Assembly: GCA_022566535.1 (NCBI GenBank)
Contig: JADFIR010000001.1
Location: 176,195-240,194 of the forward strand
Direction of reading: 5' to 3'
Source of the DNA: Planctomycetota bacterium
GTDB taxonomy: Bacteria > Planctomycetota > Phycisphaerae > Phycisphaerales > SM1A02
Length of the DNA stretch: 64,000 nucleotides
Both the position numbers and the translations under genes were made by a program. Shown piece after piece: positions 1-64,000 of the stretch (position 1 is its first letter; every line of letters begins with the position of its first letter). Under the pieces are notes generated by a model. The model did not search any database. It saw only the letters and a list, made by a program, of their open reading frames with translations, and was not told the origin of the DNA.

Positions 1-1
1 T

Positions 2-334
2 CCGCCTGAATCCGACTCTCAGCCTGATGCCAAGAGCGAGGCTGAGACGGCTGGCTCTGATTCGTCGGCGACAACCGCATCCGAATCCGGGCAACTCGCA
101 GACGGCGAGAAAGAGAAATCGCAGCCTCAGCCTGTTGGGGCCGCGAAGAATCTGCCTGCGCACGCAGTGTGGTCCGCGGCAGAGCCGCATGTTGTCAGCG
201 TGCTACGGTGGATGAACTCCCCATTGCGCCACGTGCCGCCGTCGGCTCGCCCCGCGGTCGATTGGATCGCCTTGTCGCTGGTCTTCTGGGTGCCGATCGT
301 CTGGCTGATCGCGCTCTTCGCGGTCGGGCGGTAG
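2..334 (+). CDS. 3' end of an unidentified protein (partial, start upstream of window); Ser/Glu-rich stretch then C-terminal hydrophobic helix
   Basis: Frame 2 is open from the window edge to TAG at 332-334 (absent from ORF track because no start codon in window). It ends ...VDWIALSLVFWVPIVWLIALFAVGR. GC-rich hairpins follow at 375-420. Confidence 0.4.
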   Translation, partial: PPESDSQPDAKSEAETAGSDSSATTASESGQLADGEKEKSQPQPVGAAKNLPAHAVWSAAEPHVVSVLRWMNSPLRHVPPSARPAVDWIALSLVFWVPIVWLIALFAVGR

Positions 335-374
335 ACAGCCGATTAGAGCGGTTTCACTCGAACTGTAGCGGATA

Positions 375-420
375 GCCGGCGGGCTATGCCCGCCGGTGCC
401 GGGACGCGTAGCGTCCCGGC
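375..420. terminator. two back-to-back GC-rich hairpins (terminator-like, no U-tract)
   Basis: CCGGCGGGC-tat-GCCCGCCGG (376-396) and GCCGGGACGC-gta-GCGTCCCGGC (398-420), read directly. They lie between the partial + strand CDS and the minus-strand genes ending at 690. Confidence 0.35.
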
Positions 421-514
421 TAGAGCCTCGTCACTTCAGTGACCAGGCCCTCGTATTTCAAATGTCCGCGCACATGGGTAGGCGACGTGCCCAACGTCGT
501 GGCAAGTGTGCCAG

Positions 515-534
515 CCGCGGATACATATCCGCGG
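515..534. repeat. 20-bp perfect palindrome CCGCGGATA-CA-TATCCGCGG
   Basis: Read directly. Shares the 10-mer CCGCGGATAC with the hairpin at 19663-19681. Confidence 0.6.
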
Positions 535-689
535 GGATCGGCGGACATCGGCGCCACTGACTCAGCCGCGCCAACGCCCGCGCAAGGACTCGAAAACATC
601 ATCCTGGCACTTGTTCTGCCGACTCCTTTACTGCCCCCAGCGGGGAGGGGACTTGAGACGCGGGTTCACGAACCAATGACGAACAGCTA

Positions 690-1265
690 TCAGTCGAAAG
701 TCAACGTCCGTGCAACTCGAGCGACCAGATCCTGTTCGTCCGAAGCAAGCGACCGATATTCTGCGTGTACTGTGTACATGATCCCACGATGCCACGTGAT
801 TAGAAACATGCCATCAACCGTCGTATTTGCAATCGATGTACCTGTGTAGGTCAGGTATAGGGCCGAAGAACCTGAGACGCGGGTCCGGTTATCGAATTCC
901 TTGATCTCAATGTCGCTATATGCGATACCGGCGGCGCTAAGAAAATCTTGTCGAAAGGAATCCGTAGTCTCTTGTGTGAAGTCTGGTTCGGTCTCCTGGG
1001 GTTGGGTTCGGACGACAATGTTCCCTTCGCTTCGGAATGGTGCTAGGGCAACCCAAATGGAACCACCGAGTCCCGGTTCTCCAAGCTCCCAATCCGAGGG
1101 ACTCCAAACGTAGACACCATCGGCGATAGTGTGCATCGTCCAGTCAGCCGGGATTGCCGGAGTATCGACCTGTGAGCACGAGATCAGTATGGTGAGTAGC
1201 CAACACGTGGGAAGAAAAGGGGTCGGCCGTCTTTTCTTGACCCGTCGAAAAAAACATGCTGACAC
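690..1265 (-). CDS. hypothetical lipoprotein, family not recognised
   Basis: ORF 690..1337 trimmed to an in-frame GTG at 1265 with GGTGGAGG 8 nt upstream. This gives the signal peptide VSACFFRRVKKRRPTPFLPTCWLLTILISC with lipobox LISC. A/T-richer than surroundings. Confidence 0.55.
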   Translation of the reverse strand: MSACFFRRVKKRRPTPFLPTCWLLTILISCSQVDTPAIPADWTMHTIADGVYVWSPSDWELGEPGLGGSIWVALAPFRSEGNIVVRTQPQETEPDFTQETTDSFRQDFLSAAGIAYSDIEIKEFDNRTRVSGSSALYLTYTGTSIANTTVDGMFLITWHRGIMYTVHAEYRSLASDEQDLVARVARTLTFD

Positions 1266-1293
1266 CTTTTCTGCCTCCACCTTTTCATCTTCC

Positions 1294-1785
1294 TCACGTT
1301 CGGAACTGTAGTTTGACGAGGTGGGTCTGCTTCGCAAGTGTCTTGTTCGCTGCGGTGGTCAACTCGTCGAGAAGGCGCTTCAAGTCGCGTTGGAAGTTGC
1401 TCGGACGTTGCTGGTCGTCCCCAAGATATAGGTAATATAGCTCGTCCATTCTGCGAAGGGCGTCTATCACTTCGGCAGGAAGTACGACCTGGGCGTTGTC
1501 GATGGAGCGCCGAAACGTCGTCAGCGCTTCACCAGCCTTTTGTACGTTCTCTTGACTCCGCGGATCGAAGTCGATCTCAACAGGGGTGGCGAACAGGCCC
1601 TTCATCTCGTTGAAGGCTTGCCAGACGCGGTTCAAGGCCTCCACTCGAAGCTCAAAGATTCGATTACTGGAATGGGTGCGGCGGTCGAGCCAAGTCTTAA
1701 CGATCGCACCGACCAGCGTTAGGAGCGAACCAGCAACCAGGTACAGGAGCTTTTCGGCAATGGCTGGGGCATCCTCTGGGGGCAA
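1294..1785 (-). CDS. hypothetical membrane-anchored helical protein, family not recognised
   Basis: 163-aa ORF with an N-terminal TM helix LLYLVAGSLLTLVGAIV and a predicted helical remainder. It ends 28 nt upstream of the lipoprotein gene on the same strand. Low-GC patch. Confidence 0.55.
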   Translation of the reverse strand: MPPEDAPAIAEKLLYLVAGSLLTLVGAIVKTWLDRRTHSSNRIFELRVEALNRVWQAFNEMKGLFATPVEIDFDPRSQENVQKAGEALTTFRRSIDNAQVVLPAEVIDALRRMDELYYLYLGDDQQRPSNFQRDLKRLLDELTTAANKTLAKQTHLVKLQFRT

Positions 1786-2014
1786 AACAGGTGATTGTAG
1801 AGAATTCCGTTGAGCCGGGACTCTGGATCACGCTTGGGAGAATTCCGCATAGCGGGGCGATTGCCATGCTGAACGGAAGAAGCAAATCACGTGCCGGCCG
1901 TTGCGGGGCCCGGCAGGTCGAGGACCGTCCTCGGCTTCTCGCCATTGTACGGCCGAGCACATAGAACCCAAACGTTCGGCCATCTGCTCGGGCGACCCGC
2001 GGGATGGGTCGAAG

Positions 2015-2362
2015 CTAGGGGTCACCCGGCGGCAGGATCTTCTTGAGCTGTTCGACCAGCGGCGGAAGATCATTGCAAACAGTGCTCCAGACGACATCCA
2101 GATTGACATCGTAGTACATGTGGATCAAGCGGTTCCGCATACCGACCACGTCAGGCCAATCGAGGTGACTTTGTTTGGCACGAGTTGTGGGTGACACTTT
2201 GCTTGCAGCTTCACCGATGATTTCAATGCACTTGATCAGAGCGAGTACCAGCTTCCGATCGGAGTCTAGATCATCCCGTGTTCTCTTGGCTGTGAAGGAC
2301 ATCGCCTCCTGCGCCGCTTCGAGCATATGCCGCATGCGGACGGTGTCATCGTCAAGCCGCAT
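2015..2362 (-). CDS. hepT: HepT-like (DUF86/HEPN) RNase toxin
   Basis: Rx4H HEPN motif in [16 protein letters not shown]. Small size. Start trimmed to [15 protein letters not shown], overlapping the upstream nucleotidyltransferase gene by 11 nt. Confidence 0.8.
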
Positions 2363-2654
2363 ACTGAACCTCCGCCGCGGCCACGACCTCGTCACGGAAG
2401 TAACGGCTCAGGTCTTGGGGTGTGCGCATGTCTACCGGCAGCCCGCCGAGAAGGTTAGAAAGCTCGCGCTCCATCCGTGCAAGTCCGAAGAAGCCCGGCA
2501 CATGCTCCGGCTCAAACTCCACCAGCACGTCGATGTCGCTGTCGGGACCGAAGTCATCACGGAGCACCGAGCCGAAGAGGGCGAGCTTGCGGATGTGGTT
2601 CGCCCGGCAGAACTCGGCGATGCGTTGGCGATCAATAGGAATCTGAGCGGGCAC
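2352..2654 (-). CDS. mntA: MntA-like minimal nucleotidyltransferase antitoxin
   Basis: [24 protein letters not shown] (GSx10-DxD nucleotidyltransferase signature). 100 aa, directly upstream of the HEPN gene. Confidence 0.85.
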
Positions 2655-2708
2655 TGATCAACACTCCTGGTGCATCATATCCGCACAGCGCTCGCCTGCG
2701 GCTCGCGG

Positions 2709-3770
2709 CTAGACAGAACACTGCGGGCTGAGGCGCGCGGCCTGCTCCTCGGCGTGATAGGAGCTGCGCACCAGCGGGCCGGACTCCACGACTTTGAAAC
2801 CCCGCCGCAGACCTTGGAGCTTGAACTGCTCAAACTGTTCGGGCGTCACCCACCGGTCGACCGGCAAATGATTGCGCGTGGGCTGAAGGTATTGACCGAT
2901 GGTGAGAATATCAATGTCGGCGGCTGATCGCACGTCGTCCATGAGGTCGAGCACTTCGTCGTCGCGCTCGCCGATGCCCACCATGATGCTGGTCTTGGAG
3001 ACCAGCCCGCAATCCTTGATCTGCCTGAGGACCTGTAATGAGCGATCGTACTTCGCTTGGGGGCGCACGGTGGGGTGCATGCGCCGCACCGTCTCCATGT
3101 TATGAGCGAGTATCGCCGGCCGGGCCTCGATCACGATTTGCAAAGCGTCGGGATCGCCCCTGAAGTCGCCAACGAGCGCTTCGACCGAGGTGTGAGGACA
3201 GGCCTCGCGAGTGTTGCGGATCGTCTGGGCCCAGATCGCGGCGCCGCCATCCGATAAGTCATCGCGATCGACACAGGTGATGACGACGTGTGTGAGGTTC
3301 ATCAGCGCCAAGGATTCGGCGACACGGCGAGGCTCATCGGGGTCGGGCGGTTGCGGCCGGCCGGTCTTGACGTTGCAGAATCCACAGGACCGCGTGCAGG
3401 TGTCGCCAAGGATCATGATCGTGGCGGTGCCGCGGCTCCAGCATTCGCCGATGTTGGGACAGGAGCCCTCCTGGCAGATCGTGTGGAGCTGGTGTTCGTC
3501 CACGATCTTCTTCAGACGGTCGTAACCGCGGCCACCCGGAGCTCGGGCACGGATCCAGGGAGGCTTGCGGCCTATAAACAACTGCTGCACGCGGGCGTCA
3601 GCGTTGTTCAGCACCATGGGGGTGAGGCTGACCGTGGGGGTCGCGAGTCGCCGGGCCGTATCACCACCCAGCGGACGAGGGTGCCGGGCCAGCGTTCGGG
3701 CGATGGCTCGGCTGAATATCGGTCCTTCAGCCTCTTGGAACCGTGCGTCGGTGGCAGCGTGAGAGGTCAT
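2709..3770 (-). CDS. lipA: lipoyl synthase
   Basis: CPNIGECWSRGTATIMILGDTCTRSCGFCNV (auxiliary and radical-SAM cysteine clusters). The N-terminus may start later, at MVLNNADARV (about 3617). Confidence 0.95.
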   Translation of the reverse strand: MTSHAATDARFQEAEGPIFSRAIARTLARHPRPLGGDTARRLATPTVSLTPMVLNNADARVQQLFIGRKPPWIRARAPGGRGYDRLKKIVDEHQLHTICQEGSCPNIGECWSRGTATIMILGDTCTRSCGFCNVKTGRPQPPDPDEPRRVAESLALMNLTHVVITCVDRDDLSDGGAAIWAQTIRNTREACPHTSVEALVGDFRGDPDALQIVIEARPAILAHNMETVRRMHPTVRPQAKYDRSLQVLRQIKDCGLVSKTSIMVGIGERDDEVLDLMDDVRSAADIDILTIGQYLQPTRNHLPVDRWVTPEQFEQFKLQGLRRGFKVVESGPLVRSSYHAEEQAARLSPQCSV

Positions 3771-4219
3771 CGTGATGAAACTCTATTCCATCCAGATATC
3801 GGCGGCATTATCCCCCACGAGCAGACGCAAAGCGTGGTCCTTCGCCGACCGTCCGGTCCGCCAAGGCAGGGACGGGCGATTCTCCCGTTTGGCGCGGCAT
3901 CGGGGGCCGCTGGGCCATCGATTGCGCCGGCTCCAGGCGGCCGTCATTATCGGAAAACCCAAGCCCCTTTTTTCGCCACACGTCCGTCCTGTCTGAACCG
4001 ATAGAAAGGAGCTAACGAATGATAACCAGCCAACTTAGGTCGCGCGGCCGCATCAGAACCGGCGCAGTCCGCCTGGATGAAACCATGCCCAACAGGAACC
4101 CTGCGGCTCGGTCCACCCACGCCGCGGCGGCGACTAGGCAGGCGCCGCATCCGTGCTTCTCCCGGCGCGTGACCGGCCTCAAGGCGCCGACGTGCAGCGA
4201 GTGACTTGCAGAGGATCCC

Positions 4220-5701
4220 GTGAATCGACACCGTCTTCATTCCGCCCTGTACATGTTCGCGGCGATGCTGTTCGCCATGTCTGGTTGCGAGGTCGATTCG
4301 TTCTTCGATCTGTCGAAGACCGGTCGGTTCGAGCACATGCCGACGACCATTCCTATTCTTGATCGGATCGATGTGATCGAGCGGGAGGAAGACCCATGGG
4401 CTCGCGCAACCGATGTGACGCGCGAGGACCTGATTCCCAGCGATCTAACCTATCGGCTCGCGCCGGGCGACATTATCACCGTTGAGATCTTGGAGTTGAT
4501 CGCGCAGGGGCAGGTGACAACGTCAAGCCGGCGCATCGATGCCGGCGGATACTTCAGACTGCCGGTGCTTGGTGATCTCCGCGCCGCCGGATTGACCGCT
4601 CAGGAGTTTCAGGACGAGATTGTACGTCTCCTGGAAAGAGACGTTATGCGCAATCCTGTTGTGAACGTCGTCGTCGAGGATGGCGCGGGGTTTCAGTACA
4701 CCCTGTACGGGGCGGTGGCGGGAACCGCCATCTACGCCCTTCGACGACCGGATTTCCGCCTGCTCAGTGCGTTGGCCCTAGCCGGCGGCGTGCCGTTGAC
4801 GACGCGGAAGATCTATCTGATTCGCCAGATCCCCCTCACCAAGGAGGTCCTGCCGGTCTTCGATCGCCGCGATGAAGAAGACGTGCAAGGGACGCCCTCC
4901 GTTGACATCGAAAAGCTGATTGAGCAGCTCCAAGAGAATCGTGACAACAGCATCAGCCCGGCCTTGCTGCGGCAAGAGGGTGAACCGTTGATTGATATTG
5001 ACGAGTTAGAGCCGATACGAGTTCCCAAGCAGCCGGCCGCCGAGATCGACGAGGCGATCATCCAGCCCCCCCTGCTACCCACAAAGCCGGCCAAGGGAGA
5101 TCTCTATATCTATGTCGAAGAACGCGGCGAGTGGGTTCGGGTGCCGTCGGACGTCCCAGCCGTCCCTGCCGAAGTAGCCGTGGCGGCTGCCCAGCAGAAA
5201 CTTATCGTCGAGCGAGTCATCGAGATTCCGTATAACAAGTTGAAGCAGGGCGACAGCTCATACAACATCGTGATCCGGCCGAACGATCTCATCTACATCC
5301 AGGAGCCGGTGGTGGGTGTGGTTTACATTGACGGTGAGATCGCCCGGCCCGGCGTATACACGCTGCCGCCCAACAGCCGGGTGACGCTGAGCCGTCTTGT
5401 CGCCGCCGCGGGCGGTCCGGGGGCCCTGGCGGTTCCGGAGCGCGTGGACTTGACCCGTATCGTTGGTGAGAGCCGCGAAGCAACCGTGCGTCTGAACCTG
5501 GCCGCCATTCGACAAAAGACGGAGCCGGATCTGTACTTGAAGCCGGATGACCATATTATTATAGGAACGAGCTGGATTGCGACACCGCTTGCGGTCCTCC
5601 GCAACGGGTTGCGGATTACTTACGGCTTCGGATTCTTGCTGGACCGCAACTTCGGCAACGATGTGTTCGGGCCGCCGCCGGCGAGCCGCTTTCGGTTCTA
5701 A
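4220..5701 (+). CDS. polysaccharide export protein (Wza/SLBB-type outer-membrane lipoprotein)
   Basis: Lipobox LFAMSGC. PGDIITVEILEL-type polysaccharide-export motif and repeated soluble-ligand-binding beta-grasp-like segments (NDLIYIQEPVVGVVYIDGEIARPGVY). First gene of the EPS locus. Confidence 0.8.
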   Translation: MNRHRLHSALYMFAAMLFAMSGCEVDSFFDLSKTGRFEHMPTTIPILDRIDVIEREEDPWARATDVTREDLIPSDLTYRLAPGDIITVEILELIAQGQVTTSSRRIDAGGYFRLPVLGDLRAAGLTAQEFQDEIVRLLERDVMRNPVVNVVVEDGAGFQYTLYGAVAGTAIYALRRPDFRLLSALALAGGVPLTTRKIYLIRQIPLTKEVLPVFDRRDEEDVQGTPSVDIEKLIEQLQENRDNSISPALLRQEGEPLIDIDELEPIRVPKQPAAEIDEAIIQPPLLPTKPAKGDLYIYVEERGEWVRVPSDVPAVPAEVAVAAAQQKLIVERVIEIPYNKLKQGDSSYNIVIRPNDLIYIQEPVVGVVYIDGEIARPGVYTLPPNSRVTLSRLVAAAGGPGALAVPERVDLTRIVGESREATVRLNLAAIRQKTEPDLYLKPDDHIIIGTSWIATPLAVLRNGLRITYGFGFLLDRNFGNDVFGPPPASRFRF

Positions 5702-5967
5702 TGACGGCCTCGGTTCTGGGCATGACGGCGGACGGTTGTCGGGTGAGCTGATCTATGATGTATGGATGGCGGAATTCGCCCGAACCAGACCGGGTGCAGA
5801 GCCCGTAGCAGAGGGGTATCAGGGCCAGGTGGGGCCCACGGGCCGTCACGCCGCTGAAGATGGACCGGTGTGTCACCCTTGGTCCGAAGGAAGTCGGCGC
5901 TCGCCGCCGACGCTTTGAGCTGATGCTCTCATCAGATGAGCCTAACGGCAGGGTCAAATAGGAGGGG

Positions 5968-6984
5968 TTGATGAGTAGCCTGTCCCGCGATGATCCACAG
6001 GCCGGCTCGCAGCTACCCGTGAGGTCGTTGGAGTTACAGCAACCGCGCCTGGACGCTGGCCAGCTCCGCGGGCTGGCGATCGGCGGCGCCATTGTGCTTG
6101 GGTTGATGCTCTGGCTGTTTTGGCACTTCTTCGCAAGGCAGTTTCGCATTGCGATCCACCATCAGGCCGACTGGGGCCATACGTTGGTGATTCCGCTGAT
6201 TGCCGGGTACTTCGTGTATCTCAACCGGCACCGGCTGCTAGCCACCGGCTTCAAGACCACTTGGGTCGGACTGATTCCCATGGTGCTTGGAACGGCGTGG
6301 TACATGTTCTGCTGGCTCGGCCCGATCACGCTGCGCCACCATAACCTCCAGGGGGCTGGGCTCTCACTCACGTTGTTCGGCATCGTGTTGCTGTTCTTCG
6401 GCTTCCGGGCCACGGCCTACTTATTGTTCCCGCTTCTGTACCTGTGTGTCTTCGGTCAGGGGGTATCCGACCGATTGATGAACTATGTCACCTTCCCGTT
6501 GCAGGATATCACGGCCCGCGGGTCGTACATCTTCCTGAAACTGATCGACGTGGACATCGAGCGCAGGGGAAACATCCTCACGATCTATGACAACGGGGTG
6601 GCCAAGCCACTGAACGTTGCCGAGGCGTGCTCGGGCATGCGAATGCTGGTGGCGTTTCTCGCTCTCGGCGTTGCGATGGCCTACACCGGGTTCAAGCATT
6701 TGTGGCAGCGCGTGACCTTGGTGCTGATGGGGGTCCCGATTGCGATCTTTGTCAACATCCTGCGCGTGGCCACGCTGGCGCTGCTCAGCCTGATAGATTC
6801 AGACTTCACGGCCGGGGACTTCCACACGTTCATCGGGCTGCTCTGGCTGGTCCCCGCGTTGCTGATATATCTCGGGTTGATTTGGATTCTGCGGCACCTC
6901 ATCATCGAGGATGAGCCCTCAGGCGGTGGCCCACAGTTGGCCGCAGCGGCCTCGCCCAACGTACCAATGCGGTCCGAGTCGTGA
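5968..6984 (+). CDS. exosortase (EpsH/Xrt family) transpeptidase
   Basis: Multi-TM protein with the exosortase active-site context NVAEACSGMRMLVAFLALG. Followed by an EpsI gene with a 4-nt overlap. Confidence 0.85.
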   Translation: MMSSLSRDDPQAGSQLPVRSLELQQPRLDAGQLRGLAIGGAIVLGLMLWLFWHFFARQFRIAIHHQADWGHTLVIPLIAGYFVYLNRHRLLATGFKTTWVGLIPMVLGTAWYMFCWLGPITLRHHNLQGAGLSLTLFGIVLLFFGFRATAYLLFPLLYLCVFGQGVSDRLMNYVTFPLQDITARGSYIFLKLIDVDIERRGNILTIYDNGVAKPLNVAEACSGMRMLVAFLALGVAMAYTGFKHLWQRVTLVLMGVPIAIFVNILRVATLALLSLIDSDFTAGDFHTFIGLLWLVPALLIYLGLIWILRHLIIEDEPSGGGPQLAAAASPNVPMRSES

Positions 6985-7844
6985 TGATAGTCTTTGATCG
7001 GCATTCCAAAGCTGCTCTGGTCGTGGCGAGCCTCACCCTCGCGGTGTGCGGTATCGGGTTTCGATACGGCATCCGCGCGGCCAACGCATTCCTGCAAAAG
7101 GAGCCGATCCCTCTACGCGATCAATTGCGCAGCATTCCGAAGCGCCTCGGGAGTTGGCAGGCGATCGGGGAGGACGGCGAGTTGACGGTAGAACTCGAGG
7201 AGGCGCTCGGCACGCCACACTATCTCGACCGAGGGTACGCCCTTGACACCGGCGGCCGGGTCCGGGCCTCGCTGCGGCTGCATATTGCCTACTACACCGG
7301 AATGATTGATGCCGTTCCGCATGTACCGGACCGCTGCTTGGCGGTGGCCGGTTTAGTCAAGATGGGCTTGCCGACGAATCTTGACCTTTACGTCGATCGC
7401 GCTGACTGGCGCGGGGATCCAGAAGATGCGAACGTTCGCCCGGGTGAGGGCTATCCAACCCTGACTTTTCGTCATCACGTCACGGGTCGGCCGGTTACGG
7501 TGCACATGCCCAAAAAGAAGTTCCAGCTTCGGACACAGGAGTTCCGGGTAAAGCACCGGCCGGACATGCCTATCTATGCAGGGTACCTCTTCATTGCCAA
7601 CGGCGAGACCACCCCCTGGCCGGAGAGGGTTCGTTTGTTGGCGTTCCAATTGAAAGAAAAGTACGCCTACTACGCCAAGGTGCAGTTCACAATGTATGCG
7701 GCTGCGGATGTCGAGCCGGACGATTTCGTCGAGCTGGTTTCGGATTTGTTGGCTGAACTTCTGCCCGAGCTGATGCGCTGCCTGCCGGATTGGGCCGAGG
7801 TCGAGTCCTGGTCGCACGCACCTTCAACGAATTTAGACGAGTAG
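6981..7844 (+). CDS. EpsI family (exosortase-associated) protein
   Basis: N-terminal anchor, LGSWQ motif and HVPDRCL, typical of the EpsI/DUF3485 pattern. Translationally coupled to the exosortase. Confidence 0.7.
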   Translation: MMIVFDRHSKAALVVASLTLAVCGIGFRYGIRAANAFLQKEPIPLRDQLRSIPKRLGSWQAIGEDGELTVELEEALGTPHYLDRGYALDTGGRVRASLRLHIAYYTGMIDAVPHVPDRCLAVAGLVKMGLPTNLDLYVDRADWRGDPEDANVRPGEGYPTLTFRHHVTGRPVTVHMPKKKFQLRTQEFRVKHRPDMPIYAGYLFIANGETTPWPERVRLLAFQLKEKYAYYAKVQFTMYAAADVEPDDFVELVSDLLAELLPELMRCLPDWAEVESWSHAPSTNLDE

Positions 7845-7864
7845 CCTAAACAACGAGGTCAACT

Positions 7865-10800
7865 ATGGCAACCCGAGTGAATACGAAGTTCGTTCTCATC
7901 TTGACCGCCGCGGTGCTTGGCGCCGTCGGTACTATTGGCCTCGTAGCGGTTCTGAAGAATCGCGGCGACACGACCCGGCACATCAAGGCTGGCGAACAGC
8001 TTCTGGCCCAAGAGGACTACGAGGGGGCGCTGAAGGAGTTCACGCGGGCGATCGCCAAGGAACCGTCCAACATGGATTACCTCGACTTGTTTGAGCAGGC
8101 GCTCCTCAGTATTCGGCCGGAGACACAGGATCAGGCGAGGGTGCTTGACGGGAGGCGGATCGGGATCTTCAAGCGCAAGGCTCAATATCGACCTCAGGAT
8201 CCCCAATCTCACCTGAGCCTGCTTAGAGAGTTGCATCGAGACGCTCGGTACATCAGTCTAGCAGATCAATGGCAGCCGGTCGCCGAGGCCGCCGACGACA
8301 TGTGGAAGCAGATAGCTCCTGGGGACCCAAAGCGCATTTATGCCAGGCTGTATCGGGGGCTGGCCAATATGCGCATGATCGGGCAGCTTTCTGAAGAGGA
8401 AGTTGCCGAGGCCGAGGATGATCTGCGCGCTTTCCTTGAAGCGGTTCCTGACCACGACCTGGGCTGGGCGTCGCTGGCGGATGCCCAGCTGTCGCGCGCA
8501 ATCCAGCTGCGCGATGATGGAAACACGCGGCGGGCCCGGGAGATGTTCGAAGAGGTTGATGACACGCGGGACCGAGCAATTGCGGCGGTGCGGGAGGGTC
8601 CCGAAGTCGCCAGAATGGTTGCTCACCATCTCGCGTTGAAGTCCGTCGACGAAGAGCAAGAGGTCAGCGACGAGGAGCTGAGCGAGGCGGTGGACCGGAT
8701 GGTCGAGCTCGTTGGTCCGACTCAGGATCCGCAGCTCATCAATGAGGCGGCAAACATTCTGAGCTTGATGTGGCGGCTGCAAGGTATCCCCCGCGCCGTC
8801 GATTTGCTGCAGCAGTATCTCCAGGCGCATCCCGAGGAGCACTTCCATCGTCGGTCTCTGGCTCACCTGCAATACGCCGCGGGCAACCTCGACGAAGCCT
8901 ACGAGGCCGCACGCACATTGGTTGACGCCCGGCCTGTACAGGTCAGCCTCTTGTCGAGGGCGCAGCACCAGCTGAGAACTCAGGCGGCCAGCCTGATCGT
9001 TGACATCGAATTCAAACGGTGGCAAGGGGCCGACAAGGCCGACAAGGACGCTCAACTCAAGCGAATCGAAACCGCCCGTGACCAACTGGCTTCGCTTATG
9101 GCCGATCCGGAAAAGGAACCCTTGCTGTTCCGAGCCGAAGGGAAGATCGCGCTGGCCAAAGAAGATTACCAGGCTGCGGCAGCCAACTTCGAACGCCACC
9201 TCAAGCTCAGCGGCAGGGAGGAGTTCGAAATCCTCCTGCTTGCCGCCCACTCTCTGGAGCAGCTGGGTCAGATCGGCCTGGCCTACGAGCGATTCCGGGT
9301 GGCTTCAGCGCTGCAGCCTCAAAACGTCCGCGTGCTGTACCAGAAGGCACGGGTGCTATCCAGGCTGGGTCGCTATGAGGAAGCGGCAGAGACGGTTGAT
9401 AAAGCGCTTGGGATCAATGCGGAATACGACCTTGCCCAACAGCTCGCTATTGCCATAGAAGCCGCGAGGGAGGCCGGTGGGGAGATCGAGACCACTGACC
9501 CGGTTGCCAAGGCCCTGACCGGAGCCGCGGACGCCATGGCCGAGGGTGACCTCAACACCGCTCGCACAGACCTTCGCAATGCCCTGTCGCAAGCTCCTGA
9601 CAATCTCCAACTGATCAGCCTACTGATCCTTGTCGAGCGCCGGGCTGGGGATACGGCATCCGCCCGCGAGTATCTCGACCGTGCTCTGGTCCTCCAGCCT
9701 TCCAATCCATTGCTGCGAAGGTTCGAAGCGTCGCTTGACAACGACGATCCAATTGAAGGGCTCAAGCAGTACGTGGCTGCGCTGTATGAAGATGAGGCCG
9801 ATCGCGCGATCTACACTGTGATCAATCTGGACGTGCTGGCGAGGCAAATGGATGCTGCTGCCCAGCGATATGCCGATTCGGGGGATGCCCAGGCTGCGGC
9901 TGCGGCCAGGTCGCAAGCCAATCGTGCTCGAGACGAGGCGCAACGGTTCCTCGGTAGCGTGCAGGGAATCAGCGAAGATCATCCGGCACTTCTGGAGCAC
10001 CGATTCAATGAAGCCCTGGCGGTAGAGGATTGGGGCAAAGCTGGGCAGCTCGTTGAGCGCGCCCAAGCGGTCGATGCAGACGGGACCGGAGGCCTGATCT
10101 TCAAGGGTCGTTATGAATTGGCCCAACAGGACGTCGAGCAGGCTGTTCAGACACTGACTGATGCGACGGATCGCAAGCACTACGCCTCGGTGCCCTGGCG
10201 GCTACTTGCCGTGGCGCATGAGGCATTGGGGAACTTCGCCGAAGCTCAGAGCGCCTACGAAGAATCCTACGATCGCAATCCGAACGACCCGGAGACGGTC
10301 CGCCGATATGTGCGCCTTTTGGTGCAAACGGGCGACAAGAACCGCGCGCTGCGCATCCTGCGTACCGCCCGTCACACGATTCCGAATGATGCGCTGCTCC
10401 AGGACCACTGGCTGCGGCTGGAAGTGGAGGTCGGCGACACGACGCAGGCGATCCGGACGCGGCGTGAGATCTACGAGCGATCGCCGGATCTTCAGGCGCC
10501 GGTCCGCCGGCTCAACGCGATTCAGCTCGCCGCGCTGCTCGGGCAGCTCGAACCGACCTATGAGCAGGTCGTCGATGAGTCTGGCAAGCAGAGATATGAG
10601 CGCGACCGGTGGAATCGGCTTTCCGCTGGGGAACAGGAGCAGTTGGTTGAGCAAGTTCGAACCGACTGGGTCCGCGAGTCCGAACAGATTCTGGACGCGC
10701 TAGAGGCCGAAGTGGAAGCGGGCCTTGAGGTGGTGGCATTGCGGGCCGCGCTCCTGAAGATTCGCGGAGAAGTCGATGCCGGTGAGCAGCTGCTACGCGA

Positions 10801-12685
10801 CTTCATAGAACGTCATAGCGAGACCGACCGCACGGTTGAGATGCTCGTCGCCCTGGGACACTACCAGGCGGGTGTCAACCGACTCCAAGAGGCAATCGCG
10901 ACATTCAAGGACGCTGGAAAGTACCAGAGTCCCGATCGGCGAGAAGCGGATCTTACGTTGGCAGACCTCTATTTCACCCGCGGCCTCTGGGAGCAGGCCG
11001 TCGAGCTCTACAGCGACCTGTTGGAAGTCTTTTCGAGTCGGAGCGGCCAGCTCATCGTCGATGTGCCGTTTGACCAGGCCGTCCGGCCGATTCGGGTTCG
11101 TGTGGTCGAAGCGTACGCGAAGTTGAAGGAATTCGACAAGGCTCAGCCGCTGTTGCAGGAATTGATCGATGTCGGCGGTCCTGATTTCTCCACGGTAATG
11201 CTGTCTGCGGCCATTGCCCAAGGGCAGGGCGAGCGTCTGTATTCCCAGGGCGAAGTTGAGGAAGCTGAGCGCCGTTTCGCGGAGCATCACGATGCGTTGG
11301 CTCGGGCGGAGCAGTTACTGCCATCGAGCCCCCTGCCGCATATCCAACGTGCGATTGACTTGCTTTTGGAGTTCAGGCGCACGAAGAAGCAGAGCCTTCT
11401 GGACGATGCTCTCTCGGCCCTGGACCGCGCCGATCAAGTGCAGGCCGGCGCCGTAGAGACCTTGAACGTTCGAGTCAAGGTGCTGCAAACCAAGGGTGAT
11501 CTGCGAGGGGCGATCGGTGAGCTGTCCCGCCTGCTCGATCAGTCGCCTCAAGATCTTGGCGCGTGGAGACTTCTCGTGAAGGTGCATATGGAGACCGGTG
11601 ACACTGAAGCCGCGCTGCAGGCCGCAGCCACGGCGATCGAACGGAATCCGACGTCGGCCCTTGCCTACGAGATGAAGGGAGACGTTCATGTGCTCCGACG
11701 CGAGATTCGGTCGGCAGCCGGCGCCTTCGGCGAAGCGTATCGATTGGAACCGTCCGTCGGTCGGTTGGCTAAGCGAGCAGAAACGTTGCTGGTGGTTGAC
11801 AGGCCGAATCACTCAGAAGTGATCGAATTGCTGGTCTCATCGCGTGAGTCGTTTGACGGCGAGCCGGTTCTCCGCGGCGTCTATGCCCGGGCCCTCGATG
11901 GGAACGGACAGCGCGCCGAAGCCCTTGAGCAGATGCGCATTGCCTATGGCGAGCACCGGGAGCAGATCGGGCAACGTCGGCCCGGTCGGGCCGATCTGGG
12001 ACCTTGGTTCCGCATGCTTCAGTTGATATTTGCGGACGATGAGCCAAGTGTTGTCGAGCAGTTCGTTAGAGAGTTAACCGATGACAACCCGGATGCATAT
12101 GAGTTGCAATGGCTCGCTCGGAGCTGGATTGCCACCGGGCAAGGGGGTGTGAGTCGCGCCGTTGAACTTCAGCGCAGGGCTGTTGCGCGGTGCTCTGTTG
12201 ATGATAGCGACTTTCGTTCGCTGTTGCTGTTCGACGTCGGCCAGTACCTCCTGCTCGCAACGAATTACCAGGCCGCCGCGGAGGCCTTCGAGCAGGTTAT
12301 TGCGCTTCGGTCGGACCATGTCCTTGCGCTGAATAACGTCGCGTACCTTTATGCTCAATACCTTGGGGATCCGAACAAGGCCGTTGCGTATGCGAATCGC
12401 GCCGCCGCCATCGTGCCCGATGACCCCAGCATCCTCGATACGCTAGGTTGGGCGTTTTTCAAGGCTGGGCAGCACCCCCAAGCTGAGAGGCACCTGCGCC
12501 GTTCCGTGGAGCGTGGGCCGATTGTGGAGAGTTACCTCCATCTGGCTCACGTATTAGCGCGAACCGACCGCCTCCAGGAAGCGTTGGAGTATCTGCGGAA
12601 AGCGAGGGAATTGCGGCCGAATGACGAGACTCAGGCGGAGATCGACCTCCTGGCTGACGATATCTCAACCAGAATGAGTGACTAG
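7865..12685 (+). CDS. giant TPR-repeat protein with N-terminal membrane anchor (PrsT-like role possible)
   Basis: 1606-aa ORF. N-terminal helix FVLILTAAVLGAVGTIGLVAV. TPR-like A/L/Y-rich 34-aa periodic segments run throughout, e.g. the C-terminal ALNNVAYLYAQYLGDPNKAVAYANRAAAIVPDDPSILDTLGWAFFKAG. Confidence 0.85.
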   Translation: MATRVNTKFVLILTAAVLGAVGTIGLVAVLKNRGDTTRHIKAGEQLLAQEDYEGALKEFTRAIAKEPSNMDYLDLFEQALLSIRPETQDQARVLDGRRIGIFKRKAQYRPQDPQSHLSLLRELHRDARYISLADQWQPVAEAADDMWKQIAPGDPKRIYARLYRGLANMRMIGQLSEEEVAEAEDDLRAFLEAVPDHDLGWASLADAQLSRAIQLRDDGNTRRAREMFEEVDDTRDRAIAAVREGPEVARMVAHHLALKSVDEEQEVSDEELSEAVDRMVELVGPTQDPQLINEAANILSLMWRLQGIPRAVDLLQQYLQAHPEEHFHRRSLAHLQYAAGNLDEAYEAARTLVDARPVQVSLLSRAQHQLRTQAASLIVDIEFKRWQGADKADKDAQLKRIETARDQLASLMADPEKEPLLFRAEGKIALAKEDYQAAAANFERHLKLSGREEFEILLLAAHSLEQLGQIGLAYERFRVASALQPQNVRVLYQKARVLSRLGRYEEAAETVDKALGINAEYDLAQQLAIAIEAAREAGGEIETTDPVAKALTGAADAMAEGDLNTARTDLRNALSQAPDNLQLISLLILVERRAGDTASAREYLDRALVLQPSNPLLRRFEASLDNDDPIEGLKQYVAALYEDEADRAIYTVINLDVLARQMDAAAQRYADSGDAQAAAAARSQANRARDEAQRFLGSVQGISEDHPALLEHRFNEALAVEDWGKAGQLVERAQAVDADGTGGLIFKGRYELAQQDVEQAVQTLTDATDRKHYASVPWRLLAVAHEALGNFAEAQSAYEESYDRNPNDPETVRRYVRLLVQTGDKNRALRILRTARHTIPNDALLQDHWLRLEVEVGDTTQAIRTRREIYERSPDLQAPVRRLNAIQLAALLGQLEPTYEQVVDESGKQRYERDRWNRLSAGEQEQLVEQVRTDWVRESEQILDALEAEVEAGLEVVALRAALLKIRGEVDAGEQLLRDFIERHSETDRTVEMLVALGHYQAGVNRLQEAIATFKDAGKYQSPDRREADLTLADLYFTRGLWEQAVELYSDLLEVFSSRSGQLIVDVPFDQAVRPIRVRVVEAYAKLKEFDKAQPLLQELIDVGGPDFSTVMLSAAIAQGQGERLYSQGEVEEAERRFAEHHDALARAEQLLPSSPLPHIQRAIDLLLEFRRTKKQSLLDDALSALDRADQVQAGAVETLNVRVKVLQTKGDLRGAIGELSRLLDQSPQDLGAWRLLVKVHMETGDTEAALQAAATAIERNPTSALAYEMKGDVHVLRREIRSAAGAFGEAYRLEPSVGRLAKRAETLLVVDRPNHSEVIELLVSSRESFDGEPVLRGVYARALDGNGQRAEALEQMRIAYGEHREQIGQRRPGRADLGPWFRMLQLIFADDEPSVVEQFVRELTDDNPDAYELQWLARSWIATGQGGVSRAVELQRRAVARCSVDDSDFRSLLLFDVGQYLLLATNYQAAAEAFEQVIALRSDHVLALNNVAYLYAQYLGDPNKAVAYANRAAAIVPDDPSILDTLGWAFFKAGQHPQAERHLRRSVERGPIVESYLHLAHVLARTDRLQEALEYLRKARELRPNDETQAEIDLLADDISTRMSD

Positions 12686-12968
12686 CACCAACGCCTCCGG
12701 GTCTGGAGGGTGTTGTCTCAGGGCAGGCAAGAGTTATGAGCACCGTCGTATGGTTTGGCGCACGTATTGATTTGGGGACCGGGATTCCCTGGAGGGTCGC
12801 CGGTGCGACATGCGTCATGATCGTTCGAGACATCACGCGCTTGGGGGAGTTGGTCACGGCGCCATTCCGCATTGAAATGCTGCGCCGTCCGCACTGGCTT
12901 TGCCGTGGCGAAAATCGGTGGCCCATCGCCCTGCGTGGTGTGGCATGCCGACGCGGGGAACAAGACCC

Positions 12969-15566
12969 ATGACTGGGGCCATGTTGGTGGTCATGATCGT
13001 GCTGCTGCTGGCGGCAATTGTGCTGCTGGTACTTCTCCTGCGGCGCGACACCGGCCAGGAGATACAGCAGCTCACGTCCTCTCTCGCGGCGCTTGGGGAA
13101 ACCCAGGAGGTCGCCGAAGCCTCGCTTCGCGACGAGATTGACAAGAGTCGCGAGGCCGCGGGGGCTCGGGTCGAAGAATTGCGCCAGGAATTGCGCCAGG
13201 AGGTGACCGCATCACTCAAGAGCGCCACTGATTCGGTCGTGGAGGCTGTCGGTGAGCTTGAGAAAGGGCAGGAGGGGATTAGGAGATCTCTGCAGGATGA
13301 GATTGGCAAGAGTCGTCAGGCCGCCGAGGTCTGGGCGGAAGAGCTAAGCCAGGAGGTGACCAGCTCTCTCAAGAGCGCGACTGAGGCGATGGCCAAGACA
13401 GCCGCCGGCCGTTCGCGAAGCGCCGTGCCCTTCGCGCGCGTGCGGACGCTCGATCCATTCCGCGTGGTGCGGCGCCACCTGGTAATGATCATCGGATCTG
13501 GCGTTGCGGGCATCGTGCTCGGCGTGGCGGCCTTCTTCTTGTTCGACCGGTATCTGCCGCGCTACAGGAACGAGGTGTTGTTCGAGATCCAGTCGGGGCT
13601 GGAGGAAGCACGTGACGTCTCTAGCCGCGATCTCACGCGAGACGAACTGGTCATGCGCTTAGCCTTGACGGAGAGCATGCTTCTCACCAGCCGTGGGGTA
13701 CTGATGGCCGCCGTCAGGGAGCGGGACGTCCAGACCACCTCTTGGTTTCGGAAGTCATTCGTTGACACGGATGGCGTGCTCCTGATCGATGAAGCGGTCG
13801 ATGACCTGGAAGAAGACGTTTCCACAAGGATGATCCGTGGCAGCAATCTCTTCGGTCTGAGGTGGTCCGCCGGGGTCGCCGACGATGTGCCGAAGGTGCT
13901 GAATTGGATCGCGCGGTCCTATATCCGCGAGCGACAAGACCTCGATGACTCGATCTATAATAAGAACCTCGAGGTGTTCCGAACGGAGCTCAACCAGACC
14001 ACCCGCGACCTTGATGACTTGGCGCAGGAGATCGAAGTGTTCATTCGCGACAAGGGAATCACCTCGCTGGACGATCCGCGTTCCAACCAGATTGCGCTCG
14101 CTGTGCAGGATTTGGGCCAACGAATAGGGGGGTCCAGTTCGACATTGAGTCTCGTACAATCCGCGTATCTACAGACCGCGGCAAAGCTCGAAGGGACGGT
14201 CGAGCCCACCGAAGAGGACCGTCGCCAGGCCGAGGCGAAGCCCGCGGTTCGGCCCCATGAGCTGGCCGTGCTACAGAGCAAGACGATATTGCGCGAACTG
14301 CGTGAGCAGTACCGTGATCCGGAGCATTGGCTTATAGGGAAGCAGGAGGCCAGACTTCGCGCCTTGGAATTGGAATACGAGGCCAAGATCGAGGAGATCA
14401 TGACCGCCAATCTCCAGGCGCAACTCAATGAGCTCTCCAATCAGATCGAGAGCCTCACGACCATGCTTGACGAGCTCCGAACGGAGTATACGGAGAAGGA
14501 CGACCAGTTGCGAACGCTTGCCGCGGATATTGCCATGTATCAGGCGATGGAGGGCCGACGGGACCATCTGGAAGCGACTCGTGACTTCGATCTTGAATTG
14601 ATCAAGGACCTTCGGCTCATGCGGGCACGTGCCGATGCGTCCCGCGTTCGCATCGCGCAGTTGGCTTTGCGGCCACGCGAAAAGGCATTCCCCAAGGTGG
14701 AGGTTGTGGTTCCATTGACCGCCCTGCTGCTTGTCGGCCTTGTTACTGGATTGATCTTCGCTCGTGAGCTGACCGACCAGCGCATCAAGAGCGCCAGCGA
14801 TCTAGAGTTACTTCCCGCAGCTCGCGTGTTAGGGATGATTCCTGAACTTCAGGAGGATCCCTGCAGGTCGGAGGCGGCGGAGCTGGTCGTCTGCAAGTGT
14901 CCGAACAGTGTCTTGGCCGAGTCGTACCGGCAGCTCTGCACGCGGGTCGACGAAGCGATGAGCCGTGCTGGACACAAGACGCTTCTGCTGGTTGGCGGCT
15001 TGCCTGAAGCCGGGACCACGACGGTGGCGACCAACCTCGCCGCCGCCGCCGCTGCCGTGGGTAGAAAGGTTGCGATCATCGATGCGAACTTCCGCCGTCC
15101 GCGCTTGGACACAGCGATGGGTATCACGGTGAATGGTTCGGGCCTGGGTGAGCTGCTGATCGATGACATACCACTCGATCAGGCCATCACCGAAACCGAA
15201 TATGGGATCGACATCATTGCCGCGGGGCAACCAACCTACCGAATCTATGAGCGCCTGAATGGCGGCCGGTTCGATCGCCTCCTTGCTGAGCTGGGCAGCC
15301 GGTACGACCTGGTGCTGGTCGATACTCCGCCAGCGGTGGTGGCTGGTGACGCGATGGTCCTTGCGAATAAACTGGATGCGGCAGTGCTGGTGGTCCGCGC
15401 CTACCAGGATCAGCGCGGCCTCGTCGCCCGTCTGATCGACCAACTGTCTGATGCGCGGTGCGAGCTGCTGGGAATTGTTCTGAACCGCCCGCGCGGGACC
15501 GCAGGAGGGTATTTCAAGAAGAACTTCGCTACGATGGCCCGTTACGCTACTGAAGAGGCCGCCTAG
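12969..15566 (+). CDS. polysaccharide co-polymerase (Wzz/GumC-type) fused to BY-kinase-like P-loop domain with degenerate Walker A
   Basis: TM helix, long coiled-coil periplasmic region, second TM (VVVPLTALLLVGLVTGLIFA), then LLLVGGLPEAGTTTVATNLA, DLVLVDTPP and AAVLVVRAY (Walker A, A', B context). Start chosen at MTGAMLVV; 12900 and 12945 are alternatives. Confidence 0.8.
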   Translation: MTGAMLVVMIVLLLAAIVLLVLLLRRDTGQEIQQLTSSLAALGETQEVAEASLRDEIDKSREAAGARVEELRQELRQEVTASLKSATDSVVEAVGELEKGQEGIRRSLQDEIGKSRQAAEVWAEELSQEVTSSLKSATEAMAKTAAGRSRSAVPFARVRTLDPFRVVRRHLVMIIGSGVAGIVLGVAAFFLFDRYLPRYRNEVLFEIQSGLEEARDVSSRDLTRDELVMRLALTESMLLTSRGVLMAAVRERDVQTTSWFRKSFVDTDGVLLIDEAVDDLEEDVSTRMIRGSNLFGLRWSAGVADDVPKVLNWIARSYIRERQDLDDSIYNKNLEVFRTELNQTTRDLDDLAQEIEVFIRDKGITSLDDPRSNQIALAVQDLGQRIGGSSSTLSLVQSAYLQTAAKLEGTVEPTEEDRRQAEAKPAVRPHELAVLQSKTILRELREQYRDPEHWLIGKQEARLRALELEYEAKIEEIMTANLQAQLNELSNQIESLTTMLDELRTEYTEKDDQLRTLAADIAMYQAMEGRRDHLEATRDFDLELIKDLRLMRARADASRVRIAQLALRPREKAFPKVEVVVPLTALLLVGLVTGLIFARELTDQRIKSASDLELLPAARVLGMIPELQEDPCRSEAAELVVCKCPNSVLAESYRQLCTRVDEAMSRAGHKTLLLVGGLPEAGTTTVATNLAAAAAAVGRKVAIIDANFRRPRLDTAMGITVNGSGLGELLIDDIPLDQAITETEYGIDIIAAGQPTYRIYERLNGGRFDRLLAELGSRYDLVLVDTPPAVVAGDAMVLANKLDAAVLVVRAYQDQRGLVARLIDQLSDARCELLGIVLNRPRGTAGGYFKKNFATMARYATEEAA
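13122..13389 (+). repeat. diverged tandem duplication inside the co-polymerase N-terminus
   Basis: SLRDEIDKSREAAGARVEELRQELRQEVTASLKSATDSV versus SLQDEIGKSRQAAEVWAEELSQEVTSSLKSATEAM. The DNA is also visibly similar. Confidence 0.7.
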
Positions 15567-15717
15567 TCGGATCTGTTTGAGGTCAGATCGTGCATCAGCG
15601 GACCTTCAGAAACGATATTCCACGGTCATGACTGCTCGGCGGTCGTCAGGTGGCGCTGCAGTGAATCAGTCAGTGCAGTCCTGCCCCGATGAGTTCCCTG
15701 CGAAGAGCTGCCAACGA

Positions 15718-16722
15718 ATGCCGACTGCATCCCCCCAGCGCGTTACTCTTGTGACCGGCGGCGCGGGCTTCATTGGTTCGCATCTCGTGGAGCATCTTCT
15801 CCTTCGAGGTGATCACGTGGTTGTGGTTGACGACCTCACAACTGGTTGCCGAGGCAACCTCGAGGGGGCGAATGACTCGCATTTGACCTTCATGGAAATG
15901 AGTGTCTCCCAAGCCCTCCGCTCGCTTGGGCCCAGCGAGATCGATGAGATCTATCATCTCGCAGCGGCCGTCGGCGTGCGACTGGTGATCGACCGACCTA
16001 TTGGCACAATTGAAACGAATGTGCTTCAGACTGCAGCTGTACTGAACTTCGCAGCCGAGGCAACAATACCCATCCTCATCGCTTCCACGTCAGAGGTATA
16101 CGGCAAGTCAACTCAGATCCCGTTTGCAGAGGACGATGACGTGGTCTACGGTCCCCCCAGCCAGACCCGATGGGCGTACGCATGTTCCAAGGCTATTGAC
16201 GAGCACCTTGCCCTGGCCCATTATCAGCAGAATGATCTTCCGGTCGTTGTCGTGCGATTCTTCAACATCGTGGGGCCCAGGCAGGTTGGTCGCTACGGAA
16301 TGGTCCTGCCAAGGTTTGTCGCATCAGCGCTTGCCGGGGCGCCGATTGAGGTCTACGGCGACGGGCGGCAGACGCGGTGCTTCTGCGACGTCCGTGATGT
16401 AGTCTCGATCATGCCGAAGCTGCTCGCGGACCCGACCTGCGCAGGAGGTCTGTTCAATGTCGGCAGCGACGAGCCCATCGAGATCCGGGCTCTTGCTGAG
16501 CTGGTTCGCGACGCGCTTGGCAGCCGGTCACCGATCGTCAATGTGCCTTATGACCGCGCGTACGGTCAGGGATTTGATGATCTGCGGCACCGTCAGCCGG
16601 ATCTGACTCGCATTCGGCAGGCGACGGGATTTGTTGCTCAAACGGACCTCGTGCAGACGGTCCGTGACTTGGCGAATGAGTTGGATCACAGATCGTCATC
16701 GTCTCTGGAGTCAACCGCCTGA
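15718..16722 (+). CDS. NAD-dependent sugar-nucleotide epimerase/dehydratase (SDR family)
   Basis: VTLVTGGAGFIGSHLVEHL Rossmann motif and catalytic YACSK. Start trimmed to MPTASPQRV; the ORF opens at 15577. Confidence 0.85.
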   Translation: MPTASPQRVTLVTGGAGFIGSHLVEHLLLRGDHVVVVDDLTTGCRGNLEGANDSHLTFMEMSVSQALRSLGPSEIDEIYHLAAAVGVRLVIDRPIGTIETNVLQTAAVLNFAAEATIPILIASTSEVYGKSTQIPFAEDDDVVYGPPSQTRWAYACSKAIDEHLALAHYQQNDLPVVVVRFFNIVGPRQVGRYGMVLPRFVASALAGAPIEVYGDGRQTRCFCDVRDVVSIMPKLLADPTCAGGLFNVGSDEPIEIRALAELVRDALGSRSPIVNVPYDRAYGQGFDDLRHRQPDLTRIRQATGFVAQTDLVQTVRDLANELDHRSSSSLESTA

Positions 16723-18023
16723 TGCCGCTGCTGGCGATCCAACCTGGCGCGAACTCGCTCGCGACCGAGCCGGTCGAGGCGCTGACCGACGAGATTGAGC
16801 CGATCGCCGTTTCCGCGATGGGCTTGCTCAACAGCTATGCAACCATCTTCATCGTCGCTTTCCTTGTCACGTTGCTGTGTACGCCTCTTGTCCGCTGGCT
16901 GGCGTTGGCCGGGAATGTGACTGACCAGCCGGACGGCGCCCGCAAGGCTCACCGCTACCCGGTGGCCTATCTCGGCGGTGTCGCGGTGTTCCTCGGCCTT
17001 CTGGTCGCGGTGGCCGTGAGCTATGTGTACATGGACGGCCTGGCCGCCACGTACGCACCGGTGCCGATGGCCATCGTCCTGGGAATGGCCGCCATCATGT
17101 TCACCGGTCTGGCAGATGACGTGTGGGGGTTGGGTCCGCGCCTGAAGATCGCCGGCCAGCTCGTCGCGGCCGCCGCATTGGCCTATCACCACATTGGGGT
17201 CAGAGTGGCCGCCGGCCTCCTCAAGCCGGTCGCCAGTTGGCTCGACCCGCTGCTGGGTAGTGAGAATCTCGTCTTCGATATTCCTCTGCCCGGCGGTGGA
17301 GCTGTGACGCTCGACTTGATCTATTGGACGGGTACTGCGCTCATCGCCATTTTTGTGCTTGGTGGTTGCAACTCGGCCAACCTAATCGATGGCCTGGATG
17401 GCCTGCTGTCCGGCGTCGTTGCCATCGTGGCCCTCGGTCTGTTAGCCATCAGTGTGCTCATGGCCCTGCGAGGGCTCCCGACGGATGCGAACCCCGATGA
17501 GGCACTTGGCGGCGCGCGGGTTGTCCTGTGCCTCGCCCTGCTGGGCGCGGTCCTCGGATTCCTGCCGCACAACTTCAATCCCGCCAGCATCTTCCTGGGC
17601 GACTGCGGCAGCCTGCTGCTGGGCTATGTCTGCGTCGTAATCATCCTGATGCTCGGCGAGTATGGACATACCCACCTCGTCTTCGCAGGACTCGTGGTCT
17701 TTTCCGTTCCAATCATGGATACGACTCTCACGATCATCCGCAGGTGGCTGGCCGGGACGCCGATGTCCGCTGCAGACGATCAACATCTACACCACCAGCT
17801 CAAACGGGCGCTGGGAGGTGTCAAGCGAGCTGTCTCTGCCGTGTATGGCCTCAGTGTCGCGTTTGCCATCGTCGGCGTAACGCTGGCTGCGCTGGTCATG
17901 CGAACGCAACTTCGAGTGCGCGTCGTCTACGCTGTTGCGCTCGTGCTCTTCGGCTCCATCGTGGTGATTGCTGTCAAAGTAGCCAGCCGCCGGCGCCATC
18001 TTGCCTCAGGGCCTGAGCAATGA
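16722..18023 (+). CDS. polyprenyl-phosphate sugar-1-phosphate transferase (GT4 MraY/WecA family)
   Basis: Multi-TM with NSANLIDGLDGLLSG and a DD motif (LADDVWGL). The start overlaps the previous stop by 1 nt (TGATG). Confidence 0.9.
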   Translation: MPLLAIQPGANSLATEPVEALTDEIEPIAVSAMGLLNSYATIFIVAFLVTLLCTPLVRWLALAGNVTDQPDGARKAHRYPVAYLGGVAVFLGLLVAVAVSYVYMDGLAATYAPVPMAIVLGMAAIMFTGLADDVWGLGPRLKIAGQLVAAAALAYHHIGVRVAAGLLKPVASWLDPLLGSENLVFDIPLPGGGAVTLDLIYWTGTALIAIFVLGGCNSANLIDGLDGLLSGVVAIVALGLLAISVLMALRGLPTDANPDEALGGARVVLCLALLGAVLGFLPHNFNPASIFLGDCGSLLLGYVCVVIILMLGEYGHTHLVFAGLVVFSVPIMDTTLTIIRRWLAGTPMSAADDQHLHHQLKRALGGVKRAVSAVYGLSVAFAIVGVTLAALVMRTQLRVRVVYAVALVLFGSIVVIAVKVASRRRHLASGPEQ

Positions 18024-18274
18024 GCGGTCCAGGCCGTGCAAGCTGACCAACCCGCACAACCCGTAGAGGCGGAACAATCCGCCAGGGCGAACCTGGTCAA
18101 GCCGAGCAGTCTCCGCCGGTAATGCTCCTCTGAGATTACTCAGCTGCCTCGACATTACAGCCAAGGGCGAATGACCTGCGGCTGCTCATCTTGAGAGCCA
18201 TGCGCCAAACGGGTAGGGGCCGGCTCGACTACCAATGACTTGCCAACGCCTTTGGAGTTGTCACAATCACCGAG

Positions 18275-18754
18275 ATGTCGCGATCCGGTAAGACAAGCGT
18301 TCTGCTTATTTGTGCCGGAAATATATGTCGGAGCCCGCTGGCTGAGGGGGTGTTCTTGCACAAGGCGAACCTCCGCGGCGTCGCCGAACGCTTCGCGGTT
18401 GACTCTGCGGGCACCGGTGACTGGCACGCCGGCGAGCCGCCCGACCCCAGGACCCGCGCGATTGCCGCCGAACACGGCATCATCCTCTCCGGGCGGGCCC
18501 GGCAGCTGACCCGAAACGATCTACGCCGCTTCGACCACCTCATTTGCATGGATGAGGCTAATCGACGGGCACTTGCTCGCATGGGTGCGCCCCAAGCGAA
18601 GGTGCGGCTCCTGTTGGAAGTCGATCATTGGGCTGCGGTTCGCGAAGTCCCCGATCCATATTACAGCGGACCCGAAGGCTTCCAGACCATGTACAAACTG
18701 ATTGATTCCGCCTGCGACGCCCTGCTTGACGAGCTGCTCGCGGTCGCCCCATGA
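18275..18754 (+). CDS. low-molecular-weight protein tyrosine phosphatase
   Basis: CX5R(S) loop in VLLICAGNICRSPLAEG and the DPYY acid loop. Confidence 0.9.
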   Translation: MSRSGKTSVLLICAGNICRSPLAEGVFLHKANLRGVAERFAVDSAGTGDWHAGEPPDPRTRAIAAEHGIILSGRARQLTRNDLRRFDHLICMDEANRRALARMGAPQAKVRLLLEVDHWAAVREVPDPYYSGPEGFQTMYKLIDSACDALLDELLAVAP

Positions 18755-19647
18755 ACGATCGCCCGGCGATCGAGCACGCGCTGAGCGAAGCAGGCATTCA
18801 CAGTCGTATCGTCGCCGACCGTGATCTCTCCGGCGGGTGTATTCATCGGGTGGTCGAACTCACGCTCGCCAACGACATTCCGCTGGTCGCCAAGGCCAAC
18901 ACTGCCGACCACCTCGTGATGTTCCAAGCGGAAGCAGCCGGCCTGCGGGCACTGGCCGCGACGAACACTATCCTGGTTCCCAAGCCGCTTGCCGTCGTCC
19001 AGCACGACGCCACCGCCGTTCTGCTGATGACCGCAATCGAACATGCTCGGGCCACCAATTCAGCCTGGCGACGCTTCGGCGAAGACCTCGCGGCGCTACA
19101 TTCTTGTGACACGCGATCGCCGCAGCGGCGCTATGGCTTCCAGAGCGACAATCACCTCGGAGCTACGCCCCAGCCCAATGGATGGTGCGACGATTGGGTG
19201 CAGTTCAACGCCGAGCACCGCCTCGGCCATCAGTTGACCCTGGCCGATGATCGCCGCCTGCTACGTGGCGATGAATCCGCCCGCATCCAGCGCGTGATCG
19301 ACCGGCTGGAGGCGCTCATTCCTCGCCGACCACGACCGGCTCTGCTGCACGGTGATCTCTGGTCGGGTAACGCCTTGGCGACCGTCGATGAGAATCGAAC
19401 CGAGCGCATCGCGGCGATCGACCCGGCGTGTTCCATCGGCGACGGCTGGGCCGACATCGCCATGATGCGGCTCTTTGGCGGCTTTCCCCCAACGTGTTTC
19501 GAAGCCTACGCCGCTAACGTCGAGGATCACGATCAGATCGAGACGCGGATCGCCGTTTATCAGCTCTACCACGTGCTGAACCACGTCAACCTCTTCGGCC
19601 GAGGCTACGTCGCCCAGGCCCTGGCGCTGGTAGACCGCCTGGTGTAA
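18751..19647 (+). CDS. fructosamine/ketosamine-3-kinase family protein
   Basis: LLHGDLWSGNA catalytic motif and IDPACSIGD. ATGA overlap with the phosphatase gene. Confidence 0.85.
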   Translation: MNDRPAIEHALSEAGIHSRIVADRDLSGGCIHRVVELTLANDIPLVAKANTADHLVMFQAEAAGLRALAATNTILVPKPLAVVQHDATAVLLMTAIEHARATNSAWRRFGEDLAALHSCDTRSPQRRYGFQSDNHLGATPQPNGWCDDWVQFNAEHRLGHQLTLADDRRLLRGDESARIQRVIDRLEALIPRRPRPALLHGDLWSGNALATVDENRTERIAAIDPACSIGDGWADIAMMRLFGGFPPTCFEAYAANVEDHDQIETRIAVYQLYHVLNHVNLFGRGYVAQALALVDRLV

Positions 19648-19662
19648 TGCCTGGTCATCAGA

Positions 19663-19681
19663 CCGCGGATACCATCCGCGG
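19663..19681 (+). terminator. hairpin CCGCGGAT-acc-ATCCGCGG just after the kinase stop
   Basis: 8-bp perfect stem 16 nt after TAA (19645-19647). No U-tract. Related to the palindrome at 515-534. Confidence 0.4.
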
Positions 19682-19847
19682 CTTGGTGGGGGCGCGGCAC
19701 CATCGGCGCGCGCGGCTCGGGTTCACCGGCCGGGCAAATGAGGTGAACGCAGCGGTTCGGAGCCCTTTCCGCCCCTTATCTTCGCGTATCTCCCAACAAC
19801 CACCCCCAAACGACCCCTTCCGAGCCCTATCCGAACCCCCTCCGCCA

Positions 19848-19860
19848 CGTTTGCGCGCGC
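19848..19860. repeat. left copy of 13-bp direct repeat CGTTTGCGCGCGC
   Basis: Identical 13-mer at 22869-22881. The two copies bracket the low-GC R-M-like cassette. Confidence 0.6.
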
Positions 19861-19975
19861 AGATATAGCGCGACCGCCACCGCCGGATCTTCGGAGCACG
19901 TTCCGCTCCGTCCCTCTTCTCCATCAATGAGCCCTCGGTGAAGGGGTGATACGCATCGAGGATCGACCGTGCGAG

Positions 19976-21724
19976 CTATGTTGAGAACGAGAACTCGTGC
20001 TGCTTGTATCCCAGCGCCAATCGCCAATGCCGATCGTCGGGGGAGTAACCGATCTCGCTAAGGATCTCTACGATGCCGTCTTTTCGATATGCGTGAGCGT
20101 TTTTCAGGCGCGACCGGACATGTCGAGAGACCTCCAATTCTGTGGGCGGGCGACCGACGCGATCTCGTCGGGCTAGAAAACGCACGATGTAGTATCGTGC
20201 GAGCTGCCTGTCAGAGAAGTGCGCCACCGGCTTCTTGCCGAGGGGCAAGTACCATTGTGCTGTTACTTCGTCAAACTCGAACAATCGCTGCAAAAGCGGA
20301 GTAATGTCGCCACATTCATGGCTAAACTGCGACAACAGCCCTGTCTCTAGCAACTTGGGGATGAGGGCATGATGCAGATCTTCTGTCGTGGCACCTACGT
20401 TGTCAACAATCACTCTTTCACAGCACTCGCGAACTACCTTGGTTGGATCCCGCTGGTGTGGTGGAGTGCGACGCCGTGCCACGCGGCCGACCTTGCGAAA
20501 GTTCAGGACCAGCTCCCCTGATAAAACCCGTATTGGGTTTTTCTTCTTGTGCATCGACCAGACCACGCCGACCGGCTGCACGACGGTATTCACATATTGG
20601 AATCCGGCTTGTCTACACGCGTCCACCAGAGTTTCCCAATAGCTTGTCTGCCTATGAGCGAAGACGATGCTCATCCATCCGCGATTCTTCAGGATTTCGT
20701 ACATCTGCTGCATCGAAACGGCCAGCAAATGCTGATAGACCTCGGGCGATTTGCGCAACTGACCACCCTCGATGACCTCTTCGCTACGGTCTTTGATGGT
20801 GATGTCAAACCCAAGCCAGGCTGCCCACATGGTCGAGAGATCGAGGTAGGATATGTTCCCCCCGTATGGTGGGTCGGTATAGATGTAGTCGACACTCTCA
20901 GGCTGCAGCCAGTCGAGTAGGCTGGTTGCCGATGCGTGGCGAAAAACCGCCGTCTCATTCTCCTGATAGAAATCTCCGATGAGGTGGTTCGTCTCGCGCT
21001 TTGCTTGGACGACCCGCTCAAAGCGCCTTGCAAACTGGTCCCACAGAGGTAGCTCAACGGGGCGCTTTGCAATCTTGTAACGATAAATGCTGAATATTGC
21101 AGCCCCGCCACGACTCTCGCTACGGTTGGCTGTCGACAGGAACGTACGATTGATACGCGCGAGTGTCGCAGAGAATGCGAACAGCAGCAAATCTCGCGTT
21201 TGGCCTTGCGCGACTTCCATAATGGCTGTCCTGAGCCGAGCCAGCCCGTGCAGCATCCGAGGCGTGAACAATTCATCGACGAATCGCACGTCGGAATTGT
21301 CCGGAAGCGGAGCGCGCTTTGGATACCAATCGCGCACTGGGCGCCTCCTGAGCTCGCGATCCGGGGTGGACCAGATTTCGGATATCTCCCGTTTGCAACG
21401 ATCTTCCACCTCCCGGAACGCTTGCTCTAAGCGCCTCAGATCCACAGGCGCGAGGGCGGTTTGCTTGGCCAGGAAGCAGGCCCACTGGCTGATGTCAGCG
21501 TATATCGCCTTCCGCCCAAGGACGAGCGACTCAACCGCAGTCACACCCGATCCCCCAAACGGATCCGAGACGGTGTCACCCGGAGAGGAAAAATGTTTGA
21601 TGTATTCTTGGACGACGTTCCAGGACCTCTTGGTGAAGTACGGATGGCTGCCATAGTGACGCCGGGCGCCTTGCTTGGCAGGTCTAATTGCATGCCTCAA
21701 GGGTTGAGTCGGGACCGAGGTCAT
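19976..21724 (-). CDS. DNA methyltransferase (N6-adenine or N4-cytosine), motif I before motif IV
   Basis: VSDPFGGSGVTAVESL (AdoMet motif I) and DYIYTDPPYGGN (catalytic motif IV). Start trimmed to the ATG at 21724, which forms ATGA with the upstream stop. Confidence 0.85.
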   Translation of the reverse strand: MTSVPTQPLRHAIRPAKQGARRHYGSHPYFTKRSWNVVQEYIKHFSSPGDTVSDPFGGSGVTAVESLVLGRKAIYADISQWACFLAKQTALAPVDLRRLEQAFREVEDRCKREISEIWSTPDRELRRRPVRDWYPKRAPLPDNSDVRFVDELFTPRMLHGLARLRTAIMEVAQGQTRDLLLFAFSATLARINRTFLSTANRSESRGGAAIFSIYRYKIAKRPVELPLWDQFARRFERVVQAKRETNHLIGDFYQENETAVFRHASATSLLDWLQPESVDYIYTDPPYGGNISYLDLSTMWAAWLGFDITIKDRSEEVIEGGQLRKSPEVYQHLLAVSMQQMYEILKNRGWMSIVFAHRQTSYWETLVDACRQAGFQYVNTVVQPVGVVWSMHKKKNPIRVLSGELVLNFRKVGRVARRRTPPHQRDPTKVVRECCERVIVDNVGATTEDLHHALIPKLLETGLLSQFSHECGDITPLLQRLFEFDEVTAQWYLPLGKKPVAHFSDRQLARYYIVRFLARRDRVGRPPTELEVSRHVRSRLKNAHAYRKDGIVEILSEIGYSPDDRHWRLALGYKQHEFSFST

Positions 21725-22563
21725 GCAGCTTCCTTCAACAGCCGGCACAGCTCGCGCAGCTCGATGATGTCCACATAACCACTGAGGACTTCGTCGCGAT
21801 CGTGTTCCATGCACAGGACGACGACTCGCTCTTTTCGATGTTTCTTGTGGTGGGAAGCAAGGAACCCGCTCGATCGCTCCTCAACCTCGATCGGGCACGG
21901 GTATGCCGGGAAACCGTCCGCGGTGAACGAGGCATCAGGGCAGTCGATGTCTTTCAAGCGGTACGTCCCGAGCCGAATACCAAGCATGTCCAAAGCGCCG
22001 CTTGCCCTGAGGAGATCGCGCTCGTCCACGTTTGGTGCCGTGGGTTTGTGGTCTGCGACCAGCGAGCAAATCTGGTCCGTCACCCACTCGCGTTTCGATC
22101 TGTCGCGCTGGAGCGTCGAACGGAAATGATTGGTCAATAACGGCGCCTGACGACCGCGAATAATGGTCAGGGGATTTGAATCAGGGTATACAGTCTTGCG
22201 CGCCTTACGGTTGAAGAACTTGATCTTTGTTGGTCGGATTACGAAACAGTTATTGTGGTCGAAAGAGTCCTCGAAATCGATCCTCTCAATGTCACGTCTC
22301 TTCAGGCTATACCAGTACGCGATCTGATCTGCGATGGTCCGTGCACGTCCGGCGCTTTGCACGCGATCATGACCGACCCGTCCGACGCTGCTCGATACGG
22401 CTTGAAGACCGGGGTCAACGACCCCATACGGTGTCCATAACCTCACCTCCCGACGTTGGTTGTGACGTAGAAGTTGATTGATATGCTCGTTCAAGCCTTG
22501 CAGGTAATACTGCGGGCCGCCACTCTTGCGCGACTGCTTCTTGGTTTGCTCGATCCAAGCCAT
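21721..22563 (-). CDS. hypothetical protein, candidate restriction endonuclease partner
   Basis: Translationally coupled upstream of the methyltransferase. The C-terminal segment DIDCPDASFTADGFPAYPCPIEVEERSSGF loosely resembles a PD-(D/E)xK core. ATG at 22563 preferred over TTG at 22611. Function is not established. Confidence 0.5.
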   Translation of the reverse strand: MAWIEQTKKQSRKSGGPQYYLQGLNEHINQLLRHNQRREVRLWTPYGVVDPGLQAVSSSVGRVGHDRVQSAGRARTIADQIAYWYSLKRRDIERIDFEDSFDHNNCFVIRPTKIKFFNRKARKTVYPDSNPLTIIRGRQAPLLTNHFRSTLQRDRSKREWVTDQICSLVADHKPTAPNVDERDLLRASGALDMLGIRLGTYRLKDIDCPDASFTADGFPAYPCPIEVEERSSGFLASHHKKHRKERVVVLCMEHDRDEVLSGYVDIIELRELCRLLKEAA

Positions 22564-22635
22564 GCGCTCGCAGCGTACCGCCAGCGAAGTCCGCCAGTCA
22601 AATGCGAGCAAGAAGATTCGGGATTGTGTGAGAAC

Positions 22636-22662
22636 ACGCTACAGACGCTACAGACGCTGAGG
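22636..22662. repeat. 9-bp tandem repeat ACGCTACAG x2 plus partial ACGCTGAGG
   Basis: Read directly, 25-100 nt upstream of the candidate nuclease gene start. Confidence 0.6.
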
Positions 22663-22868
22663 ACCCGCTCCTTCCCGGCGGTTCCCGTGGTGCGGCCACG
22701 GCCCGCGGCGTTGTGAGACTCCGGGGTGTGGAGGCCAACGGCAAGGGCTTCACCGGCCGGGGGCTTCGAAGCTGGCGGCCATGCGCGGCCGGCACGCCAG
22801 AAGCGGGGGGTGAGAAGGATGGTGATGGCGCTCGCCCGTTCGACAGTGCGCAGGGTGGGTGTGTATCG

Positions 22869-22881
22869 CGTTTGCGCGCGC
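22869..22881. repeat. right copy of 13-bp direct repeat CGTTTGCGCGCGC
   Basis: See 19848-19860. Confidence 0.6.
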
Positions 22882-22962
22882 TGGGGTGGCCGGGCGTCTT
22901 ATAGATGGGGGGCAGATAGGTTTGAGGCTTGAGGGAGAGGCTTGCGTGTTGAGGTGGTTGCT

Positions 22963-24006
22963 ATGGCGCGGAATCGGACGAGTTGGTTGGCGGCGAAGAA
23001 GCGCATCGAGCAACGGCTGCTGGAAGAGGCGGTGCTGGCCGCGAGGAGAGTGATCAGTGGGAAGGGGTCAGGAGGTAGGGGGAAGGGGTCAGGAGTCAGG
23101 AGTCAGGGGTCAGGAGGCAGGGGTCATGGGTTAGGAGTCAGGGGTCAGGGGTTAGGAGATAGCAGAGCGTTGGGGGTGCCGCAGGATTGGCCGAAGCTGC
23201 CGGACATTCGCCGGCCGGATTGGAAGAGGATCAAGGAACTTCTGGCAAAGGAGGAGTCTCGGCCGCAGCACCCGCGGAACTGGCATCGGCGCCTGGTCGA
23301 GGAAGCGCTGGGTGAGCCGGTGGTCCACAAGGCATACTTTGCTATGCGGCGGGCCCTCTGGCAGTGGGAGGAGTTCGCGACCCTTCGTCCGGGGGTGAGG
23401 CGCATTTTGGATGTGCTCATCGAGCTGGCGCGCGATGAAGCATTGCCGTGGTACGTTGCCGTCCCGTCCCACGAGATGAAGATGCTGGCCCGGCTGGCCG
23501 AGGAGAACTATTCACTTTGTGCCCGGGAGCTTGAGTGCCTCGCGATCACCCGTCCGGCGCGGCGGGTGAAGCTGTGTGACAAGACGGGCGTGGCGGTCTG
23601 GCCGGGGCGCGTGGAGATGGACCGGCCATTGGAGCCGATCGCCCAGTGGGTGGCCCGCTATCGCCGGGGCATCGCGTGGAACAGAAAGCGGGCGGCGTGG
23701 TGGATCAACTACGACCTGTTATGTGGGACGGGGCGTGTTCTGCCATGCTTTGAGATGGGCTTGGAGACCCTGGCCAAGACGTACTTCGACCGCAATCGGC
23801 GGATGGGGAAGGTCAACGCGGGTGTGGCGAACGAAGAGCAGTTTGCGCAGCTTGAGCGGGCGTTGGCGGAGTCCGGGCCGTTGCCGCCGGCCGGGTTGCG
23901 GACAGCGCTGTGGCAGTTGGAAGGTTCGAGCCGGCCGCGCGAGGGCGGGTTAGGGTCGCTTGCCGCCGACGGTGAGTCTAGTGCGCGGCGATCGGCGGGC
24001 CGCTGA
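22963..24006 (+). CDS. hypothetical protein with N-terminal Gly/Arg/Ser low-complexity tract
   Basis: 354-aa ORF trimmed to MARNRTSWLAAKK. Contains GKGSGGRGKGSGVRSQGSGGRGHGLGVRGQGLG. The remainder is Arg/Trp-rich with no motif I recognise. Confidence 0.5.
   Translation: MARNRTSWLAAKKRIEQRLLEEAVLAARRVISGKGSGGRGKGSGVRSQGSGGRGHGLGVRGQGLGDSRALGVPQDWPKLPDIRRPDWKRIKELLAKEESRPQHPRNWHRRLVEEALGEPVVHKAYFAMRRALWQWEEFATLRPGVRRILDVLIELARDEALPWYVAVPSHEMKMLARLAEENYSLCARELECLAITRPARRVKLCDKTGVAVWPGRVEMDRPLEPIAQWVARYRRGIAWNRKRAAWWINYDLLCGTGRVLPCFEMGLETLAKTYFDRNRRMGKVNAGVANEEQFAQLERALAESGPLPPAGLRTALWQLEGSSRPREGGLGSLAADGESSARRSAGR
23058..23158 (+). repeat. G-rich imperfect short tandem repeat (GGGGTCAGGAG-like units)
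   Basis: About 100 nt of repeated GGGGTCAGGAG / GGTTAGGAG units with many GGG(G) runs on the + strand, in frame within the CDS. Confidence 0.75.
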
Positions 24007-24147
24007 ACCGGAAGCGCAGCTCGGGCAGCCCCCAGAGTCCCCCGACCCCTTCTTGCGTGGTAGGAACGGGCGCACGACCATCCAGAAGCTGCCCATCGCC
24101 AAGGCGCTCACGACGTAGAACTGCCAATCGTCAAACGGCAGGCGCAT
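23950..24147 (-). CDS. small FeoB-associated Cys-rich membrane protein (tentative)
   Basis: MRLPFDDWQFYVVSALAMGSFWMVVRPFLPRKKGSGDSGGCPSCASGS: one TM helix followed by a GGCxxC tract. The ATG overlaps the feoB stop (TGATG at 24145-24149). Confidence 0.5.
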   Translation of the reverse strand: MRLPFDDWQFYVVSALAMGSFWMVVRPFLPRKKGSGDSGGCPSCASGSAARRSPRTRLTVGGKRP

Positions 24148-26141
24148 CAGGTGACTCCGAACATTCGCAGCACGGTATACACGCCGAAGGCGGCCACGTA
24201 CGCCAGCGCGGTCATATAGCCGAATTGCAGCGCGGCCCAGCCCCAGCTCCCGGTAGCGCGCCGCGTGACGGGCAGGGTGGGTAGACACTGCATGGCCAGG
24301 ACGTAGAAGATCAACAGGCTGGCGGCGGTGGCGGTGGTGAAGACTGGCGTTGCGTCGTCGCGCACGGCGGTCTCGATGCGCCGGAGCACCCGCGGGTCGT
24401 CGGTCTGATCGCCGGCGGCGAAGATCACGGCCATGGTTGACACAAACACCTCGCGCGCGGCGAAGCTGCTCAGCACGCCGACGGTCAGTTGCCAGTCATA
24501 TCCGAGCGGCTTGAAGACCGGCGCCACGGTGTGTCCGATCCGCCCGAGAAAGCTTTGGGCAAGGGCGTGTCGGGCGGTGATGGTTCCGGCTTGCGCTTCG
24601 AGTTCGCCCGCAGCTTCGGGGTCAACCTCGACCAGCAGCTGCGCCTCGGCACGAAGGGCAGTGGCCTCGACCGGCGGATTCGTGGCGGGGTAGCTGCTGA
24701 GCCACCACAGGATGATGCAGATGGCCATGATGACTGTGCCCGCGCTGCGCAGGAAGACGACGCCCCGGTCGAAGGTCGTCAGCACCGCGTTGCGCAGAGA
24801 CGGAAGCTTGTACGAGGGCAGCTCCAGGACCATGGGTCTGATTGCACCACGCAGTAGCGTGCGGCGAAACAGCAGGGCGGTGAACAGGGCCGCAATCGCC
24901 CCGATTCCGTAACAGGCGCTGAACGCGAGCCCAGCAGCGAGCGCGTTGCCTCGGAACAACACCCCGATCAGCAGCACATACACCGGCAACCGGGCGGAGC
25001 AACTCAACAGCGGCGCGATCAGCACGGTGACGATCCGATCGCGCCGGTCGGGAATGAGCTTGGTGGACATGATGGCGGGGATCGCGCACGCGTGGGCCGA
25101 CAGCAGCGGCACGAACGCCTGGCCGGGCAGGCCGAACCGCCGCAGCAGGCGGTCCATCACGAACGCGGCACGGGCGAGGTAGCCGGTGTCTTCGAGCAAG
25201 CTGATCAAGAAAAACAGCAGGCAGATCTGGGGCAGGAACACGACGGTGCCCGCGACGCCGGCCAGGATCCCGTCCACCACCAGTTCCTGCACCGCCCCCG
25301 GCCCCATGACCGTTGCCAGCCATCCGCCAAGGCTGCCGAGTATGAGATCGATCAGACCCATGGGGACGGTCGCCAGGCTGAAGATGGTCAGGAACAGCCC
25401 CGCCATGACGGCTACGAACGTGATCAGACCGAGAACCGGATGGGTAAAGACGGCGTCGAGCCGATCGGTCACGGATCGGCCACGGCCCGGCGCGATGGAC
25501 TCCCGGCCGAGGCACTCTGCAGCAATGCGGTTTGCCCAGTCAACGGGCGTCTCGGGCTGGTCGGCGCCCGGCAGTTGGGCGGTGCTGATCGCTGCGCCCG
25601 CCATGGCTTGCCGCAGCTGCTTGATTCCCTCGCCACTGCGCGCGTTGACGGCGACCACGGGGCAGCCGAGCCGCCGGCTGAGCGTCTGGGTGTCGATCGA
25701 CAGGCCGCGCCGCTGTGCCAGGTCGATCATGTTCAACGCGACGACGGTCGGGAGACGTTGGGCAAGAGCACCCGCGGCGAACACCAGATTGCGCGCCAGG
25801 TTGGTGGCGTCGGCGACGATCAGCAGGGCCTCGGGCGCATTTCGCCGGCTGAGCCGGCCCTGGAGGAATTCCCGGCACAGGATTGATTCGGGCAGGTTCA
25901 GGTCGAGTCCATAGACGCCGGGCAGGTCGGTGATGTGATAATGCTGATCGCGGTACACATACTTGCCGACACGTGCCTCGACAGTGCTGCCGGGGAAGTT
26001 GGCGGTCTTGGCGCGGATGCCGCAAAGGCGATTGAACAACGTCGTCTTGCCTGCGTTAGGATTCCCAAGCAGAGCAAATCGGGCCGGCACCGACGGCGCG
26101 ACCGCGGTGAGTGGGCGCGGGGTGTCGGCGACGATGCTCAT
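24147..26141 (-). CDS. feoB: ferrous iron transporter FeoB
   Basis: G-domain ALLGNPNAGKTTLFNRLCG and a long polytopic C-terminal domain. Start trimmed to MSIVADTP, 7 nt after the feoA stop; the ORF opens at 26189. Confidence 0.95.
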   Translation of the reverse strand: MSIVADTPRPLTAVAPSVPARFALLGNPNAGKTTLFNRLCGIRAKTANFPGSTVEARVGKYVYRDQHYHITDLPGVYGLDLNLPESILCREFLQGRLSRRNAPEALLIVADATNLARNLVFAAGALAQRLPTVVALNMIDLAQRRGLSIDTQTLSRRLGCPVVAVNARSGEGIKQLRQAMAGAAISTAQLPGADQPETPVDWANRIAAECLGRESIAPGRGRSVTDRLDAVFTHPVLGLITFVAVMAGLFLTIFSLATVPMGLIDLILGSLGGWLATVMGPGAVQELVVDGILAGVAGTVVFLPQICLLFFLISLLEDTGYLARAAFVMDRLLRRFGLPGQAFVPLLSAHACAIPAIMSTKLIPDRRDRIVTVLIAPLLSCSARLPVYVLLIGVLFRGNALAAGLAFSACYGIGAIAALFTALLFRRTLLRGAIRPMVLELPSYKLPSLRNAVLTTFDRGVVFLRSAGTVIMAICIILWWLSSYPATNPPVEATALRAEAQLLVEVDPEAAGELEAQAGTITARHALAQSFLGRIGHTVAPVFKPLGYDWQLTVGVLSSFAAREVFVSTMAVIFAAGDQTDDPRVLRRIETAVRDDATPVFTTATAASLLIFYVLAMQCLPTLPVTRRATGSWGWAALQFGYMTALAYVAAFGVYTVLRMFGVT

Positions 26142-26148
26142 CGGAAGG

Positions 26149-26436
26149 TTATCGCGTTGGCTGGGGGTGATCACCCAGCGGCGTGACAAGGATTCGCCGG
26201 GCCAGCGGCGCCGCCAACGCCAGGCGGGTGGAGTTCACTTCAATGATGCACGGCTCGCCGCCTCGGCAGATGCGCAGCGTGCAATGGTCAGTCAGGCCCA
26301 TCGCTCGAAGCAGATCGCAGTCTTCGCAGCGCAAGTCAGCTTTGCAAAACCGTGCTTGGTCCCCGGCGTGCATCTTGGTCAGCGGCACGGGGCTGGGATT
26401 CTCGGCGACAGGCACCGTATCGATGTTGGTGATCAT
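26149..26436 (-). CDS. feoA: FeoA family protein
   Basis: 95 aa directly upstream of feoB. SH3-like FeoA pattern (LLRAMGLTDHCTLRICRGGEPCIIEVNSTRLAL). Confidence 0.8.
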   Translation of the reverse strand: MITNIDTVPVAENPSPVPLTKMHAGDQARFCKADLRCEDCDLLRAMGLTDHCTLRICRGGEPCIIEVNSTRLALAAPLARRILVTPLGDHPQPTR

Positions 26437-26459
26437 GACGGGGATCGCGTGAAGCTCTC

Positions 26460-26476
26460 TTGAGACTGTGTCTCAA
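26460..26476. promoter_or_regulatory. 17-bp perfect palindrome TTGAGAC-TGT-GTCTCAA upstream of feoA (candidate operator)
   Basis: Read directly. Lies 24-40 nt upstream of the feoA ATG (26436). Confidence 0.3.
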
Positions 26477-26679
26477 CTGCAATCATAGCACACCCCTGCC
26501 ACCGGCTGCAAGCGGGCCTTAGCGGCTCCACCGGCCGATCGTGAGCATTGGCCTGTGATGGACTCGGTGGAGTCGCCCAGCCGGGCTTCCGGGGCCGGGC
26601 GACGAGCTGTGACGATCCACGCAACCGTAGGTTCCTCAAGGGATTATCCACGGCTTGACGGTCAGTCCGAGGCGCCTGC

Positions 26680-27813
26680 TCAACCGTGCCTTGACGCGAA
26701 ATCGCTCATGAGCGAAGCCAGCGCCTCGCAGCCGGCCTTGGGGAATGCGTTATAGATCGAAGCCCGCAGGCCGCCGACCGAGCGGTGGCCTTTCAGCCCG
26801 TCCATGTCGTGCTGCTGCGCCTCTTCGATGAACTTCCGGTCAAGTTCGTCGCTGGGCGTGCGAAAGGTGATGTTCATCATCGAACGGGAATCCGGCCGGG
26901 CTACGGGTTGGTAGAAACCGCTGCCCCCGGACGTGTCGATCGCGTGGTAAATGATCCCGGCCTTCTCTCTATTGCGAATGGCCAGCTCCGCAAGACCACC
27001 CTGGCGGAGAATCCATTTGAAGACCTGACCCACGACGTAGATTCCGAAGGCCGGCGGGGTGTTGAGGCGCGAGCCCTTGTCGGCGTGCTGGCGGTAGTCG
27101 AGCATCGACGGCAGGCCGTCATTGGCCCCGGCCATGAAGTCCTTGCGGATGATGACGAGTGTGCAGCCGGCCGGTCCGAGGTTCTTCTGTGCGCCGGCGA
27201 AGATGATCGCATGTTGTGACACTTCCAGCGGGCGACTGAAGATGTCGGAGCTGGCGTCGCAGACCAGCGGAGAATTGGTGGCCGGCGGCCGGCTGAACTC
27301 GGTCCCGTAGATGGTGTTGTTGGCGCAGTAGTAGGAGTAGCCCGCGCCGTCCGTGAGGTCTAGCTCGTCGTTGGCGGGGATGTGATCATAGCTCGTCTTG
27401 CTGCCATCAAAGGCGACGTTGACATCGCCCAACAGCTGGGCCTCTTTGATCGCCTTGCTCGACCAACTGCCGGTGTCAAGATAGTCCGCAGTCCGGCCGG
27501 AGGCGAGGAAACTCATCGGGACCATGGCGAACTGCAACGTGGCCCCGCCTTGGAGAAACAGCACGTGATAGTCGTCGCCGATGCCGGCGATGGCCCGGCA
27601 GTCGGCTTCGGCTTCTTCGAGGACACGGGTGAACACTTTCCCGCGGTGGCTGTGCTCCAGGATGCCGATCCCTGAATCGGCGATGTTCCAGACGTCCTGT
27701 TGAGCCTGGTGGAGAACCTCTTCGGGAAGCGTTGCCGGGCCGGCGGAGAAGTTCAAGATCCGTTTGGCCATTGATCTCGTTTGGGTCGTGGCCTTGGTTG
27801 TGGTCGTCGTCAT
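26680..27813 (-). CDS. serC: phosphoserine aminotransferase
   Basis: ILNFSAGPATLPEEVL at the N-terminus and overall class-V aminotransferase layout. Adjacent to serA. Confidence 0.9.
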   Translation of the reverse strand: MTTTTTKATTQTRSMAKRILNFSAGPATLPEEVLHQAQQDVWNIADSGIGILEHSHRGKVFTRVLEEAEADCRAIAGIGDDYHVLFLQGGATLQFAMVPMSFLASGRTADYLDTGSWSSKAIKEAQLLGDVNVAFDGSKTSYDHIPANDELDLTDGAGYSYYCANNTIYGTEFSRPPATNSPLVCDASSDIFSRPLEVSQHAIIFAGAQKNLGPAGCTLVIIRKDFMAGANDGLPSMLDYRQHADKGSRLNTPPAFGIYVVGQVFKWILRQGGLAELAIRNREKAGIIYHAIDTSGGSGFYQPVARPDSRSMMNITFRTPSDELDRKFIEEAQQHDMDGLKGHRSVGGLRASIYNAFPKAGCEALASLMSDFASRHG

Positions 27814-27886
27814 GGCAGGAGAAAGGACTTAGGAATTAGGAGTTGGGAGAGCGTAGGGATCTCAATGCGTCTGGCTCGGGGCGCGC

Positions 27887-29170
27887 TTATGAGAGGATCG
27901 TCGTAAGGTTCACGCTGAGCACATCGTCGTTGGCGCGGATCGCGTTGAGGTGGTCGGCGGACGGCGCGTCGTCGAGCTGAATCCGCGCACAGGCGGCCTT
28001 CGCGCCGAAGTAGATGATGTTCTCCATCTCCTCGACGTTGATCCCGGCTTGGCCGAGCGTGTAGAAGACGTGGGCCAAGACGCCGGGGCGGTTGAGATGG
28101 CGGACGATGAGCAGGTTGGTCGCGGTGGTTGACGTCGCGCGGTTCACGCAATGAGGCACCTGCCCGGTGTTCTGGTAGCGCTCGATGATGCGGACCACCT
28201 CGGCCGCGACGGCCTGCTGAGCCTGCTCGGTCGAGGCGCCGATGTGATGCGTGCCGTAGACGCCGGGCTCCTGGACGATCGGGTCGGTGAATGTGCCCGT
28301 GGTGCTGCTTGGCTCGGTGGCGTAGACATCCAAGCCGACGCGAATCGCCTTGCTGCGAATCGCGTTGGTTAGGGCCTTGTCATCCACGACACTCCCGCGA
28401 CTCGTATTGATCAGGTAGGCCCCGTCCTTGAGCGCAGCGCAGAACTTCGAGCCGATGAGCCCGGCTGTTTCGTCCGTCGCGGCAATGTTGATGGAGATTA
28501 CGTCGGCGAGCTTGGCGAGGTTGATCAGGTTCGAGCAATGGCCGACGCCTAGCTCGTCCGCCTGTTCTTGCGTGAGGCTGCGCGACCAGGCGATGACCTT
28601 CATGCCGAAAGCCTTGCCGCGCTGGGCGACTTCCCGTCCGATGCGACCGAGCCCGACTACGCCGAGCGTTCGCCCGTACAACCCTGGGGCCTTGGCGTAT
28701 TCCTTTTTGTTCCACGTGCCGCGCCGCAGGTCGGCGGTCTGATCGGGCAGGCGACGGTCGCAGGTGAGGATCAATGCCCAGACCAGCTCAGCCACGGCGA
28801 TGGAGTTCTTGCCGGGACAGTTGGCGACAAAGACCCCGCGCGCGGAGGCGGCCGTGACGTCGATCGTGTCGTAGCCGGCGCCGGCTCGTATCACCAGGCT
28901 CAGCTTGCTCGGAGCCTGGAATACTGCCTCGCCCACCTTCGTCGAACGCACGATCAGCACGTCGGGGTCGTGATCACCAATCGCCGCGGGTAGGTCGTCG
29001 GCGGTGAGGTTCGCCTCGAACGTGACCGTGCAGCCGAGCCGGTTGAGCCCGTCGAGGCCGGCCTGTTCAAACTTGTCGGCGATGAGCACGTTCAGGGCGG
29101 TGTCCGATGGCGGCGTCGCGGCGCCGGCAGCGCCCAGGGCGGTTGATGGCGAGCCTGTGGGCATGCCCAT
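27887..29170 (-). CDS. serA: D-3-phosphoglycerate dehydrogenase with C-terminal ACT domain
   Basis: GLGRIGREVAQRGKAFGMKVIAW NAD-binding motif. C-terminal ACT-like LLIVRHLNRPGVLAHVFYTLGQAGINVEEM. Confidence 0.9.
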   Translation of the reverse strand: MGMPTGSPSTALGAAGAATPPSDTALNVLIADKFEQAGLDGLNRLGCTVTFEANLTADDLPAAIGDHDPDVLIVRSTKVGEAVFQAPSKLSLVIRAGAGYDTIDVTAASARGVFVANCPGKNSIAVAELVWALILTCDRRLPDQTADLRRGTWNKKEYAKAPGLYGRTLGVVGLGRIGREVAQRGKAFGMKVIAWSRSLTQEQADELGVGHCSNLINLAKLADVISINIAATDETAGLIGSKFCAALKDGAYLINTSRGSVVDDKALTNAIRSKAIRVGLDVYATEPSSTTGTFTDPIVQEPGVYGTHHIGASTEQAQQAVAAEVVRIIERYQNTGQVPHCVNRATSTTATNLLIVRHLNRPGVLAHVFYTLGQAGINVEEMENIIYFGAKAACARIQLDDAPSADHLNAIRANDDVLSVNLTTILS

Positions 29171-29220
29171 AGTGTACCGCGCACCAGACCCATCAGCGAG
29201 CTGCCGCGATCGGCGGCTCG

Positions 29221-30459
29221 CTAATCGAACGTATGGACGAACAGCCCGCTGCGCAGCTTGGGCTCAAACCAGGTGGATTTCGGCGGCATGACCAGGGCGG
29301 CGTCGGCTACGCGCAGGAGTTGTTCAATGGAGGTTGGATAGAGTGAGAATGCGATCACAGCCTGACCGGCGTCGACGCGGCGTTGGAGTTCATCGATGCC
29401 ATGACTGCCACCGACAAAGTCGATTCGAGGATCGAGGCGGGCGTCGCCAATGCCCAAAATCGGCTCCAGCACTCGTTCCTGAAGCAGCGCGATGTCCAGT
29501 GACTTGACGGGATCAGCATGGTCGATCGTTGCCGCATCAAGCGCAAGCCGATGCCAGCTCCCGCGCAGGTAGATGCCAAACTCACCCGGCCGCTGCGGTT
29601 GCGGTTGATCGGTGCTGGTGAGCGTGCCGAGAGCCCCAAGCCGCTCAAGCACGTGCTCGGCGGTTTGCCCTGCCAGGTCCGCGACGAGTCGGTGGTATGG
29701 CAGGATGGTCAGTTCGCTTGCGGGAAACAGAGCCGCAAGGAACCAGTTGTATTCTTCATCGCCGTGGTTCGGGTTTGCCGCGCTGCGCTGAATCGCGGCG
29801 CGAGTTGCGCTTGCGGCGCGATGATGCCCGTCGGCAACATAGGCCGCATCGAGGGATGAGAAAAGATCACAATACGGAGACGGATCATTGACCGTCCACA
29901 CCGTATGCGTCACCTCGGTTCCATTGGCCTCGGCAGCGTTGAAGTGAAACAACGGCCGAGCATTGACATCCTGTTGAAAAAGCGAATCGATGTCGGGCTG
30001 GTCGCGATAGGTCAGCGACACTACGCCGGTGTGAGCGCCGACCGCCAGCACGTGGCGGGTTCGATCGTCTTCGGTGTCGGGCCGGGTCTTCTCGTGCTTC
30101 TTGATGACATTGCGCGCATAGTCATCGGTATGGCAGCAGCAGACGAGGCCGGTCTGGCGGCGACCGTTCATCACCAGGCGGTACAGGTACATCTTCGGCT
30201 CGTCCTCGCGGACCAGAACGCCGTCTGTGATCAGGCGCTGAAGGTTCTCGCCGGCCTTGGTGTACACCGCATCGTCGTGTGGATCGATGCCGGCCGGGAG
30301 GTCGATCTCCGATCGAACCACGTGCAGGAAACTACGGGGATTGTCAGCCGCGAGCCGCCTGGCCTGTTCGGTGCTCACTACGTCATAAGGCGACGATGCC
30401 ACTTGGGCGGCGATGTTCGCCAAGGGGCGGATCGCGGGAAAGGGACGAATACGGACCAT
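29221..30459 (-). CDS. DUF1015 family protein
   Basis: N-terminus MVRIRPFPAIRP...SSPYDVV is typical of DUF1015. Known neighbour of serA/serC. The ORF opens at 30477. Confidence 0.8.
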   Translation of the reverse strand: MVRIRPFPAIRPLANIAAQVASSPYDVVSTEQARRLAADNPRSFLHVVRSEIDLPAGIDPHDDAVYTKAGENLQRLITDGVLVREDEPKMYLYRLVMNGRRQTGLVCCCHTDDYARNVIKKHEKTRPDTEDDRTRHVLAVGAHTGVVSLTYRDQPDIDSLFQQDVNARPLFHFNAAEANGTEVTHTVWTVNDPSPYCDLFSSLDAAYVADGHHRAASATRAAIQRSAANPNHGDEEYNWFLAALFPASELTILPYHRLVADLAGQTAEHVLERLGALGTLTSTDQPQPQRPGEFGIYLRGSWHRLALDAATIDHADPVKSLDIALLQERVLEPILGIGDARLDPRIDFVGGSHGIDELQRRVDAGQAVIAFSLYPTSIEQLLRVADAALVMPPKSTWFEPKLRSGLFVHTFD

Positions 30460-30648
30460 CGGGGCAATCGCCTCCAAATCAGAGCCGGCGCTGGGGAACC
30501 GGGCCAGTGTACCGCCCCCAGGTACGCCGGGAATCCGCGGTTACGGCCCCAAGCCGGCCAATGCTCGACGTTGGACCTGAAGGCCGGGTGCGATTTGTCC
30601 GAAGACAGACGGAGCCGGCGGCATCGGCCGGCGGCCTGGAGGCAGCTC

Positions 30649-30999
30649 GTGGGCGGCCCTTGCGAGACATCCGACTCGACCTGCGATACCGACCCCGGCG
30701 CGCCGGCGCCGCTGCGCTTCGAGCGGCGGGAGCACGATCGCTGGGTCGCCTCAGGCGTGGCCCGCGCCTCGCGCGTGGCCGGGGAGCGCTTCGGCGAGAT
30801 GTACACCCTGAAGATGCTCGACTATTCGCCCCTTGGCTTGGGCGCCGCTTGTGCCCAGCCGATCGAGCCCGGGGCGATCGTGACCATCGGCTTTCAAGAG
30901 CCCGGGTGCATCGCCCAGCGCGGCGTGGTGGTACGGTGTCTGCCGTGCGGCGACGGGTATCGCCTCGCCATCCGTTTCGACGCCATCCTGGCCGCGTAA
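30649..30999 (+). CDS. PilZ domain protein (c-di-GMP receptor type)
   Basis: RxxxR (FERREHDRW) and D/NxSxxG (LDYSPLGLG) motifs at the 3' end of ORF 29905..30999. The start guess is an in-frame GTG at 30649 and is uncertain. Confidence 0.65.
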   Translation: MGGPCETSDSTCDTDPGAPAPLRFERREHDRWVASGVARASRVAGERFGEMYTLKMLDYSPLGLGAACAQPIEPGAIVTIGFQEPGCIAQRGVVVRCLPCGDGYRLAIRFDAILAA

Positions 31000-31035
31000 C
31001 GGCGAATCCCGGGCGCCGAATCCTCACGTAATTCA

Positions 31036-31063
31036 GTTGCAACCGGCAACCGCTACGCTATAG
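31036..31063 (+). promoter_or_regulatory. sigma70-like promoter candidate TTGCAA-16 nt-TATAGT
   Basis: Read directly, about 258 nt upstream of the repeat-protein ATG. Consensus use in this lineage is unverified. Confidence 0.3.
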
Positions 31064-31320
31064 TGTTGGTAGCGGCCGAGCGGGCCTCGCGCTTTGGGGC
31101 CGGGCTCGTCAACGTTTCGGCAGGTCGTGGCCGTCATTTCTTTGGGCCTGCCTGTTCACCGGTGCGCGGCACGGAGTTCACCCGGTCCTCGCGCAAACAA
31201 TGTCTGCCCAATAAGCCGGCGGTTCGCAACGAGCGATGCGCGGCTGGAAATGTTTGCTTCGACGCCTGGCGACTCGGCTGCCCCATCGCGGCGTGCACCT
31301 CGCCGCAGAAAGGGTTTGTC

Positions 31321-33864
31321 ATGAATAGACATCCACGACTTGAAGCAGTTCTGTTAGCGTCCGTCGCCGCGATGGGCGCACGCGCGGTGTCCGCCCAGCC
31401 GTGTGAACCGTACTGGTCGGATGAGTTTCCTTCGGCTGACCTGGACTGGGCCGTGTTCGCCATGACCGTTCTTGACGACGGTTCCGGCGACGGAGCAGCC
31501 CTCTACATCGGGGGTTGGTTCACCACCGGCGGCGACGTGACGCTCAATCGCATCGCCAGGTTGGACGGCAACGCGTGGTCGCCGTTGGGCGCCGGGATGG
31601 ACGGCAACGTATGGGCGCTTGCGGGCTTTGACAACGGTTTCGGTGAGGGACCAGCCTTGTACGCCGGGGGCTTGTTTACCGAAGCCGGCGGCGTCAGCGC
31701 GAACAACATCGCCAAGTGGGATGGTGCGTCGTGGTCGCCCCTGGGTGGCGGGATTGACAGCATTGCCGGCGTGCGGGCCCTGGCCGTTTTCGATGACGGT
31801 TCAGGGGAAGGACCGGCCCTGTACGCCGGAGGTTACTTCGAGGAAGCCGGAGGGATCAGCGCGAACAACATCGCCAAGTGGGATGGAACATCTTGGTCTC
31901 CTCTTGGGGCAGGGATCGATGGGGTGGTGGACGCTCTGGCCGTGTTTGACGACAGTTCTGGGGGCGGACCGGCCCTGTACGCCGCGGGCTTCTTCACCAC
32001 CGCTGGAGGCCTGACGGTCAATCGCATCGCCAAGTGGGATGGCAAGTCTTGGTCGCCGCTGGGCGAGGGAATGGACGGTGCGGTCCACGCGCTGGCCGTC
32101 TTCGATGACGGCTCCGGCGCGGGGCCAGCCCTCTATGCCGCGGGCGGTTTCGAGACCGCGGGCGGTGTGATCGCCAATCGCATCGCCGAATGGGACGGAT
32201 CAACGTGGTCACCGCTGAGTAGCGGGACGGACGGCATTGTACTTGCCCTGTCCGTGTTCGATGAGGGATCTGGGGATGGTCCGGCCCTGTATGCCAGCGG
32301 CGGCTTCGAGAACGCGGGCGGTGTGACCGCGAAACGCATCGCCAAATGGGACGGATTGTCGTGGTCGCCGTTGGGCTATGGGATGTATAGCGGCGTGTGG
32401 GCCTTGGCCGCGTTCGATGACCGTTCCGGTCATGGCCCGGCCCTGTACGCCGGCGGCTTCTTCACCCAGGGGGGTGGCGATCCTGATGCGAGGTATGTCG
32501 CTAAGTGGAACGGGACGACGTGGTTTGCCGTTGGCAGTAGTGGCCTGACCGGTTCGATCTGCCCTCCCGCTAACTTCTACGTAACCTGCCAGGTACTAAG
32601 CGTGTTCGACGACGGTTCCGGGCCCGGCCCGGCACTGTATGCGGGGGGTATCTTCTGCGCCGCTGGGGGAGTCAACGTGAAGCATATCGCCCGATGGGAT
32701 GGCCAAATATGGTCACCTCTCGGCAGTGGGGTCGACGGCGCCGATGTCGTTGTCTACGCCTTGGATGTATTCGACGACGGCCAGGGTAGCGCGCCGGCCC
32801 TCTACGCCGGGGGCTGGTTCTACGAAGCAGGCGAGGTCAGCGCAAACAGCATCGCGAGGTGGGACGGGAAGTCGTGGTCGGCTCTTGCAACCGGCCTCGA
32901 TGGTTGGGTTTTCGCGCTGGCGGTCTTTGACGACGGGTCCGGTCCAGCGCTGTATGCCGGCGGCTACTTCACCTCTGCTGGCGGTGTGGAGGTCAACCAT
33001 ATCGCGAAGTGGGACGGCAAGACCTGGTCGCCAGTGGGCACCGGAGTCAGCAACGATCCCGGCTCAGCCGTGTGGAATCTAGCAGTGTGGGCCCTCGCCG
33101 TCTTCGACGATGGCTCCGGCAATGGGCCGGCGCTCTACGCCGCAGCTCGCTTCCCGATTGCCGGCGGCGTCATCGCCAAGTGGGACGGGTCAAGCTGGTC
33201 GGCCCTCGGCCGGGGAATCCCTGGGGAAGGCGACTTGCTCGTGCGTGCGCTCACCGTGTACGACGACGGGACGGGTCCAGCTTTGTATGCAGGTGGGCGT
33301 TTTACCTCGGCTGGCGGTGTCCGCGCCAACGGCGTCGCCAAATGGGACGGTGGGTCGTGGTCGGCGCTCGGCAGCGGGATCGACGTGAGCGGCCGTAACG
33401 GTGTCTTTGCCCTGGCCGCGTATGACGACGGCAGCGGCCCAGCGTTGTACGCCGCGGGTTTATTCACCACGGCCGGGGAGGCGAGTGTGAACAGCATCGC
33501 GCGCTGGGACGGCACGTCTTGGGCAACGCTGGGCGAAGGCGTGGGCGGGTACGAGCCGACAGTATGGGCTCTCACGGTCTTTGATGACAAGTCTGGCAGC
33601 GGCCCAGGTCTGTTCGCGGGCGGAGAGTTCACCTCTGCGGGCGGTATGTCGTCGCAGCGGATTGCCAAGTGGGTCGGTTGTGCGGGCGCGGTGGTCGGGG
33701 ATCTCGACGGCGACGGCACGGTCGGCATCACCGATCTTCTGATCCTGCTCGGCAGTTGGGGCGCATGCGCCGATTGTGAGAATTGCCCTGCCGACCTCGA
33801 TGGCGATTGCACTGTCGGCATCCTGGACTTGCTTACGTTGCTGGCGAATTGGTCGCCGCGGTAG
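31321..33864 (+). CDS. secreted repeat protein (13 copies of an approx 58-aa unit) with C-terminal dockerin/EF-hand-like pair
   Basis: Signal peptide MNRHPRLEAVLLASVAAMGARAVSAQP. Repeats of the form AKWDGxSWSPLGxGxDGxVxALAVFDDGSGxGPALYAGGxFTxAGGVxAN. C-terminus GDLDGDGTVGITDLLILLGSWG ... ADLDGDCTVGILDLLTLLANWS. Confidence 0.85.
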   Translation: MNRHPRLEAVLLASVAAMGARAVSAQPCEPYWSDEFPSADLDWAVFAMTVLDDGSGDGAALYIGGWFTTGGDVTLNRIARLDGNAWSPLGAGMDGNVWALAGFDNGFGEGPALYAGGLFTEAGGVSANNIAKWDGASWSPLGGGIDSIAGVRALAVFDDGSGEGPALYAGGYFEEAGGISANNIAKWDGTSWSPLGAGIDGVVDALAVFDDSSGGGPALYAAGFFTTAGGLTVNRIAKWDGKSWSPLGEGMDGAVHALAVFDDGSGAGPALYAAGGFETAGGVIANRIAEWDGSTWSPLSSGTDGIVLALSVFDEGSGDGPALYASGGFENAGGVTAKRIAKWDGLSWSPLGYGMYSGVWALAAFDDRSGHGPALYAGGFFTQGGGDPDARYVAKWNGTTWFAVGSSGLTGSICPPANFYVTCQVLSVFDDGSGPGPALYAGGIFCAAGGVNVKHIARWDGQIWSPLGSGVDGADVVVYALDVFDDGQGSAPALYAGGWFYEAGEVSANSIARWDGKSWSALATGLDGWVFALAVFDDGSGPALYAGGYFTSAGGVEVNHIAKWDGKTWSPVGTGVSNDPGSAVWNLAVWALAVFDDGSGNGPALYAAARFPIAGGVIAKWDGSSWSALGRGIPGEGDLLVRALTVYDDGTGPALYAGGRFTSAGGVRANGVAKWDGGSWSALGSGIDVSGRNGVFALAAYDDGSGPALYAAGLFTTAGEASVNSIARWDGTSWATLGEGVGGYEPTVWALTVFDDKSGSGPGLFAGGEFTSAGGMSSQRIAKWVGCAGAVVGDLDGDGTVGITDLLILLGSWGACADCENCPADLDGDCTVGILDLLTLLANWSPR
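31400..33680 (+). repeat. approx 174-nt coding periodicity (13 protein repeats)
   Basis: W(D/N)G motifs counted 13 times in the translation. Nucleotide identity is local, e.g. GCGAACAACATCGCCAAGTGGGATGG at about 31690 and about 31861. Confidence 0.7.
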
Positions 33865-34438
33865 CAGCGCTTACCGCACCGGCTCGTGTTTCCCGCCGGC
33901 GCATGCGACCAGAGTATGGTGGGACGGCCGTCCCGGCCGTTTACGTCGCACGGGCGGGTCGCCCCTGCCACCAAAGTTCCGGGGGGCGGTTTCAAACTGC
34001 CCCTGACGGGCACGTCCCATACATGACGTGTGGGCATGAGCTGGGCGACGCTGATCTGTTGCCAGCGTGACCCAGGTTTCCAAGTGGTCAACATGTGCCG
34101 CCTGCGCGGCTGCCGCGCCGGAGATCTCGTGGCTCGTGCTGCACGTGTCGTTGACATGAGTCGATACAAATCGTGAACCTGATGATGTCGGTGGATGGTG
34201 GTTGGCCCTGAGCGTCCGGCACGCTGCGGGAGGGGACAGCGGGCCCGCTTGGGTTCGGACGCCGACACGGGCATCGCTGGCATGGCCGAAGGGTCACGCC
34301 GACGTTTCGCATGGCTGGGCCCATCGTGGGCTCGGCCGAGGATTGAAAGATTGGGGAGCGGCCGGCGATTGACCGCAAGCCGACACCCCCTTTTTCGACT
34401 TTTTGGTTCTTCGCTTGTCAATTAAGGAGTTTTATCTC

Positions 34439-34906
34439 ATGCGTTCTCGAATCAAGAACCGGATCCGCCGGGCATTCACGCTGATCGAAATTCTGATCGT
34501 CGTGGTGATTCTGGGCATCCTCGCGGCCATCGTGATCCCGCAGTTCACCGATGCGTCGCAGCAAGCCATGGAATCCAGCGTGGTCACCCAGTTGCAGACG
34601 CTGCGCAGCCAGATCGAGCTGCACGACATCCAATGGCCGATGCGGCCGTTTGACCCGATCGTCGACGCTCTGGCGCCGTGGGGCCAGTTGACTACCGGCG
34701 ATTTGGTCTTTGATCCCGACTACGACGGCGAGTACCTCATGAGCCCGCCGATCAACCCGTTGCAGAGCTCCAACACGGTCGCCGCCTTGCCGGGTGCCGG
34801 CGTCGGCTGGACTTGGAACGATGCCAACGGCTGGGGCGTCAACCTCTACGCCGTGGACGAGAATGGCCTTCAGTTCGACATCGATGGCGATGGCATCTTC
34901 GAATAA
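34439..34906 (+). CDS. prepilin-type N-terminal cleavage/methylation domain protein (major pseudopilin/pilin candidate)
   Basis: AAGGAG 9 nt upstream of the ATG. MRSRIKNRIRRA-FTLIEILIVVVILGILAAIVIPQF with Glu at +5. Its own strong terminator lies downstream. Confidence 0.9.
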   Translation: MRSRIKNRIRRAFTLIEILIVVVILGILAAIVIPQFTDASQQAMESSVVTQLQTLRSQIELHDIQWPMRPFDPIVDALAPWGQLTTGDLVFDPDYDGEYLMSPPINPLQSSNTVAALPGAGVGWTWNDANGWGVNLYAVDENGLQFDIDGDGIFE

Positions 34907-34938
34907 GCAGACCGCCCGAGTTTAGACGACTCTCAGAC

Positions 34939-34969
34939 GCCGGCGCGGGAACGCGCCGGCTTTCTTTTT
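34939..34969 (+). terminator. rho-independent terminator
   Basis: GCCGGCGCG-ggaa-CGCGCCGGC followed by TTTCTTTTT, 33 nt after the pseudopilin stop. Confidence 0.75.
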
Positions 34970-35071
34970 GGGTGGAAGCGGGAAGGTGATAGACCCGTAG
35001 TGATGGGCCAAGAGGTGATGGCTCGCAGGTGGGAGGGTCAGGGGTCCGCGTGAGTCGGCGGCGCGCTTGCT

Positions 35072-35755
35072 GTGGGCTGGGAGGCTGCAATGGGGCTGAG
35101 CACCGTTCATCGCAGACGACAAAGGTGGCGGGGCGGTGGAACGCTGGCCGGGCCGCTGATCACGCTTTCGCTCGTCAGTACGCTAAGCGTCACGGCGGTG
35201 GTTGTTGCACCTCGGTTCCTCGCGGCCGGGAGTGTGCAGCCGCAAGTGCAAGCGGCTCGAGCTGATGCTCATCAGGAACAGATCGATGCGTTAGCGGCCT
35301 TGATCGGGCGCAGCGTGGGGGTGCTGGCCATTCAGCAACGAGGTCCCACGCCCTACCTGGAGATGGTCCTGTGGCTGCAGGACGACGACTCCGAGGGAAT
35401 CCAGGACCAGGTCGATGAAAGCGAACTGGCGGTGCTGAGCCACAGCCAGGTGCTCCGAACCATCACCATCTACCGGCTGGCCGATGGCGAGGAGGCCGTA
35501 GCGGAAGGCCAGTGGGACGCGCGGCAGCCGGCCGGGGCCGCATTCTGCGATCGCTGGCGGGCCGATCCCCGTGTCGGATCGATGGTCCTGATCGCAGGTG
35601 TATCGGACATGTGGGTTGAACCGTTGGAACCGCCGCAGGAGGGGTCTCAGCGGCTGCGCATCGAGCTTACCTGGGCATCGGATTCGGCCGATGGTGCTGA
35701 TGAGGCGTCAGTGCTGGTGGACGCTGTGGTGTCGGCCGCCGGCGATGGGGAGTGA
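35072..35755 (+). CDS. hypothetical protein with one N-terminal hydrophobic segment (possible degenerate minor pseudopilin)
   Basis: 227-aa ORF. GPLITLSLVSTLSVTAVVVAPRF but no G-FTLIE motif. Acidic C-terminus. Ends 4 nt before the next gene. Confidence 0.45.
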   Translation: MGWEAAMGLSTVHRRRQRWRGGGTLAGPLITLSLVSTLSVTAVVVAPRFLAAGSVQPQVQAARADAHQEQIDALAALIGRSVGVLAIQQRGPTPYLEMVLWLQDDDSEGIQDQVDESELAVLSHSQVLRTITIYRLADGEEAVAEGQWDARQPAGAAFCDRWRADPRVGSMVLIAGVSDMWVEPLEPPQEGSQRLRIELTWASDSADGADEASVLVDAVVSAAGDGE

Positions 35756-35758
35756 GTC

Positions 35759-36439
35759 ATGAAGCTGGACGCTGCCGGCAACGCAATGGTCAAGGTCACC
35801 AACTTCGGCGAGATCGAGTTCGGCCGAGGCACATCGCCCTCAAGCGGATCATCGAGGCCCGCCGGTACGCCGCACGTTGGTGCGCGGCACGGAACGGTCG
35901 TGGCGCGCGGCTACACACTCATCGAACTCATCCTCGTGATGGGCATCCTTGCGCTGGCCGCAGCGCTGCTGGTGCCGCACCTCGTGGACCGCGACAGCCT
36001 GGCCGTCCAGTCGGCGGTTCGCTTGATCATCGCCGATCTGAGCTTCGCTCAGTCGGACGCATTGGCGAATCAAGAGTACCGTCGCATCCAGTTCTACGCC
36101 GACGGCCGGGGCTACTGCCTGTATCGCGTCACCGATGCCGACTTCGCGGACCCATTCGATCCGAACCTGGTCGATTACGATTACCTTCTTGATCCACTAC
36201 ACGCGCAGCGGGACTATATCGTTGACTTCACTGAAGGCAGCCGATTCGAGGGCATCAGCATCAGCGCGGTGAATATTGACGGGGGGACGCGGCAGATCAC
36301 CTACGACGCGCTGGGCGGGACGGTCGTGGCGGTGGGTACGCCGGGCACCGGTGGCCAGATCACAGTTTCATCTCCGTCCGGCGACTACCGGATCGACATC
36401 GCGCCGTTTACCGGCAAGTTGACGGTGACCAAGTTGTAG
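35759..36439 (+). CDS. GspH/FimT-like pseudopilin
   Basis: ARG-YTLIELILVMGILALAAALLVPHL prepilin motif with Glu +5. The leader is unusually long (50 aa) from the ATG at 35759 (GGGGAG upstream). The in-frame GTG at 35900 would give the leader MARG. Confidence 0.7.
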   Translation: MKLDAAGNAMVKVTNFGEIEFGRGTSPSSGSSRPAGTPHVGARHGTVVARGYTLIELILVMGILALAAALLVPHLVDRDSLAVQSAVRLIIADLSFAQSDALANQEYRRIQFYADGRGYCLYRVTDADFADPFDPNLVDYDYLLDPLHAQRDYIVDFTEGSRFEGISISAVNIDGGTRQITYDALGGTVVAVGTPGTGGQITVSSPSGDYRIDIAPFTGKLTVTKL

Positions 36440-36486
36440 GCGCAGCGGCCTTCCCATGGTCGCCGCGAGCTGATGAGGATAGATGT

Positions 36487-37641
36487 GTGTTCGCAGGGCG
36501 CTTTTCGTCGGCAATAGGATCGGTGGGGATCGACCTCGGTACCCGCGGGATCAAGCTGCTTCAGGTTCGCGAACACGGCGGCGAACTGAAAGTGGTCGGG
36601 GCGGGAAGAGTCGATGCCAAAGCGGGCGATTCCTGGGTTGAAGACCGCAAGGCACTGACTGATCAACTGCGGGCCGCGTTTGCCTCCGGCGGATTCACCG
36701 GCCGGCGGTGCGTGCTCAGTCTCCCTCGCGGCGAGGTCCGCATGCAGTTGGTTCGACTGCCGAAGATGCCTGATAATGAGCTGCGCCAAGCAGTCGTCTG
36801 GGAAGCCTCGCAGCGCTTCGGATTCGATCGCGAGGCGATGGAGGTGGATGCCATCCGAACCGGGGCGTCGCTGCAAGACGGCGAGCGCCGCGACGAGATT
36901 CTTCTGATCGCTGTCTCACATGATGTGATCAACGCCTGGGTCGAGCCGGTGATGGCCGCCGGTCTGCGCCCGATGGCTATCGAGACGCACTTCACGGCAT
37001 TGGCGCGGGCGTTCAGCCGACAGTCCCGCCGTGAATCCGACCGTTCGGTAACCCGCGTCGTATTGGATGTCGGCGCCTCGGGTTCTACCGTGATGATTCT
37101 TCGCGGCGATCAGATCGCTTTCTGCAAATCGATCTCGGTCGGGGGTGAGCAATTCGACCAGGCGGTGGCTGAACATCTTCAGATGGACGTGGCAGCGGCA
37201 AGGGAGTTGCGGGCGGCCCGCATCGCCGCCGCCACCGATCAGCCCAATGCTCGGCCGATCACCGAACCCTCCATTGACCGGGCGGTGTATGACGCGGTCC
37301 GACCGCTGTTGGGTAGTTTCGCGAAAGAGGTGATGCTCTGTATTGGCTACTACGGGGTCATGTTCCGGGGCTATCCCCCCCAACGGCTGATTCTCACCGG
37401 GGGCGATGGGTTGGAGCCGCGACTTGACGAAACGCTCTTGCAGCAGTGCAGGATTCCGGTGGTGCTCGATGAGGACGGCTCGACCGTCAGTTGTTTGATG
37501 GAACAGATACAGGCCATCCTGCACCGTGCCCCCGGACCGCCGGCGTGGTGGGCTGTGGCGGCCGGCCTCAGCTTGCGAGGAATCTCGGTGGGCAGATTGA
37601 AGAGGCTGCAGGCGGCCGCCTGCGGCACGGAGGCGGCATGA
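36487..37641 (+). CDS. pilM: PilM-like actin-fold pilus assembly protein
   Basis: SVGIDLGTRGIKLLQV N-terminal phosphate-1 motif, about 380 aa, followed by PilN/O-like genes. Confidence 0.8.
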   Translation: MFAGRFSSAIGSVGIDLGTRGIKLLQVREHGGELKVVGAGRVDAKAGDSWVEDRKALTDQLRAAFASGGFTGRRCVLSLPRGEVRMQLVRLPKMPDNELRQAVVWEASQRFGFDREAMEVDAIRTGASLQDGERRDEILLIAVSHDVINAWVEPVMAAGLRPMAIETHFTALARAFSRQSRRESDRSVTRVVLDVGASGSTVMILRGDQIAFCKSISVGGEQFDQAVAEHLQMDVAAARELRAARIAAATDQPNARPITEPSIDRAVYDAVRPLLGSFAKEVMLCIGYYGVMFRGYPPQRLILTGGDGLEPRLDETLLQQCRIPVVLDEDGSTVSCLMEQIQAILHRAPGPPAWWAVAAGLSLRGISVGRLKRLQAAACGTEAA

Positions 37642-38324
37642 AACAACGCAACATTGATCTCGTGCCCGATTCGATCCGTGTTCGCAGTCAGGCCGGCGTG
37701 GTGGCTGGGCGATATGTCGCTGCCCTCCTGATCGCGATCGCCCTGATGGTGGTGACGGTTACCCATTCCCGTTTGGTACTCGATCGGGCTCACAAGCGAT
37801 TGCGGGTGGCGGAGGAACAGGCAGACCTGGTTCTGTCGGCGGAAGCCAAGGCTGATCAGTTGCGAAGCAGGCTCGACGACACCCACGACCAGATCCGCCG
37901 CTACAGGCTTATCGCAATGCCGCTGGAGGTCAGTCGTGTCATCGCCACCGTCACGAATGAGTTGCCGACCAGTGCAACGTTGGATCGAATCGACCTCTTT
38001 GCCGGCAGCCGTCGGACGAATCGCTCGGCTCGGAGCAGAGGCATCAGCGCTGAGGATGGGCCGGCTCCGCGCATTCTTAGTGGGGAGCTGAGTGGATTTG
38101 CGGCGACGGACCAGGAAGTTGCGGAAATCGTGGCCAGGCTTGAGGCGTTGGGACTTTTCAAGCAGGTCGGCCTCAATTTCAGTCGCACCCGCCCGATGCG
38201 AGGGCGCGGCGCGCGAGAGTTTCGAATCAGCTTCCGCATCGATATGGACGTTGAATACGACGTCGTCGATCGTGCCCGCCCCGAGCTCCAGGCCAGTCAA
38301 GAGGGAGCGCACGATGTCCAGTAG
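37638..38324 (+). CDS. PilN-like bitopic assembly protein
   Basis: MKQRNIDLVPDSIR followed by the TM helix YVAALLIAIALMVVTV. ATGA overlap with pilM. Confidence 0.65.
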   Translation: MKQRNIDLVPDSIRVRSQAGVVAGRYVAALLIAIALMVVTVTHSRLVLDRAHKRLRVAEEQADLVLSAEAKADQLRSRLDDTHDQIRRYRLIAMPLEVSRVIATVTNELPTSATLDRIDLFAGSRRTNRSARSRGISAEDGPAPRILSGELSGFAATDQEVAEIVARLEALGLFKQVGLNFSRTRPMRGRGAREFRISFRIDMDVEYDVVDRARPELQASQEGAHDVQ

Positions 38325-38886
38325 CAAACATCTTCGGATCGCGATCCTCGCCGTGGTCATTGTCGTGACCGTGGGGGGACTGTTGCTTGTCTGGCCGTCC
38401 TACCGCGAGGCGAAGGCGCTCAACCATCAAGCCGCCGTACTTCGCAACAAAGGCGAAGCCTACAACATCCAAGTCGAAGTGATCGATCGGCTTACTGCCG
38501 ATCTGGATGAAATGACCCGCCGGGTGGCGACGGAACACAAGGTCATTCCCGAGTCCTCAGACATTGCCGGGCTGATGCGAGTGCTGTCGATGCCGGTGGA
38601 CGGGGTGACTATCCGCGACCAAACGTTCACAACCGGCCAGCCCAAAGAAGCCGTGGTCGGCGGCGATCTTACTGCGATGGCCACGCCTCTGACGATCGAC
38701 ATGGTTGCGCGGTTCGACTCAATTTTCGCGCTGATCCAGGCGGCGGAATCGTTGGACCGCCTACTGCGTGTCGAGTCATTGAACATGGTCTGCGAGCATC
38801 CTGAGGGAGAGGATGAATTGTTCATAAGTGCCTCGGTGAGTCTGGATGTGATCTATGACCCGCCGGGGGCGAGGGAGGATGGTTGA
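38314..38886 (+). CDS. PilO-like bitopic assembly protein
   Basis: N-terminal TM helix IAILAVVIVVTVGGLLLV, a coiled coil, then an alpha/beta C-terminal part. 11-nt overlap with the previous gene. Confidence 0.6.
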   Translation: MSSSKHLRIAILAVVIVVTVGGLLLVWPSYREAKALNHQAAVLRNKGEAYNIQVEVIDRLTADLDEMTRRVATEHKVIPESSDIAGLMRVLSMPVDGVTIRDQTFTTGQPKEAVVGGDLTAMATPLTIDMVARFDSIFALIQAAESLDRLLRVESLNMVCEHPEGEDELFISASVSLDVIYDPPGAREDG

Positions 38887-39505
38887 GATGGTCTTGGTGC
38901 TCAGGCGACTGTGGATTCAGATCACCTCCGACCGCAAGCGGTTCGGCATCTTGTGCGCGATGTTGGCGGTGGGGCTGCTGTTGTGGGCGAGAATAATCGT
39001 GACTTCCAATTTGCCGCGCACGGCCGTGGCCAATGATCCCAAGCCGCCGGCCAGGGGAGGTTTACAGCCTCGCGGAGGTGTCTGGGGAACATCCGATAAG
39101 CACCAGGGGCCTCCTGTGCGGGTCGAGATGTCGCGCTTGCCGTTACGAGATCCATTCTTGATCAGCGCCCAACACTTTCCCAAACCAACCCCGGTTGACA
39201 TGTTGGCCCAAGATCAGGCGAAGTTACGACGAGATACGACCGAAAACCCAGAACAAGCGGAAGCCCGGTTGATCGACCAACTCCGGGCTTTGATTGAACG
39301 CTTCGAGTTGGAAGCGGTGATGCAGGGTCGCCCGATGGCCGTGATCAACGGAAGAACCTATCGGTTGCTCGATTGGATTCCCGCGATCGAAAACAGCAAG
39401 ATCCGCTTCCAGCTGGTTGAAGTCGGACATCGATCAGTAGTCCTCGAATTCGAGGGTCGCCGGTTCGAGTTGGAGATGGAGCATCCAGGCAGTGCCCAGC
39501 GCTAG
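38879..39505 (+). CDS. PilP/GspC-like protein (HR-domain-like C-terminus)
   Basis: TM helix FGILCAMLAVGLLLWARIIV. The C-terminal AVINGRTYRLLDWI...FQLVEVGHRSVVLEFEGRRFELEM resembles secretin-binding beta domains. Confidence 0.5.
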   Translation: MVEMVLVLRRLWIQITSDRKRFGILCAMLAVGLLLWARIIVTSNLPRTAVANDPKPPARGGLQPRGGVWGTSDKHQGPPVRVEMSRLPLRDPFLISAQHFPKPTPVDMLAQDQAKLRRDTTENPEQAEARLIDQLRALIERFELEAVMQGRPMAVINGRTYRLLDWIPAIENSKIRFQLVEVGHRSVVLEFEGRRFELEMEHPGSAQR

Positions 39506-39538
39506 CAGCGCCCGGGTCAGGCAGGAGTAAACCCGATT

Positions 39539-41653
39539 ATGAATCCGAAGATCAGATGTACTGGAAGGCGTTTTCTTGGGAGCACAGGGGCCGTTTGTGC
39601 GTGTTGGGTGGTGCTGGCAGCGCCGGCGCTGGGGCAAGACTGGGCGGATCAGGCGAACACCGATGTCAACGTGACCGACTACGGCACGGTGGATCTGGCC
39701 GTTCAGGAGACCGACCTGTCACAAGTCCTTCAAATGCTCTCCATCCAGAGCAAGAAGAACATCATCACCTCCAAGAGCGTGTCCGCCACCGTCACCGCCA
39801 ACCTCTACGACGTCACGTTCCACGAGGCGCTCGACGCCATTCTGCGCGTCAACGGCTACGGCTACCTCGAAGAGGGCAACTTCGTCTACATTTACACATT
39901 GGCGGAGCTTGCGGAAATGGAGGCTTCGAGCCGTGTCACTGAAAGCCGCATCTTTGAGCTCGACTACCTTTCCGCCGTTGACGCCAACGAGTTCATCACA
40001 CCGCTGCTCAGCGACGTCGGCCAAAGCTCCCACCGCGGGGAGGTGCAGCCGGGGTTCCAGCCCGACATAAGCGATGGGGGAGCGGACTCGTACGCGTACA
40101 GCGCCAAGCTGGTGATCAATGATTTTCCCGAGAACCTTCGGGCCATCGCGGACCTGCTCGACGATCTTGACACCCCGCCGCAACAGGTGCTCATCGAGGC
40201 CACCGTCCTTCAGACTGCTTTGGACGAGACCAACGCCTTCGGCGTGGACTTCTCTGTGATCGCCGATCTGGATTTCATCGATCTGCACAGCCCGCTTGGG
40301 GTGGTCAACAATCTCCTGTCCGGCGACGACGTGAAGAAAGGATTTCAACCGACCGATAACGAGTCGTTTGGGGGGGCATCGACCGTCGGGAACACGGCAG
40401 GTGCGGGCGGCTTGAAGCTCGGCCTTATCACCAACAACGTCAGCGCCTTCTTGCGAGTTCTCGACGAGGTGACCGACACCACGGTACTGGCCAGACCCAA
40501 GATCATGGCGCTGAACCGCCAACGGGCCGCAGTGCTCGTGGGTGCTCGGGTCGGATACCTCTCGACCACCGCGACCCAGACCACCACGACGCAGACCGTC
40601 AAGTTCCTTGACACGGGTATCTCGCTGATCTTCCGCCCGTTCATTTCCAAGGATGGAACGATCCGTATGGAGCTGTCCCCCAAGGTGTCTGAGGCCAGCC
40701 TGCGCGCCGTCACCGACTCCCAGGGACTGCAGGTGACGATTCCCGACGAGCTGACCAACGAGCTGACGACCAACGTTCGCATCCGGGATGGGCAGACGTT
40801 GGTGCTGGGCGGCCTGTTCAGAGAATCCACACGGGTCAGCCGCAGGCAGATTCCGTGGCTCGGCGATATTCCGATCATCGGCGCTGCCTTCCGTGGGCAG
40901 GACGATACGGTCGATCGCGATGAGATCATTTTCCTCATCACCCCTTCCATCGTGCCTGACGATGTCTTATGGGCGACCGGTCAAGAGACGCTGGCCTACT
41001 CCAACGCGATCGCGGTCGGCGCGCGGGCAGGTCTGCTTCCATTCAGCCGCGAAGGCATCACCAACAACCACAATCTTGACGCCATGGACGCGTATGAGCG
41101 CGGCGATCTCGATATGGCCCTGTACCACGTCAACATCTCGCTACGGTTGAGGCCTGTGCAGCCGGCGATGCTCAGGCTCCGCCAGGAGATCACGGGTGAG
41201 AAGGAGAGGGTTCACGAGCGCAGCATGATGGAGCGAGCGTTCCGCAAGGTACTGGGGCGTGGGCCCTCGCAAGAAGCCGCCTCCGGCCAGACGCCGCCTG
41301 GGCCGAGGTCGATGCCGATGCGCTCCTTTACGTTGCAAGAGCTCATGGTGGATGAGCCGGGGCATTGGTCCGACATGCACGAGCCCGGCACGGGCGATTC
41401 GAGCACAGGCACCGAATCGGTGTCGCAGGAATCGTCCGGCGAGTGGTTCGAATGGCATGGAGACGGGGATGCCGATGACGCCGAGGAGGCAGGTTCCGGA
41501 ATCGATTCCGCCGGTGCGACGCCGCAGACGAGCGGGGGGCAGCCGAGTCACGAGGAGCAGGGCGAGGCCGAAGGCCCCCACTCAAACGCCGCGACGATTC
41601 CCGACGACGAATGGCTCGTCGCACAGCGGCTGCGGCGCATGTTTTCCAGGTAG
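39539..41653 (+). CDS. secretin (GspD/PilQ family) with long acidic C-terminal tail
   Basis: QTLVLGGLFRESTRVSRRQIPWLGDIPIIGAAFRG secretin core signature. N-domains with VTANLYDVTFHEALDAIL. Confidence 0.9.
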   Translation: MNPKIRCTGRRFLGSTGAVCACWVVLAAPALGQDWADQANTDVNVTDYGTVDLAVQETDLSQVLQMLSIQSKKNIITSKSVSATVTANLYDVTFHEALDAILRVNGYGYLEEGNFVYIYTLAELAEMEASSRVTESRIFELDYLSAVDANEFITPLLSDVGQSSHRGEVQPGFQPDISDGGADSYAYSAKLVINDFPENLRAIADLLDDLDTPPQQVLIEATVLQTALDETNAFGVDFSVIADLDFIDLHSPLGVVNNLLSGDDVKKGFQPTDNESFGGASTVGNTAGAGGLKLGLITNNVSAFLRVLDEVTDTTVLARPKIMALNRQRAAVLVGARVGYLSTTATQTTTTQTVKFLDTGISLIFRPFISKDGTIRMELSPKVSEASLRAVTDSQGLQVTIPDELTNELTTNVRIRDGQTLVLGGLFRESTRVSRRQIPWLGDIPIIGAAFRGQDDTVDRDEIIFLITPSIVPDDVLWATGQETLAYSNAIAVGARAGLLPFSREGITNNHNLDAMDAYERGDLDMALYHVNISLRLRPVQPAMLRLRQEITGEKERVHERSMMERAFRKVLGRGPSQEAASGQTPPGPRSMPMRSFTLQELMVDEPGHWSDMHEPGTGDSSTGTESVSQESSGEWFEWHGDGDADDAEEAGSGIDSAGATPQTSGGQPSHEEQGEAEGPHSNAATIPDDEWLVAQRLRRMFSR

Positions 41654-41873
41654 GGGTTCTGGCAGGCGGCTGACAACCCCCCTCCCATGCCGATGACCCG
41701 GGTTGGGGGCACTCGTTTCCCTTTGTCACGTTCGATGACCTCGTGGAGGTTGCCAGCGTGACCGACGATGCAGACTTCATGAAGTAAAGGCACAGTGATC
41801 GGAGCGGGGAGCGATGGGGGGAGCAGGTGTTATGCATGGTCAACCTCTGTTGCGCAGATCGGAGACGCGATAC

Positions 41874-43115
41874 ATGTCAACCCGACCGATCATCATCGTC
41901 ATCGTCCTGTTGCTCGCCATCGGCTCGTCGCTCACCGGCTGCGGTCTGAGCCCAAAGGGGATCGACGCGAGACTGAAGGCACGGGAGCGCGTGAACTTCG
42001 TCAACGCCCAGTTCACCTATGACCAGGCGATGCAGGCGTTCGAGGTCGGCCGGTTCGACCGTGCTCTTCGCGGAATCAACGCGGCCATTGAGCTTGTTCC
42101 CGAGTCGGCGGACTTTTACATCCTTCAAGGGCGAATCCATCTCGAGACGCACCGCCTCGAGAAAGCGATCGATTCCTTCACATCCGCCCTCGAGCATCAG
42201 AGCGACTTCGCTGACGCTTATTACTTCGCCGGGATCGTATACCAACGCTGGTCCGACGATGGCAGGGCATACGAACACTACATGGCTGCCTACGAGCTGG
42301 AGCCGAGCTCGATCGGGTATCTTCTCGCCGCGGCTGAGTCGATGATTGCGCTGGAGCAGCTCGATCAGGCGAAGCAGCTGATCCTGTCGAAGCTGGCCTA
42401 TTTCGAGCACAACGCATCGCTACGACATCTGCTTGGGCAGATCGCCCTGCTCCAGGGTGATGCAGCCACGGCAGCGAAGCTTCTCGCCGAGGCCTGGCGT
42501 CGCAATCCCGATGACCAGATGCTGCTGGAGGAGCTGGCGCACGCCCAATCCGCAGCAGGCATGCACGCGAAATGTTACAAGTCGGTGAAGCAGCTACAGC
42601 AGATGTCCCGCGAGAAGCGGCCGGATTTGATTCATCTCGAGGCCCGGTGTCTTTTCTCCATGGAGCGGCTGATCGAGGCTCGCAACGTCTACCTGGTGCT
42701 GACAAGACTCACCCCAGCTGATCCGGAGGTGTGGATCGAGCTGGGGACGTTGGCGTGGGAGCTGGGCGACTTCCATCGTCTGGCCCAATGCGGGGCCCGT
42801 GTCACCGCGCTGGCTCCGCAGCGCTACGAGGGGTATATGCTCAAGGGGATCAATGAACGCCACCGCGGTGATTTCCGCAAGGCGAGCCGGCTGTTGCGTC
42901 AGGCGACGGATCGTGCTGGTGAAACCGCGCTTCCGTATCTGGTGCTCGGTCGAACGCTCGAAGAGACCGGTGACCGGGAAGGCGCTCTGGACGCGTATAC
43001 GGAGGGGATTCGAGTCGAGCCTGACAACGCCGATGCTCGGGTGCTGCTCGCGCGGCTGAGTCGCAATGAACAGATCGTGCCAGTCCAGCCTCAGGAGCAG
43101 ATCCGCACCGAGTGA
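41874..43115 (+). CDS. TPR-repeat lipoprotein (PilF/PilW-type pilotin candidate)
   Basis: MSTRPIIIVIVLLLAIGSSLTGC lipobox. Multiple TPR units (e.g. ADAYYFAGIVYQRWSDDGRAYEHYMAAYELEP). Confidence 0.7.
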   Translation: MSTRPIIIVIVLLLAIGSSLTGCGLSPKGIDARLKARERVNFVNAQFTYDQAMQAFEVGRFDRALRGINAAIELVPESADFYILQGRIHLETHRLEKAIDSFTSALEHQSDFADAYYFAGIVYQRWSDDGRAYEHYMAAYELEPSSIGYLLAAAESMIALEQLDQAKQLILSKLAYFEHNASLRHLLGQIALLQGDAATAAKLLAEAWRRNPDDQMLLEELAHAQSAAGMHAKCYKSVKQLQQMSREKRPDLIHLEARCLFSMERLIEARNVYLVLTRLTPADPEVWIELGTLAWELGDFHRLAQCGARVTALAPQRYEGYMLKGINERHRGDFRKASRLLRQATDRAGETALPYLVLGRTLEETGDREGALDAYTEGIRVEPDNADARVLLARLSRNEQIVPVQPQEQIRTE

Positions 43116-43157
43116 GCGTGGCAGGAGGGCACGCGACGCCGATGCGAGGGAGGGACA

Positions 43158-44642
43158 GTGAGGGCGGGAAAGATTGCAAGCCTATGCCTCGTCTTGATCG
43201 TTTCGGCCGTGGGAACGGCGTTGTCATTTAGTGCGTCGACCGTTGGGTGGTTGGCCGCGATGCCTCCGATGCTGCGGCTGTGCTTGTTGTTCGGCGTGCT
43301 CGGTCTGGTTTGTGCGGCGCTGCTGTTGCCGGTGGGAGTCGCCCTTGATCGGACGGTGACCAAGCTGCGGAGCTATATCGAGGCGACCGGCGCCGCCGAG
43401 GGCCAAACCGCAACGTTCTACGGTCCCAAGTGGGTGGGCCCGATTAGCGGCGCTCTCATCGGCGCGGTTGAGCAATTCAGGCAACGCGAGCAGACGCTGA
43501 GAAATGAGCTGCGGGAGGTCGAGATCCGCCGACGGGTCTCGGAGGCTGAGCAGCGGCAGGTTGAAGCTGTCCTGCACGCCCTTCGAGACGGGGTGCTGGT
43601 CACGAACGCGTTCAACGATGTTGTCGTTGCCAACGAGGCGGCAGGAAGGATCTTCGGCTTCGACCACACCCAGGCGCTTCACCAGCCCCTCGAGCAGCTC
43701 GTGGACGATGACCGCCTCTGCCAGCTGATCAAGGATACCTCCGAGACCGCCAACTTCGCTAATCGCCGGCACGTCGAGCACGATATCAACGTCGGTTCGA
43801 GTGAAGCCGGTGCAGGCGACAAAGAGAGGAGGTTCTTCGACGTCACGCTGGCGTGCGTGGAGAATCACAAACACGAGGTGGCCGGGGTTGTGACCATTCT
43901 CCACGATGTCACCCGCGAGCGCGAGATCTCGCAAATGAAATCGGATTTCGTCTCCAAGGCCAGTCACGAGCTGCGCACACCGCTTTCTTCGATCCATGCG
44001 TATGTGGAGATGCTCGTGGACGGTGAGGCGGCAGATGACGAGGCCCGCAATGAGTTCTACCGAATCATTCAGAATGAGACGGACCGGCTCGGGCGACTGC
44101 TGGACAACATGCTGAACATCAGTCGCATTGAGGCGGGCATTGTCCAGATCGAACGTGAGAACGTTGACCTCAGATCGTTGATCGATCGAGCGATCGATAC
44201 GCTCGAGCCGCAAGCGAAGGAAAAGGAGATATCGCTACACACCAAGGTGGCTGAGGTGGACCTCAGCGTCGAGGGAGACGCTGACATGTTGTTCCAGGTC
44301 GTGCTGAACCTCATCTCCAATTCCGTGAAATACACGCCCGCCGGCGGGCGGATCACGGTCTCGGCCGACTCCGACAATCTCACCCGCAGCGTTGTCCTTG
44401 CCGTCTCGGATACGGGCCTGGGTATTCCGCCCGACTCCATACCCAAACTGTTCGACAAGTTCTATCGCGTTGAGAACTACAAACGTGTCGCCAAGGGGAG
44501 CGGTCTGGGGTTGAGTCTTTGCAAGCACATCGTCGAAACCCTTCATCACGGACAGATCGGCGTCGAGTCGGAACTGGGTATGGGTTCCAAGTTCTGGGTC
44601 ACGATTCCAATGCGCTATGCCGGATCACAGGCAGCGGCATGA
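43158..44642 (+). CDS. sensor histidine kinase (2 TM, PAS-like, HisKA, HATPase_c)
   Basis: H-box SDFVSKASHELRTPLSSIHAY. N, G1 and G2 boxes incl. GSGLGLSLCKHIVE. Confidence 0.9.
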   Translation: MRAGKIASLCLVLIVSAVGTALSFSASTVGWLAAMPPMLRLCLLFGVLGLVCAALLLPVGVALDRTVTKLRSYIEATGAAEGQTATFYGPKWVGPISGALIGAVEQFRQREQTLRNELREVEIRRRVSEAEQRQVEAVLHALRDGVLVTNAFNDVVVANEAAGRIFGFDHTQALHQPLEQLVDDDRLCQLIKDTSETANFANRRHVEHDINVGSSEAGAGDKERRFFDVTLACVENHKHEVAGVVTILHDVTREREISQMKSDFVSKASHELRTPLSSIHAYVEMLVDGEAADDEARNEFYRIIQNETDRLGRLLDNMLNISRIEAGIVQIERENVDLRSLIDRAIDTLEPQAKEKEISLHTKVAEVDLSVEGDADMLFQVVLNLISNSVKYTPAGGRITVSADSDNLTRSVVLAVSDTGLGIPPDSIPKLFDKFYRVENYKRVAKGSGLGLSLCKHIVETLHHGQIGVESELGMGSKFWVTIPMRYAGSQAAA

Positions 44643-44654
44643 TTCAGGAGAGAG

Positions 44655-45071
44655 TTGATGGCTTCTCGAATCCTTGTGGTTGATGACGAGGCACACATTC
44701 TGCATGTGCTCTCGGTCAAGCTTGGTAACGCGGGACTCGAGGTCAGCACCGCGGTCGATGGCGAAGAGGCCTTTGAGATGGCGTGTCAGGATTTGCCCGA
44801 TCTCATCATCACCGACTTTCAGATGCCGTACATGACCGGGTTGGAATTGTGCCGGGCGTTGGCGGGCAATGCTACCACGGCACACATTCCCGTACTGATC
44901 CTCACCGCCCGCGGCTATGCGCTAGATGACGAGGATCTGAAGATCGGCAGCATCAAAGGGGTCCTGAGCAAGCCGTTCAGCCCGCGATCAGTGCTTCAAC
45001 TCGTTGAGGATTTGCTGGCAACCGAGGCAGGCGGCGATCAGACGAAGCGACTGGGGCCGGAGGCAGCGTGA
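44655..45071 (+). CDS. single-domain response regulator (CheY-like receiver)
   Basis: ILVVDDE, DLIITDFQMPYMTG (phospho-Asp), LTARG, SKPFSP. Confidence 0.9.
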   Translation: MMASRILVVDDEAHILHVLSVKLGNAGLEVSTAVDGEEAFEMACQDLPDLIITDFQMPYMTGLELCRALAGNATTAHIPVLILTARGYALDDEDLKIGSIKGVLSKPFSPRSVLQLVEDLLATEAGGDQTKRLGPEAA

Positions 45072-46720
45072 GCCATAGCGACACCCAACTCGACGCCAAG
45101 CTCGCCCACCAGCTGCGACAGAGACTCCGGCAGGTGGGGCTGCTGCTGCTTGACTGCGACAAGGCAGGCGGGCTGATCTCACGGCCTCAGCCGGGCACGG
45201 ATTGGCTGGCCGATCTGTTCTGCCAGGCCGCCATCTTCACCAGCGCTGTCCGTCAGGCAGCTGCGGCCTGGTCCCAGCAAAGCACGCCGATGCCGGTGGA
45301 GCTCTTCCCTGGATGTTGGCTCTCGCCGATCCCCAGGACCAATCGCCGACGCCGAACGGGCTATGCCCTGGCGGTGATCCTCACTGAGCGCTTTCTGGAC
45401 TGCGAACAGCTCTCGGCGATGTGCCAGGCCGCACGCGCGGACTTCGAGGTCATTCGACGCATGCTGGCCGACCTTCCGCCGGTCGGCCCGTCGGATGTCA
45501 GCAGAACAGCGGCGATGGTCAGCCACGCGCTTGAGGATCACTGGAAACGAATCTCCGACAGCCAGGCGATGGAGAGCGTGGGGCAGCAGCTTGCCGAGTC
45601 GTACGAAGAAATCAACCTTCTCTATACGATCATCCAGAGCATGTCGGTGGTGGATCAGCCGGAGCGGTTTGTGACCATCGCCTGCGAAGAGTTGCTCGCC
45701 ACGCTGCCCTATGCATGGATCGGCGCGCAGCTGGCGGACGATCGGGAGACGCTCAAGAAGCTTGCCGGCCGGCTGATCATCGCGGGCGATTCGGGCCAGC
45801 CGCAATCCCAGCTTCGGGAGTTGACCCGCAGCATCTTGGCCGAGGCGAAGCCTGATGTGCCAATCGTGCTTGAGCCCGCAACCAACCCCCTGCACGCCAA
45901 GTATGTCCAGCTCGGGAAGACCGTTCTGGTCCATCCGGTCAGCCGCGACGGGAAGGTGATTGGCCTGCTCATCGCGGGTGAGAAGCAGGGGCAGGACACG
46001 ACCGCGTCAAACGTGGATTTGAAACTTCTCGGCGCGACTGCATCCCACATGAGCATCTTCCTCGAGAACGCGGCGCTCTACGACGACCTCAACGCGATGT
46101 TCCTCGGCACCCTCGAAGCGCTGACGGCTTCCATCGATGCGAAGGACACATACACTTGCGGTCACTCCCAGCGCGTCGCGCATCTGACGCAACAACTGGC
46201 TGAAGCGATGGGCCTCGATGAGCACACGGTCAGCCGGATGCATATCGCCGGCGTTGTGCATGACGTGGGCAAGATTGGCGTGCCCGAATCGGTGCTCACG
46301 AAGCCCGGACGACTCACCGAGGAGGAGTTCGCCTGGATGCGGCAGCATCCTCAAATCGGTTACCGCATCCTCAAGGATATCCCCCAACTTCGGGAAATCC
46401 TTCCCGGCGTGCTCTACCACCATGAGCGGTGGGACGGCAAGGGCTATCCCGAGGGTCTTTGCGGTGATCGCATCCCAAAGGTCGCCCGCATGATCGCGCT
46501 GGCGGACGCATTTGACGCCATGAGTTCGACCCGCACGTATCGGCCGGCGCTCTCGCGCGCGGCGGTGCTTCAAGAGATTATGGAGTGTGCAGGGACGCAG
46601 TTCGATCCTGAGTTCGCGCCGGTGTTCGTTCGGATCGATTTCAGCGGGTACGACCGCCTGTTCGCCGAGCATCGAGCCGGCGAGCAGAAGGCCTCGCAGG
46701 ACGAGGAGCAGGCCGCATGA
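45068..46720 (+). CDS. GAF-containing HD-GYP domain protein (c-di-GMP phosphodiesterase family)
   Basis: HSQRVAHL, VVHDVGKIGVPESVL, HHERWDGKGYPEGL. GTGA overlap with the receiver gene. Confidence 0.9.
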   Translation: MSHSDTQLDAKLAHQLRQRLRQVGLLLLDCDKAGGLISRPQPGTDWLADLFCQAAIFTSAVRQAAAAWSQQSTPMPVELFPGCWLSPIPRTNRRRRTGYALAVILTERFLDCEQLSAMCQAARADFEVIRRMLADLPPVGPSDVSRTAAMVSHALEDHWKRISDSQAMESVGQQLAESYEEINLLYTIIQSMSVVDQPERFVTIACEELLATLPYAWIGAQLADDRETLKKLAGRLIIAGDSGQPQSQLRELTRSILAEAKPDVPIVLEPATNPLHAKYVQLGKTVLVHPVSRDGKVIGLLIAGEKQGQDTTASNVDLKLLGATASHMSIFLENAALYDDLNAMFLGTLEALTASIDAKDTYTCGHSQRVAHLTQQLAEAMGLDEHTVSRMHIAGVVHDVGKIGVPESVLTKPGRLTEEEFAWMRQHPQIGYRILKDIPQLREILPGVLYHHERWDGKGYPEGLCGDRIPKVARMIALADAFDAMSSTRTYRPALSRAAVLQEIMECAGTQFDPEFAPVFVRIDFSGYDRLFAEHRAGEQKASQDEEQAA

Positions 46721-47052
46721 AGCTCAGCTATGAAGATCATGAGACGATTACTGTGCTGACGATCAGTGGCGAGCTGACCATTGACCAGGCCGATGGATTG
46801 CGACGATCCTGTCAGGACCGGTTTACAGCCGGCATCCGCGATGTTGTGCTCAACATGGAGTACCTGACGTTCGTCGATTCGGCGGGGCTGGAGGCGTTGT
46901 TGTGGATCATCGACGAGGCCTCGGAGCGTGGCGGACAGCTCCGTCTCGTCAGTCCGGATGAGACGGTCCGCAAGATCCTCGAGATCACCCGGCTGGATAA
47001 ACGGTTCAACATTCACGACAGCATTGAATCCGCCGCAAAGAGTCTGCGCTGA
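46717..47052 (+). CDS. STAS domain protein (anti-sigma-factor antagonist fold)
   Basis: 111 aa with VLNMEYLTFVDSAGLEALL (conserved phospho-Ser context DSAG). ATGA overlap with the HD-GYP gene. Confidence 0.85.
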   Translation: MKLSYEDHETITVLTISGELTIDQADGLRRSCQDRFTAGIRDVVLNMEYLTFVDSAGLEALLWIIDEASERGGQLRLVSPDETVRKILEITRLDKRFNIHDSIESAAKSLR

Positions 47053-47053
47053 T

Positions 47054-48802
47054 ATGGACCAACGTACGATGAATCAGAAGGAAGGCACTCATTCAACTCT
47101 TGACGTCGGTCCATGGCTTCAGGTCGGCGAGGCGCTCATCGACAAGGGGTACATCACCGCCAAACAGCTTGACGAAGCCCTGGAGCACCAGGCCCAAAAG
47201 GGCCACAAGAAACTCCTGGGCGAAGTCTTGGTGGATCTGAACTTCGTCACCGACGAGCAAGTGATCGAGGTCCTGGCCGAGGGATATGGCGTGCCGTTTG
47301 TCACGCAGGCGGCCAAGATCGCTGATCCGAAGGTTGTTGAACTACTGCCGCGCGAATTTCTGGAAGAGCACAGCCTTCTGCCGCTGTTCCTCGTTCGGGA
47401 CGTGTTGACCGTCGCGGTCTCCGAACCCGCCAACCTGTTCTTGGTCGAAGAGATTCAACGACTGACCGGGCACGAGGTGCAGATTGTGGCGACGACCACC
47501 GCGGAGATCGAGGCGTCGCTGCAAGCGTATCTCCCGGCCGCCAACGTCTTCGTAATCGACGATATTTATGAAGATATTGATGACGCGGACTTCAGCATCA
47601 TCGAGAAACAGGTCACCGAACTTGCGGACCTGGAGGAGGTCGCCGGCCGGAGTCCCGTGGTCAAGCTGGTGAACTACCTGATTTTTTCGGCGGTGCAGGA
47701 CGGAGCATCAGACATCCACATCGAACCCGATGATCACCGTCTTCGCGTCCGTTACCGTGTTGACGGGCGTTTGTTTGAAAAGCTCTTGCCGCCCTATCAG
47801 ATGCACGCGGCGATCACCAGCCGTATCAAGATCATGTCCAACCTCGATATCTCCGAGCGGCGTCTTCCACAGGACGGCGACATCCACACGTTGATGGAGG
47901 GCCGGCCGATTGATCTCCGAGTCTCCACCATGCCGGGAAAGTTCGGCGAGAAGGTGGTCATCCGCATCATCGATCATCGAACCTCCATTGTCTCGCTGGA
48001 CAAGCTCGGCTTCTCGCGCCAGATGTTCGAGGCATGGAAGGAGGTAGTCCGTCAGCCCAACGGTGTCGTGTTGGTGACCGGTCCGACCGGCTCGGGCAAA
48101 TCGACGACGCTGTATTCCGTGCTCAGTCTGCTGAACTCCGATGAGCTGAACATCTCCACGGTCGAAGATCCTATCGAAGCGAGCATCCCCGGCATCAACC
48201 AAACGCAGGTACACGAGAAGGCGGGATTCACCTTCGCGGCGGCGATGCGATCGATGCTGCGGCAAGACCCCGACATCATGATGGTGGGGGAGATTCGCGA
48301 CGGGGAGACCGCCTCCGTGACCACTCAGGCGGCCCTGACGGGACATCTGGCTTTCTCCACCCTCCACACGAACGACTCCCCCAGCGCGGTCACCCGGTTG
48401 ATCAACATCGGCATTGAGCCCTATCTGGTTGCGGCGACACTTCGCGGCGTCCTCGCCCAAAGGTTGGTTCGCAAAATCTGCCCCCATTGCAAGGAGTCCT
48501 ACGAACCTGATCAAGCGATCCGAGAGGCGGTGGAGCATTACTGTGGCACGGTCGAATGTCTCTACCGCGGACAGGGCTGCACCCGCTGCCGGGGAACGGG
48601 CTTTGCCGGGCGGATCGGCATCTTCGAGCTGATGATTCCAGATGAGATTCTGCTTGCGGCCATTGCCAGAGGCGCAACCCTCCAGGAGCTGAGGGAAATG
48701 CTTGCCAAAAACGGTTTCGTCACCCTGCGAGCGGACGGTATGGAAAAGGTACAGGGTGGGCTTACCACTGCTGGGGAGGTCTTCTACGTCACCAGCATGT
48801 GA
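47054..48802 (+). CDS. GspE/PilB-type secretion/pilus assembly ATPase with T2SSE_N (MshEN-like) N-domain
   Basis: Walker A VTGPTGSGKSTTLYS, Asp/His boxes, tetracysteine CPHC...CTRC. The ATG lies 1 nt after the STAS stop. Confidence 0.95.
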   Translation: MDQRTMNQKEGTHSTLDVGPWLQVGEALIDKGYITAKQLDEALEHQAQKGHKKLLGEVLVDLNFVTDEQVIEVLAEGYGVPFVTQAAKIADPKVVELLPREFLEEHSLLPLFLVRDVLTVAVSEPANLFLVEEIQRLTGHEVQIVATTTAEIEASLQAYLPAANVFVIDDIYEDIDDADFSIIEKQVTELADLEEVAGRSPVVKLVNYLIFSAVQDGASDIHIEPDDHRLRVRYRVDGRLFEKLLPPYQMHAAITSRIKIMSNLDISERRLPQDGDIHTLMEGRPIDLRVSTMPGKFGEKVVIRIIDHRTSIVSLDKLGFSRQMFEAWKEVVRQPNGVVLVTGPTGSGKSTTLYSVLSLLNSDELNISTVEDPIEASIPGINQTQVHEKAGFTFAAAMRSMLRQDPDIMMVGEIRDGETASVTTQAALTGHLAFSTLHTNDSPSAVTRLINIGIEPYLVAATLRGVLAQRLVRKICPHCKESYEPDQAIREAVEHYCGTVECLYRGQGCTRCRGTGFAGRIGIFELMIPDEILLAAIARGATLQELREMLAKNGFVTLRADGMEKVQGGLTTAGEVFYVTSM

Positions 48803-48813
48803 TGGGAGGGGCG

Positions 48814-50058
48814 ATGCCTGCGCAAAGCACATACACCTACAAGGCTCGGGACAGCAGCGGCGCCGTCGTCACCGGGTCGATGGTTGCCTCCAGTGCCGAC
48901 GATGTCAGTGCTCGCCTCCGAGCCGAGGGCAGCTTCGTCTTCGAAGTCGAAGAAAACCCAATGCGGGCGGTCCCCGAGTTGGATGAACAGCAGATTCGCC
49001 GCAGCGAGGCCTCTAAGAGCGTCAAACGAGAGGACGTCATTGGTTTCTGTCAGCAGTTGTCAGTGATGCTCGACACCGGCGTCCCGCTCGCTGAAGCGCT
49101 CGATTCATTCTGCCAGCAGACGCCTCGAAAGGAATTCCGCGGAGTTCTTGAGGTGCTCCGCGACGACATCCACAGCGGCGAACCGCTGTCAGCGGCTGCG
49201 GCGAAGTGGCCGCGCGTCTTCCCAGGGATGATGATTAGCCTGATGCGAGCCTCCGAAGCATCGGGAACCATGGCCACGATGTTGGGGCGAGTCGGTGATT
49301 ACCTCGCCAAGGAACGCCGCACGGCCAAGCAGATTAAAGGAGCCCTGAGCTACCCGATCTTCATGATGATCTCGGGTATCGCGATGACGGTGTTCCTGAT
49401 GTCGTTCGTGTTGCCTCGCTTTGCCAGAATCTACGACCAGCGAGCAGCCACGCTCCCGACGCCGACCAGGATTCTGCTGGGTCTTAGTGAGTTCGTTACC
49501 ACGCAGTACATGTGGTACGGCCCGGTCTTGACGGCCGTCGTCGTCGCGCTGGTCATTTGGGTCAAAAAGCCGTCCGGCCGACGTGTGTGCGACTGGATCC
49601 GCCTCCATTGTCCCGGCGTGCGAGGGATGTTCGGCCACTTGTACATCACCCGGACGACGAGGACCATGGCCACGTTGATGGCGGCCGGCGTCAATCTCCT
49701 GGACATCATCGACATCTGCCGGGGAGTCACGGGCAACGTCTATTACGCTGACCTGTGGGATTCCATGGAGGACGGAGTTCGAAAGGGCCAGCAGATCAGC
49801 GACGCGACCTTCGCCTGTTCGTTCATTCCGCCCAATGTCTCCTCGATGATCGCCGCCGGCGAGCGGTCCGGCCAACTCAGTAAGGTCATGGAGCGGATCG
49901 CGGAGTTCAGCCAGGAAGAGCTTGATTCCACGGTCAGGCAGGTCACCGCCTTCATTGAGCCGGTGATGATCATGTGTATGGGCGTGGTCATCGGTGGCCT
50001 CGCCCTGGCGCTACTGCTGCCGATCTTCAGCATGGGCAAGGTCATGGCCGGCGGATAA
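48814..50058 (+). CDS. GspF/PilC-type inner-membrane platform protein
   Basis: Two-fold repeated T2SSF architecture with 3 TM segments. ATG at 48814 is preceded by GGGAGGGG; the ORF opens at 48799. Confidence 0.9.
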   Translation: MPAQSTYTYKARDSSGAVVTGSMVASSADDVSARLRAEGSFVFEVEENPMRAVPELDEQQIRRSEASKSVKREDVIGFCQQLSVMLDTGVPLAEALDSFCQQTPRKEFRGVLEVLRDDIHSGEPLSAAAAKWPRVFPGMMISLMRASEASGTMATMLGRVGDYLAKERRTAKQIKGALSYPIFMMISGIAMTVFLMSFVLPRFARIYDQRAATLPTPTRILLGLSEFVTTQYMWYGPVLTAVVVALVIWVKKPSGRRVCDWIRLHCPGVRGMFGHLYITRTTRTMATLMAAGVNLLDIIDICRGVTGNVYYADLWDSMEDGVRKGQQISDATFACSFIPPNVSSMIAAGERSGQLSKVMERIAEFSQEELDSTVRQVTAFIEPVMIMCMGVVIGGLALALLLPIFSMGKVMAGG

Positions 50059-50125
50059 GCGGGGAAGGCATCAAGGCACCAAGGGACGAACGGACGGAGG
50101 GATCGGAGCGCGACGAAGTCCCTAG

Positions 50126-50145
50126 CCGCGGGTGGAAACCCGCGG
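50126..50145 (+). terminator. hairpin CCGCGGGT-ggaa-ACCCGCGG after the platform gene
   Basis: 8-bp perfect stem 68 nt after the stop. No clear U-tract. Confidence 0.35.
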
Positions 50146-50282
50146 GCGTGCCACCTTGTTGCTTTCGCTCTGCGGCGAGCAGGCTAAGCCTTGGAGGACT
50201 GGACGCACCGAGACCCCGTGCTGACGTGCGCGGCTCGTCAAATCGCTAGACTTGAGCCGCAACCGCCTGAGAGTTTACCTGA

Positions 50283-50786
50283 ATGCCTGCGCCGAAACGT
50301 GATTTTTCAGGGATCGCTACGGGCCTGGTCCCGACCAGCTCCCGCCAACAACGCATGTGCGGGGTGGTTGATGCGCTGTGGGAGACGCTACACGACAAGG
50401 GTGTGTCGTGGGTCGGCTTCTATCTCGATCAGCCGGGCGAGCCGGACGATCAGCGGCTCGTGCTGGGACCGTGCCGGGACAAACCCGCCTGTTCACCGAT
50501 CGGCTTGCATGGCGTGTGCGGTCAGGCCTTGCGGTTCCGCACGACACGTATTGTCCGGGACGTGCGCGAGCTCGGTGATGACTACGTCGCTTGTGATCCC
50601 CGCGACCGGTCGGAGATCGCGGTGCCGTTGATCGACGAAACCGGTGCTGCCTGGGCCGTCCTTGACCTCGATTCGCACGAAATTGCGGCATTTGACGACT
50701 CCGATGAGCGCGGCCTGCGACGTGTGCTTGAGGCGGCGGAGTTGTTGCCGGGAGCAGGGGAACCCCCCGGCGGAGCCGGGGGCTGA
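50283..50786 (+). CDS. GAF domain protein, free methionine-(R)-sulfoxide reductase-like
   Basis: WVGFYL, HGVCGQA and VACDPRDRSEIAVPL match the fRMsr/YebR-type GAF pattern as I recall it. Confidence 0.7.
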   Translation: MPAPKRDFSGIATGLVPTSSRQQRMCGVVDALWETLHDKGVSWVGFYLDQPGEPDDQRLVLGPCRDKPACSPIGLHGVCGQALRFRTTRIVRDVRELGDDYVACDPRDRSEIAVPLIDETGAAWAVLDLDSHEIAAFDDSDERGLRRVLEAAELLPGAGEPPGGAGG

Positions 50787-50799
50787 GGGGGAGCCCGTC

Positions 50800-52551
50800 T
50801 CATGTTTGACAGAGCCGTACGTCGCGCAGCTCCGCTTCGACGTTCGTGCGGCCGTTGTAGGTGTTGACCTTGGGCTCGATGATCGCGTCGAGGCACATGC
50901 CCGCAGCGAGATCAGCCGCGAGCGCGCCCGCGTTCCACCACACGCAGCGCAGCCACCGGCGACCGGTCGGCTCGTCCTGGCGCAGACTCAAGGCTAGATG
51001 CCGACCGTTGGCGCCGATCTGCCTTGGCGGTCCGGCAAGCGTTGCGCTGCGAATGCGAAGCGTCGGTCTGGGGTTGGCTCGCCCGAATGGTGACAGCAAC
51101 GCGATTCGCCTGACTGTCTCGAGATCAAGCTCGCCAAGCGAGGCATCGCAATCGATGCGGACGGTGGAGGTCAGTTGCTCGACAGTGATATGGCAGTTGG
51201 CATGCTCGGTGAGGGCTTCGGTGAAGGCTGCCAGATCAACGGCGCGAAGCGTCAGCCCCGCCGCGACGTCGTGTCCGCCGTAGCTCGTGAGGTGTTTGGA
51301 GGTGGCGGCCAGCCCGTCGTGGATGGAGTAGCCGTCGATGCTGCGAGCCGATCCCTTGCACACGTCGCCTCGTCGATGCAGCAGGACCACCGGCCGGCAG
51401 AACCGTTCAACCAACCGCGAGCAGACGATGCCCACCACGCCCGCGTGCCACGATTCATCAGCCAACACAATCGCGCGCCGATCATCGGCTGTCATGCCTG
51501 CGTCCTCGGCCATCCGCGCCGCCTGCTGGAGGATGTTCCGCTGGGTCTGTTGACGCTGACGATTGTCGCGCGCCAGTTGCTTCGCAATCACCTCCGCCTC
51601 CTGGTGTGTGGCAGCGGTGAGCAGGTGAGCGGCTTCGGCGGCATGGCCCATTCGCCCGGCTGCGTTGAGGCGGGGAGCGAGCACGAACCCGACCTTCTCC
51701 GAATCGATGTCCTCGTGCATCAGGTCCGACGCTTCGATCAAGGCGCGGAGCCCGACGATCGGAGTGTGCTTGATCCATCGGAGTCCAAACGCCGCGATGG
51801 TTCGATTCTCATCGACCAGCGGCGCCACATCAGCGATCGTTCCCAGCGCAGCCAGCGGAAGCATGTCCAGCAGCACCTTCTGCACCGACTCGCCCACGCG
51901 CCGTGATCCGCACCAGATCGTCGCAAACCGCCACGCAAGCTTGAACGCGATGCCCGCTCCGCAAAGCTCGCCGAAGGGATACTCGCTTCCCGGCAGCCGG
52001 GGGTGAACCACCGCGATCGCGTCCGGCAACGGGCCGCCCGAGTCGGGAAGGCTGTGGTGATCGGTGATGATCAGATCCAGACCGATCTCGCGGGCCACCC
52101 TGGCCGGCTCCAACGCCGTGATCCCACAATCGACGGAGATCACCAGGTCGGCGCCGTCGGCTCGAAGCTGCCGCAGCGCCTCGCTGTTCAGACCGTAGCC
52201 TTCATCCAATCGATGAGGGATGTAGGTGCGCAGATCGACCTGCGGGGCTATGGCCTTGATAACGTGGTAGAGGATGGCGCAAGCGGTGATCCCATCGACA
52301 TCGTAGTCGCCGTAGATCACGATCGATTCGTGTCCCCGGACCGCCTCGGCCAGCCGGGTGGCAGCCGTGTCGATGTTCGGCATCAACTCCGGCTCGTGCA
52401 GGTCGGTCAGCTTGGGTTCGCAGAATCGGCGAATCGCCGCGGCCTCGGTCAGCCCTCGAGCGTGAAGCACGCGCTGAACCAGCGGGATCGTATCCCCCCG
52501 GCGCACCTCGGCTGGATTGCGAAAGACCCACCTTCGGGTCATTCCTCGCAT
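50800..52551 (-). CDS. recJ: single-stranded-DNA-specific exonuclease RecJ
   Basis: DHH motifs VIYGDYDVDGITA, VDCG and LIITDHHS, with a DHHA1-type C-terminal part. Start trimmed (MRGMTRRW); the ORF opens at 52818 and would overlap adk. Confidence 0.9.
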   Translation of the reverse strand: MRGMTRRWVFRNPAEVRRGDTIPLVQRVLHARGLTEAAAIRRFCEPKLTDLHEPELMPNIDTAATRLAEAVRGHESIVIYGDYDVDGITACAILYHVIKAIAPQVDLRTYIPHRLDEGYGLNSEALRQLRADGADLVISVDCGITALEPARVAREIGLDLIITDHHSLPDSGGPLPDAIAVVHPRLPGSEYPFGELCGAGIAFKLAWRFATIWCGSRRVGESVQKVLLDMLPLAALGTIADVAPLVDENRTIAAFGLRWIKHTPIVGLRALIEASDLMHEDIDSEKVGFVLAPRLNAAGRMGHAAEAAHLLTAATHQEAEVIAKQLARDNRQRQQTQRNILQQAARMAEDAGMTADDRRAIVLADESWHAGVVGIVCSRLVERFCRPVVLLHRRGDVCKGSARSIDGYSIHDGLAATSKHLTSYGGHDVAAGLTLRAVDLAAFTEALTEHANCHITVEQLTSTVRIDCDASLGELDLETVRRIALLSPFGRANPRPTLRIRSATLAGPPRQIGANGRHLALSLRQDEPTGRRWLRCVWWNAGALAADLAAGMCLDAIIEPKVNTYNGRTNVEAELRDVRLCQT

Positions 52552-52659
52552 GATGGCAGACCATACTTCTTGCTGGGCCGGGCTGCCAGTCGGGGGTAAC
52601 TTTGCACCGAGCCCGATCCCGGCCATACTGGCCGCTTCCCGACGGGTCCGTGGAGACCA

Positions 52660-53280
52660 ATGATGCCAGGCCGGTACAAGAGCGTCCTCCTCTTCGGCGC
52701 CCCAGGCGTGGGCAAGGGCACGCAGGGCAAACTGCTCGGCCGGATACCCGGCTTCGTGCACGTGGCCAGCGGCGAGATCTTCCGCGCTTTGGACAAAGAT
52801 TCCGAGTTGGGCCGGCAATCACTGAAGTACTCCTCCCAAGGCCTGCTCGTCCCGGACGACCTGACCATCGCCCTGTGGCGGAAGTACATGCAGTGCAGGA
52901 TCACTGAGCAGGCCTTCCGCCCCCCCACGGACCTTCTGGTGCTGGACGGTATCCCGCGCAATCTCAATCAGGCGAAGATCCTCGATCAGCACATCGAAGT
53001 GATGCGCATCATTCACCTCACAGCGCCGAACATCGATGAGATGGTCGAGCGCATGAAGCGCCGCGCCGTTCAGGAAGGCCGCCGCGACGATGCCGATGAA
53101 GCAATCATCCGCCGGCGGTTCGACGTGTACGACCAGGAGACGTCGCCCATGCTCGGCTATTATGAAACAAACCTCATCTGCGACGTGAGCGCGGTTGGCA
53201 GCCCCGCCGAGGTGTTGATGCACGTTCTTCAGGCCGTGGTGCCGACGTACCGCGAACACTTCGGCAACCCGCTGGGGTGA
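52660..53280 (+). CDS. adk: adenylate kinase
   Basis: P-loop LLFGAPGVGKGTQGKLL. Short-LID type. Confidence 0.9.
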   Translation: MMPGRYKSVLLFGAPGVGKGTQGKLLGRIPGFVHVASGEIFRALDKDSELGRQSLKYSSQGLLVPDDLTIALWRKYMQCRITEQAFRPPTDLLVLDGIPRNLNQAKILDQHIEVMRIIHLTAPNIDEMVERMKRRAVQEGRRDDADEAIIRRRFDVYDQETSPMLGYYETNLICDVSAVGSPAEVLMHVLQAVVPTYREHFGNPLG

Positions 53281-53284
53281 ATGT

Positions 53285-53989
53285 TCAGTTGGTGGGGTGC
53301 CTCCCCGCTGATTGCACTCTGCGAAGAAAGCCTTCGAGATCGGTGTAGTCCTTGACGACGGCTTGTGCGCCCTCCGCTAGGAGCCGTTGCGCTTGTTCAC
53401 CCTCTGCGACGCCGATGAAGCCGAGTCCGAGCGCCCGCGCGCTACGGGCGTCCCACACACCGTCGCCGACGTAGATTTGCACGTCAAACGAATCATCCTG
53501 ATGACGCGCCGCCGCACGCCTACTCGCGATACGAATGATTGCTTCTCGCGAAACGTCGTCGTCCGACGTGGCCAGCGGCAGGTCAAACACGTCTAGGCCG
53601 GATCGCCGCAGCTTCAATTCGGCGGATGCCCGCCAGCCTCCGGTTGCCAGCGCCGCGACGACATCGTCTCGGGCAATCAGGCGGTCGAGCATGGCCATTG
53701 CTCCCGGCGTCTGCAGGCATAATGATGCATCACGGTTCAGCGCCGCCGTGATCAGCGTGATGAATCGATCATGGAGTTGAGCAAGCAGCGCATCGGCCGC
53801 TGCGCCGGAATTGGCACGATCGACAAGCTCTGCGGCAATGCCGGCGTCGGTGACATGCCGGTATCTCGTCCAGTCGGTTTCCACTTCGTCCAGACCGAGC
53901 ACGTCCTTGACAGCCTGTATGTAACAGCATGCATCGACATGGTTCGTCTGCGTCAGTGTGCCGTCAATGTCGAAGATGACCAGTTGCAT
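53285..53989 (-). CDS. HAD-superfamily hydrolase
   Basis: Motif I LVIFDIDGTLTQT and motif IV YVGDGVWDARSA. Confidence 0.8.
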   Translation of the reverse strand: MQLVIFDIDGTLTQTNHVDACCYIQAVKDVLGLDEVETDWTRYRHVTDAGIAAELVDRANSGAAADALLAQLHDRFITLITAALNRDASLCLQTPGAMAMLDRLIARDDVVAALATGGWRASAELKLRRSGLDVFDLPLATSDDDVSREAIIRIASRRAAARHQDDSFDVQIYVGDGVWDARSARALGLGFIGVAEGEQAQRLLAEGAQAVVKDYTDLEGFLRRVQSAGRHPTN

Positions 53990-54472
53990 GGCGGGAGGTG
54001 GTCAGGCAGATCGAGGCAACCTCAGCGTGAACATCCTAGCGATGCCGCGCCACCTCTGGGATTCGGGTTCTTGGAGAGCGTCACTTGTTCTCGCGATTGC
54101 GCTGCGCTTCCGATCGACGGCGAGGTCGTGGCAGCGGCGCCAGGTTGGGCTCGACGAACTTCGTCGCGGCGTCCGGATGCATCCGCTGATCAGACGAGGG
54201 GAGAAAGGGGGGGATGGCAAACGGCACGAGAATCGTTGATTCCGGTCGGCGTTACACCGTCTCGCCGCCGGACGACTACCCGGCTTGTGGACAAGCCGGC
54301 TCGCTGGGGAAGCCCGGTTCAGATTCAATGGGGACTTCGATACGAAAGCTGTCAACTCGGCACCGGGGTTGGACGAGCCTAGTATTGATCAACGGTAGAC
54401 AACCCCCCGGGCAAGCCCGGGGCTATATGGCTGAAAGCTGACCGCCGACAGCTTCTCGCTCTTTGACATCTT

Positions 54473-54820
54473 GGGGCCGAAATGGATTCGACCGGACAGG
54501 ATACGCTTGTCGTTGCGCGTCGTGGAGCATCCTTGCCACGTAAAAAGGATGCACATTAATAATTGCTGACACTCAGTTAGCACTCGCCGCTTAATTGCGG
54601 TGACGATCATCGGCCCGACGCCCGATGAGGCTGGTGATCGAAGACATCGGGCTGGTTCCAAAGGGTTGACAGGCCCCGGCGGAACGAGAAAACCGTCTGT
54701 CATGGCGAGGTGAAACGCCGTCGTTCGCGGTTCACCGAGCCGAGATCAAATGAACGACTACACGTGTAGACGCGGCCTGCTGACTGTTCCGGCACGGGGG
54801 TTCGATTCCCCCCGGCTCCA
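54473..54820 (+). ncRNA. ssrA: tmRNA (SsrA), one-piece, CCA not encoded
   Basis: 5' GGGGCCGAAATGGATTCGACCGGACAGG. 3' T-arm GGGGGTTCGATTCCCCC and acceptor CGGCTCC-A pairing with GGGGCCG, including the G3:U pair. Internal tag frame GCT GAC ACT CAG TTA GCA CTC GCC GCT TAA (54565-54594) encodes ADTQLALAA. Confidence 0.85.
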
Positions 54821-55010
54821 TTCTTCTTCACTTGCGCAACCAGCCGCAGATCGTTGCAAGGCCCCGCACACAGCGGGGTTCCGCGCATTGTGAGCCATCC
54901 CACATCGAATTGATCTGCGGATAGGCTGCCCATTCACGAAGTGTACAAGAGGATTCCTTCTCTTTACGCTTTCTCGGATGTGCTCATAGCGTCTGGCAAG
55001 GGGAACTGAG

Positions 55011-56759
55011 ATGATGAGGCCTGAGCCTTCGGCGGGGTGGGCGAGGAAACGCCTCGAGCGTCTTCGAGCGACAAGACTTTACAAGCGCTATCGCTGGCCG
55101 GTTGTCGAGGTCCTGCCCTGGGAGGGAATCATCCTTCTCGGGGCGCTGGGCTTCGCAATCATCTCAGCGCTCGCCACCCGCTGGTTCATCCTGTTCCTCT
55201 TTCTCGCCGCGGCGTTCCTTGGTGTGGCATGGGCTCGGGCCTTCGATGAGAGTGAGAAGGGACGGCGATTTCGCGCCACAGCCGAGCATTGGGGCGTGTG
55301 GCTATGGGGATTGTTGCTGCTGACCATTGGAGTCGCCATCTTTTGGCGCTTCTCCACGCTTTGGGGTGCTGTAGCGTTTGGGGTCGCCTACCTTCTCGTC
55401 GGCGCGTTGCACGTGAGATGGCTCCATCGGCGCACAACACGGATGGCCTGCCAATTCAAGCGGGTCCTCGCGCTGAGCGTCACGCCCATTCTCGCCGCGT
55501 GGATACTCGACTCCATGATCTATGCCGGCTACGCCAGGGTTTCCGGGGCTCTGAGCCGGCGGTCCGAGGAGCGCCTGGTGCGCCAGGAACGGCTCGCCGA
55601 GAGAGAGCGTCGGGCGGGCTCCTGGGAGAGCGACGGTTCGGTGCCGGTCGCGGTCGCGTTGTCGGGAGGCGGCTACCGCGCAGCAGTTGCCCACGCGGGG
55701 CTGCTGTGGGCTCTGGACCGGGCGGGCGTTCCGATCCATTATCTGTCCACGGTTTCGGGAGGCTCCATCGTCGGGGCGACCTATGCGCTGGGCTGGTCGC
55801 CGGCGGACTTTCGTGATCACCTCAAGAGCACAAAGCCCGGCCTGCCCAACGACCTTGCGAACTTCTTCCCCGTATTCAAGCAGTTGCTCATTCCCAACTA
55901 TGGCAGCGGCGACACCTACGCTGCCCACTTCGATCGCGTCTACTTTCACGGCGACACAATGGATGAGACGGGCCCGCCAGTGCTGATCCTCAACGCGACC
56001 CGTTATCAGGATGGAACGCGGGAGGCCTTCTGGCCGGGACATACCCCCACGAAGCCGCTCGGGCGGCTGGTTGCCGCTTCGGGGGCGTTCCCCGTGGCCT
56101 TCGATCCTGTGCGGATCGGCGACCAAAGCTACATGGATGGCGGCGTCGTGGACAATCTGGGACTGGCCGGCCTGCAGCACTACTTCCGGGAAGTTGCCGG
56201 CGACCCGCAGATCTCCCAGCGCGTCCCGGGCGTTCTGATCATCTCCGATCTCAGCGTCATTCCGGAAGCGCCGCGAAGCTGGCGCAAACCGTCGGTGCCG
56301 CAGATGGCGACGCATGCGCAACAGACCTCCTACTTCGCCATGCATCAATGGATCTACAGCTTCTATACCGCAGGGAGGTATGACCGGACGAGCCCCACGA
56401 GGCTGCAACAACCCTATCCGGTGAAAGCGGGGCTGCTGTGGCCGGACCTTCCGCCGGCTGAGTCGGACCGGGAGGTCCAAGTGTTCGTGCTGAGCCCCGC
56501 ATCGCCCGCCGAGGGTGTTCACTTTGCTGGGCACGAGGCGCTGGTGGAAGCCGTATCGTCTTTGGTGACTCTCAAGGAACTGTCGCCCGACGAGGTCGAG
56601 GCCGCATTCTGGGTCGGGGCCCGCCTGGCCGAAGTCTATATGCCGCAAATCTGCGCAGCGGCCAAGGCGGTGAAATGCGAGGAGGTCGATCTGCCCCCGC
56701 CCCCGCCCGTGCCGTCGAGCCTCAAGCAGCTTCTGAAATCGACGCGAAAAAGGGATTGA
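55011..56759 (+). CDS. patatin-like phospholipase with N-terminal polytopic membrane domain
   Basis: About 190 aa containing several TM helices, then the oxyanion GGGYRA, the nucleophile elbow TVSGGS (first Gly of GxSxG replaced by Thr) and the catalytic Asp in YMDGGVVDNLG. Confidence 0.85.
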   Translation: MMRPEPSAGWARKRLERLRATRLYKRYRWPVVEVLPWEGIILLGALGFAIISALATRWFILFLFLAAAFLGVAWARAFDESEKGRRFRATAEHWGVWLWGLLLLTIGVAIFWRFSTLWGAVAFGVAYLLVGALHVRWLHRRTTRMACQFKRVLALSVTPILAAWILDSMIYAGYARVSGALSRRSEERLVRQERLAERERRAGSWESDGSVPVAVALSGGGYRAAVAHAGLLWALDRAGVPIHYLSTVSGGSIVGATYALGWSPADFRDHLKSTKPGLPNDLANFFPVFKQLLIPNYGSGDTYAAHFDRVYFHGDTMDETGPPVLILNATRYQDGTREAFWPGHTPTKPLGRLVAASGAFPVAFDPVRIGDQSYMDGGVVDNLGLAGLQHYFREVAGDPQISQRVPGVLIISDLSVIPEAPRSWRKPSVPQMATHAQQTSYFAMHQWIYSFYTAGRYDRTSPTRLQQPYPVKAGLLWPDLPPAESDREVQVFVLSPASPAEGVHFAGHEALVEAVSSLVTLKELSPDEVEAAFWVGARLAEVYMPQICAAAKAVKCEEVDLPPPPPVPSSLKQLLKSTRKRD

Positions 56760-56773
56760 GGAGGCATTTGGCA

Positions 56774-57817
56774 CTAGGCATTGGGGAGTTGGCCGGTTGA
56801 TATGTAGCCGTTGGGATGGTCTTGGCGCCAGTGCCATGCGGTGGCGATGATTTCGTCGAGGTCGGTGATTTGGGCGGACCAGCCGAGTTCGTCGCGGATC
56901 TTGGCAGCATCGGCGTAGAGGATGGGTGGGTCACCCGGCCGGCGCGGGCCTTCATGGGCCTCAAAGTCCACTGCGGTAACGCGCCGCGCGGCGTCGATGA
57001 TCTCTCGCACCGAGTATCCTTTGCCGATGCCGATGTTGTACGCGCGCCCATCGCCGGGCTTGAGCGAGTTCATCACGGTGACATGGGCGTCGATCAGATC
57101 GTCCACGTGCACGTAATCACGGATGCAGGTGCCATCCGGCGTGTCATAGTCGGTGCCGAAGATCGTGATCGCGTCGTGCTTCCCCAGCGCAACGTCAAGG
57201 CAAATTGGAATCAGATGTGTTTCCGGATGGTGATCCTCACCCAGCCGACCGTTGCGGTCGCTGCCGGCGACGTTGAAGTAGCGCAGGGTGGCAAAGGCGA
57301 ATTCCTCGTCTCCGGCCGTCTTCGCGTGCAGGTGGTCAAAGAGCATCTGCTCCACGGCGAGCTTCGACCGGCCGTAGGGATTGATCGGCCTCTGCGGGCA
57401 GTCTTCGGTGATGGGGATGTGCTGCGGGGCCGGCTCGCCGTAAGTTGCACAGGTGCTGGAGAAGACAAATCGATTGACGCCGGTCTGCTCCATCGCCTCC
57501 AGCAGCGAGAGGGCGTTGGCGGCGTTGTTGCGGTAATAGCGCAGCGGCTGGCTGACCGATTCGTCCACGTACGTGAGCGCGGCGAAGTGCATGACCAAGT
57601 CGATCGAGCGATCGCGCATCAGGTCGATCATGGCGGGCTTGTCGCCGAAGTCCGCTTCGAGGAATTGCAGCTCGGCTAGGTCTTGAAGTGCGTTGATTGC
57701 GCCGCGCCGGCCGCGCGAGAGATCATCGACGATCATGACGCGATGACGGTCTTGTAGCAATCGCAGCGCCGCGTGCGAGCCGATGTATCCTGCCCCGCCG
57801 GTGACAAGCACGTTCAT
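56774..57817 (-). CDS. galE: UDP-glucose 4-epimerase
   Basis: MNVLVTGGAGYIGSH and catalytic YGRSK. Confidence 0.9.
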   Translation of the reverse strand: MNVLVTGGAGYIGSHAALRLLQDRHRVMIVDDLSRGRRGAINALQDLAELQFLEADFGDKPAMIDLMRDRSIDLVMHFAALTYVDESVSQPLRYYRNNAANALSLLEAMEQTGVNRFVFSSTCATYGEPAPQHIPITEDCPQRPINPYGRSKLAVEQMLFDHLHAKTAGDEEFAFATLRYFNVAGSDRNGRLGEDHHPETHLIPICLDVALGKHDAITIFGTDYDTPDGTCIRDYVHVDDLIDAHVTVMNSLKPGDGRAYNIGIGKGYSVREIIDAARRVTAVDFEAHEGPRRPGDPPILYADAAKIRDELGWSAQITDLDEIIATAWHWRQDHPNGYISTGQLPNA

Positions 57818-57826
57818 GGTTCTATG

Positions 57827-58552
57827 TCAGTGCGACATCCATTTGAGTGCGACGAAACCGCCCACAAGCAGCACGGTGAACACGCAACAAAGTAAGTTGA
57901 AGTATCGGTCGATCAAAGGTAGCGCCTTGGGCCCGATCAGCCAAAAGATGCCCGCAACGGTGTAGAACCGGGACGCCCGCCCCACCAGGCATGCCAGGGC
58001 GAAAACGAACAGGTTCATGTGGGCGAATCCAGTGGTGATCGTCACCAGTTTGAAGGGGATCGGCGTCACAGCAGCGATGAACACGTACCACTGCCCGCGC
58101 TGGGTGAATTCAGCGGCCAGCCAGTCGATCCGCTCTTGGGTGATGCCGGGGATCATCAAGGCCAGGCTCTGCAGGGCAGGGATCGCGCCGATCGCGTAGC
58201 CCACGAACGCGCCGAGGATGCTGGCGATGGTCGTGACCGTTGCGAACCAGACGGCCTTGCGGCGATGACCGAGGCAGAGTGGGCCGAGCAGTACATCGGG
58301 TGGAACCGGAAAAAAGCTGGACTCCGCAAAGCTCAGGGCGAACAGCGCCCAAGTCGAGTGCCGATGGTGAGCAAACGACAGCACCCAGTCGTACAGCCGA
58401 CGATGGACGGCCCAGCGACTAACCACCAAGGTGGCCCGTGCGGCGAGCCCGTCCTGCTCGGTGACGGGTGGCGGGGGCGTGGGGGCTGCATCGCCGGTCG
58501 GGAGAGGGCCGGGCATGGCCGTATCATCGGCGACCGCGGGGCTCCAGTGCAA
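57827..58552 (-). CDS. YqaA/DedA-related membrane protein
   Basis: FAESSFFPVPPDVLL motif and 4-5 TM helices. The Pro/Ala-rich N-terminal extension may not be translated. Confidence 0.7.
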   Translation of the reverse strand: MHWSPAVADDTAMPGPLPTGDAAPTPPPPVTEQDGLAARATLVVSRWAVHRRLYDWVLSFAHHRHSTWALFALSFAESSFFPVPPDVLLGPLCLGHRRKAVWFATVTTIASILGAFVGYAIGAIPALQSLALMIPGITQERIDWLAAEFTQRGQWYVFIAAVTPIPFKLVTITTGFAHMNLFVFALACLVGRASRFYTVAGIFWLIGPKALPLIDRYFNLLCCVFTVLLVGGFVALKWMSH

Positions 58553-58689
58553 TCGCCGAGCCGGACCTCAACCGGCAAGCGGGGCGCGGCGAGCAGTCAA
58601 CCGGCGCGTGAGAACTGATTGATTGTCTGTCGATTGGCCGATAGGACGACTCAATCCGGAACTCCAGCCGCACCGCACGGAGGCGTTGT

Positions 58690-60165
58690 GTGAGCCAAAC
58701 GGCGATCATTATCGGTCTGCCCGAGACCTGCCGACGACTTGAGCGGCAGCTTGACCTGCTGCCCCAACGGCCGGTCACGCTCGGCTGGGTGCTGGCTGAG
58801 GGCGATTCACCGAATGCAGCGGGAGAGTCACGTCACGGCGACCCTGAGGTCCTGGGCGTGGTCAGCGAGCTTGAGGCCATTGTCGCCCGCCGAAGGCCGG
58901 ATGTGGCCCTGGTGGCCTTGCCGAGCGTGATGAGCCGGCTGATTGCAACCATCCGCACCCGTCTTCGGCGCTTGGGGGTGCCTGATCGATTCATGCCCAC
59001 GTTGGAAGATCAGATTGCGGGCATTGGGCCGCGGAGCCAACTGGAAGTCGATTTGGCTTCGCTGCTTGATCGCAAGCCCAGGAGTATCGACGAGCAGGCG
59101 GTCCGCCGAGTGATCCAGTCCAAGCGGGTGCTGATCACGGGTGCCGGAGGCTCGATCGGAAGCGAGCTGGCCCGGATCGTCTGCCGGTTCAACGCCCGGG
59201 AGTTGATTCTGGTCGATCGAGCAGAGAACGCGCTGTTCGAGATTGATCGGCAGATCGCGCGCCTTGCGCAGGACCTGCCCCGCCGGGCCGTGCTGCATGA
59301 TGTCGTTGACGCCGAGGCGACGCTGAAGCATTTCCGGCGCCTCAGGCCCGCCGTCGTCTTCCACGCTGCCGCCCACAAGCACGTGCCGATGATGGAGGGC
59401 CATCCCGCCGCGGCGGTCGACAACAATCTCTTTGGCACGAAATCCGTCGCCGATGCCGCAGACGCCGCCGGTACTGAACGGTTCGTCCTGATCAGCACGG
59501 ATAAAGCGGTCAATCCTCGCTCCATCATGGGAGCCACCAAGCGCCTCGCCGAGCTATACGTCCAGCACATCAATCAGCGGTCGCCGGTGAGTTTCTCGAT
59601 GGTCCGTTTCGGCAACGTGCTGGGGTCTACGGGCAGCGTGCTGGACATCTGGTCGAAGGAGATCGCCGAGGGCGGGCCGTTGACCGTGACCGACCCGGGC
59701 ATGACGCGATATTTCATGACCGTGGCCGAAGCGGCGGCGCTGGTGATTCAGTCAGCGGCGCTGGTGGATCCGCAGTCAGCGTGCCCGGAGGTGTTCCTTC
59801 TGGATATGGGTGAGCCGATCCGGGTGGTCGATCTCGCCCACCGGTTCATTGCGCTGCATGGCCTGGAGCCCCAGCGTCCGGATTCCTATGACCAGCAGGG
59901 CGGGCCGGGCCGCGTCCGCATCGTCTTCACCGGGGCCAGGCCGGGGGAGAAGCTGCATGAGGAACTGCTCGTCGGCGGAGAGGCGATCCGACCCAGCGCC
60001 CATCCCGATATTCACATCTGGCAGCTACCCGCGCCCGATCCTGACTTCGTTGAGCATATGATCAGCGTTTTGTCGCCACAGCGCCGCAGCCCGCAGGCCG
60101 CTGACGTTGCCGAGATGGTGCGCCATCTGGTGCTCCATGAACAGCCCCAACCAGCGGCGGCGTAG
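58690..60165 (+). CDS. CapD/WbpM-type polysaccharide biosynthesis protein (NDP-sugar 4,6-dehydratase/epimerase), no TM region
   Basis: VLITGAGGSIGSEL, AAHKHVPMME, GATKRLAE. GTG start. Confidence 0.85.
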   Translation: MSQTAIIIGLPETCRRLERQLDLLPQRPVTLGWVLAEGDSPNAAGESRHGDPEVLGVVSELEAIVARRRPDVALVALPSVMSRLIATIRTRLRRLGVPDRFMPTLEDQIAGIGPRSQLEVDLASLLDRKPRSIDEQAVRRVIQSKRVLITGAGGSIGSELARIVCRFNARELILVDRAENALFEIDRQIARLAQDLPRRAVLHDVVDAEATLKHFRRLRPAVVFHAAAHKHVPMMEGHPAAAVDNNLFGTKSVADAADAAGTERFVLISTDKAVNPRSIMGATKRLAELYVQHINQRSPVSFSMVRFGNVLGSTGSVLDIWSKEIAEGGPLTVTDPGMTRYFMTVAEAAALVIQSAALVDPQSACPEVFLLDMGEPIRVVDLAHRFIALHGLEPQRPDSYDQQGGPGRVRIVFTGARPGEKLHEELLVGGEAIRPSAHPDIHIWQLPAPDPDFVEHMISVLSPQRRSPQAADVAEMVRHLVLHEQPQPAAA

Positions 60166-60330
60166 GAAGCCCAAGCGGCTAGGCCATCGGCGTGCGTCGA
60201 AACAGAATCACAATGCGTGTGGCTTGCATCAATTCATCGCCGACAGGAAGATGGCGGCGACCTGGGAGATGATCAGACCTTTGGATGGGTTGCCGGCCGG
60301 ATTGGGTCGGCACGAGGCACGGGCTGGACG

Positions 60331-60753
60331 ATGAGTAATCCGCATGCCAAGGGCGGTCCGAAAGGTGGCTCCGCGCGGGGTCGATCAGGCGCCCGCACCC
60401 CCGACGGGGCGATCTACATCGGCCTGCTGATGATCGGCGGGTTCGCGATCTGGCTCTGGTCGATCGTCGCGCCCCAAGGCGGCACCTGGAAGCAGGGTCT
60501 GCTTGGGTACATCATTGCCATCGCGTTTCTTGTGAACCTCTACACTTGGCGAGCGTGTCGGGGCAGGCGTCTGGCCGGCTGGCAGCAGAGCCTGGCGCGC
60601 CTGCCCTTGCGCTGGGCCGGCTACGGAACCAAGGAGGGTCGTCCCCTCGAGGCCGCCAAGGGATCACCGCGTGCAAAGATAATGCTTCTTCTCAGCATCG
60701 CCAGCAGCATCGTGATCATTGTACTGCTGACCTGGCTGTTGATTCCGCTGTAG
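60331..60753 (+). CDS. hypothetical small membrane protein
   Basis: Three hydrophobic helices (IYIGLLMIGGFAIWLWSIV, LLGYIIAIAFLVNLY, IMLLLSIASSIVIIVLLTWLLI). Start trimmed to MSNPHAKGG. Confidence 0.45.
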   Translation: MSNPHAKGGPKGGSARGRSGARTPDGAIYIGLLMIGGFAIWLWSIVAPQGGTWKQGLLGYIIAIAFLVNLYTWRACRGRRLAGWQQSLARLPLRWAGYGTKEGRPLEAAKGSPRAKIMLLLSIASSIVIIVLLTWLLIPL

Positions 60754-60798
60754 CGAGCCGGCTTGTCCTCAAGCCGGTAGACGCGGATTGCGTTTGGA

Positions 60799-61395
60799 TT
60801 ACCCACCGCAGCGATCACTCGGGAACACTTCATCCACGGGCCGCGCTCGCTCTGGCGGAGATTGTTGTTGTTCAGCAAGCACCACCTCCCAATAGGCGAC
60901 ATCATGCCACCTCCCGAACTTCCAGCCAACGCGCTCGAAGCAGGCGACGCGGCGGAAGCCGAATGATTCGTGCAGGCGCACACTGGCGGGGTTCGGCGCG
61001 GTGATCCCCCCAAGCAGCGTGTGATAGCCCTGCGCTTCGAGTGTGGGGATCAACGCTTTGTACAATGAGGTGGCGATGCCTTGGCCGTGGTGGTCAGGAT
61101 CCACATACACCGTCACCTCAGCGGTCCAGTGATAAGCGCACCGACCCTTCCACGGCGCCGCCTTGGCGAAACCAACAATGCTCCCCTCTCCCCCTGGGAG
61201 AGAGGCTGGGGGTGAGGGCTTATCCACCGCCACAAACCACGGGTACATCTCGTGCGTGTCGCGCCAATCCTGCTGCCACGATTGCAGTGTCTCCGGCTCT
61301 ACCGCAAAGTTCGCTGTGGTGTGCTTCGCCGCCCAGTTGCTGATGGCAAGAATCGCCGGCAGGTCGTCGAATCTGGCCAGGTAGATGTCGGGCAC
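60799..61395 (-). CDS. GNAT family N-acetyltransferase (phosphinothricin-acetyltransferase-like)
   Basis: Typical GNAT core ...HGQGIATSLYKALIPTLEAQGYHTLLGGI... and N-terminal IYLARFDDLPAILAI. Confidence 0.8.
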   Translation of the reverse strand: MPDIYLARFDDLPAILAISNWAAKHTTANFAVEPETLQSWQQDWRDTHEMYPWFVAVDKPSPPASLPGGEGSIVGFAKAAPWKGRCAYHWTAEVTVYVDPDHHGQGIATSLYKALIPTLEAQGYHTLLGGITAPNPASVRLHESFGFRRVACFERVGWKFGRWHDVAYWEVVLAEQQQSPPERARPVDEVFPSDRCGG

Positions 61396-61446
61396 GGCGC
61401 CCCGTCTCCGGGTGAGGGTTGGCGGAGGTTCCAGCGACCGAAGCGG

Positions 61447-62514
61447 CTAGGACGAAGCCGGTGCAATCTTCGGCGTCTCGGAATCCGTGCGCTCTAAGAT
61501 CGCATTGAGTGCTTTGCGCGTCGCCACGGGCTCAATCCAGATCTGCTTGGAGACGATCTTCCCTTCACGATCGACAACGTAGCCTCGGTTCGGATGACCG
61601 CCGTATGCCTTGGTCACTTTGTCATCGAAGCCGTCGACAAGCACGTGCAGTTTGAGATTGAGCTTCTCTTTGCACAGTTTCGCGCATTCCAGTCGCTTCT
61701 CAAAAGAGGTGTGTTGCGGAATCTCGATGCCGGCGCGGCTGTTGATTGGCGCAACTCGACCGTCTGTGGGGTGCGCTTCGGCGGTATAGATCATGAGCCA
61801 TTGCACCTCGTCGCCGTATTCGGCCCGCAGGGCTGCCAGGTCGTCAACTTGCCGCCGGAACACCGGGCAGGTATAGCTGCCGAACTCAACCACGACGGGC
61901 TTACCGCGCAGCGATTTGAGGTTGAGCCGCTTGCCGTCGAGGTCGGCCAACTCGAAATCGGGGGCTGGCTCACCAACATTGGGTCCCTTGGCCGGATCGG
62001 GGCCGCCGCGGCCGCCTCGCCCCCGCTGGGGCATGAGATCCAATCCAGCGGCGCAGGCGTCCCACGCTTCCTGTCGCGCGGCGTCCAGGATGGCGCGCGC
62101 ATCGGCGAGAAACTGGGCGTTGATCGGCTGCAGCGTCTCGCGCAGGTTTTCCATCATCTCTCGACGATCCCGGCGGTCGCCACGTTGCCGATCCCTGCGC
62201 TCGCGAGGTCGCTGACCGTCGCCTCGTGACCCACGCATGACCTGGCGCATTGCGTCGCGCTGGTCCTGGCGTAGCTGCCGATAGCGGTCAACGATCTGTT
62301 GCATCTGCTCATCAGACGGCGCGACGGCGTCGCGGATTGTCTGTAAGACCTCGTCCTTGCTGGGATCGAATCGGTCGCGCGGCGGGCGTCGGCCCCGTTC
62401 ACCCTGTGGCTGCTCGTTCTTGGCGCCGTCCGGTGTCTGGTCCTGCCCGTAGGCCCAACTGCCCGATGAGAGCGCAAGTGCTGCAATTGCAACAAGTAAG
62501 GGGCCGCTTCGCAT
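61447..62514 (-). CDS. secreted thioredoxin-fold protein (deiodinase/peroxiredoxin-like) with charged helical N-domain
   Basis: Signal peptide MRSGPLLVAIAALALSSGSWAYG. Arg/Asp/Gln-rich helical part. VVVEFGSYTCPVFRRQ single-Cys Trx-fold motif. Confidence 0.7.
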   Translation of the reverse strand: MRSGPLLVAIAALALSSGSWAYGQDQTPDGAKNEQPQGERGRRPPRDRFDPSKDEVLQTIRDAVAPSDEQMQQIVDRYRQLRQDQRDAMRQVMRGSRGDGQRPRERRDRQRGDRRDRREMMENLRETLQPINAQFLADARAILDAARQEAWDACAAGLDLMPQRGRGGRGGPDPAKGPNVGEPAPDFELADLDGKRLNLKSLRGKPVVVEFGSYTCPVFRRQVDDLAALRAEYGDEVQWLMIYTAEAHPTDGRVAPINSRAGIEIPQHTSFEKRLECAKLCKEKLNLKLHVLVDGFDDKVTKAYGGHPNRGYVVDREGKIVSKQIWIEPVATRKALNAILERTDSETPKIAPASS

Positions 62515-62614
62515 GGTGGTGGTTCTCCTGGGGGGTGTGCAGGGTCGGTCAAACTCAGACATCAAACGGTGGCCGGCCCCCGGGTATTGCGAGCGTTTGA
62601 GAGGTTTCAATGCC

Positions 62615-63310
62615 TCAGCGTGCTGCCGCCGGCGTCAACACATTCAATCCCGTAAGTCCAAGCGGTTCCTTGGTGAAGAACGGTTCCGCGGCGGCGACCC
62701 CGATGCGGCTGCCGAAATAGGTTCCGGCGGCGTCGAGCCACTCGACGATCCGTCGGTTCTTCGCTGGTTGCACGAACTGACTGTCGTAAGCAAGAATCGC
62801 CTGGCGCTTGCGGTCCTCGTATCCGGTGATGTCCAAGAGAAAGCTCGGCTGAGGGATCGTCCGCAGGTGCGTGCAGTAGTAGTAGAACAACCAGCGCGGA
62901 TAGATCGGCTCCCCCGGAAGGTCAGTCTTGGTCAACTTTGCATCAAATCTGGCATCCTCAACGATGCGCGTCGTGGCGGTGTGGTCGGGATGGGCGTCCG
63001 GCAGGCAGGGTGTGAAGACGATCTCGGCTTGATGTTCACGAATCACCCCGGCGACCAAATGGCGGGCGTCAATGCTGTACTGGAGCACGCGGTTGGGAAG
63101 ATCGAGCCCCCGGCGTTGGACGCCGAGGATCTCTGCGGCCACGGCGGCCTCCTTTGCGCGCGTTTGCGGATCGCCGTACGGGGTCGGCTCGCCGTTGGTC
63201 ATGTCCAGCAGCAGAACGTCATGACCCTGTTCGGCAAGTTTGGCGATGGTGCCACCCATCCCCAGCTCTTGATCATCCGGATGTGGGCCGACGACGAGGA
63301 TGTTTGTCAT
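62615..63310 (-). CDS. PIG-L/LmbE family deacetylase (BshB1-like)
   Basis: VVGPHPDDQELGMGGTIAKL, DAHPDH, AYDSQF. Confidence 0.85.
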   Translation of the reverse strand: MTNILVVGPHPDDQELGMGGTIAKLAEQGHDVLLLDMTNGEPTPYGDPQTRAKEAAVAAEILGVQRRGLDLPNRVLQYSIDARHLVAGVIREHQAEIVFTPCLPDAHPDHTATTRIVEDARFDAKLTKTDLPGEPIYPRWLFYYYCTHLRTIPQPSFLLDITGYEDRKRQAILAYDSQFVQPAKNRRIVEWLDAAGTYFGSRIGVAAAEPFFTKEPLGLTGLNVLTPAAAR

Positions 63311-63345
63311 AGCGCTGGATCATAAAGCCCCAGGCATGCCTGGGG

Positions 63346-64000
63346 CTATGTGCTTTGTTTCAGCACGGAAATATAGATGGATTCCAGTTGTTGAATCATT
63401 GCGGAGGAATCAAAGCGAGTTCGGCACACCTCTTGGCCGCGGCGGGCCATCTCTGCTCGCTCGGCTGGATGATCCATCATCCACTGCACGGCGTCGCGCA
63501 ATGCCGCAGAATCGCCCGGCGGCACCAGTCGCCCGGTCTCGCCCTCGGCGCACGCTTCCTGGGCGCCATCGACATCATAGACGATGACCACCACGCTGCT
63601 GAGCAGCGCCTGGGGCACGGATCGCGGAAGCCCCTCGCGATAGCTGGGGTGAGCCAGCGCATCCATCGCTTGTAGATACTTGGGGATGTGCTCAGGCGGG
63701 ACCAGGCCGGTGTGGACCAGGCGCCGGCTGAGTCCCATGTCAGCAACGCGCTTCAGCAGCCGATCGCGCCACCACCCGTCGCCGACCCACAACAGTTTCA
63801 GGTTCGCCCGTTCGCGCATGAGCGGCGATACCGCATCGAGCAGATCGTCGTGGCCCTTCAGCTCGGCGAGCCGCGAGATCGTGCCGAGAACGAAGTCGTC
63901 ATCGCCAAAGCCGAGTTCACCCCGGACCTCGTCGCGCGACCAGCAAGGATTGATGAACCGATCCACCTCCATGCCGGAGTAGACGGTAACGAACTGGTCG
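63346..64000 (-). CDS. GT4 family glycosyltransferase, C-terminal part (5' end beyond window)
   Basis: The frame stays open past the listed Met to the window edge (..DQFVTVYSGMEVDRF..). Retaining-GT-B motif region YREGLPRSVPQALLS...GETGRLV. Confidence 0.8.
   Translation of the reverse strand, partial: DQFVTVYSGMEVDRFINPCWSRDEVRGELGFGDDDFVLGTISRLAELKGHDDLLDAVSPLMRERANLKLLWVGDGWWRDRLLKRVADMGLSRRLVHTGLVPPEHIPKYLQAMDALAHPSYREGLPRSVPQALLSSVVVIVYDVDGAQEACAEGETGRLVPPGDSAALRDAVQWMMDHPAERAEMARRGQEVCRTRFDSSAMIQQLESIYISVLKQST

Follow-up and report, generated by a model that had tools for sequence, protein, structure and literature searches.

The described systems closest to the locus analysed here are the type IVa pilus (T4aP) of Myxococcus and Geobacter (PilBCMNOPQ plus Tgl/PilF), the T2SS (Gsp/Xcp), the mannose-sensitive haemagglutinin (MSH) pilus of Vibrio and Aeromonas (mshI-Q) and, for its regulation, two c-di-GMP circuits. 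In T4aP, the INLLP peptide is the PilM-binding motif, and the minor pilins FimT and FimU of T4aP also belong to the family PF12019, which NCBI names GspH/FimT. In the RpfC/RpfG HD-GYP system, a sensor kinase acts via a receiver on a c-di-GMP phosphodiesterase. A precedent for such control of a pilus is PdeK/PdeR-FimX, in which a circuit of kinase and regulator-phosphodiesterase sets PilZ-PilB via local c-di-GMP (PMC11656802).

We analysed a window of 64 kb (64,000 nucleotides) and found it reasonably likely that its genes at 34439-50058 form a single, complete machine for a type IV filament that spans the envelope and follows the T4aP plan, with c-di-GMP gating probable. The lineage of this machine is known so far only from Phycisphaerae (Planctomycetota). 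Its type IVa-like parts are of a known kind, and the built-in four-gene signalling module is its unusual feature.

Extent and conservation of the gene cluster

All 15 genes of the block are present on the plus strand, as are the other features below, and their starts lie at or within about 15 nt of those given in an earlier note on this DNA. Its description of consecutive same-strand genes with short gaps or overlaps was borne out by family matches and by independent gene calls on the same-sequence ENA contig, which start at 34439, 35090, 35759, 36487, 37638, 38314, 38888, 39539, 41874, 43158, 44658, 45068, 46717, 47069 and 48814. From 5' to 3', the intergenic gaps are 183, 3, 47, -4, -11, 1 and 33 nt (first seven) and 220, 42, 15, -4, -4, 16 and 11 nt (last seven). 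The Pfam/NCBIfam families of the machine part are N_methyl, GspH/N_methyl (sub-threshold), PilM_2, PilN, PilO, Secretin, TPR, T2SSE with MshEN, and T2SSF; those of the signalling part are PAS-HisKA-HATPase, Response_reg, HD_5 (HD-GYP) and STAS. None of the equivalog models (PilB, PilQ, PilW, PilM, PilC) reached its cut-off for the block proteins.

The same gene order was observed in the relatives L004, L005, L008, L010, L025 and L026. Since it recurs with ATPases that are 59-98% identical, the block is not a chance arrangement. The cluster is kept gene for gene across many Phycisphaerales/Phycisphaerae assemblies, and recJ adjoins it in all close relatives. The host is a PVC member (Planctomycetota, Phycisphaerae), in agreement with the PVC-type origin proposed before.

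The limits of the block had been set at 34439-50058. The 15 genes are real, but the true 5' end is most likely the upstream PilZ gene (30649..30999, GTG start inferred) rather than the pilin gene, because relatives carry a PilZ gene directly before the pilin (110-112 aa and immediately 5' in L025 and L026). The small single-domain protein of about 116 aa matches Pfam PilZ with 27.4 bits (cut-off 22.5), and both c-di-GMP-binding motifs are whole in the translation (RxxxR as REHDR, DxSxxG as DYSPLG). Between the two genes lies that of a secreted 847-aa protein with beta-propeller repeats (31321..33864), recognised from its translation, repeat count and Pfam Rax2/DUF5122 propeller matches, with 12 WDGxxW blades and two dockerin-like repeats at the C-terminus. 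This gene is found in the close relative L004, is missing from L025 and L026, and is a lineage-specific insertion. Its product could be an adhesin, a cargo or without relation to the machine.

Neither a PilT-like ATPase nor an A24 peptidase (PilD) was found in the 64-kb window, as noted earlier, or in eight related loci. This absence had been read as a sign of a secretion device. The Acinetobacter reference loci also have pilBCD and pilMNOPQ apart, with pilT beside neither; as pilT and pilD are often unlinked, their absence from the window decides neither for a pilus nor for a secretion device.

Components of the filament machine

The major (pseudo)pilin of 155 aa (34439..34906) matches N_methyl with 31.2 bits (cut-off 21.2) and carries the class III signal RRA|FTLIEIL, with Ala at position -1 (G or A among relatives). 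It has zero cysteines and an acidic C-terminal end, DIDGDG. Its best profile match is GspG (46 bits), which spans the N-terminal helix only, and phmmer placed XcpT (35 bits) and GspG (31 bits) on top. Against solved structures, the order was Geobacter PilA-N (43 bits), Thermus PilA5 and then GspG (30.5 bits). The major pilin gene has its own strong terminator, an intrinsic hairpin of 9 G-C pairs followed by TTTCTTTTTG (34939..34960), 33 nt past the stop codon.

The next gene (35090..35755), previously called an orphan TM protein, is instead predicted to encode a minor pilin of GspJ/XcpW-type fold. It has a degenerate N-terminal signal (RRGG|TLxGxLxTLS, without Glu5) and zero Pfam or NCBIfam matches, and all of its 74 homologues come from Planctomycetota. 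For its AlphaFold2 model (pLDDT 77.9, pTM 0.69), the top five Foldseek matches were all XcpW/EpsJ (probability 0.85-0.96), at TM-scores of just 0.3-0.4 and weak E-values (0.01-0.7, a range that also covers the connector model below). The following GspH/FimT-like minor pilin (35759..36439, signal RG|YTLIEL) has Pfam matches slightly under cut-off to N_methyl (20.4 bits) and GspH (19.1 bits), and NCBIfam matches to ComGD and GspH, both under cut-off. By comparison with L025 and L026, translation probably begins at the GTG at 35900; the initial 20 or so codons of the long 35759 reading frame are a relic of a gene for a TM protein of about 100 aa, retained in these relatives. GspI or GspK was not recognised in the cluster.

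The alignment proteins are encoded separately. PilM (36487..37641), the actin-like cytoplasmic stator, matches PilM_2 with 78.4 bits (cut-off 27) and TIGR01175 with 116.6, under the cut-off of 133; its only reference match was A. baumannii PilM. Its stop overlaps the start of PilN as ATGA. PilN (37638..38324; Pfam PilN 26.2 bits, cut-off 22.8) has NIDLVP at its N-terminus, similar to the INLLP peptide, and is followed by PilO (38314..38886; Pfam PilO 29.9 bits, cut-off 22). The gene at 38888..39505 had been described as PilP/GspC-like, which stood at the fold level (AlphaFold2 and Foldseek) and found no support beyond it. We classify its product as a PilP/GspC-HR-type connector, which has no lipobox and runs from an N-terminal TM helix through a disordered linker into a small beta domain at the C-terminus, with no GspC PDZ or coiled-coil domain. 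The C-terminal domain was modelled with pLDDT above 90, and the top Foldseek matches were GspB, GspC-HR (TMt 0.74), Myxococcus PilP and P. aeruginosa PilP (TMt 0.63). Its 247 homologues are all from Planctomycetota and all annotated 'hypothetical'.

The secretin (39539..41653; Pfam Secretin 145.4 bits) has a signal peptide, N0, a single N1 and the secretin domain, and is extended at the C-terminus by about 230 aa, in part acidic and of low complexity. NCBIfam scores were PilQ 210.7, GspD 206.9 and MshL 146.9 (cut-off 250), all under cut-off. Against solved structures, PilQ scored 101-111 bits in alignments that take in N0 and everything up to where the secretin domain ends, and GspD 56-81 bits, with the alignment beginning only at N1. 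The best reference was A. baumannii PilQ (125 bits), followed by MshL (83), XcpQ (78) and GspD (72). Directly 3' in all relatives compared is the gene of a TPR lipoprotein (41874..43115; lipobox LTGC, TPR families), a candidate pilotin of PilF/PilW/Tgl type by its matches to the PilW (70 bits, cut-off 154) and Tgl (31.8) models.

The extension ATPase of the PilB/GspE/MshE family (47069..48802, alternative ATG 47054; T2SSE 430.6 bits, MshEN 60.3 bits) consists of an MshEN_N-like 53-residue motif, MshEN/N1, N2 and a CTD with intact Walker A GPTGSGKS and zinc site CxxC...CxxC. NCBIfam scores were nearly level for PilB (583.2, cut-off 675.65) and GspE (581.9, cut-off 630.25), and the core is almost equidistant from PilB (43.5-50.5% identity) and GspE (48%). 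At full length, the best solved structures were Geobacter PilB (488 bits) and Myxococcus PilB (475 bits), aligned from residue 14-19, compared to 389-395 bits for EpsE and 390 bits for MshE. The platform of the PilC/GspF family (48814..50058; T2SSF 186.1 bits) scored under cut-off for GspF (302.3) and Thermus PilC (283.6), and phmmer ranked PilC (187 bits) above MshG (170), XcpS (146) and GspF (145).

In a neighbour-joining tree, which was crude and held few references, the Phycisphaerae ATPases formed their own clade outside GspE/XcpR and MshE, as sister to diderm PilB (bootstrap 52%). The secretin tree likewise gave a Phycisphaerae-only clade outside GspD, MshL and proteobacterial PilQ, with its deep nodes unresolved. 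Neither protein falls inside a characterised clade, no described gene order is an exact match, and all equivalogs are under cut-off, which agrees with the earlier view of the locus as neither textbook T4aP nor T2SS. Its mixed T4P/T2SS parts list did not hold: the comparisons fall mostly on the T4aP side, and that list took GspH as a T2SS mark, yet PF12019 is GspH/FimT.

In a rather unlikely alternative, though one with some weight, the locus would be a T2SS-like device in which a short endopilus of the GspG-like pilin drives folded exoproteins through the secretin; no retraction ATPase would be needed, and possible cargoes would be the beta-propeller/dockerin protein encoded nearby or CAZymes. 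The GspG and XcpT matches of the pilin, its cysteine-free sequence and DIDGDG end, the GspJ-type fold and GspH match of the minor pilins, the TM-anchored connector with its best matches to GspB and the GspC-HR domain, an ATPase core that scores GspE as high as PilB, the absence of PilT from the window and related loci, and a secreted dockerin-bearing protein encoded directly upstream are all in its favour. However, PilM and PilN have a gene each in place of a fused GspL, the connector has no GspC PDZ or coiled-coil domain, GspI and GspK were not recognised, the secretin with its single N1 is nearer PilQ and the platform nearer PilC, the ATPase is outside the GspE/XcpR clade, and the GspG matches of the pilin are limited to the shared N-terminal helix. 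The propeller protein cannot be a conserved cargo, since its gene is absent from L025 and L026.

We already disfavoured an MSH-type pilus, with the MSH backbone order and a c-di-GMP-binding ATPase, and consider it highly improbable. The Aeromonas locus mshI-I2-J-K-L-M-N(TPR)-E-G has the identical backbone order, and the ATPase passes the MshE-type c-di-GMP motif model NF053729 (56.8 bits, cut-off 38). Yet MshE, MshL and MshG all scored lower than the T4aP references, the MshL model fell short of its cut-off, MshE branches apart from the Phycisphaerae ATPases, PilM/N/O, the connector and the TPR protein gave zero matches to MshI/J/K/N, there is no MshM, and the pilins lie upstream, not downstream, of the machine genes.

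Where the comparisons discriminate, nearly all components are nearer T4aP than T2SS, as judged from separate PilM/N/O, the secretin, the platform, the ATPase at full length and the pilin in its N-terminal helix. On the T4aP plan, PilM, PilN, PilO and the TM-anchored connector would link the inner membrane to the PilQ-like secretin, and the TPR lipoprotein would probably assist secretin insertion into the outer membrane. The PilB-like hexameric ATPase on the PilC-like platform would polymerise the 155-aa pilin, and at least two minor pilins, GspJ-like and GspH/FimT-like, would prime the filament. We directly observe which genes are present, how they are conserved, their family or fold, whole motifs for catalysis and binding, and their place in the trees; the form of the filament (surface pilus or short endopilus) and its use are what we infer.

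The signalling module and probable c-di-GMP control

The four signalling genes between those of the TPR lipoprotein and the ATPase had been passed over as filler. They are the most distinctive and conserved trait of the cluster, with the HK-REC-HD-GYP-STAS insert kept in relatives down to 59% ATPase identity. The first encodes a membrane-anchored PAS histidine kinase (43158..44642; PAS, HisKA and HATPase_c matches) with two N-terminal TM helices and the H-box HELRTP at residue 270. The stand-alone receiver (44658..45071; Response_reg 78.7 bits) has an intact receiver Asp and no output domain, and its stop overlaps the next start by 4 nt. The HD-GYP c-di-GMP phosphodiesterase (45068..46720; HD_5 130.6 bits, HD 75 bits) has whole motifs (HD at residue 398; HHERWDGKGYP, with GYP at residue 459), an N-terminal region of about 340 aa including a weak GAF match and, as best NCBIfam match, the REC-HD-GYP phosphodiesterase NosR family (130 bits, under cut-off). 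The STAS/anti-sigma-antagonist-like protein (46717..47052; STAS 78.5 bits; TIGR00377 82.3 bits, cut-off 53.45) retains the DSAG serine at residue 55. No diguanylate cyclase is encoded within the cluster. The ATPase passes the MshE-type c-di-GMP motif model NF053729, and its MshEN motif is degenerate: compared to the relaxed motif in the literature, both halves deviate at position 1, and the second half also at its G and Q.

Taken together, the module, the PilZ protein and the degenerate MshEN motif suggest that machine assembly is probably gated by c-di-GMP, post-translationally. In the proposed circuit, the kinase would phosphorylate the receiver, which would then govern the neighbouring HD-GYP phosphodiesterase, the two genes resembling an RpfG-type REC-HD-GYP enzyme split in two. 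Local c-di-GMP would be sensed by the PilZ protein at the head of the cluster and possibly also by the ATPase through its MshEN-like N-terminus, with the STAS protein probably acting as a partner-switching adaptor. The direction of the c-di-GMP effect and the protein-protein contacts in circuit and machine are likewise what we infer.

The module might instead only time the expression of a T4aP-like competence pilus for DNA uptake, or of one with another non-motility role such as polysaccharide-particle adhesion, which we consider improbable. Weak pilin matches include ComGC, ComGD and ComGE, secretin matches include HofQ, recJ adjoins the cluster, and T4P-mediated chitin adhesion by a planctomycete has been reported in work cited by PMC11131199. 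However, all Com and Hof matches are far under cut-off and weaker than those to PilQ and GspG, none of comEA, comEC and dprA is nearby in the window, the recJ neighbourhood may be mere synteny, and transcriptional control is unlikely because the receiver has no DNA-binding output.

Comparison with known systems

Like the Myxococcus/Geobacter T4aP, the locus has separate PilM, PilN and PilO genes, an HR-domain protein before the secretin, a secretin of N0-N1-secretin layout, a TPR lipoprotein, an ATPase with N-terminal MshEN-type domain and tetracysteine site, and a PilC-type platform; in its N-terminal helix the pilin is nearest Geobacter PilA, and the best full-length ATPase matches are Geobacter and Myxococcus PilB. 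It differs in that all genes form a single collinear locus with just two or three minor pilins and no PilY1 or linked pilT or pilD. The secretin has the C-terminal extension and no AMIN domains, the PilP-like protein is TM-anchored as GspC and not a lipoprotein as T4aP PilP, the ATPase and secretin are outside the reference clades, and the HK-REC-HD-GYP-STAS module stands in place of a PilS/PilR-type transcriptional pair.

With the T2SS it shares a secretin, a GspE-family ATPase, a GspF-family platform, an HR-domain connector, GspH- and GspJ-type minor pilins, a cysteine-free major subunit and a single ATPase. Unlike the T2SS, it has neither a fused GspL nor a recognisable GspM, GspI or GspK, its connector is without PDZ domain, its secretin has one N1 compared to N1-N3, all Gsp equivalogs are under cut-off, and it falls outside the GspE and GspD clades. 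The MSH pilus has the same backbone order, with a TPR protein between secretin and ATPase, and an MshEN-type ATPase motif, but every shared part is less similar than to T4aP, the alignment proteins are without detectable similarity, MshM is missing and the pilins are on the opposite side of the machine genes.

The signalling genes recall PdeK/PdeR-FimX-PilZ-PilB of Xanthomonas/Lysobacter, which runs from kinase to receiver to c-di-GMP phosphodiesterase to PilZ-domain protein and extension ATPase (PMC11656802). In contrast to this circuit and RpfC/RpfG, the HD-GYP phosphodiesterase is split from its receiver, there is an extra STAS protein and no FimX homologue in the cluster, the PilZ protein retains the canonical c-di-GMP-binding motifs, and the whole circuit lies within the pilus operon.

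Gene block and conservation

The block at 34439-50058 of the window (G+C approximately 62%) consists of 15 consecutive genes on the + strand, with intergenic gaps of -11 to 220 nt and 4-nt overlaps at 3 junctions, and an independent annotation of an identical ENA contig (L022) gives matching gene starts. Profile searches with Pfam and NCBIfam bore out the gene list of the earlier note. The family matches, in gene order, are an N_methyl pilin (g01), no family (g02), a GspH/N_methyl pilin slightly below threshold (g03), PilM_2, PilN, PilO, no family (g07), secretin, TPR, a PAS-HisKA-HATPase kinase, a receiver, HD_5 (HD-GYP), STAS, T2SSE with MshEN, and T2SSF.

Relatives of the ATPase number in the thousands. 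The best 120 are 74-100% identical to it; those named among these 120 are all Planctomycetota, Phycisphaerales or Phycisphaerae MAGs, and the same titles were obtained for secretin-anchored loci of species-representative genomes. The entire block is present in L004 and L005 (protein identity 91-98%), in L010 (a closed 4.29-Mb contig, ATPase 80% identical) and in L025 and L026. In L008, a Phycisphaerae MAG, the part from secretin to platform is present with an ATPase just 59% identical; the genes upstream have no Pfam matches there, and PilMNO were not confirmed at that distance. The locus L006 retains the secretin and TPR genes alone. Because the block recurs across L004, L005, L008, L010, L025 and L026, we conclude that it is an old feature of the class Phycisphaerae and not a chance arrangement. 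In the Phycisphaerales MAG WQYP01000050.1 (L007), the secretin, TPR, kinase, receiver and HD-GYP genes lie together at 4968-11653 and the ATPase gene is not adjacent: no STAS, ATPase or platform gene follows the HD-GYP gene, and the genes that come next lie on the other strand. The signalling genes therefore go with the secretin part of the cluster.

In L025 and L026, a gene for a 110-112-aa PilZ protein lies immediately 5' of the pilin gene, right behind the divergent serC-serA-DUF1015 genes. Its counterpart in the window, at approximately 30649-30999, encodes a protein matching Pfam PilZ with 27.4 bits (cut-off 22.5). The c-di-GMP receptor motifs of PilZ, RxxxR and (D/N)xSxxG, read REHDR and DYSPLG in this protein and RETDR and DYSNDG in that of L026. 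The cluster most likely begins further upstream, at the PilZ gene. In this lineage only, the PilZ and pilin genes are separated by an insertion at 31321-33864 (+), common to the close relative L004, which encodes an 847-aa secreted beta-propeller protein with 12 WDGxxW blades and two dockerin-like repeats. This repetitive gene is a frequent breakpoint of assemblies, and similar repeat proteins occur near the cluster in L010.

Downstream, a 167-aa GAF_2-only protein is encoded at 50283-50786 (+), with the platform gene on one side and recJ on the other. It was considered as a 16th member of the cluster, near which it is conserved in relatives, but other genes intervene in L010, and it probably does not belong to the machine. 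It resembles a free methionine-R-sulfoxide reductase.

Other loci of the window were also recorded. An exosortase/PEP-CTERM-type exopolysaccharide locus at 4220-18023 (+) encodes a Poly_export/SLBB protein, exosortase EpsH, a DUF3485-like protein, a 1606-aa TPR protein, an 888-aa chain-length/AAA_31 protein, an epimerase and a GT4 glycosyltransferase. Were c-di-GMP to control this locus as well, it could be regulated together with the pilus machine. An MNT (NTP_transf_2) and HepT-like toxin-antitoxin pair at 2015-2654 (-) adjoins a radical-SAM (lipoyl-synthase-like) gene according to the gene calls of L022. At 19976-22611 (-), a 612-aa DNA methylase (N6_N4_Mtase, UPF0020) is found with a neighbouring ORF without family. 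The sole low-GC stretch of the window (20001-22000, GC 0.566) holds the methylase region, which may be a mobile or restriction-modification island.

Pilins, signalling genes and proposed control

The pilin g01 (34439-34906) matches N_methyl with 31.2 bits, above the Pfam cut-off, and the GspG model with 46.3 bits, below the cut-off of 88.85 and over the N-terminal helix only. This helix is closest to Geobacter PilA-N. The protein has no cysteines and its C-terminus is acidic. A 9-bp G-C hairpin followed by a T-run lies 3' of this major pilin gene, which fits the expectation for a highly expressed structural subunit. Rfam searches found no c-di-GMP riboswitch or other RNA element upstream of the pilin gene; their sole match above gathering score in the window is a full-length tmRNA gene (RF00023, 147 bits) at 54473-54823 (+).

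The product of g02 (35090-35755) has 74 homologues, which share the N-terminus RRGG-TLxGxLxTLS. This N-terminus resembles a class III signal in degenerate form, in which Glu5 is missing. The structure of g02 was predicted with a pLDDT of 77.9 and a pTM of 0.69, and each of its top five structural matches is a GspJ-type minor pseudopilin, with probabilities of 0.85-0.96, low TM-scores and weak E-values; we read it as a putative minor pilin on the basis of this model. The GspH match of g03 (35759-36439) is below the cut-off, and neither GspI nor GspK was recognised in the cluster. Relatives have one or two extra small genes in the pilin region, including that of a TM protein of approximately 100 aa. 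In L025 and L026 this TM protein is encoded separately, between the homologues of g02 and g03, and its C-terminus matches "...AMVKVTNFGEIEF", which is encoded at 35759-35899, the 5' end of g03 as annotated. The stretch 35759-35899 appears to be a deletion remnant fused in frame; of the TM-protein gene, just the last 20 or so codons survive in the window, joined to the 5' end of g03. Because of this fusion, the true start of g03 is probably the GTG at 35900.

Four signalling genes (43158-47052) separate the TPR lipoprotein gene from the ATPase gene, and we infer the functions of their products from motifs and gene order. The histidine kinase combines two N-terminal TM helices with a cytoplasmic PAS domain, and its H-box is intact; the receiver has no output domain. 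The start of the HD-GYP gene overlaps the receiver stop by 4 nt. Its 550-aa product (HD_5, 130.6 bits) carries the HD dyad at residue 398 and an intact HHERWDGKGYP with GYP at residue 459, that is, the HD dyad and HHExxDGxGYP signature of a predicted HD-GYP phosphodiesterase, and in NCBIfam it matches a REC-HD-GYP phosphodiesterase family best. The STAS protein retains the serine of DSAG and passes the anti-sigma-antagonist superfamily model. No GGDEF gene is present in the window.

In the mechanism that we propose, a signal at the kinase would set the phosphorylation state of the receiver, which would modulate the HD-GYP enzyme and with it the c-di-GMP level near the machine. This level would be read by the PilZ protein, perhaps also by the ATPase N-terminus, and these would either let the ATPase engage productively with PilM and PilC or keep it from doing so, and in this way control filament growth through the secretin. 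The STAS protein may be a phosphorylation-dependent adaptor. In Xanthomonas and Lysobacter, the PdeK/PdeR-FimX kinase and regulator-phosphodiesterase pair tunes PilZ-PilB via local c-di-GMP (PMC11656802); the same review makes no mention of HD-GYP, STAS or Planctomycetes. A complete machine adjoining its own kinase, receiver, HD-GYP, STAS and PilZ genes makes local c-di-GMP control of an extension ATPase directly testable.

ATPase, platform, secretin and their lineage

The ATPase (47069-48802) matches T2SSE with 430.6 bits, above the Pfam cut-off. It scores 583.2 bits with the PilB model TIGR02538 (cut-off 675.65) and 581.9 bits with the GspE model TIGR02533 (cut-off 630.25), and is thus below the level of a T2SS GspE equivalog. 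Among solved structures, PilB/PilF of Geobacter, Myxococcus and Thermus are best, with 463-488 bits and alignments from residue 14-19, vs 389-395 bits for Vibrio EpsE, aligned from residue 119 or 165. Core identity is 43.5-50.5% across all references, the highest being to Myxococcus and Geobacter PilB. Reference loci were fetched for comparison, including Aeromonas MSH, E. coli Gsp, P. aeruginosa Xcp and A. baumannii pilBCD and pilMNOPQ, among others. In a bootstrapped neighbor-joining tree (450 columns, rooted on a PilT), three Phycisphaerae ATPases group in a clade of their own (100%), which is outside the XcpR and GspE clade (100%), away from MshE, and sister to the diderm PilB clade but not inside it, with a bootstrap of only 52% for this placement. 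Both this tree and that of the secretin were built by neighbor joining from BLOSUM62 distances with few references, and their deep nodes are not to be over-read.

The platform protein matches T2SSF with 186.1 bits, above the Pfam cut-off. Its scores are 302 bits with the GspF model (cut-off 424) and 284 with the PilC model (cut-off 700), and against the fetched references they decrease from PilC (187 bits) to MshG (170) and to XcpS and GspF (approximately 146).

The published MshEN motif consists of two tandem 24-residue stretches, RLGxx(L/V/I)(L/V/I)xxG(L/V/I)(L/V/I)xxxxLxxxLxxQ, with a 5-residue spacer, and mutation of its hydrophobic positions lowers c-di-GMP binding more than 10-fold (PMC5013675). 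The N-terminus of the ATPase matches the MshE-related c-di-GMP motif model NF053729 with 56.8 bits (cut-off 38) and retains the hydrophobic positions. Position 1 is Q in motif I and L in motif II instead of the published R, the spacer has 7 residues vs 5, and motif II has N for G and G for Q. In 120 ATPase homologues, positions 1 and 2 read QL (46), RL (32) or PL (19). Because the motif model is passed and the hydrophobic residues are kept, yet the motif deviates, binding of c-di-GMP by the ATPase N-terminus is plausible but not assured.

The secretin is likewise below the cut-off of each model: 210.7 bits for PilQ (TIGR02515, cut-off 284.35), 206.9 for GspD (TIGR02517, 351.35) and 146.9 for MshL (250.2). 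Of the solved structures, PilQ is best with 101-111 bits, aligned from N0, vs 56-81 bits for GspD, aligned from N1; against fetched references the order is PilQ (125 bits), MshL (83), XcpQ (78) and GspD (72). Pfam finds a single Secretin_N stretch, in place of the N0-N1-N2-N3 arrangement of a T2SS GspD, and no AMIN domain. In the neighbor-joining tree (410 columns), the Phycisphaerae clade is apart from PilQ (100%) and GspD (100%) and lies outside the clade of GspD and XcpQ; the deep nodes are unresolved. Past its secretin domain, the protein has a C-terminal extension of approximately 230 aa (40979-41653, residues ~480-704), with a helical stretch and then an acidic low-complexity tail; the secretins of relatives (704-785 aa) have C-terminal extensions of similar or greater length. 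The TPR lipoprotein encoded next has the lipobox LTGC and TPR repeats, and scores 70 bits with the pilotin model PilW (cut-off 154) and 31.8 with Tgl (cut-off 225).

The generic model of type IV filaments comprises an ATPase, a platform and a pilin, with or without secretin and peptidase (Denise et al. 2019, PMC6668835). A T2SSE-family ATPase, a T2SSF-family platform and a pilin with class III signal peptide are co-localised here, and no NCBIfam equivalog for ATPase, secretin or platform reaches its cut-off. Another such generic one-locus type IV filament cluster is that of the Ralstonia solanacearum megaplasmid CP052087.1, where gspG, F and E share a compact locus with the genes of four small hypothetical proteins, of a secretin annotated PilQ and of three pseudopilins.

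The gene order and the MshEN match prompted a comparison with the MSH pilus. For every shared part the similarity is lower than to T4aP; the alignment proteins have no matches in the Aeromonas MSH reference, no MshI, MshJ, MshK, MshM or MshN was found, MshL is below its cut-off and MshE branches separately. This candidate was rejected. Together, the model scores, the structure and reference comparisons and the two trees show a machine of T4aP-like plan in a lineage of its own, outside every characterised clade. The outcome that the earlier note named as refuting its view, ATPase and secretin branching within a characterised clade and a gene order matching a described system, did not occur. A hybrid of T4P and T2SS parts, as the note had it, is not the best description either.

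Full-text searches turned up no description of the cluster, or of any Phycisphaerae pilus machine. The main text of Denise et al. 2019 does not mention Planctomycetes and leaves many such systems generic (PMC6668835). Hardly any work exists on the type IV filament systems of Planctomycetota, and a single-locus system is a handy model for filament building or protein secretion in PVC bacteria, whose envelopes are unusual. The deep, separate position of ATPase and secretin may help to resolve the origin of T2SS and MSH from T4aP-like ancestors.

Pilus or secretion device

Neither a PilT retraction ATPase nor a prepilin peptidase (PilD/GspO, A24 family) is encoded in the 64-kb window, in approximately 7 kb to the left of it or in any of eight related loci; the window and these loci each have one T2SSE-family ATPase. 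The class III signals of the pilins (G or A at -1, Glu5) imply that a prepilin peptidase is encoded elsewhere. The earlier note had taken the mixed parts list, the single ATPase and the missing PilT and peptidase as pointing to a pseudopilus/secretion device. The observation itself stands and extends to the eight loci; it does not discriminate between pilus and secretion, because in the Acinetobacter loci that we fetched pilBCD and pilMNOPQ are themselves at separate places, with pilT beside neither.

On balance, we favor a T4aP-like pilus machine as the probable, if far from certain, identity of the system. The split PilM and PilN, PilQ-like secretin, PilC-like platform, full-length PilB-like ATPase, PilZ and TPR lipoprotein all lean this way. 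A secretion device with a T2SS-like endopilus we consider unlikely; the features that lean towards it are the cysteine-free pilin and its acidic C-terminus, GspG as the best profile for the pilin helix, the GspJ-like minor pilin and the TM-anchored HR protein g07 (38888-39505). A bolder view, which we offer as speculation and think rather improbable, is that of a distinct Phycisphaerae-wide class of type IV filaments between T4aP and T2SS/MSH. Its motor would be wired directly to the in-operon phospho-relay/HD-GYP/STAS/PilZ circuit, and it may need no retraction ATPase, e.g. as a c-di-GMP-gated export or adhesion device typical of PVC envelopes.

The alignment proteins belong to the evidence for the T4aP-like pilus. 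PilM_2 (78.4 bits, cut-off 27), PilN (26.2, 22.8) and PilO (29.9, 22) all pass Pfam and are encoded by three separate genes, as in T4aP; PilM scores 116.6 bits with TIGR01175 (cut-off 133) and matches only PilM in the fetched reference loci. The fused cytoplasmic and periplasmic GspL of T2SS, with its partner GspM, was not found, PilM and PilN being separate: the sole GspM signal has 16.1 bits vs a cut-off of 60, and Comamonas GspL and GspM have no phmmer match to the cluster proteins.

All 247 homologues of g07 are planctomycetal and annotated as hypothetical, and the protein has no sequence-family match in Pfam or NCBIfam and no lipobox, a TM helix being present instead. An AlphaFold2 model from 43 input sequences shows this helix, a disordered linker and a small beta domain that is predicted with confidence. 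The top structural matches of the domain are GspB, the HR domain of GspC (TMt 0.74) and PilP of Myxococcus and Pseudomonas, with weak E-values. Because of these matches, g07 is taken as the putative link from the inner-membrane platform to the secretin, TM-anchored and not lipidated. In T4aP, PilP is a lipoprotein with an HR beta-sandwich that binds the N0 domain of the secretin; the predicted fold of g07 matches PilP, and its anchor is a TM helix.

What the first reader, a model, noticed from the sequence alone, without database searches (positions are those of the whole stretch)
43158..47052. Two-component system, HD-GYP and STAS genes wedged between secretin module and motor ATPase, translationally chained
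Seen: the genes run histidine kinase (43158-44642), receiver-only regulator (44655-45071), GAF-HD-GYP (45068-46720), STAS (46717-47052), then the ATPase (47054). The junctions are a GTGA overlap, an ATGA overlap and a 1-nt gap. I saw no terminator-like hairpin between them.

Established: HD-GYP domains hydrolyse c-di-GMP. STAS proteins act in partner-switching with kinases or phosphatases. Canonical gsp and pil operons do not carry these genes inside the structural operon.

Inference: there is a dedicated phospho-relay and c-di-GMP control circuit that is stoichiometrically co-expressed with the motor. The STAS protein may be a direct ATPase partner. This is the most system-like unexplained arrangement in the window.
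Basis: partly seen in the sequence, partly recalled or inferred. Interest (0 to 1): 0.7.

Follow-up and report, generated by a model that had tools for sequence, protein, structure and literature searches.

The report
Conserved c-di-GMP switch inside pilus operon
Four signalling genes (a sensor kinase, its receiver, a c-di-GMP-degrading HD-GYP enzyme and a small STAS protein) sit directly in front of the motor ATPase of a type IV pilus-like machine. This block is conserved across many Planctomycetota genomes, which suggests a dedicated and so far undescribed control module for the pilus motor.

Summary
On the + strand the genes run HK (43158-44642), receiver-only RR (44655/44658-45071), HD-GYP (45068-46720), STAS (46717-47052), PilB-type ATPase (47054 or 47069-48802) and PilC. 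The GTGA and ATGA overlaps are real and no junction has a terminator.

The block lies inside a type IVa-pilus-like cluster: pilin, minor pilin, PilMNOP, secretin, TPR, [module], PilB, PilC.

It is not confined to this genome. Of 80 species-level loci holding an HD-GYP relative, 52 show HD-GYP-STAS(-PilB) in this order. Another 15 carry a rearranged version (RR-HD-GYP facing pilin...PilC-PilB-STAS-HK). The HD-GYP/STAS 4-nt overlap is kept in 40 of 52 loci, down to about 32% protein identity.

The HD-GYP catalytic residues are invariant. The PilB N-terminus passes the curated MshE-type c-di-GMP-motif model, with some deviations.

Most likely a PAS kinase phosphorylates the RR, the RR controls the HD-GYP phosphodiesterase, and local c-di-GMP is read by PilB. 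The role of STAS is unresolved: an adaptor to PilB is plausible but untested. No partner-switching kinase or phosphatase is encoded nearby.

The closest analogue is Xanthomonas PdeK-PdeR-FimX-PilZ-PilB. This is a new variant of a known kind, of moderate interest.

The parts
34403..34906 (+). Major pilin/pseudopilin with a prepilin N-terminal methylation motif. A strong intrinsic terminator follows at 34939-34960.
   Evidence: Pfam N_methyl. NCBIfam hits to GspG, PilA and ComGC cover the N-terminus only. Terminator.
35072..35755 (+). Hypothetical protein with an N-terminal hydrophobic segment. It is the first gene after the terminator.
   Evidence: No Pfam family. Weak relatives occupy the same position in L003 and L016.
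35759..36439 (+). GspH/FimT-like minor pilin.
   Evidence: Pfam N_methyl and GspH, both weak. Conserved position across loci.
36487..37641 (+). PilM, the actin-like inner-membrane platform protein.
   Evidence: Pfam PilM_2 at 78 bits.
37638..38324 (+). PilN-like protein. Its ATG overlaps the PilM stop (ATGA).
   Evidence: Pfam PilN at 26 bits. Start read from the ORF translation.
38314..38886 (+). PilO-like protein.
   Evidence: Pfam PilO at 30 bits.
38855..39505 (+). PilP-position protein with an uncertain start (38855, 38879 or 38888).
   Evidence: Conserved position across loci. Only a weak T2SSB hit.
39539..41653 (+). Outer-membrane secretin (PilQ/GspD type).
   Evidence: Pfam Secretin at 145 bits. 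NCBIfam PilQ 211 bits and GspD 207 bits, both below their cut-offs.
41814..43115 (+). TPR protein in the position of a PilF/PilW/Tgl-like pilotin or assembly factor.
   Evidence: Multiple TPR families. A PilW model hit at 70 bits is below its cut-off. Present in most type A loci.
43158..44642 (+). Membrane-anchored histidine kinase with two TM helices, a cytoplasmic PAS domain, HisKA and HATPase_c.
   Evidence: Hydropathy and conserved SHELkTPL H-box in 45 orthologues. The public gene call also gives 494 aa.
44655..45071 (+). Single-domain response regulator (REC only). The probable start is ATG 44658, preceded by GGAGAG.
   Evidence: Pfam Response_reg at 78.7 bits. DDE, TDxQMP, LTARG and KPF are conserved in 71 sequences. 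Sequence read.
45068..46720 (+). HD-GYP phosphodiesterase. It has a family-specific N-terminal alpha/beta domain (about 9-135), a long helix (141-193), a GAF-like domain (198-333) and the HD-GYP domain (about 345-525).
46717..47052 (+). Single-domain STAS protein (anti-sigma-antagonist family) with Ser55 in a DSxGLE motif. Its start overlaps the HD-GYP stop (ATGA).
   Evidence: Pfam STAS at 78.5 bits. TIGR00377 at 82 bits, above the 53 cut-off. Alignment of 52 orthologues.
47054..48802 (+). PilB-type assembly ATPase (alternative start 47069). It has an N-terminal MshE-like c-di-GMP motif (residues 24-76), an MshEN/N1 domain, Walker A (GPTGSGKST) and a tetracysteine motif.
48799..50058 (+). PilC/GspF platform protein. 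The start is GTG 48799 (GTGA overlap) or ATG 48814.
   Evidence: Pfam T2SSF at 186 bits. Public gene call.

Best explanation
This is a lineage-wide regulatory cassette built into a type IVa-pilus-like operon of Phycisphaerae/Planctomycetota. It most likely sets the activity or engagement of the PilB assembly ATPase through local c-di-GMP turnover.

Proposed chain:
1. The membrane-anchored kinase has no periplasmic domain and a cytoplasmic PAS. It senses an intracellular or membrane cue and autophosphorylates on the H-box histidine. The domains and residues are shown; the signal is unknown.
2. The kinase phosphorylates D54 of the stand-alone receiver. This is inferred from adjacency and canonical residues.
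3. The phosphorylated receiver binds the HD-GYP protein, through its N-terminal domain or helix, and changes its phosphodiesterase activity. This would be a split version of the common REC-HD-GYP (RpfG-type) architecture. It is inferred. Supporting facts are that RR-HD-GYP is the most constant pair and that the two genes overlap by 4 nt in 22 of 70 loci.
4. The HD-GYP enzyme hydrolyses c-di-GMP. The catalytic residues are invariant; activity is not tested.
5. PilB reads c-di-GMP through its N-terminal MshE-type motif, which changes pilus assembly. The motif passes the curated model; binding is not tested.
6. The STAS protein is made by translational coupling with the HD-GYP enzyme and is always encoded immediately before PilB. 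It probably acts as a small adaptor or gate that links the phosphodiesterase to the motor, or modulates one of them. Its conserved Ser55 may be phospho-regulated by a kinase encoded elsewhere. This is the least supported step.
For: Synteny:
- Of 80 species-level loci, 52 have HD-GYP-STAS in the same order. In 49 of these PilB follows, and 41 have the complete HK-RR-HD-GYP-STAS-PilB run.
- A further 15 have RR-HD-GYP convergent on a pilin...PilM-PilC-PilB-STAS-HK cluster, so all five components stay together despite rearrangement.

Coupling:
- The HD-GYP/STAS 4-nt overlap is present in 40 of 52 loci.
- A G-rich SD-like element lies 9-14 nt upstream in both deep lineages.
- The RR/HD-GYP gap is at most 30 nt in 47 of 70 loci.

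Enzyme:
- The best solved relative is the active c-di-GMP phosphodiesterase PmGH (4MCW, E 2.6e-38).
- H366, H398, D399, H427, H451, H452, D480 and G459-Y460-P461 are invariant in 56 sequences.

Receptor:
- PilB residues 24-76 hit NF053729 (MshE-related c-di-GMP motif) at 57 bits against a cut-off of 38.
- The two half-motifs are conserved in 47 orthologues.
- The spacing matches Geobacter PilB.

Two-component residues are conserved. All proteins co-diverge, with pairwise-distance r of 0.78-0.95, which points to vertical inheritance as a block. Partial correlation is higher for STAS-PilB (0.46) than for STAS-HD-GYP (0.28).

Precedent: in Xanthomonas, a two-component-controlled phosphodiesterase (PdeK-PdeR) with the adaptors FimX and PilZ controls PilB (PMC11656802; PMC8389850).
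Against: - There is no biochemical or expression evidence of any kind.
- The MshEN motif deviates from the published consensus. The first Arg of both halves is replaced (Q23, L52). In the second half G becomes N and the closing Q becomes G. Even the relaxed published pattern [RKPN]hG... fails at position 1.
- PmGH Glu185, which ligates its third metal, is an invariant Tyr here (Y362). The site would therefore be binuclear, and from my own knowledge such enzymes can be poor c-di-GMP hydrolases (PA4781).
- No diguanylate cyclase lies in the window.
- Nothing shows which protein STAS binds. No STAS-PilB or STAS-HD-GYP fusion appears among the 150 best representatives. The fusions found are to an RsbW-like kinase and to a WecG glycosyltransferase.
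- Twelve of 80 loci have the HD-GYP relative without STAS or PilB within reach. Some of these are paralogues matching only the HD-GYP domain.
Confidence: 0.55

Rival explanations
1. STAS works with the kinase rather than with PilB or the HD-GYP enzyme. As in RsbV/RsbW or SpoIIAA/SpoIIAB, STAS would bind the GHKL ATP-binding domain of the adjacent histidine kinase, and might be phosphorylated on Ser55. This would tune kinase output as a feedback or gating element of the two-component system.
For: In the rearranged (type B) loci STAS lies between the HK and PilB, in the order HK-STAS-PilB. The type B kinase gives a marginal hit to the RsbW-type HATPase_c_2 family (27.7 bits against a cut-off of 27.4). 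Ser55 sits in the canonical phospho-acceptor position and is kept in 45 of 52 type A orthologues and in all four type B copies. The nearest multidomain relative of this STAS is fused to an RsbW-like kinase domain.
Against: The window kinase is a canonical HisKA/HATPase_c kinase with no HATPase_c_2 hit. As far as I know, no histidine kinase has been shown to use a STAS protein this way. In type A loci STAS is separated from the HK by two genes and is coupled to the HD-GYP gene instead. Seven orthologues have Gly in place of the serine.
Confidence: 0.12
2. STAS is the output of a classical phospho-dependent partner switch whose kinase and PP2C phosphatase are encoded elsewhere. It would toggle between the HD-GYP enzyme and PilB depending on Ser55 phosphorylation. 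This resembles HsbA switching between FlgM and the cyclase HsbD, or SiaC activating SiaD, in Pseudomonas.
For: STAS passes the anti-sigma-antagonist model (TIGR00377, 82 bits against a cut-off of 53). The DSxGLE serine is largely conserved. STAS-like proteins regulating c-di-GMP enzymes are documented (SiaC-SiaD, PMC8457831). STAS is gene-coupled to HD-GYP on one side and PilB on the other.
Against: No RsbW-like kinase or PP2C is in the window. No RsbW-like kinase is in the 10-kb flanks of any of the 80 loci, at single-sequence phmmer sensitivity. PP2C was not searched in those flanks. The serine is lost in 7 of 52 orthologues.
Confidence: 0.15
3. The HD-GYP protein is not a c-di-GMP hydrolase in this setting. 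It could degrade 3'3'-cGAMP or pGpG, or act as a catalytically quiet scaffold or sensor. PilB control would then be through protein contacts rather than nucleotide level.
For: The second-best solved relative is the cGAMP-specific V-cGAP3 (5Z7C, E 1.5e-36). The third-metal glutamate of PmGH is Tyr here. The MshEN motif in PilB is imperfect. No cyclase gene is nearby.
Against: All other metal ligands and the GYP motif are invariant over 56 sequences, as expected for an enzyme. PilB passes the curated c-di-GMP motif model. MshEN binds cGAMP only weakly and does not bind c-di-AMP (PMC5013675).
Confidence: 0.1
4. The machine is a type II secretion system rather than a pilus, and the module controls protein secretion.
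For: The ATPase scores equally on the GspE and PilB equivalog models (582 and 584 bits, both below their cut-offs). The pilin's best model is GspG and PilC's best model is GspF. No PilT is in the window. A large secreted-looking beta-propeller protein is encoded just upstream at 31063-33864.
Against: The cluster has PilM/PilN/PilO and not GspL/GspM/GspC. The ATPase aligns end to end with the PilB model, including the N-terminal domain, whereas the GspE model covers only residues 96-580. A strong terminator after the pilin gene is typical of highly expressed major pilins. Some relatives carry a short second ATPase, probably PilT, between PilB and PilC (L049, L052, L057). This rival changes the output but not the logic of the control module.
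Confidence: 0.15

Closest known systems
Xanthomonas PdeK-PdeR / FimX / PilZ / PilB system
   Same: A two-component pair controls a c-di-GMP phosphodiesterase that acts locally on the type IV pilus assembly ATPase. [quoted passage not shown]
   Different: In Xanthomonas the phosphodiesterase is an EAL domain fused to the receiver (PdeR), the adaptors are PilZ and the degenerate GGDEF-EAL protein FimX, and the genes are dispersed. Here the phosphodiesterase is an HD-GYP protein separate from the receiver, and the candidate adaptor is a STAS protein. PilB itself carries an MshE-type motif, and all genes sit inside the structural operon. Any STAS-PilB contact is hypothetical.
RpfC-RpfG (Xanthomonas) and PmxA (Myxococcus): HD-GYP response regulators that affect pilus motility
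   Same: An HD-GYP phosphodiesterase under phosphorelay control influences type IV pilus-dependent behaviour (PMC4686200; the RpfG details are from my own knowledge).
   Different: In those proteins the receiver is fused to the HD-GYP domain, and the genes are not inside the pil operon. Here the receiver is a separate gene. The HD-GYP protein has a family-specific N-terminal domain plus a GAF domain, and a STAS gene is coupled to it.
MshE/PilB/PilF MshEN-type c-di-GMP-binding extension ATPases
   Same: The N-terminal two-half-motif domain precedes the N1 and ATPase domains. It passes the curated motif model and aligns with Thermus PilF, Geobacter PilB and Vibrio MshE N-domains.
   Different: The leading Arg of both halves and three other consensus positions are substituted. 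The spacer is 7 residues rather than 5, as in Geobacter PilB. Binding is untested.
STAS partner-switching modules (SpoIIAA/AB, RsbV/W, HsbR-HsbA-HsbD, SiaABCD)
   Same: It is a single-domain STAS protein with the serine at the canonical phospho-site. There is precedent for STAS-like proteins controlling c-di-GMP enzymes (PMC8457831).
   Different: No cognate serine kinase or PP2C phosphatase and no sigma or anti-sigma factor is in the neighbourhood. The serine is not universally kept. The constant neighbours are an HD-GYP enzyme and a PilB ATPase.
MlaB-MlaF (a STAS protein bound to an ATPase)
   Same: It shows that a stand-alone STAS protein can be a structural partner of an ATPase. The window STAS gives a weak MlaB hit of 24 bits.
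   Different: MlaF is an ABC ATPase, unrelated to PilB. The MlaB score is far below its cut-off of 90. This is only an analogy.

Membership tests
HD-GYP c-di-GMP phosphodiesterases | HD-superfamily metal ligands (H...HD...H...HH...D) and the HHExxDGxGYP motif | tested here: met
   H366, H398-D399, H427, H451-H452-E453, D480 and G459-Y460-P461 are invariant in 56 sequences. Pfam HD_5 scores 130.6 bits. PmGH 4MCW matches at E 2.6e-38.
HD-GYP c-di-GMP phosphodiesterases | Third-metal glutamate of the trinuclear subclass (PmGH E185) | tested here: not met
   It aligns with the invariant Y362. The protein therefore belongs, if anywhere, to the binuclear subclass.
HD-GYP c-di-GMP phosphodiesterases | Hydrolysis of c-di-GMP | not testable with these tools
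   This needs an enzyme assay.
Two-component system (HisKA kinase plus receiver) | H-box histidine and ATP-binding domain in the kinase; DD, D, T and K in the receiver; adjacent genes | tested here: met
   Pfam HisKA, HATPase_c and Response_reg. SHELkTPL, DDE, TDxQMP, LTA and KPF are conserved. The gap is 12-15 nt here, and the median gap is 37 nt in 46 loci.
STAS / anti-sigma-factor antagonist family | STAS fold by profile, above the curated cut-off | tested here: met
   TIGR00377 scores 82.3 against a cut-off of 53.45. Pfam STAS scores 78.5 bits.
STAS partner-switching module | Conserved phospho-acceptor serine | tested here: inconclusive
   S55 is present in the window and in 45 of 52 orthologues. 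It is Gly in 7.
STAS partner-switching module | Cognate RsbW/SpoIIAB-type kinase and/or PP2C phosphatase encoded with it | tested here: not met
   None was found among the window ORFs scanned. No RsbW-like hit appeared in the flanks of 80 loci. The rest of the genome was not available.
MshEN-type c-di-GMP receptor | Two 24-residue half-motifs RLGxx(L/V/I)(L/V/I)xxG(L/V/I)(L/V/I)xxxxLxxxLxxQ | tested here: inconclusive
   The curated model NF053729 is passed (57 bits against 38). The hydrophobic core, LG and the first Q are present. R becomes Q in half 1. In half 2, R becomes L, G becomes N and Q becomes G.
MshEN-type c-di-GMP receptor | Binding of c-di-GMP | not testable with these tools
   This needs ITC or DRaCALA.
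Type IVa pilus machinery | PilM, PilN, PilO, PilP, secretin, PilB, PilC and a pilin with a prepilin leader | tested here: met
   PilP is assigned by position only.
Type IVa pilus machinery | Retraction ATPase PilT | tested here: not met
   No second T2SSE protein is in the window. A short PilB-like ORF lies between PilB and PilC in L049, L052 and L057. PilT may be encoded elsewhere in the genome.
Type II secretion system | GspC, GspL and GspM inner-membrane components and a GspE above cut-off | tested here: not met
   PilM, PilN and PilO are found instead. GspE scores 582 bits, below the 630 cut-off.

The most novel reading that the evidence does not exclude
The STAS protein is a previously unrecognised class of PilB cofactor. 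It would be a small adaptor, functionally analogous to PilZ in the Xanthomonas PilB-PilZ-FimX complex. It would tether a two-component-controlled HD-GYP phosphodiesterase to the pilus motor, creating a private c-di-GMP pool at each machine. Ser55 phosphorylation might switch it between the enzyme and the motor. This would be a phylum-wide Planctomycetota solution to local second-messenger signalling.
Probability: 0.25. Interest if true: 0.75.

Novelty: new variant of a known kind. Interest (0 to 1): 0.55.

Why it matters
How bacteria give one of many c-di-GMP enzymes a specific target is an open problem, and hard-wired enzyme-receptor complexes are the favoured answer. In this cluster the sensor, the phosphodiesterase, a candidate adaptor and the c-di-GMP-reading motor are encoded as one block with translationally coupled junctions. 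The block is conserved over a whole class or phylum. That gives a clean, genetically compact system in which to test local signalling.

It would also add STAS proteins to the list of PilB cofactors. A 2024 review of those cofactors mentions neither STAS nor HD-GYP. Finally, it gives a first handle on pilus regulation in Planctomycetota, where almost nothing is known experimentally.

Tried and rejected
1. Terminator and promoter scan of 34000-51000. No junction terminators were found, and no sigma-70-like promoters at all. The promoter consensus is probably not informative for this phylum.

2. Rfam scan of the whole window for a c-di-GMP riboswitch or other leader. It found only a tmRNA.

3. 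Fold search of the HD-GYP N-terminal domain against the PDB. The model is confident (pLDDT 91) but nothing matched below E 0.05. There are only vague similarities to GAF (CodY), PAS and Roadblock folds, so no ligand or partner could be inferred.

4. Rosetta-stone search for STAS fusions. A full HMMER scan of 1.84 billion representatives gave no PilB or HD-GYP fusions among the best 150. It returned tandem STAS proteins, STAS fused to an RsbW-like kinase, and STAS fused to WecG.

5. Search for an RsbW-like kinase in the 80 loci. There were no hits. This was single-sequence sensitivity only, and PP2C was not searched there.

6. Mirror-tree analysis. All pairs are highly correlated. The partial correlations mildly favour STAS-PilB over STAS-HD-GYP, but there is no significance test, so this is only a hint.

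7. Word-indexed homologue search with STAS. It returned only close Phycisphaerales orthologues (70-96% identity) and said nothing about distribution outside the phylum.

8. Complex prediction (STAS with PilB, HD-GYP, HK or RR). This was not possible because the structure tool takes single chains of window or database sequences only.

9. Literature searches for this arrangement. Nothing was found for Planctomycetota or for STAS with PilB.

Full report
OBSERVATION

The region was re-read with ORF listing, translation and direct inspection of the junctions. The + strand carries:
- A histidine kinase (43158-44642, 494 aa).
- A receiver-only response regulator (44655-45071, more probably starting at ATG 44658 behind a GGAGAG).
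- An HD-GYP protein (45068-46720, 550 aa).
- A STAS protein (46717-47052, 111 aa).
- A PilB/GspE-type ATPase (from 47054 or 47069 to 48802).
- PilC/GspF (to 50058).

Pfam assignments are unambiguous: PAS + HisKA + HATPase_c; Response_reg; HD_5/HD with a weak GAF_2; STAS; MshEN + T2SSE; T2SSF.

The RR stop and HD-GYP start share GTGA. The HD-GYP stop and STAS start share ATGA. The STAS stop is 1 nt from ATG 47054. Independent public gene calls on identical contigs prefer ATG 47069 for the ATPase, which gives a 16-nt gap. They agree on the other starts.

A pattern scan finds no terminator at any junction. The only convincing terminator in 34-51 kb follows the pilin gene at 34939-34960.

CONTEXT

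The four signalling genes are embedded in a compact, same-strand type IVa-pilus-like cluster:
- Pilin (34403-34906) followed by a terminator.
- A hypothetical gene.
- A GspH/FimT-like minor pilin.
- PilM, PilN (ATGA overlap with PilM), PilO and a PilP-position protein.
- Secretin (39539-41653).
- A TPR protein (41814-43115).
- HK, RR, HD-GYP, STAS, PilB and PilC.

PilM/N/O are present rather than GspC/L/M. The ATPase aligns end to end with the PilB model. Both points make this a pilus-like rather than gsp-like machine, although equivalog cut-offs are not reached for either.

No PilT, PilZ, GGDEF, RsbW-type kinase or PP2C phosphatase was found among the other window ORFs scanned.

The window organism is a Phycisphaerales-type planctomycete. 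The nearest database proteins are 96% identical and labelled 'Planctomycetes bacterium'.

IS IT CONSERVED?

The HD-GYP protein has more than 120 full-length cluster representatives at 55-96% identity. A scan of one genome per GTDB species with a profile of this family returned 475 confirmed relatives, and the best 80 loci were fetched with 10-kb flanks. I called ORFs in all loci and searched them with the window proteins.

Type A:
- 52 loci have HD-GYP followed by STAS on the same strand.
- In 49 of them PilB follows.
- 41 show the complete HK-RR-HD-GYP-STAS-PilB run, usually preceded by secretin (with or without TPR) and followed by PilC.
- These loci come from MAGs labelled Phycisphaerales, Phycisphaeraceae, Phycisphaera, Tepidisphaeraceae, Sedimentisphaerales and Anaerohalosphaeraceae.
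- Some are labelled Pirellulales, Planctomycetales or Isosphaeraceae. I did not verify those labels.
- HD-GYP identity to the window protein falls as low as about 32%.

Type B:
- 15 loci have RR-HD-GYP converging on an inverted pilus cluster.
- Where the locus reaches far enough (L018, L019, L021, L026), that cluster reads HK-STAS-PilB-PilC-PilM-...-PilO-...-pilin.
- All five components therefore remain within about 12 kb despite a rearrangement, which is classic evidence of functional linkage.

Type C:
- 12 loci show no STAS or PilB in reach.
- Several of these match only the HD-GYP domain and are probably paralogues.
- Three of them (L014, L028, L041) still have pilus genes upstream.

JUNCTIONS ACROSS SPECIES

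Downstream starts were refined by alignment to the window proteins.

| Junction | Loci scored | 4-nt overlap | Other measure |
|---|---|---|---|
| HD-GYP to STAS | 52 | 40 | 48 of 52 have a gap of at most 30 nt |
| RR to HD-GYP | 70 | 22 | 47 of 70 have a gap of at most 30 nt |
| STAS to PilB | 49 | 3 | median gap 23 nt |
| HK to RR | 46 | 2 | median gap 37 nt |

Upstream of the STAS ATG, inside the last HD-GYP codons, both deep lineages keep a G-rich SD-like element (GGAG or GGGGA) 9-14 nt from the start. This probably explains the conserved '..EAA' C-terminus of the HD-GYP protein in the close relatives.

The best-conserved coupling is thus between the phosphodiesterase and STAS. STAS-PilB adjacency is invariant in both arrangements.

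THE PROTEINS

Kinase. It has two N-terminal transmembrane helices with essentially no periplasmic loop, a cytoplasmic PAS domain and a conserved H-box. It is a membrane-anchored sensor of an internal or membrane cue.

Receiver. All canonical residues are present (DD, D54, T84, K105), and the family is strongly conserved (DDExHI, TDxQMPxMxGLE, LTARG, KPFSP).

HD-GYP protein. AlphaFold models built on a 56-sequence alignment give four parts:
- A confident N-terminal alpha/beta domain (residues about 9-135; pLDDT 91 when modelled alone).
- A 50-residue helix.
- A GAF-like domain.
- The HD-GYP domain.

The N-terminal domain has no significant match in the PDB. The best hit is E 0.05, with vague GAF, PAS and Roadblock resemblance.

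The catalytic domain is closest to the active c-di-GMP phosphodiesterase PmGH (4MCW, E 2.6e-38). The next-closest is the cGAMP-specific V-cGAP3. All metal ligands and the GYP motif are invariant. The exception is the glutamate that binds the third iron in PmGH, which is an invariant tyrosine here, so a binuclear site is expected.

STAS. It passes the anti-sigma-antagonist model. It carries Ser55 exactly where SpoIIAA and RsbV are phosphorylated. The motif DSxGLExLLW and a C-terminal ILEITRL motif are the most conserved features. The serine is Gly in 7 of 52 orthologues and is kept in the type B copies. Within Phycisphaerales, STAS is more conserved (70-83% identity) than the HD-GYP protein (55-76%).

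PilB. Walker A and tetracysteine motifs are present. Residues 24-76 pass NCBIfam's MshE-related c-di-GMP-motif model (57 bits against a cut-off of 38). Both 24-residue halves are recognisable and conserved in 47 orthologues, with the 7-residue spacer also seen in Geobacter PilB.

Compared with the published consensus and with the authors' relaxed search pattern (PMC5013675), the hydrophobic positions, the LG dipeptides and the first glutamine are kept. The leading arginines are Q and L. In the second half G becomes N and Q becomes G. The paper reports that hydrophobic residues matter most and that charged-residue changes cost less than fivefold in affinity. Binding is therefore plausible but not assured.

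MECHANISM

The most economical reading has five steps:
1. The PAS kinase phosphorylates the receiver.
2. The receiver controls the HD-GYP enzyme. This would be a split form of the widespread REC-HD-GYP design, and RR-HD-GYP is the most constant pair in all three locus types.
3. The enzyme lowers c-di-GMP locally.
4. PilB reads c-di-GMP through its N-terminal motif.
5. Pilus assembly changes.

Steps 1-4 rest on domain identity, conserved residues and gene linkage. None has been measured.

The role of STAS is the open point. Gene order says it belongs with both the phosphodiesterase (translational coupling) and PilB (invariant adjacency, also in type B). A crude mirror-tree analysis gives a higher partial correlation with PilB (0.46) than with HD-GYP (0.28), HK (0.29) or RR (0.09), but this is only a hint.

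No fusion proteins help. The best 150 representatives in a full HMMER scan are stand-alone or tandem STAS proteins, with fusions only to an RsbW-like kinase and a WecG transferase.

I therefore favour an adaptor or gate function between enzyme and motor, with low confidence. Two rivals are kept: a partner switch driven by an unlinked serine kinase and phosphatase, and a STAS-kinase (HK) interaction.

COMPARISON WITH KNOWN SYSTEMS

The closest functional analogue is the Xanthomonas circuit. There the PdeK-PdeR two-component pair (PdeR being a REC-EAL phosphodiesterase) lowers local c-di-GMP. With FimX and the adaptor PilZ, it positions and activates PilB, and PilZ binds the PilB N-terminal domain (PMC11656802; PMC8389850).

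The logic here is the same but the parts differ:
- HD-GYP instead of EAL.
- The receiver is a separate protein.
- STAS stands in place of PilZ/FimX.
- PilB has its own MshE-type motif.
- Everything is inside the structural operon.

HD-GYP control of pilus motility is also known from RpfG and from Myxococcus PmxA (PMC4686200). STAS-like regulators of c-di-GMP enzymes are known from SiaC-SiaD (PMC8457831).

A 2024 review of PilB cofactors mentions neither STAS nor HD-GYP. Four literature searches found no description of this arrangement.

VERDICT

This is a real, strongly conserved and apparently undescribed regulatory cassette made of familiar parts, so it is a new variant of a known kind. Its specific claims (stoichiometric co-expression, STAS as a direct ATPase partner, classical partner switching) remain untested, and the partner-switching reading lacks its defining kinase and phosphatase locally. 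Interest is moderate at 0.55.

Noticed in passing
window 54473-54823 (+): A tmRNA gene (Rfam RF00023, 147 bits; ARAGORN tag peptide ADTQLALAA).
   Followed up: yes
window 4220-18023 (+): An exosortase/PEP-CTERM-type exopolysaccharide cluster. It holds a Poly_export/SLBB protein, exosortase EpsH, a DUF3485 (EpsI-like) protein, a 1606-aa TPR protein, an 888-aa protein with a C-terminal AAA_31 domain (chain-length or tyrosine-kinase-like), an epimerase and a family 4 glycosyltransferase. It lies about 16 kb upstream of the pilus cluster. In Myxococcus, PilB signalling is linked to EPS production.
   Followed up: partly
window 31063-33864 (+): A 933-aa protein made of many 'WDGxxWSxLG' beta-propeller-like repeats (Rax2, DUF5122 and DUF6087 hits) with a dockerin/EF-hand-like DLDGDG C-terminus. 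It is encoded immediately upstream of the pilin gene and could be a secreted or pilus-associated protein.
   Followed up: no
window 19976-21814 (-) and 20001-22000: A DNA methylase (N6_N4_Mtase) gene lies in the lowest-GC stretch of the window (0.566 against about 0.62). It may be a restriction-modification or mobile remnant.
   Followed up: no
window 45068-45475 (HD-GYP residues about 1-135): A family-specific N-terminal alpha/beta domain. It is modelled with pLDDT 91 but has no PDB match below E 0.05. Invariant residues are R21, G24, W46, G82, R94, C119 and R146. It may be the docking site for the receiver or a ligand-binding domain.
   Followed up: partly
L018, L019, L021, L026 (and truncated L007, L011-L013, L022, L023, L033, L034, L040, L045): An alternative 'type B' architecture in a Phycisphaerales/Phycisphaeraceae subgroup. 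HK-STAS-PilB-PilC-PilM-...-PilO-...-pilin lies on one strand and converges on RR-HD-GYP. The STAS stop overlaps the PilB start there. The kinase gives a marginal RsbW-type HATPase_c_2 hit.
   Followed up: partly
L049 13501-14559, L052 13212-14450, L057 3985-5241: A short second PilB-like ATPase, probably PilT, is inserted between PilB and PilC in some relatives. It is absent from the window.
   Followed up: no
window 50283-50786 (+): A stand-alone GAF_2-domain protein lies directly after PilC. Its position is conserved only in the closest relatives (L001-L004). It is probably not part of the module.
   Followed up: partly
window 55011-56759 (+): A patatin-like phospholipase with a long N-terminal multi-TM region.
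   Followed up: no
window 18275-19647 (+): A low-molecular-weight phosphotyrosine phosphatase gene overlaps a fructosamine-kinase-family gene, directly after the EPS cluster.
   Followed up: no
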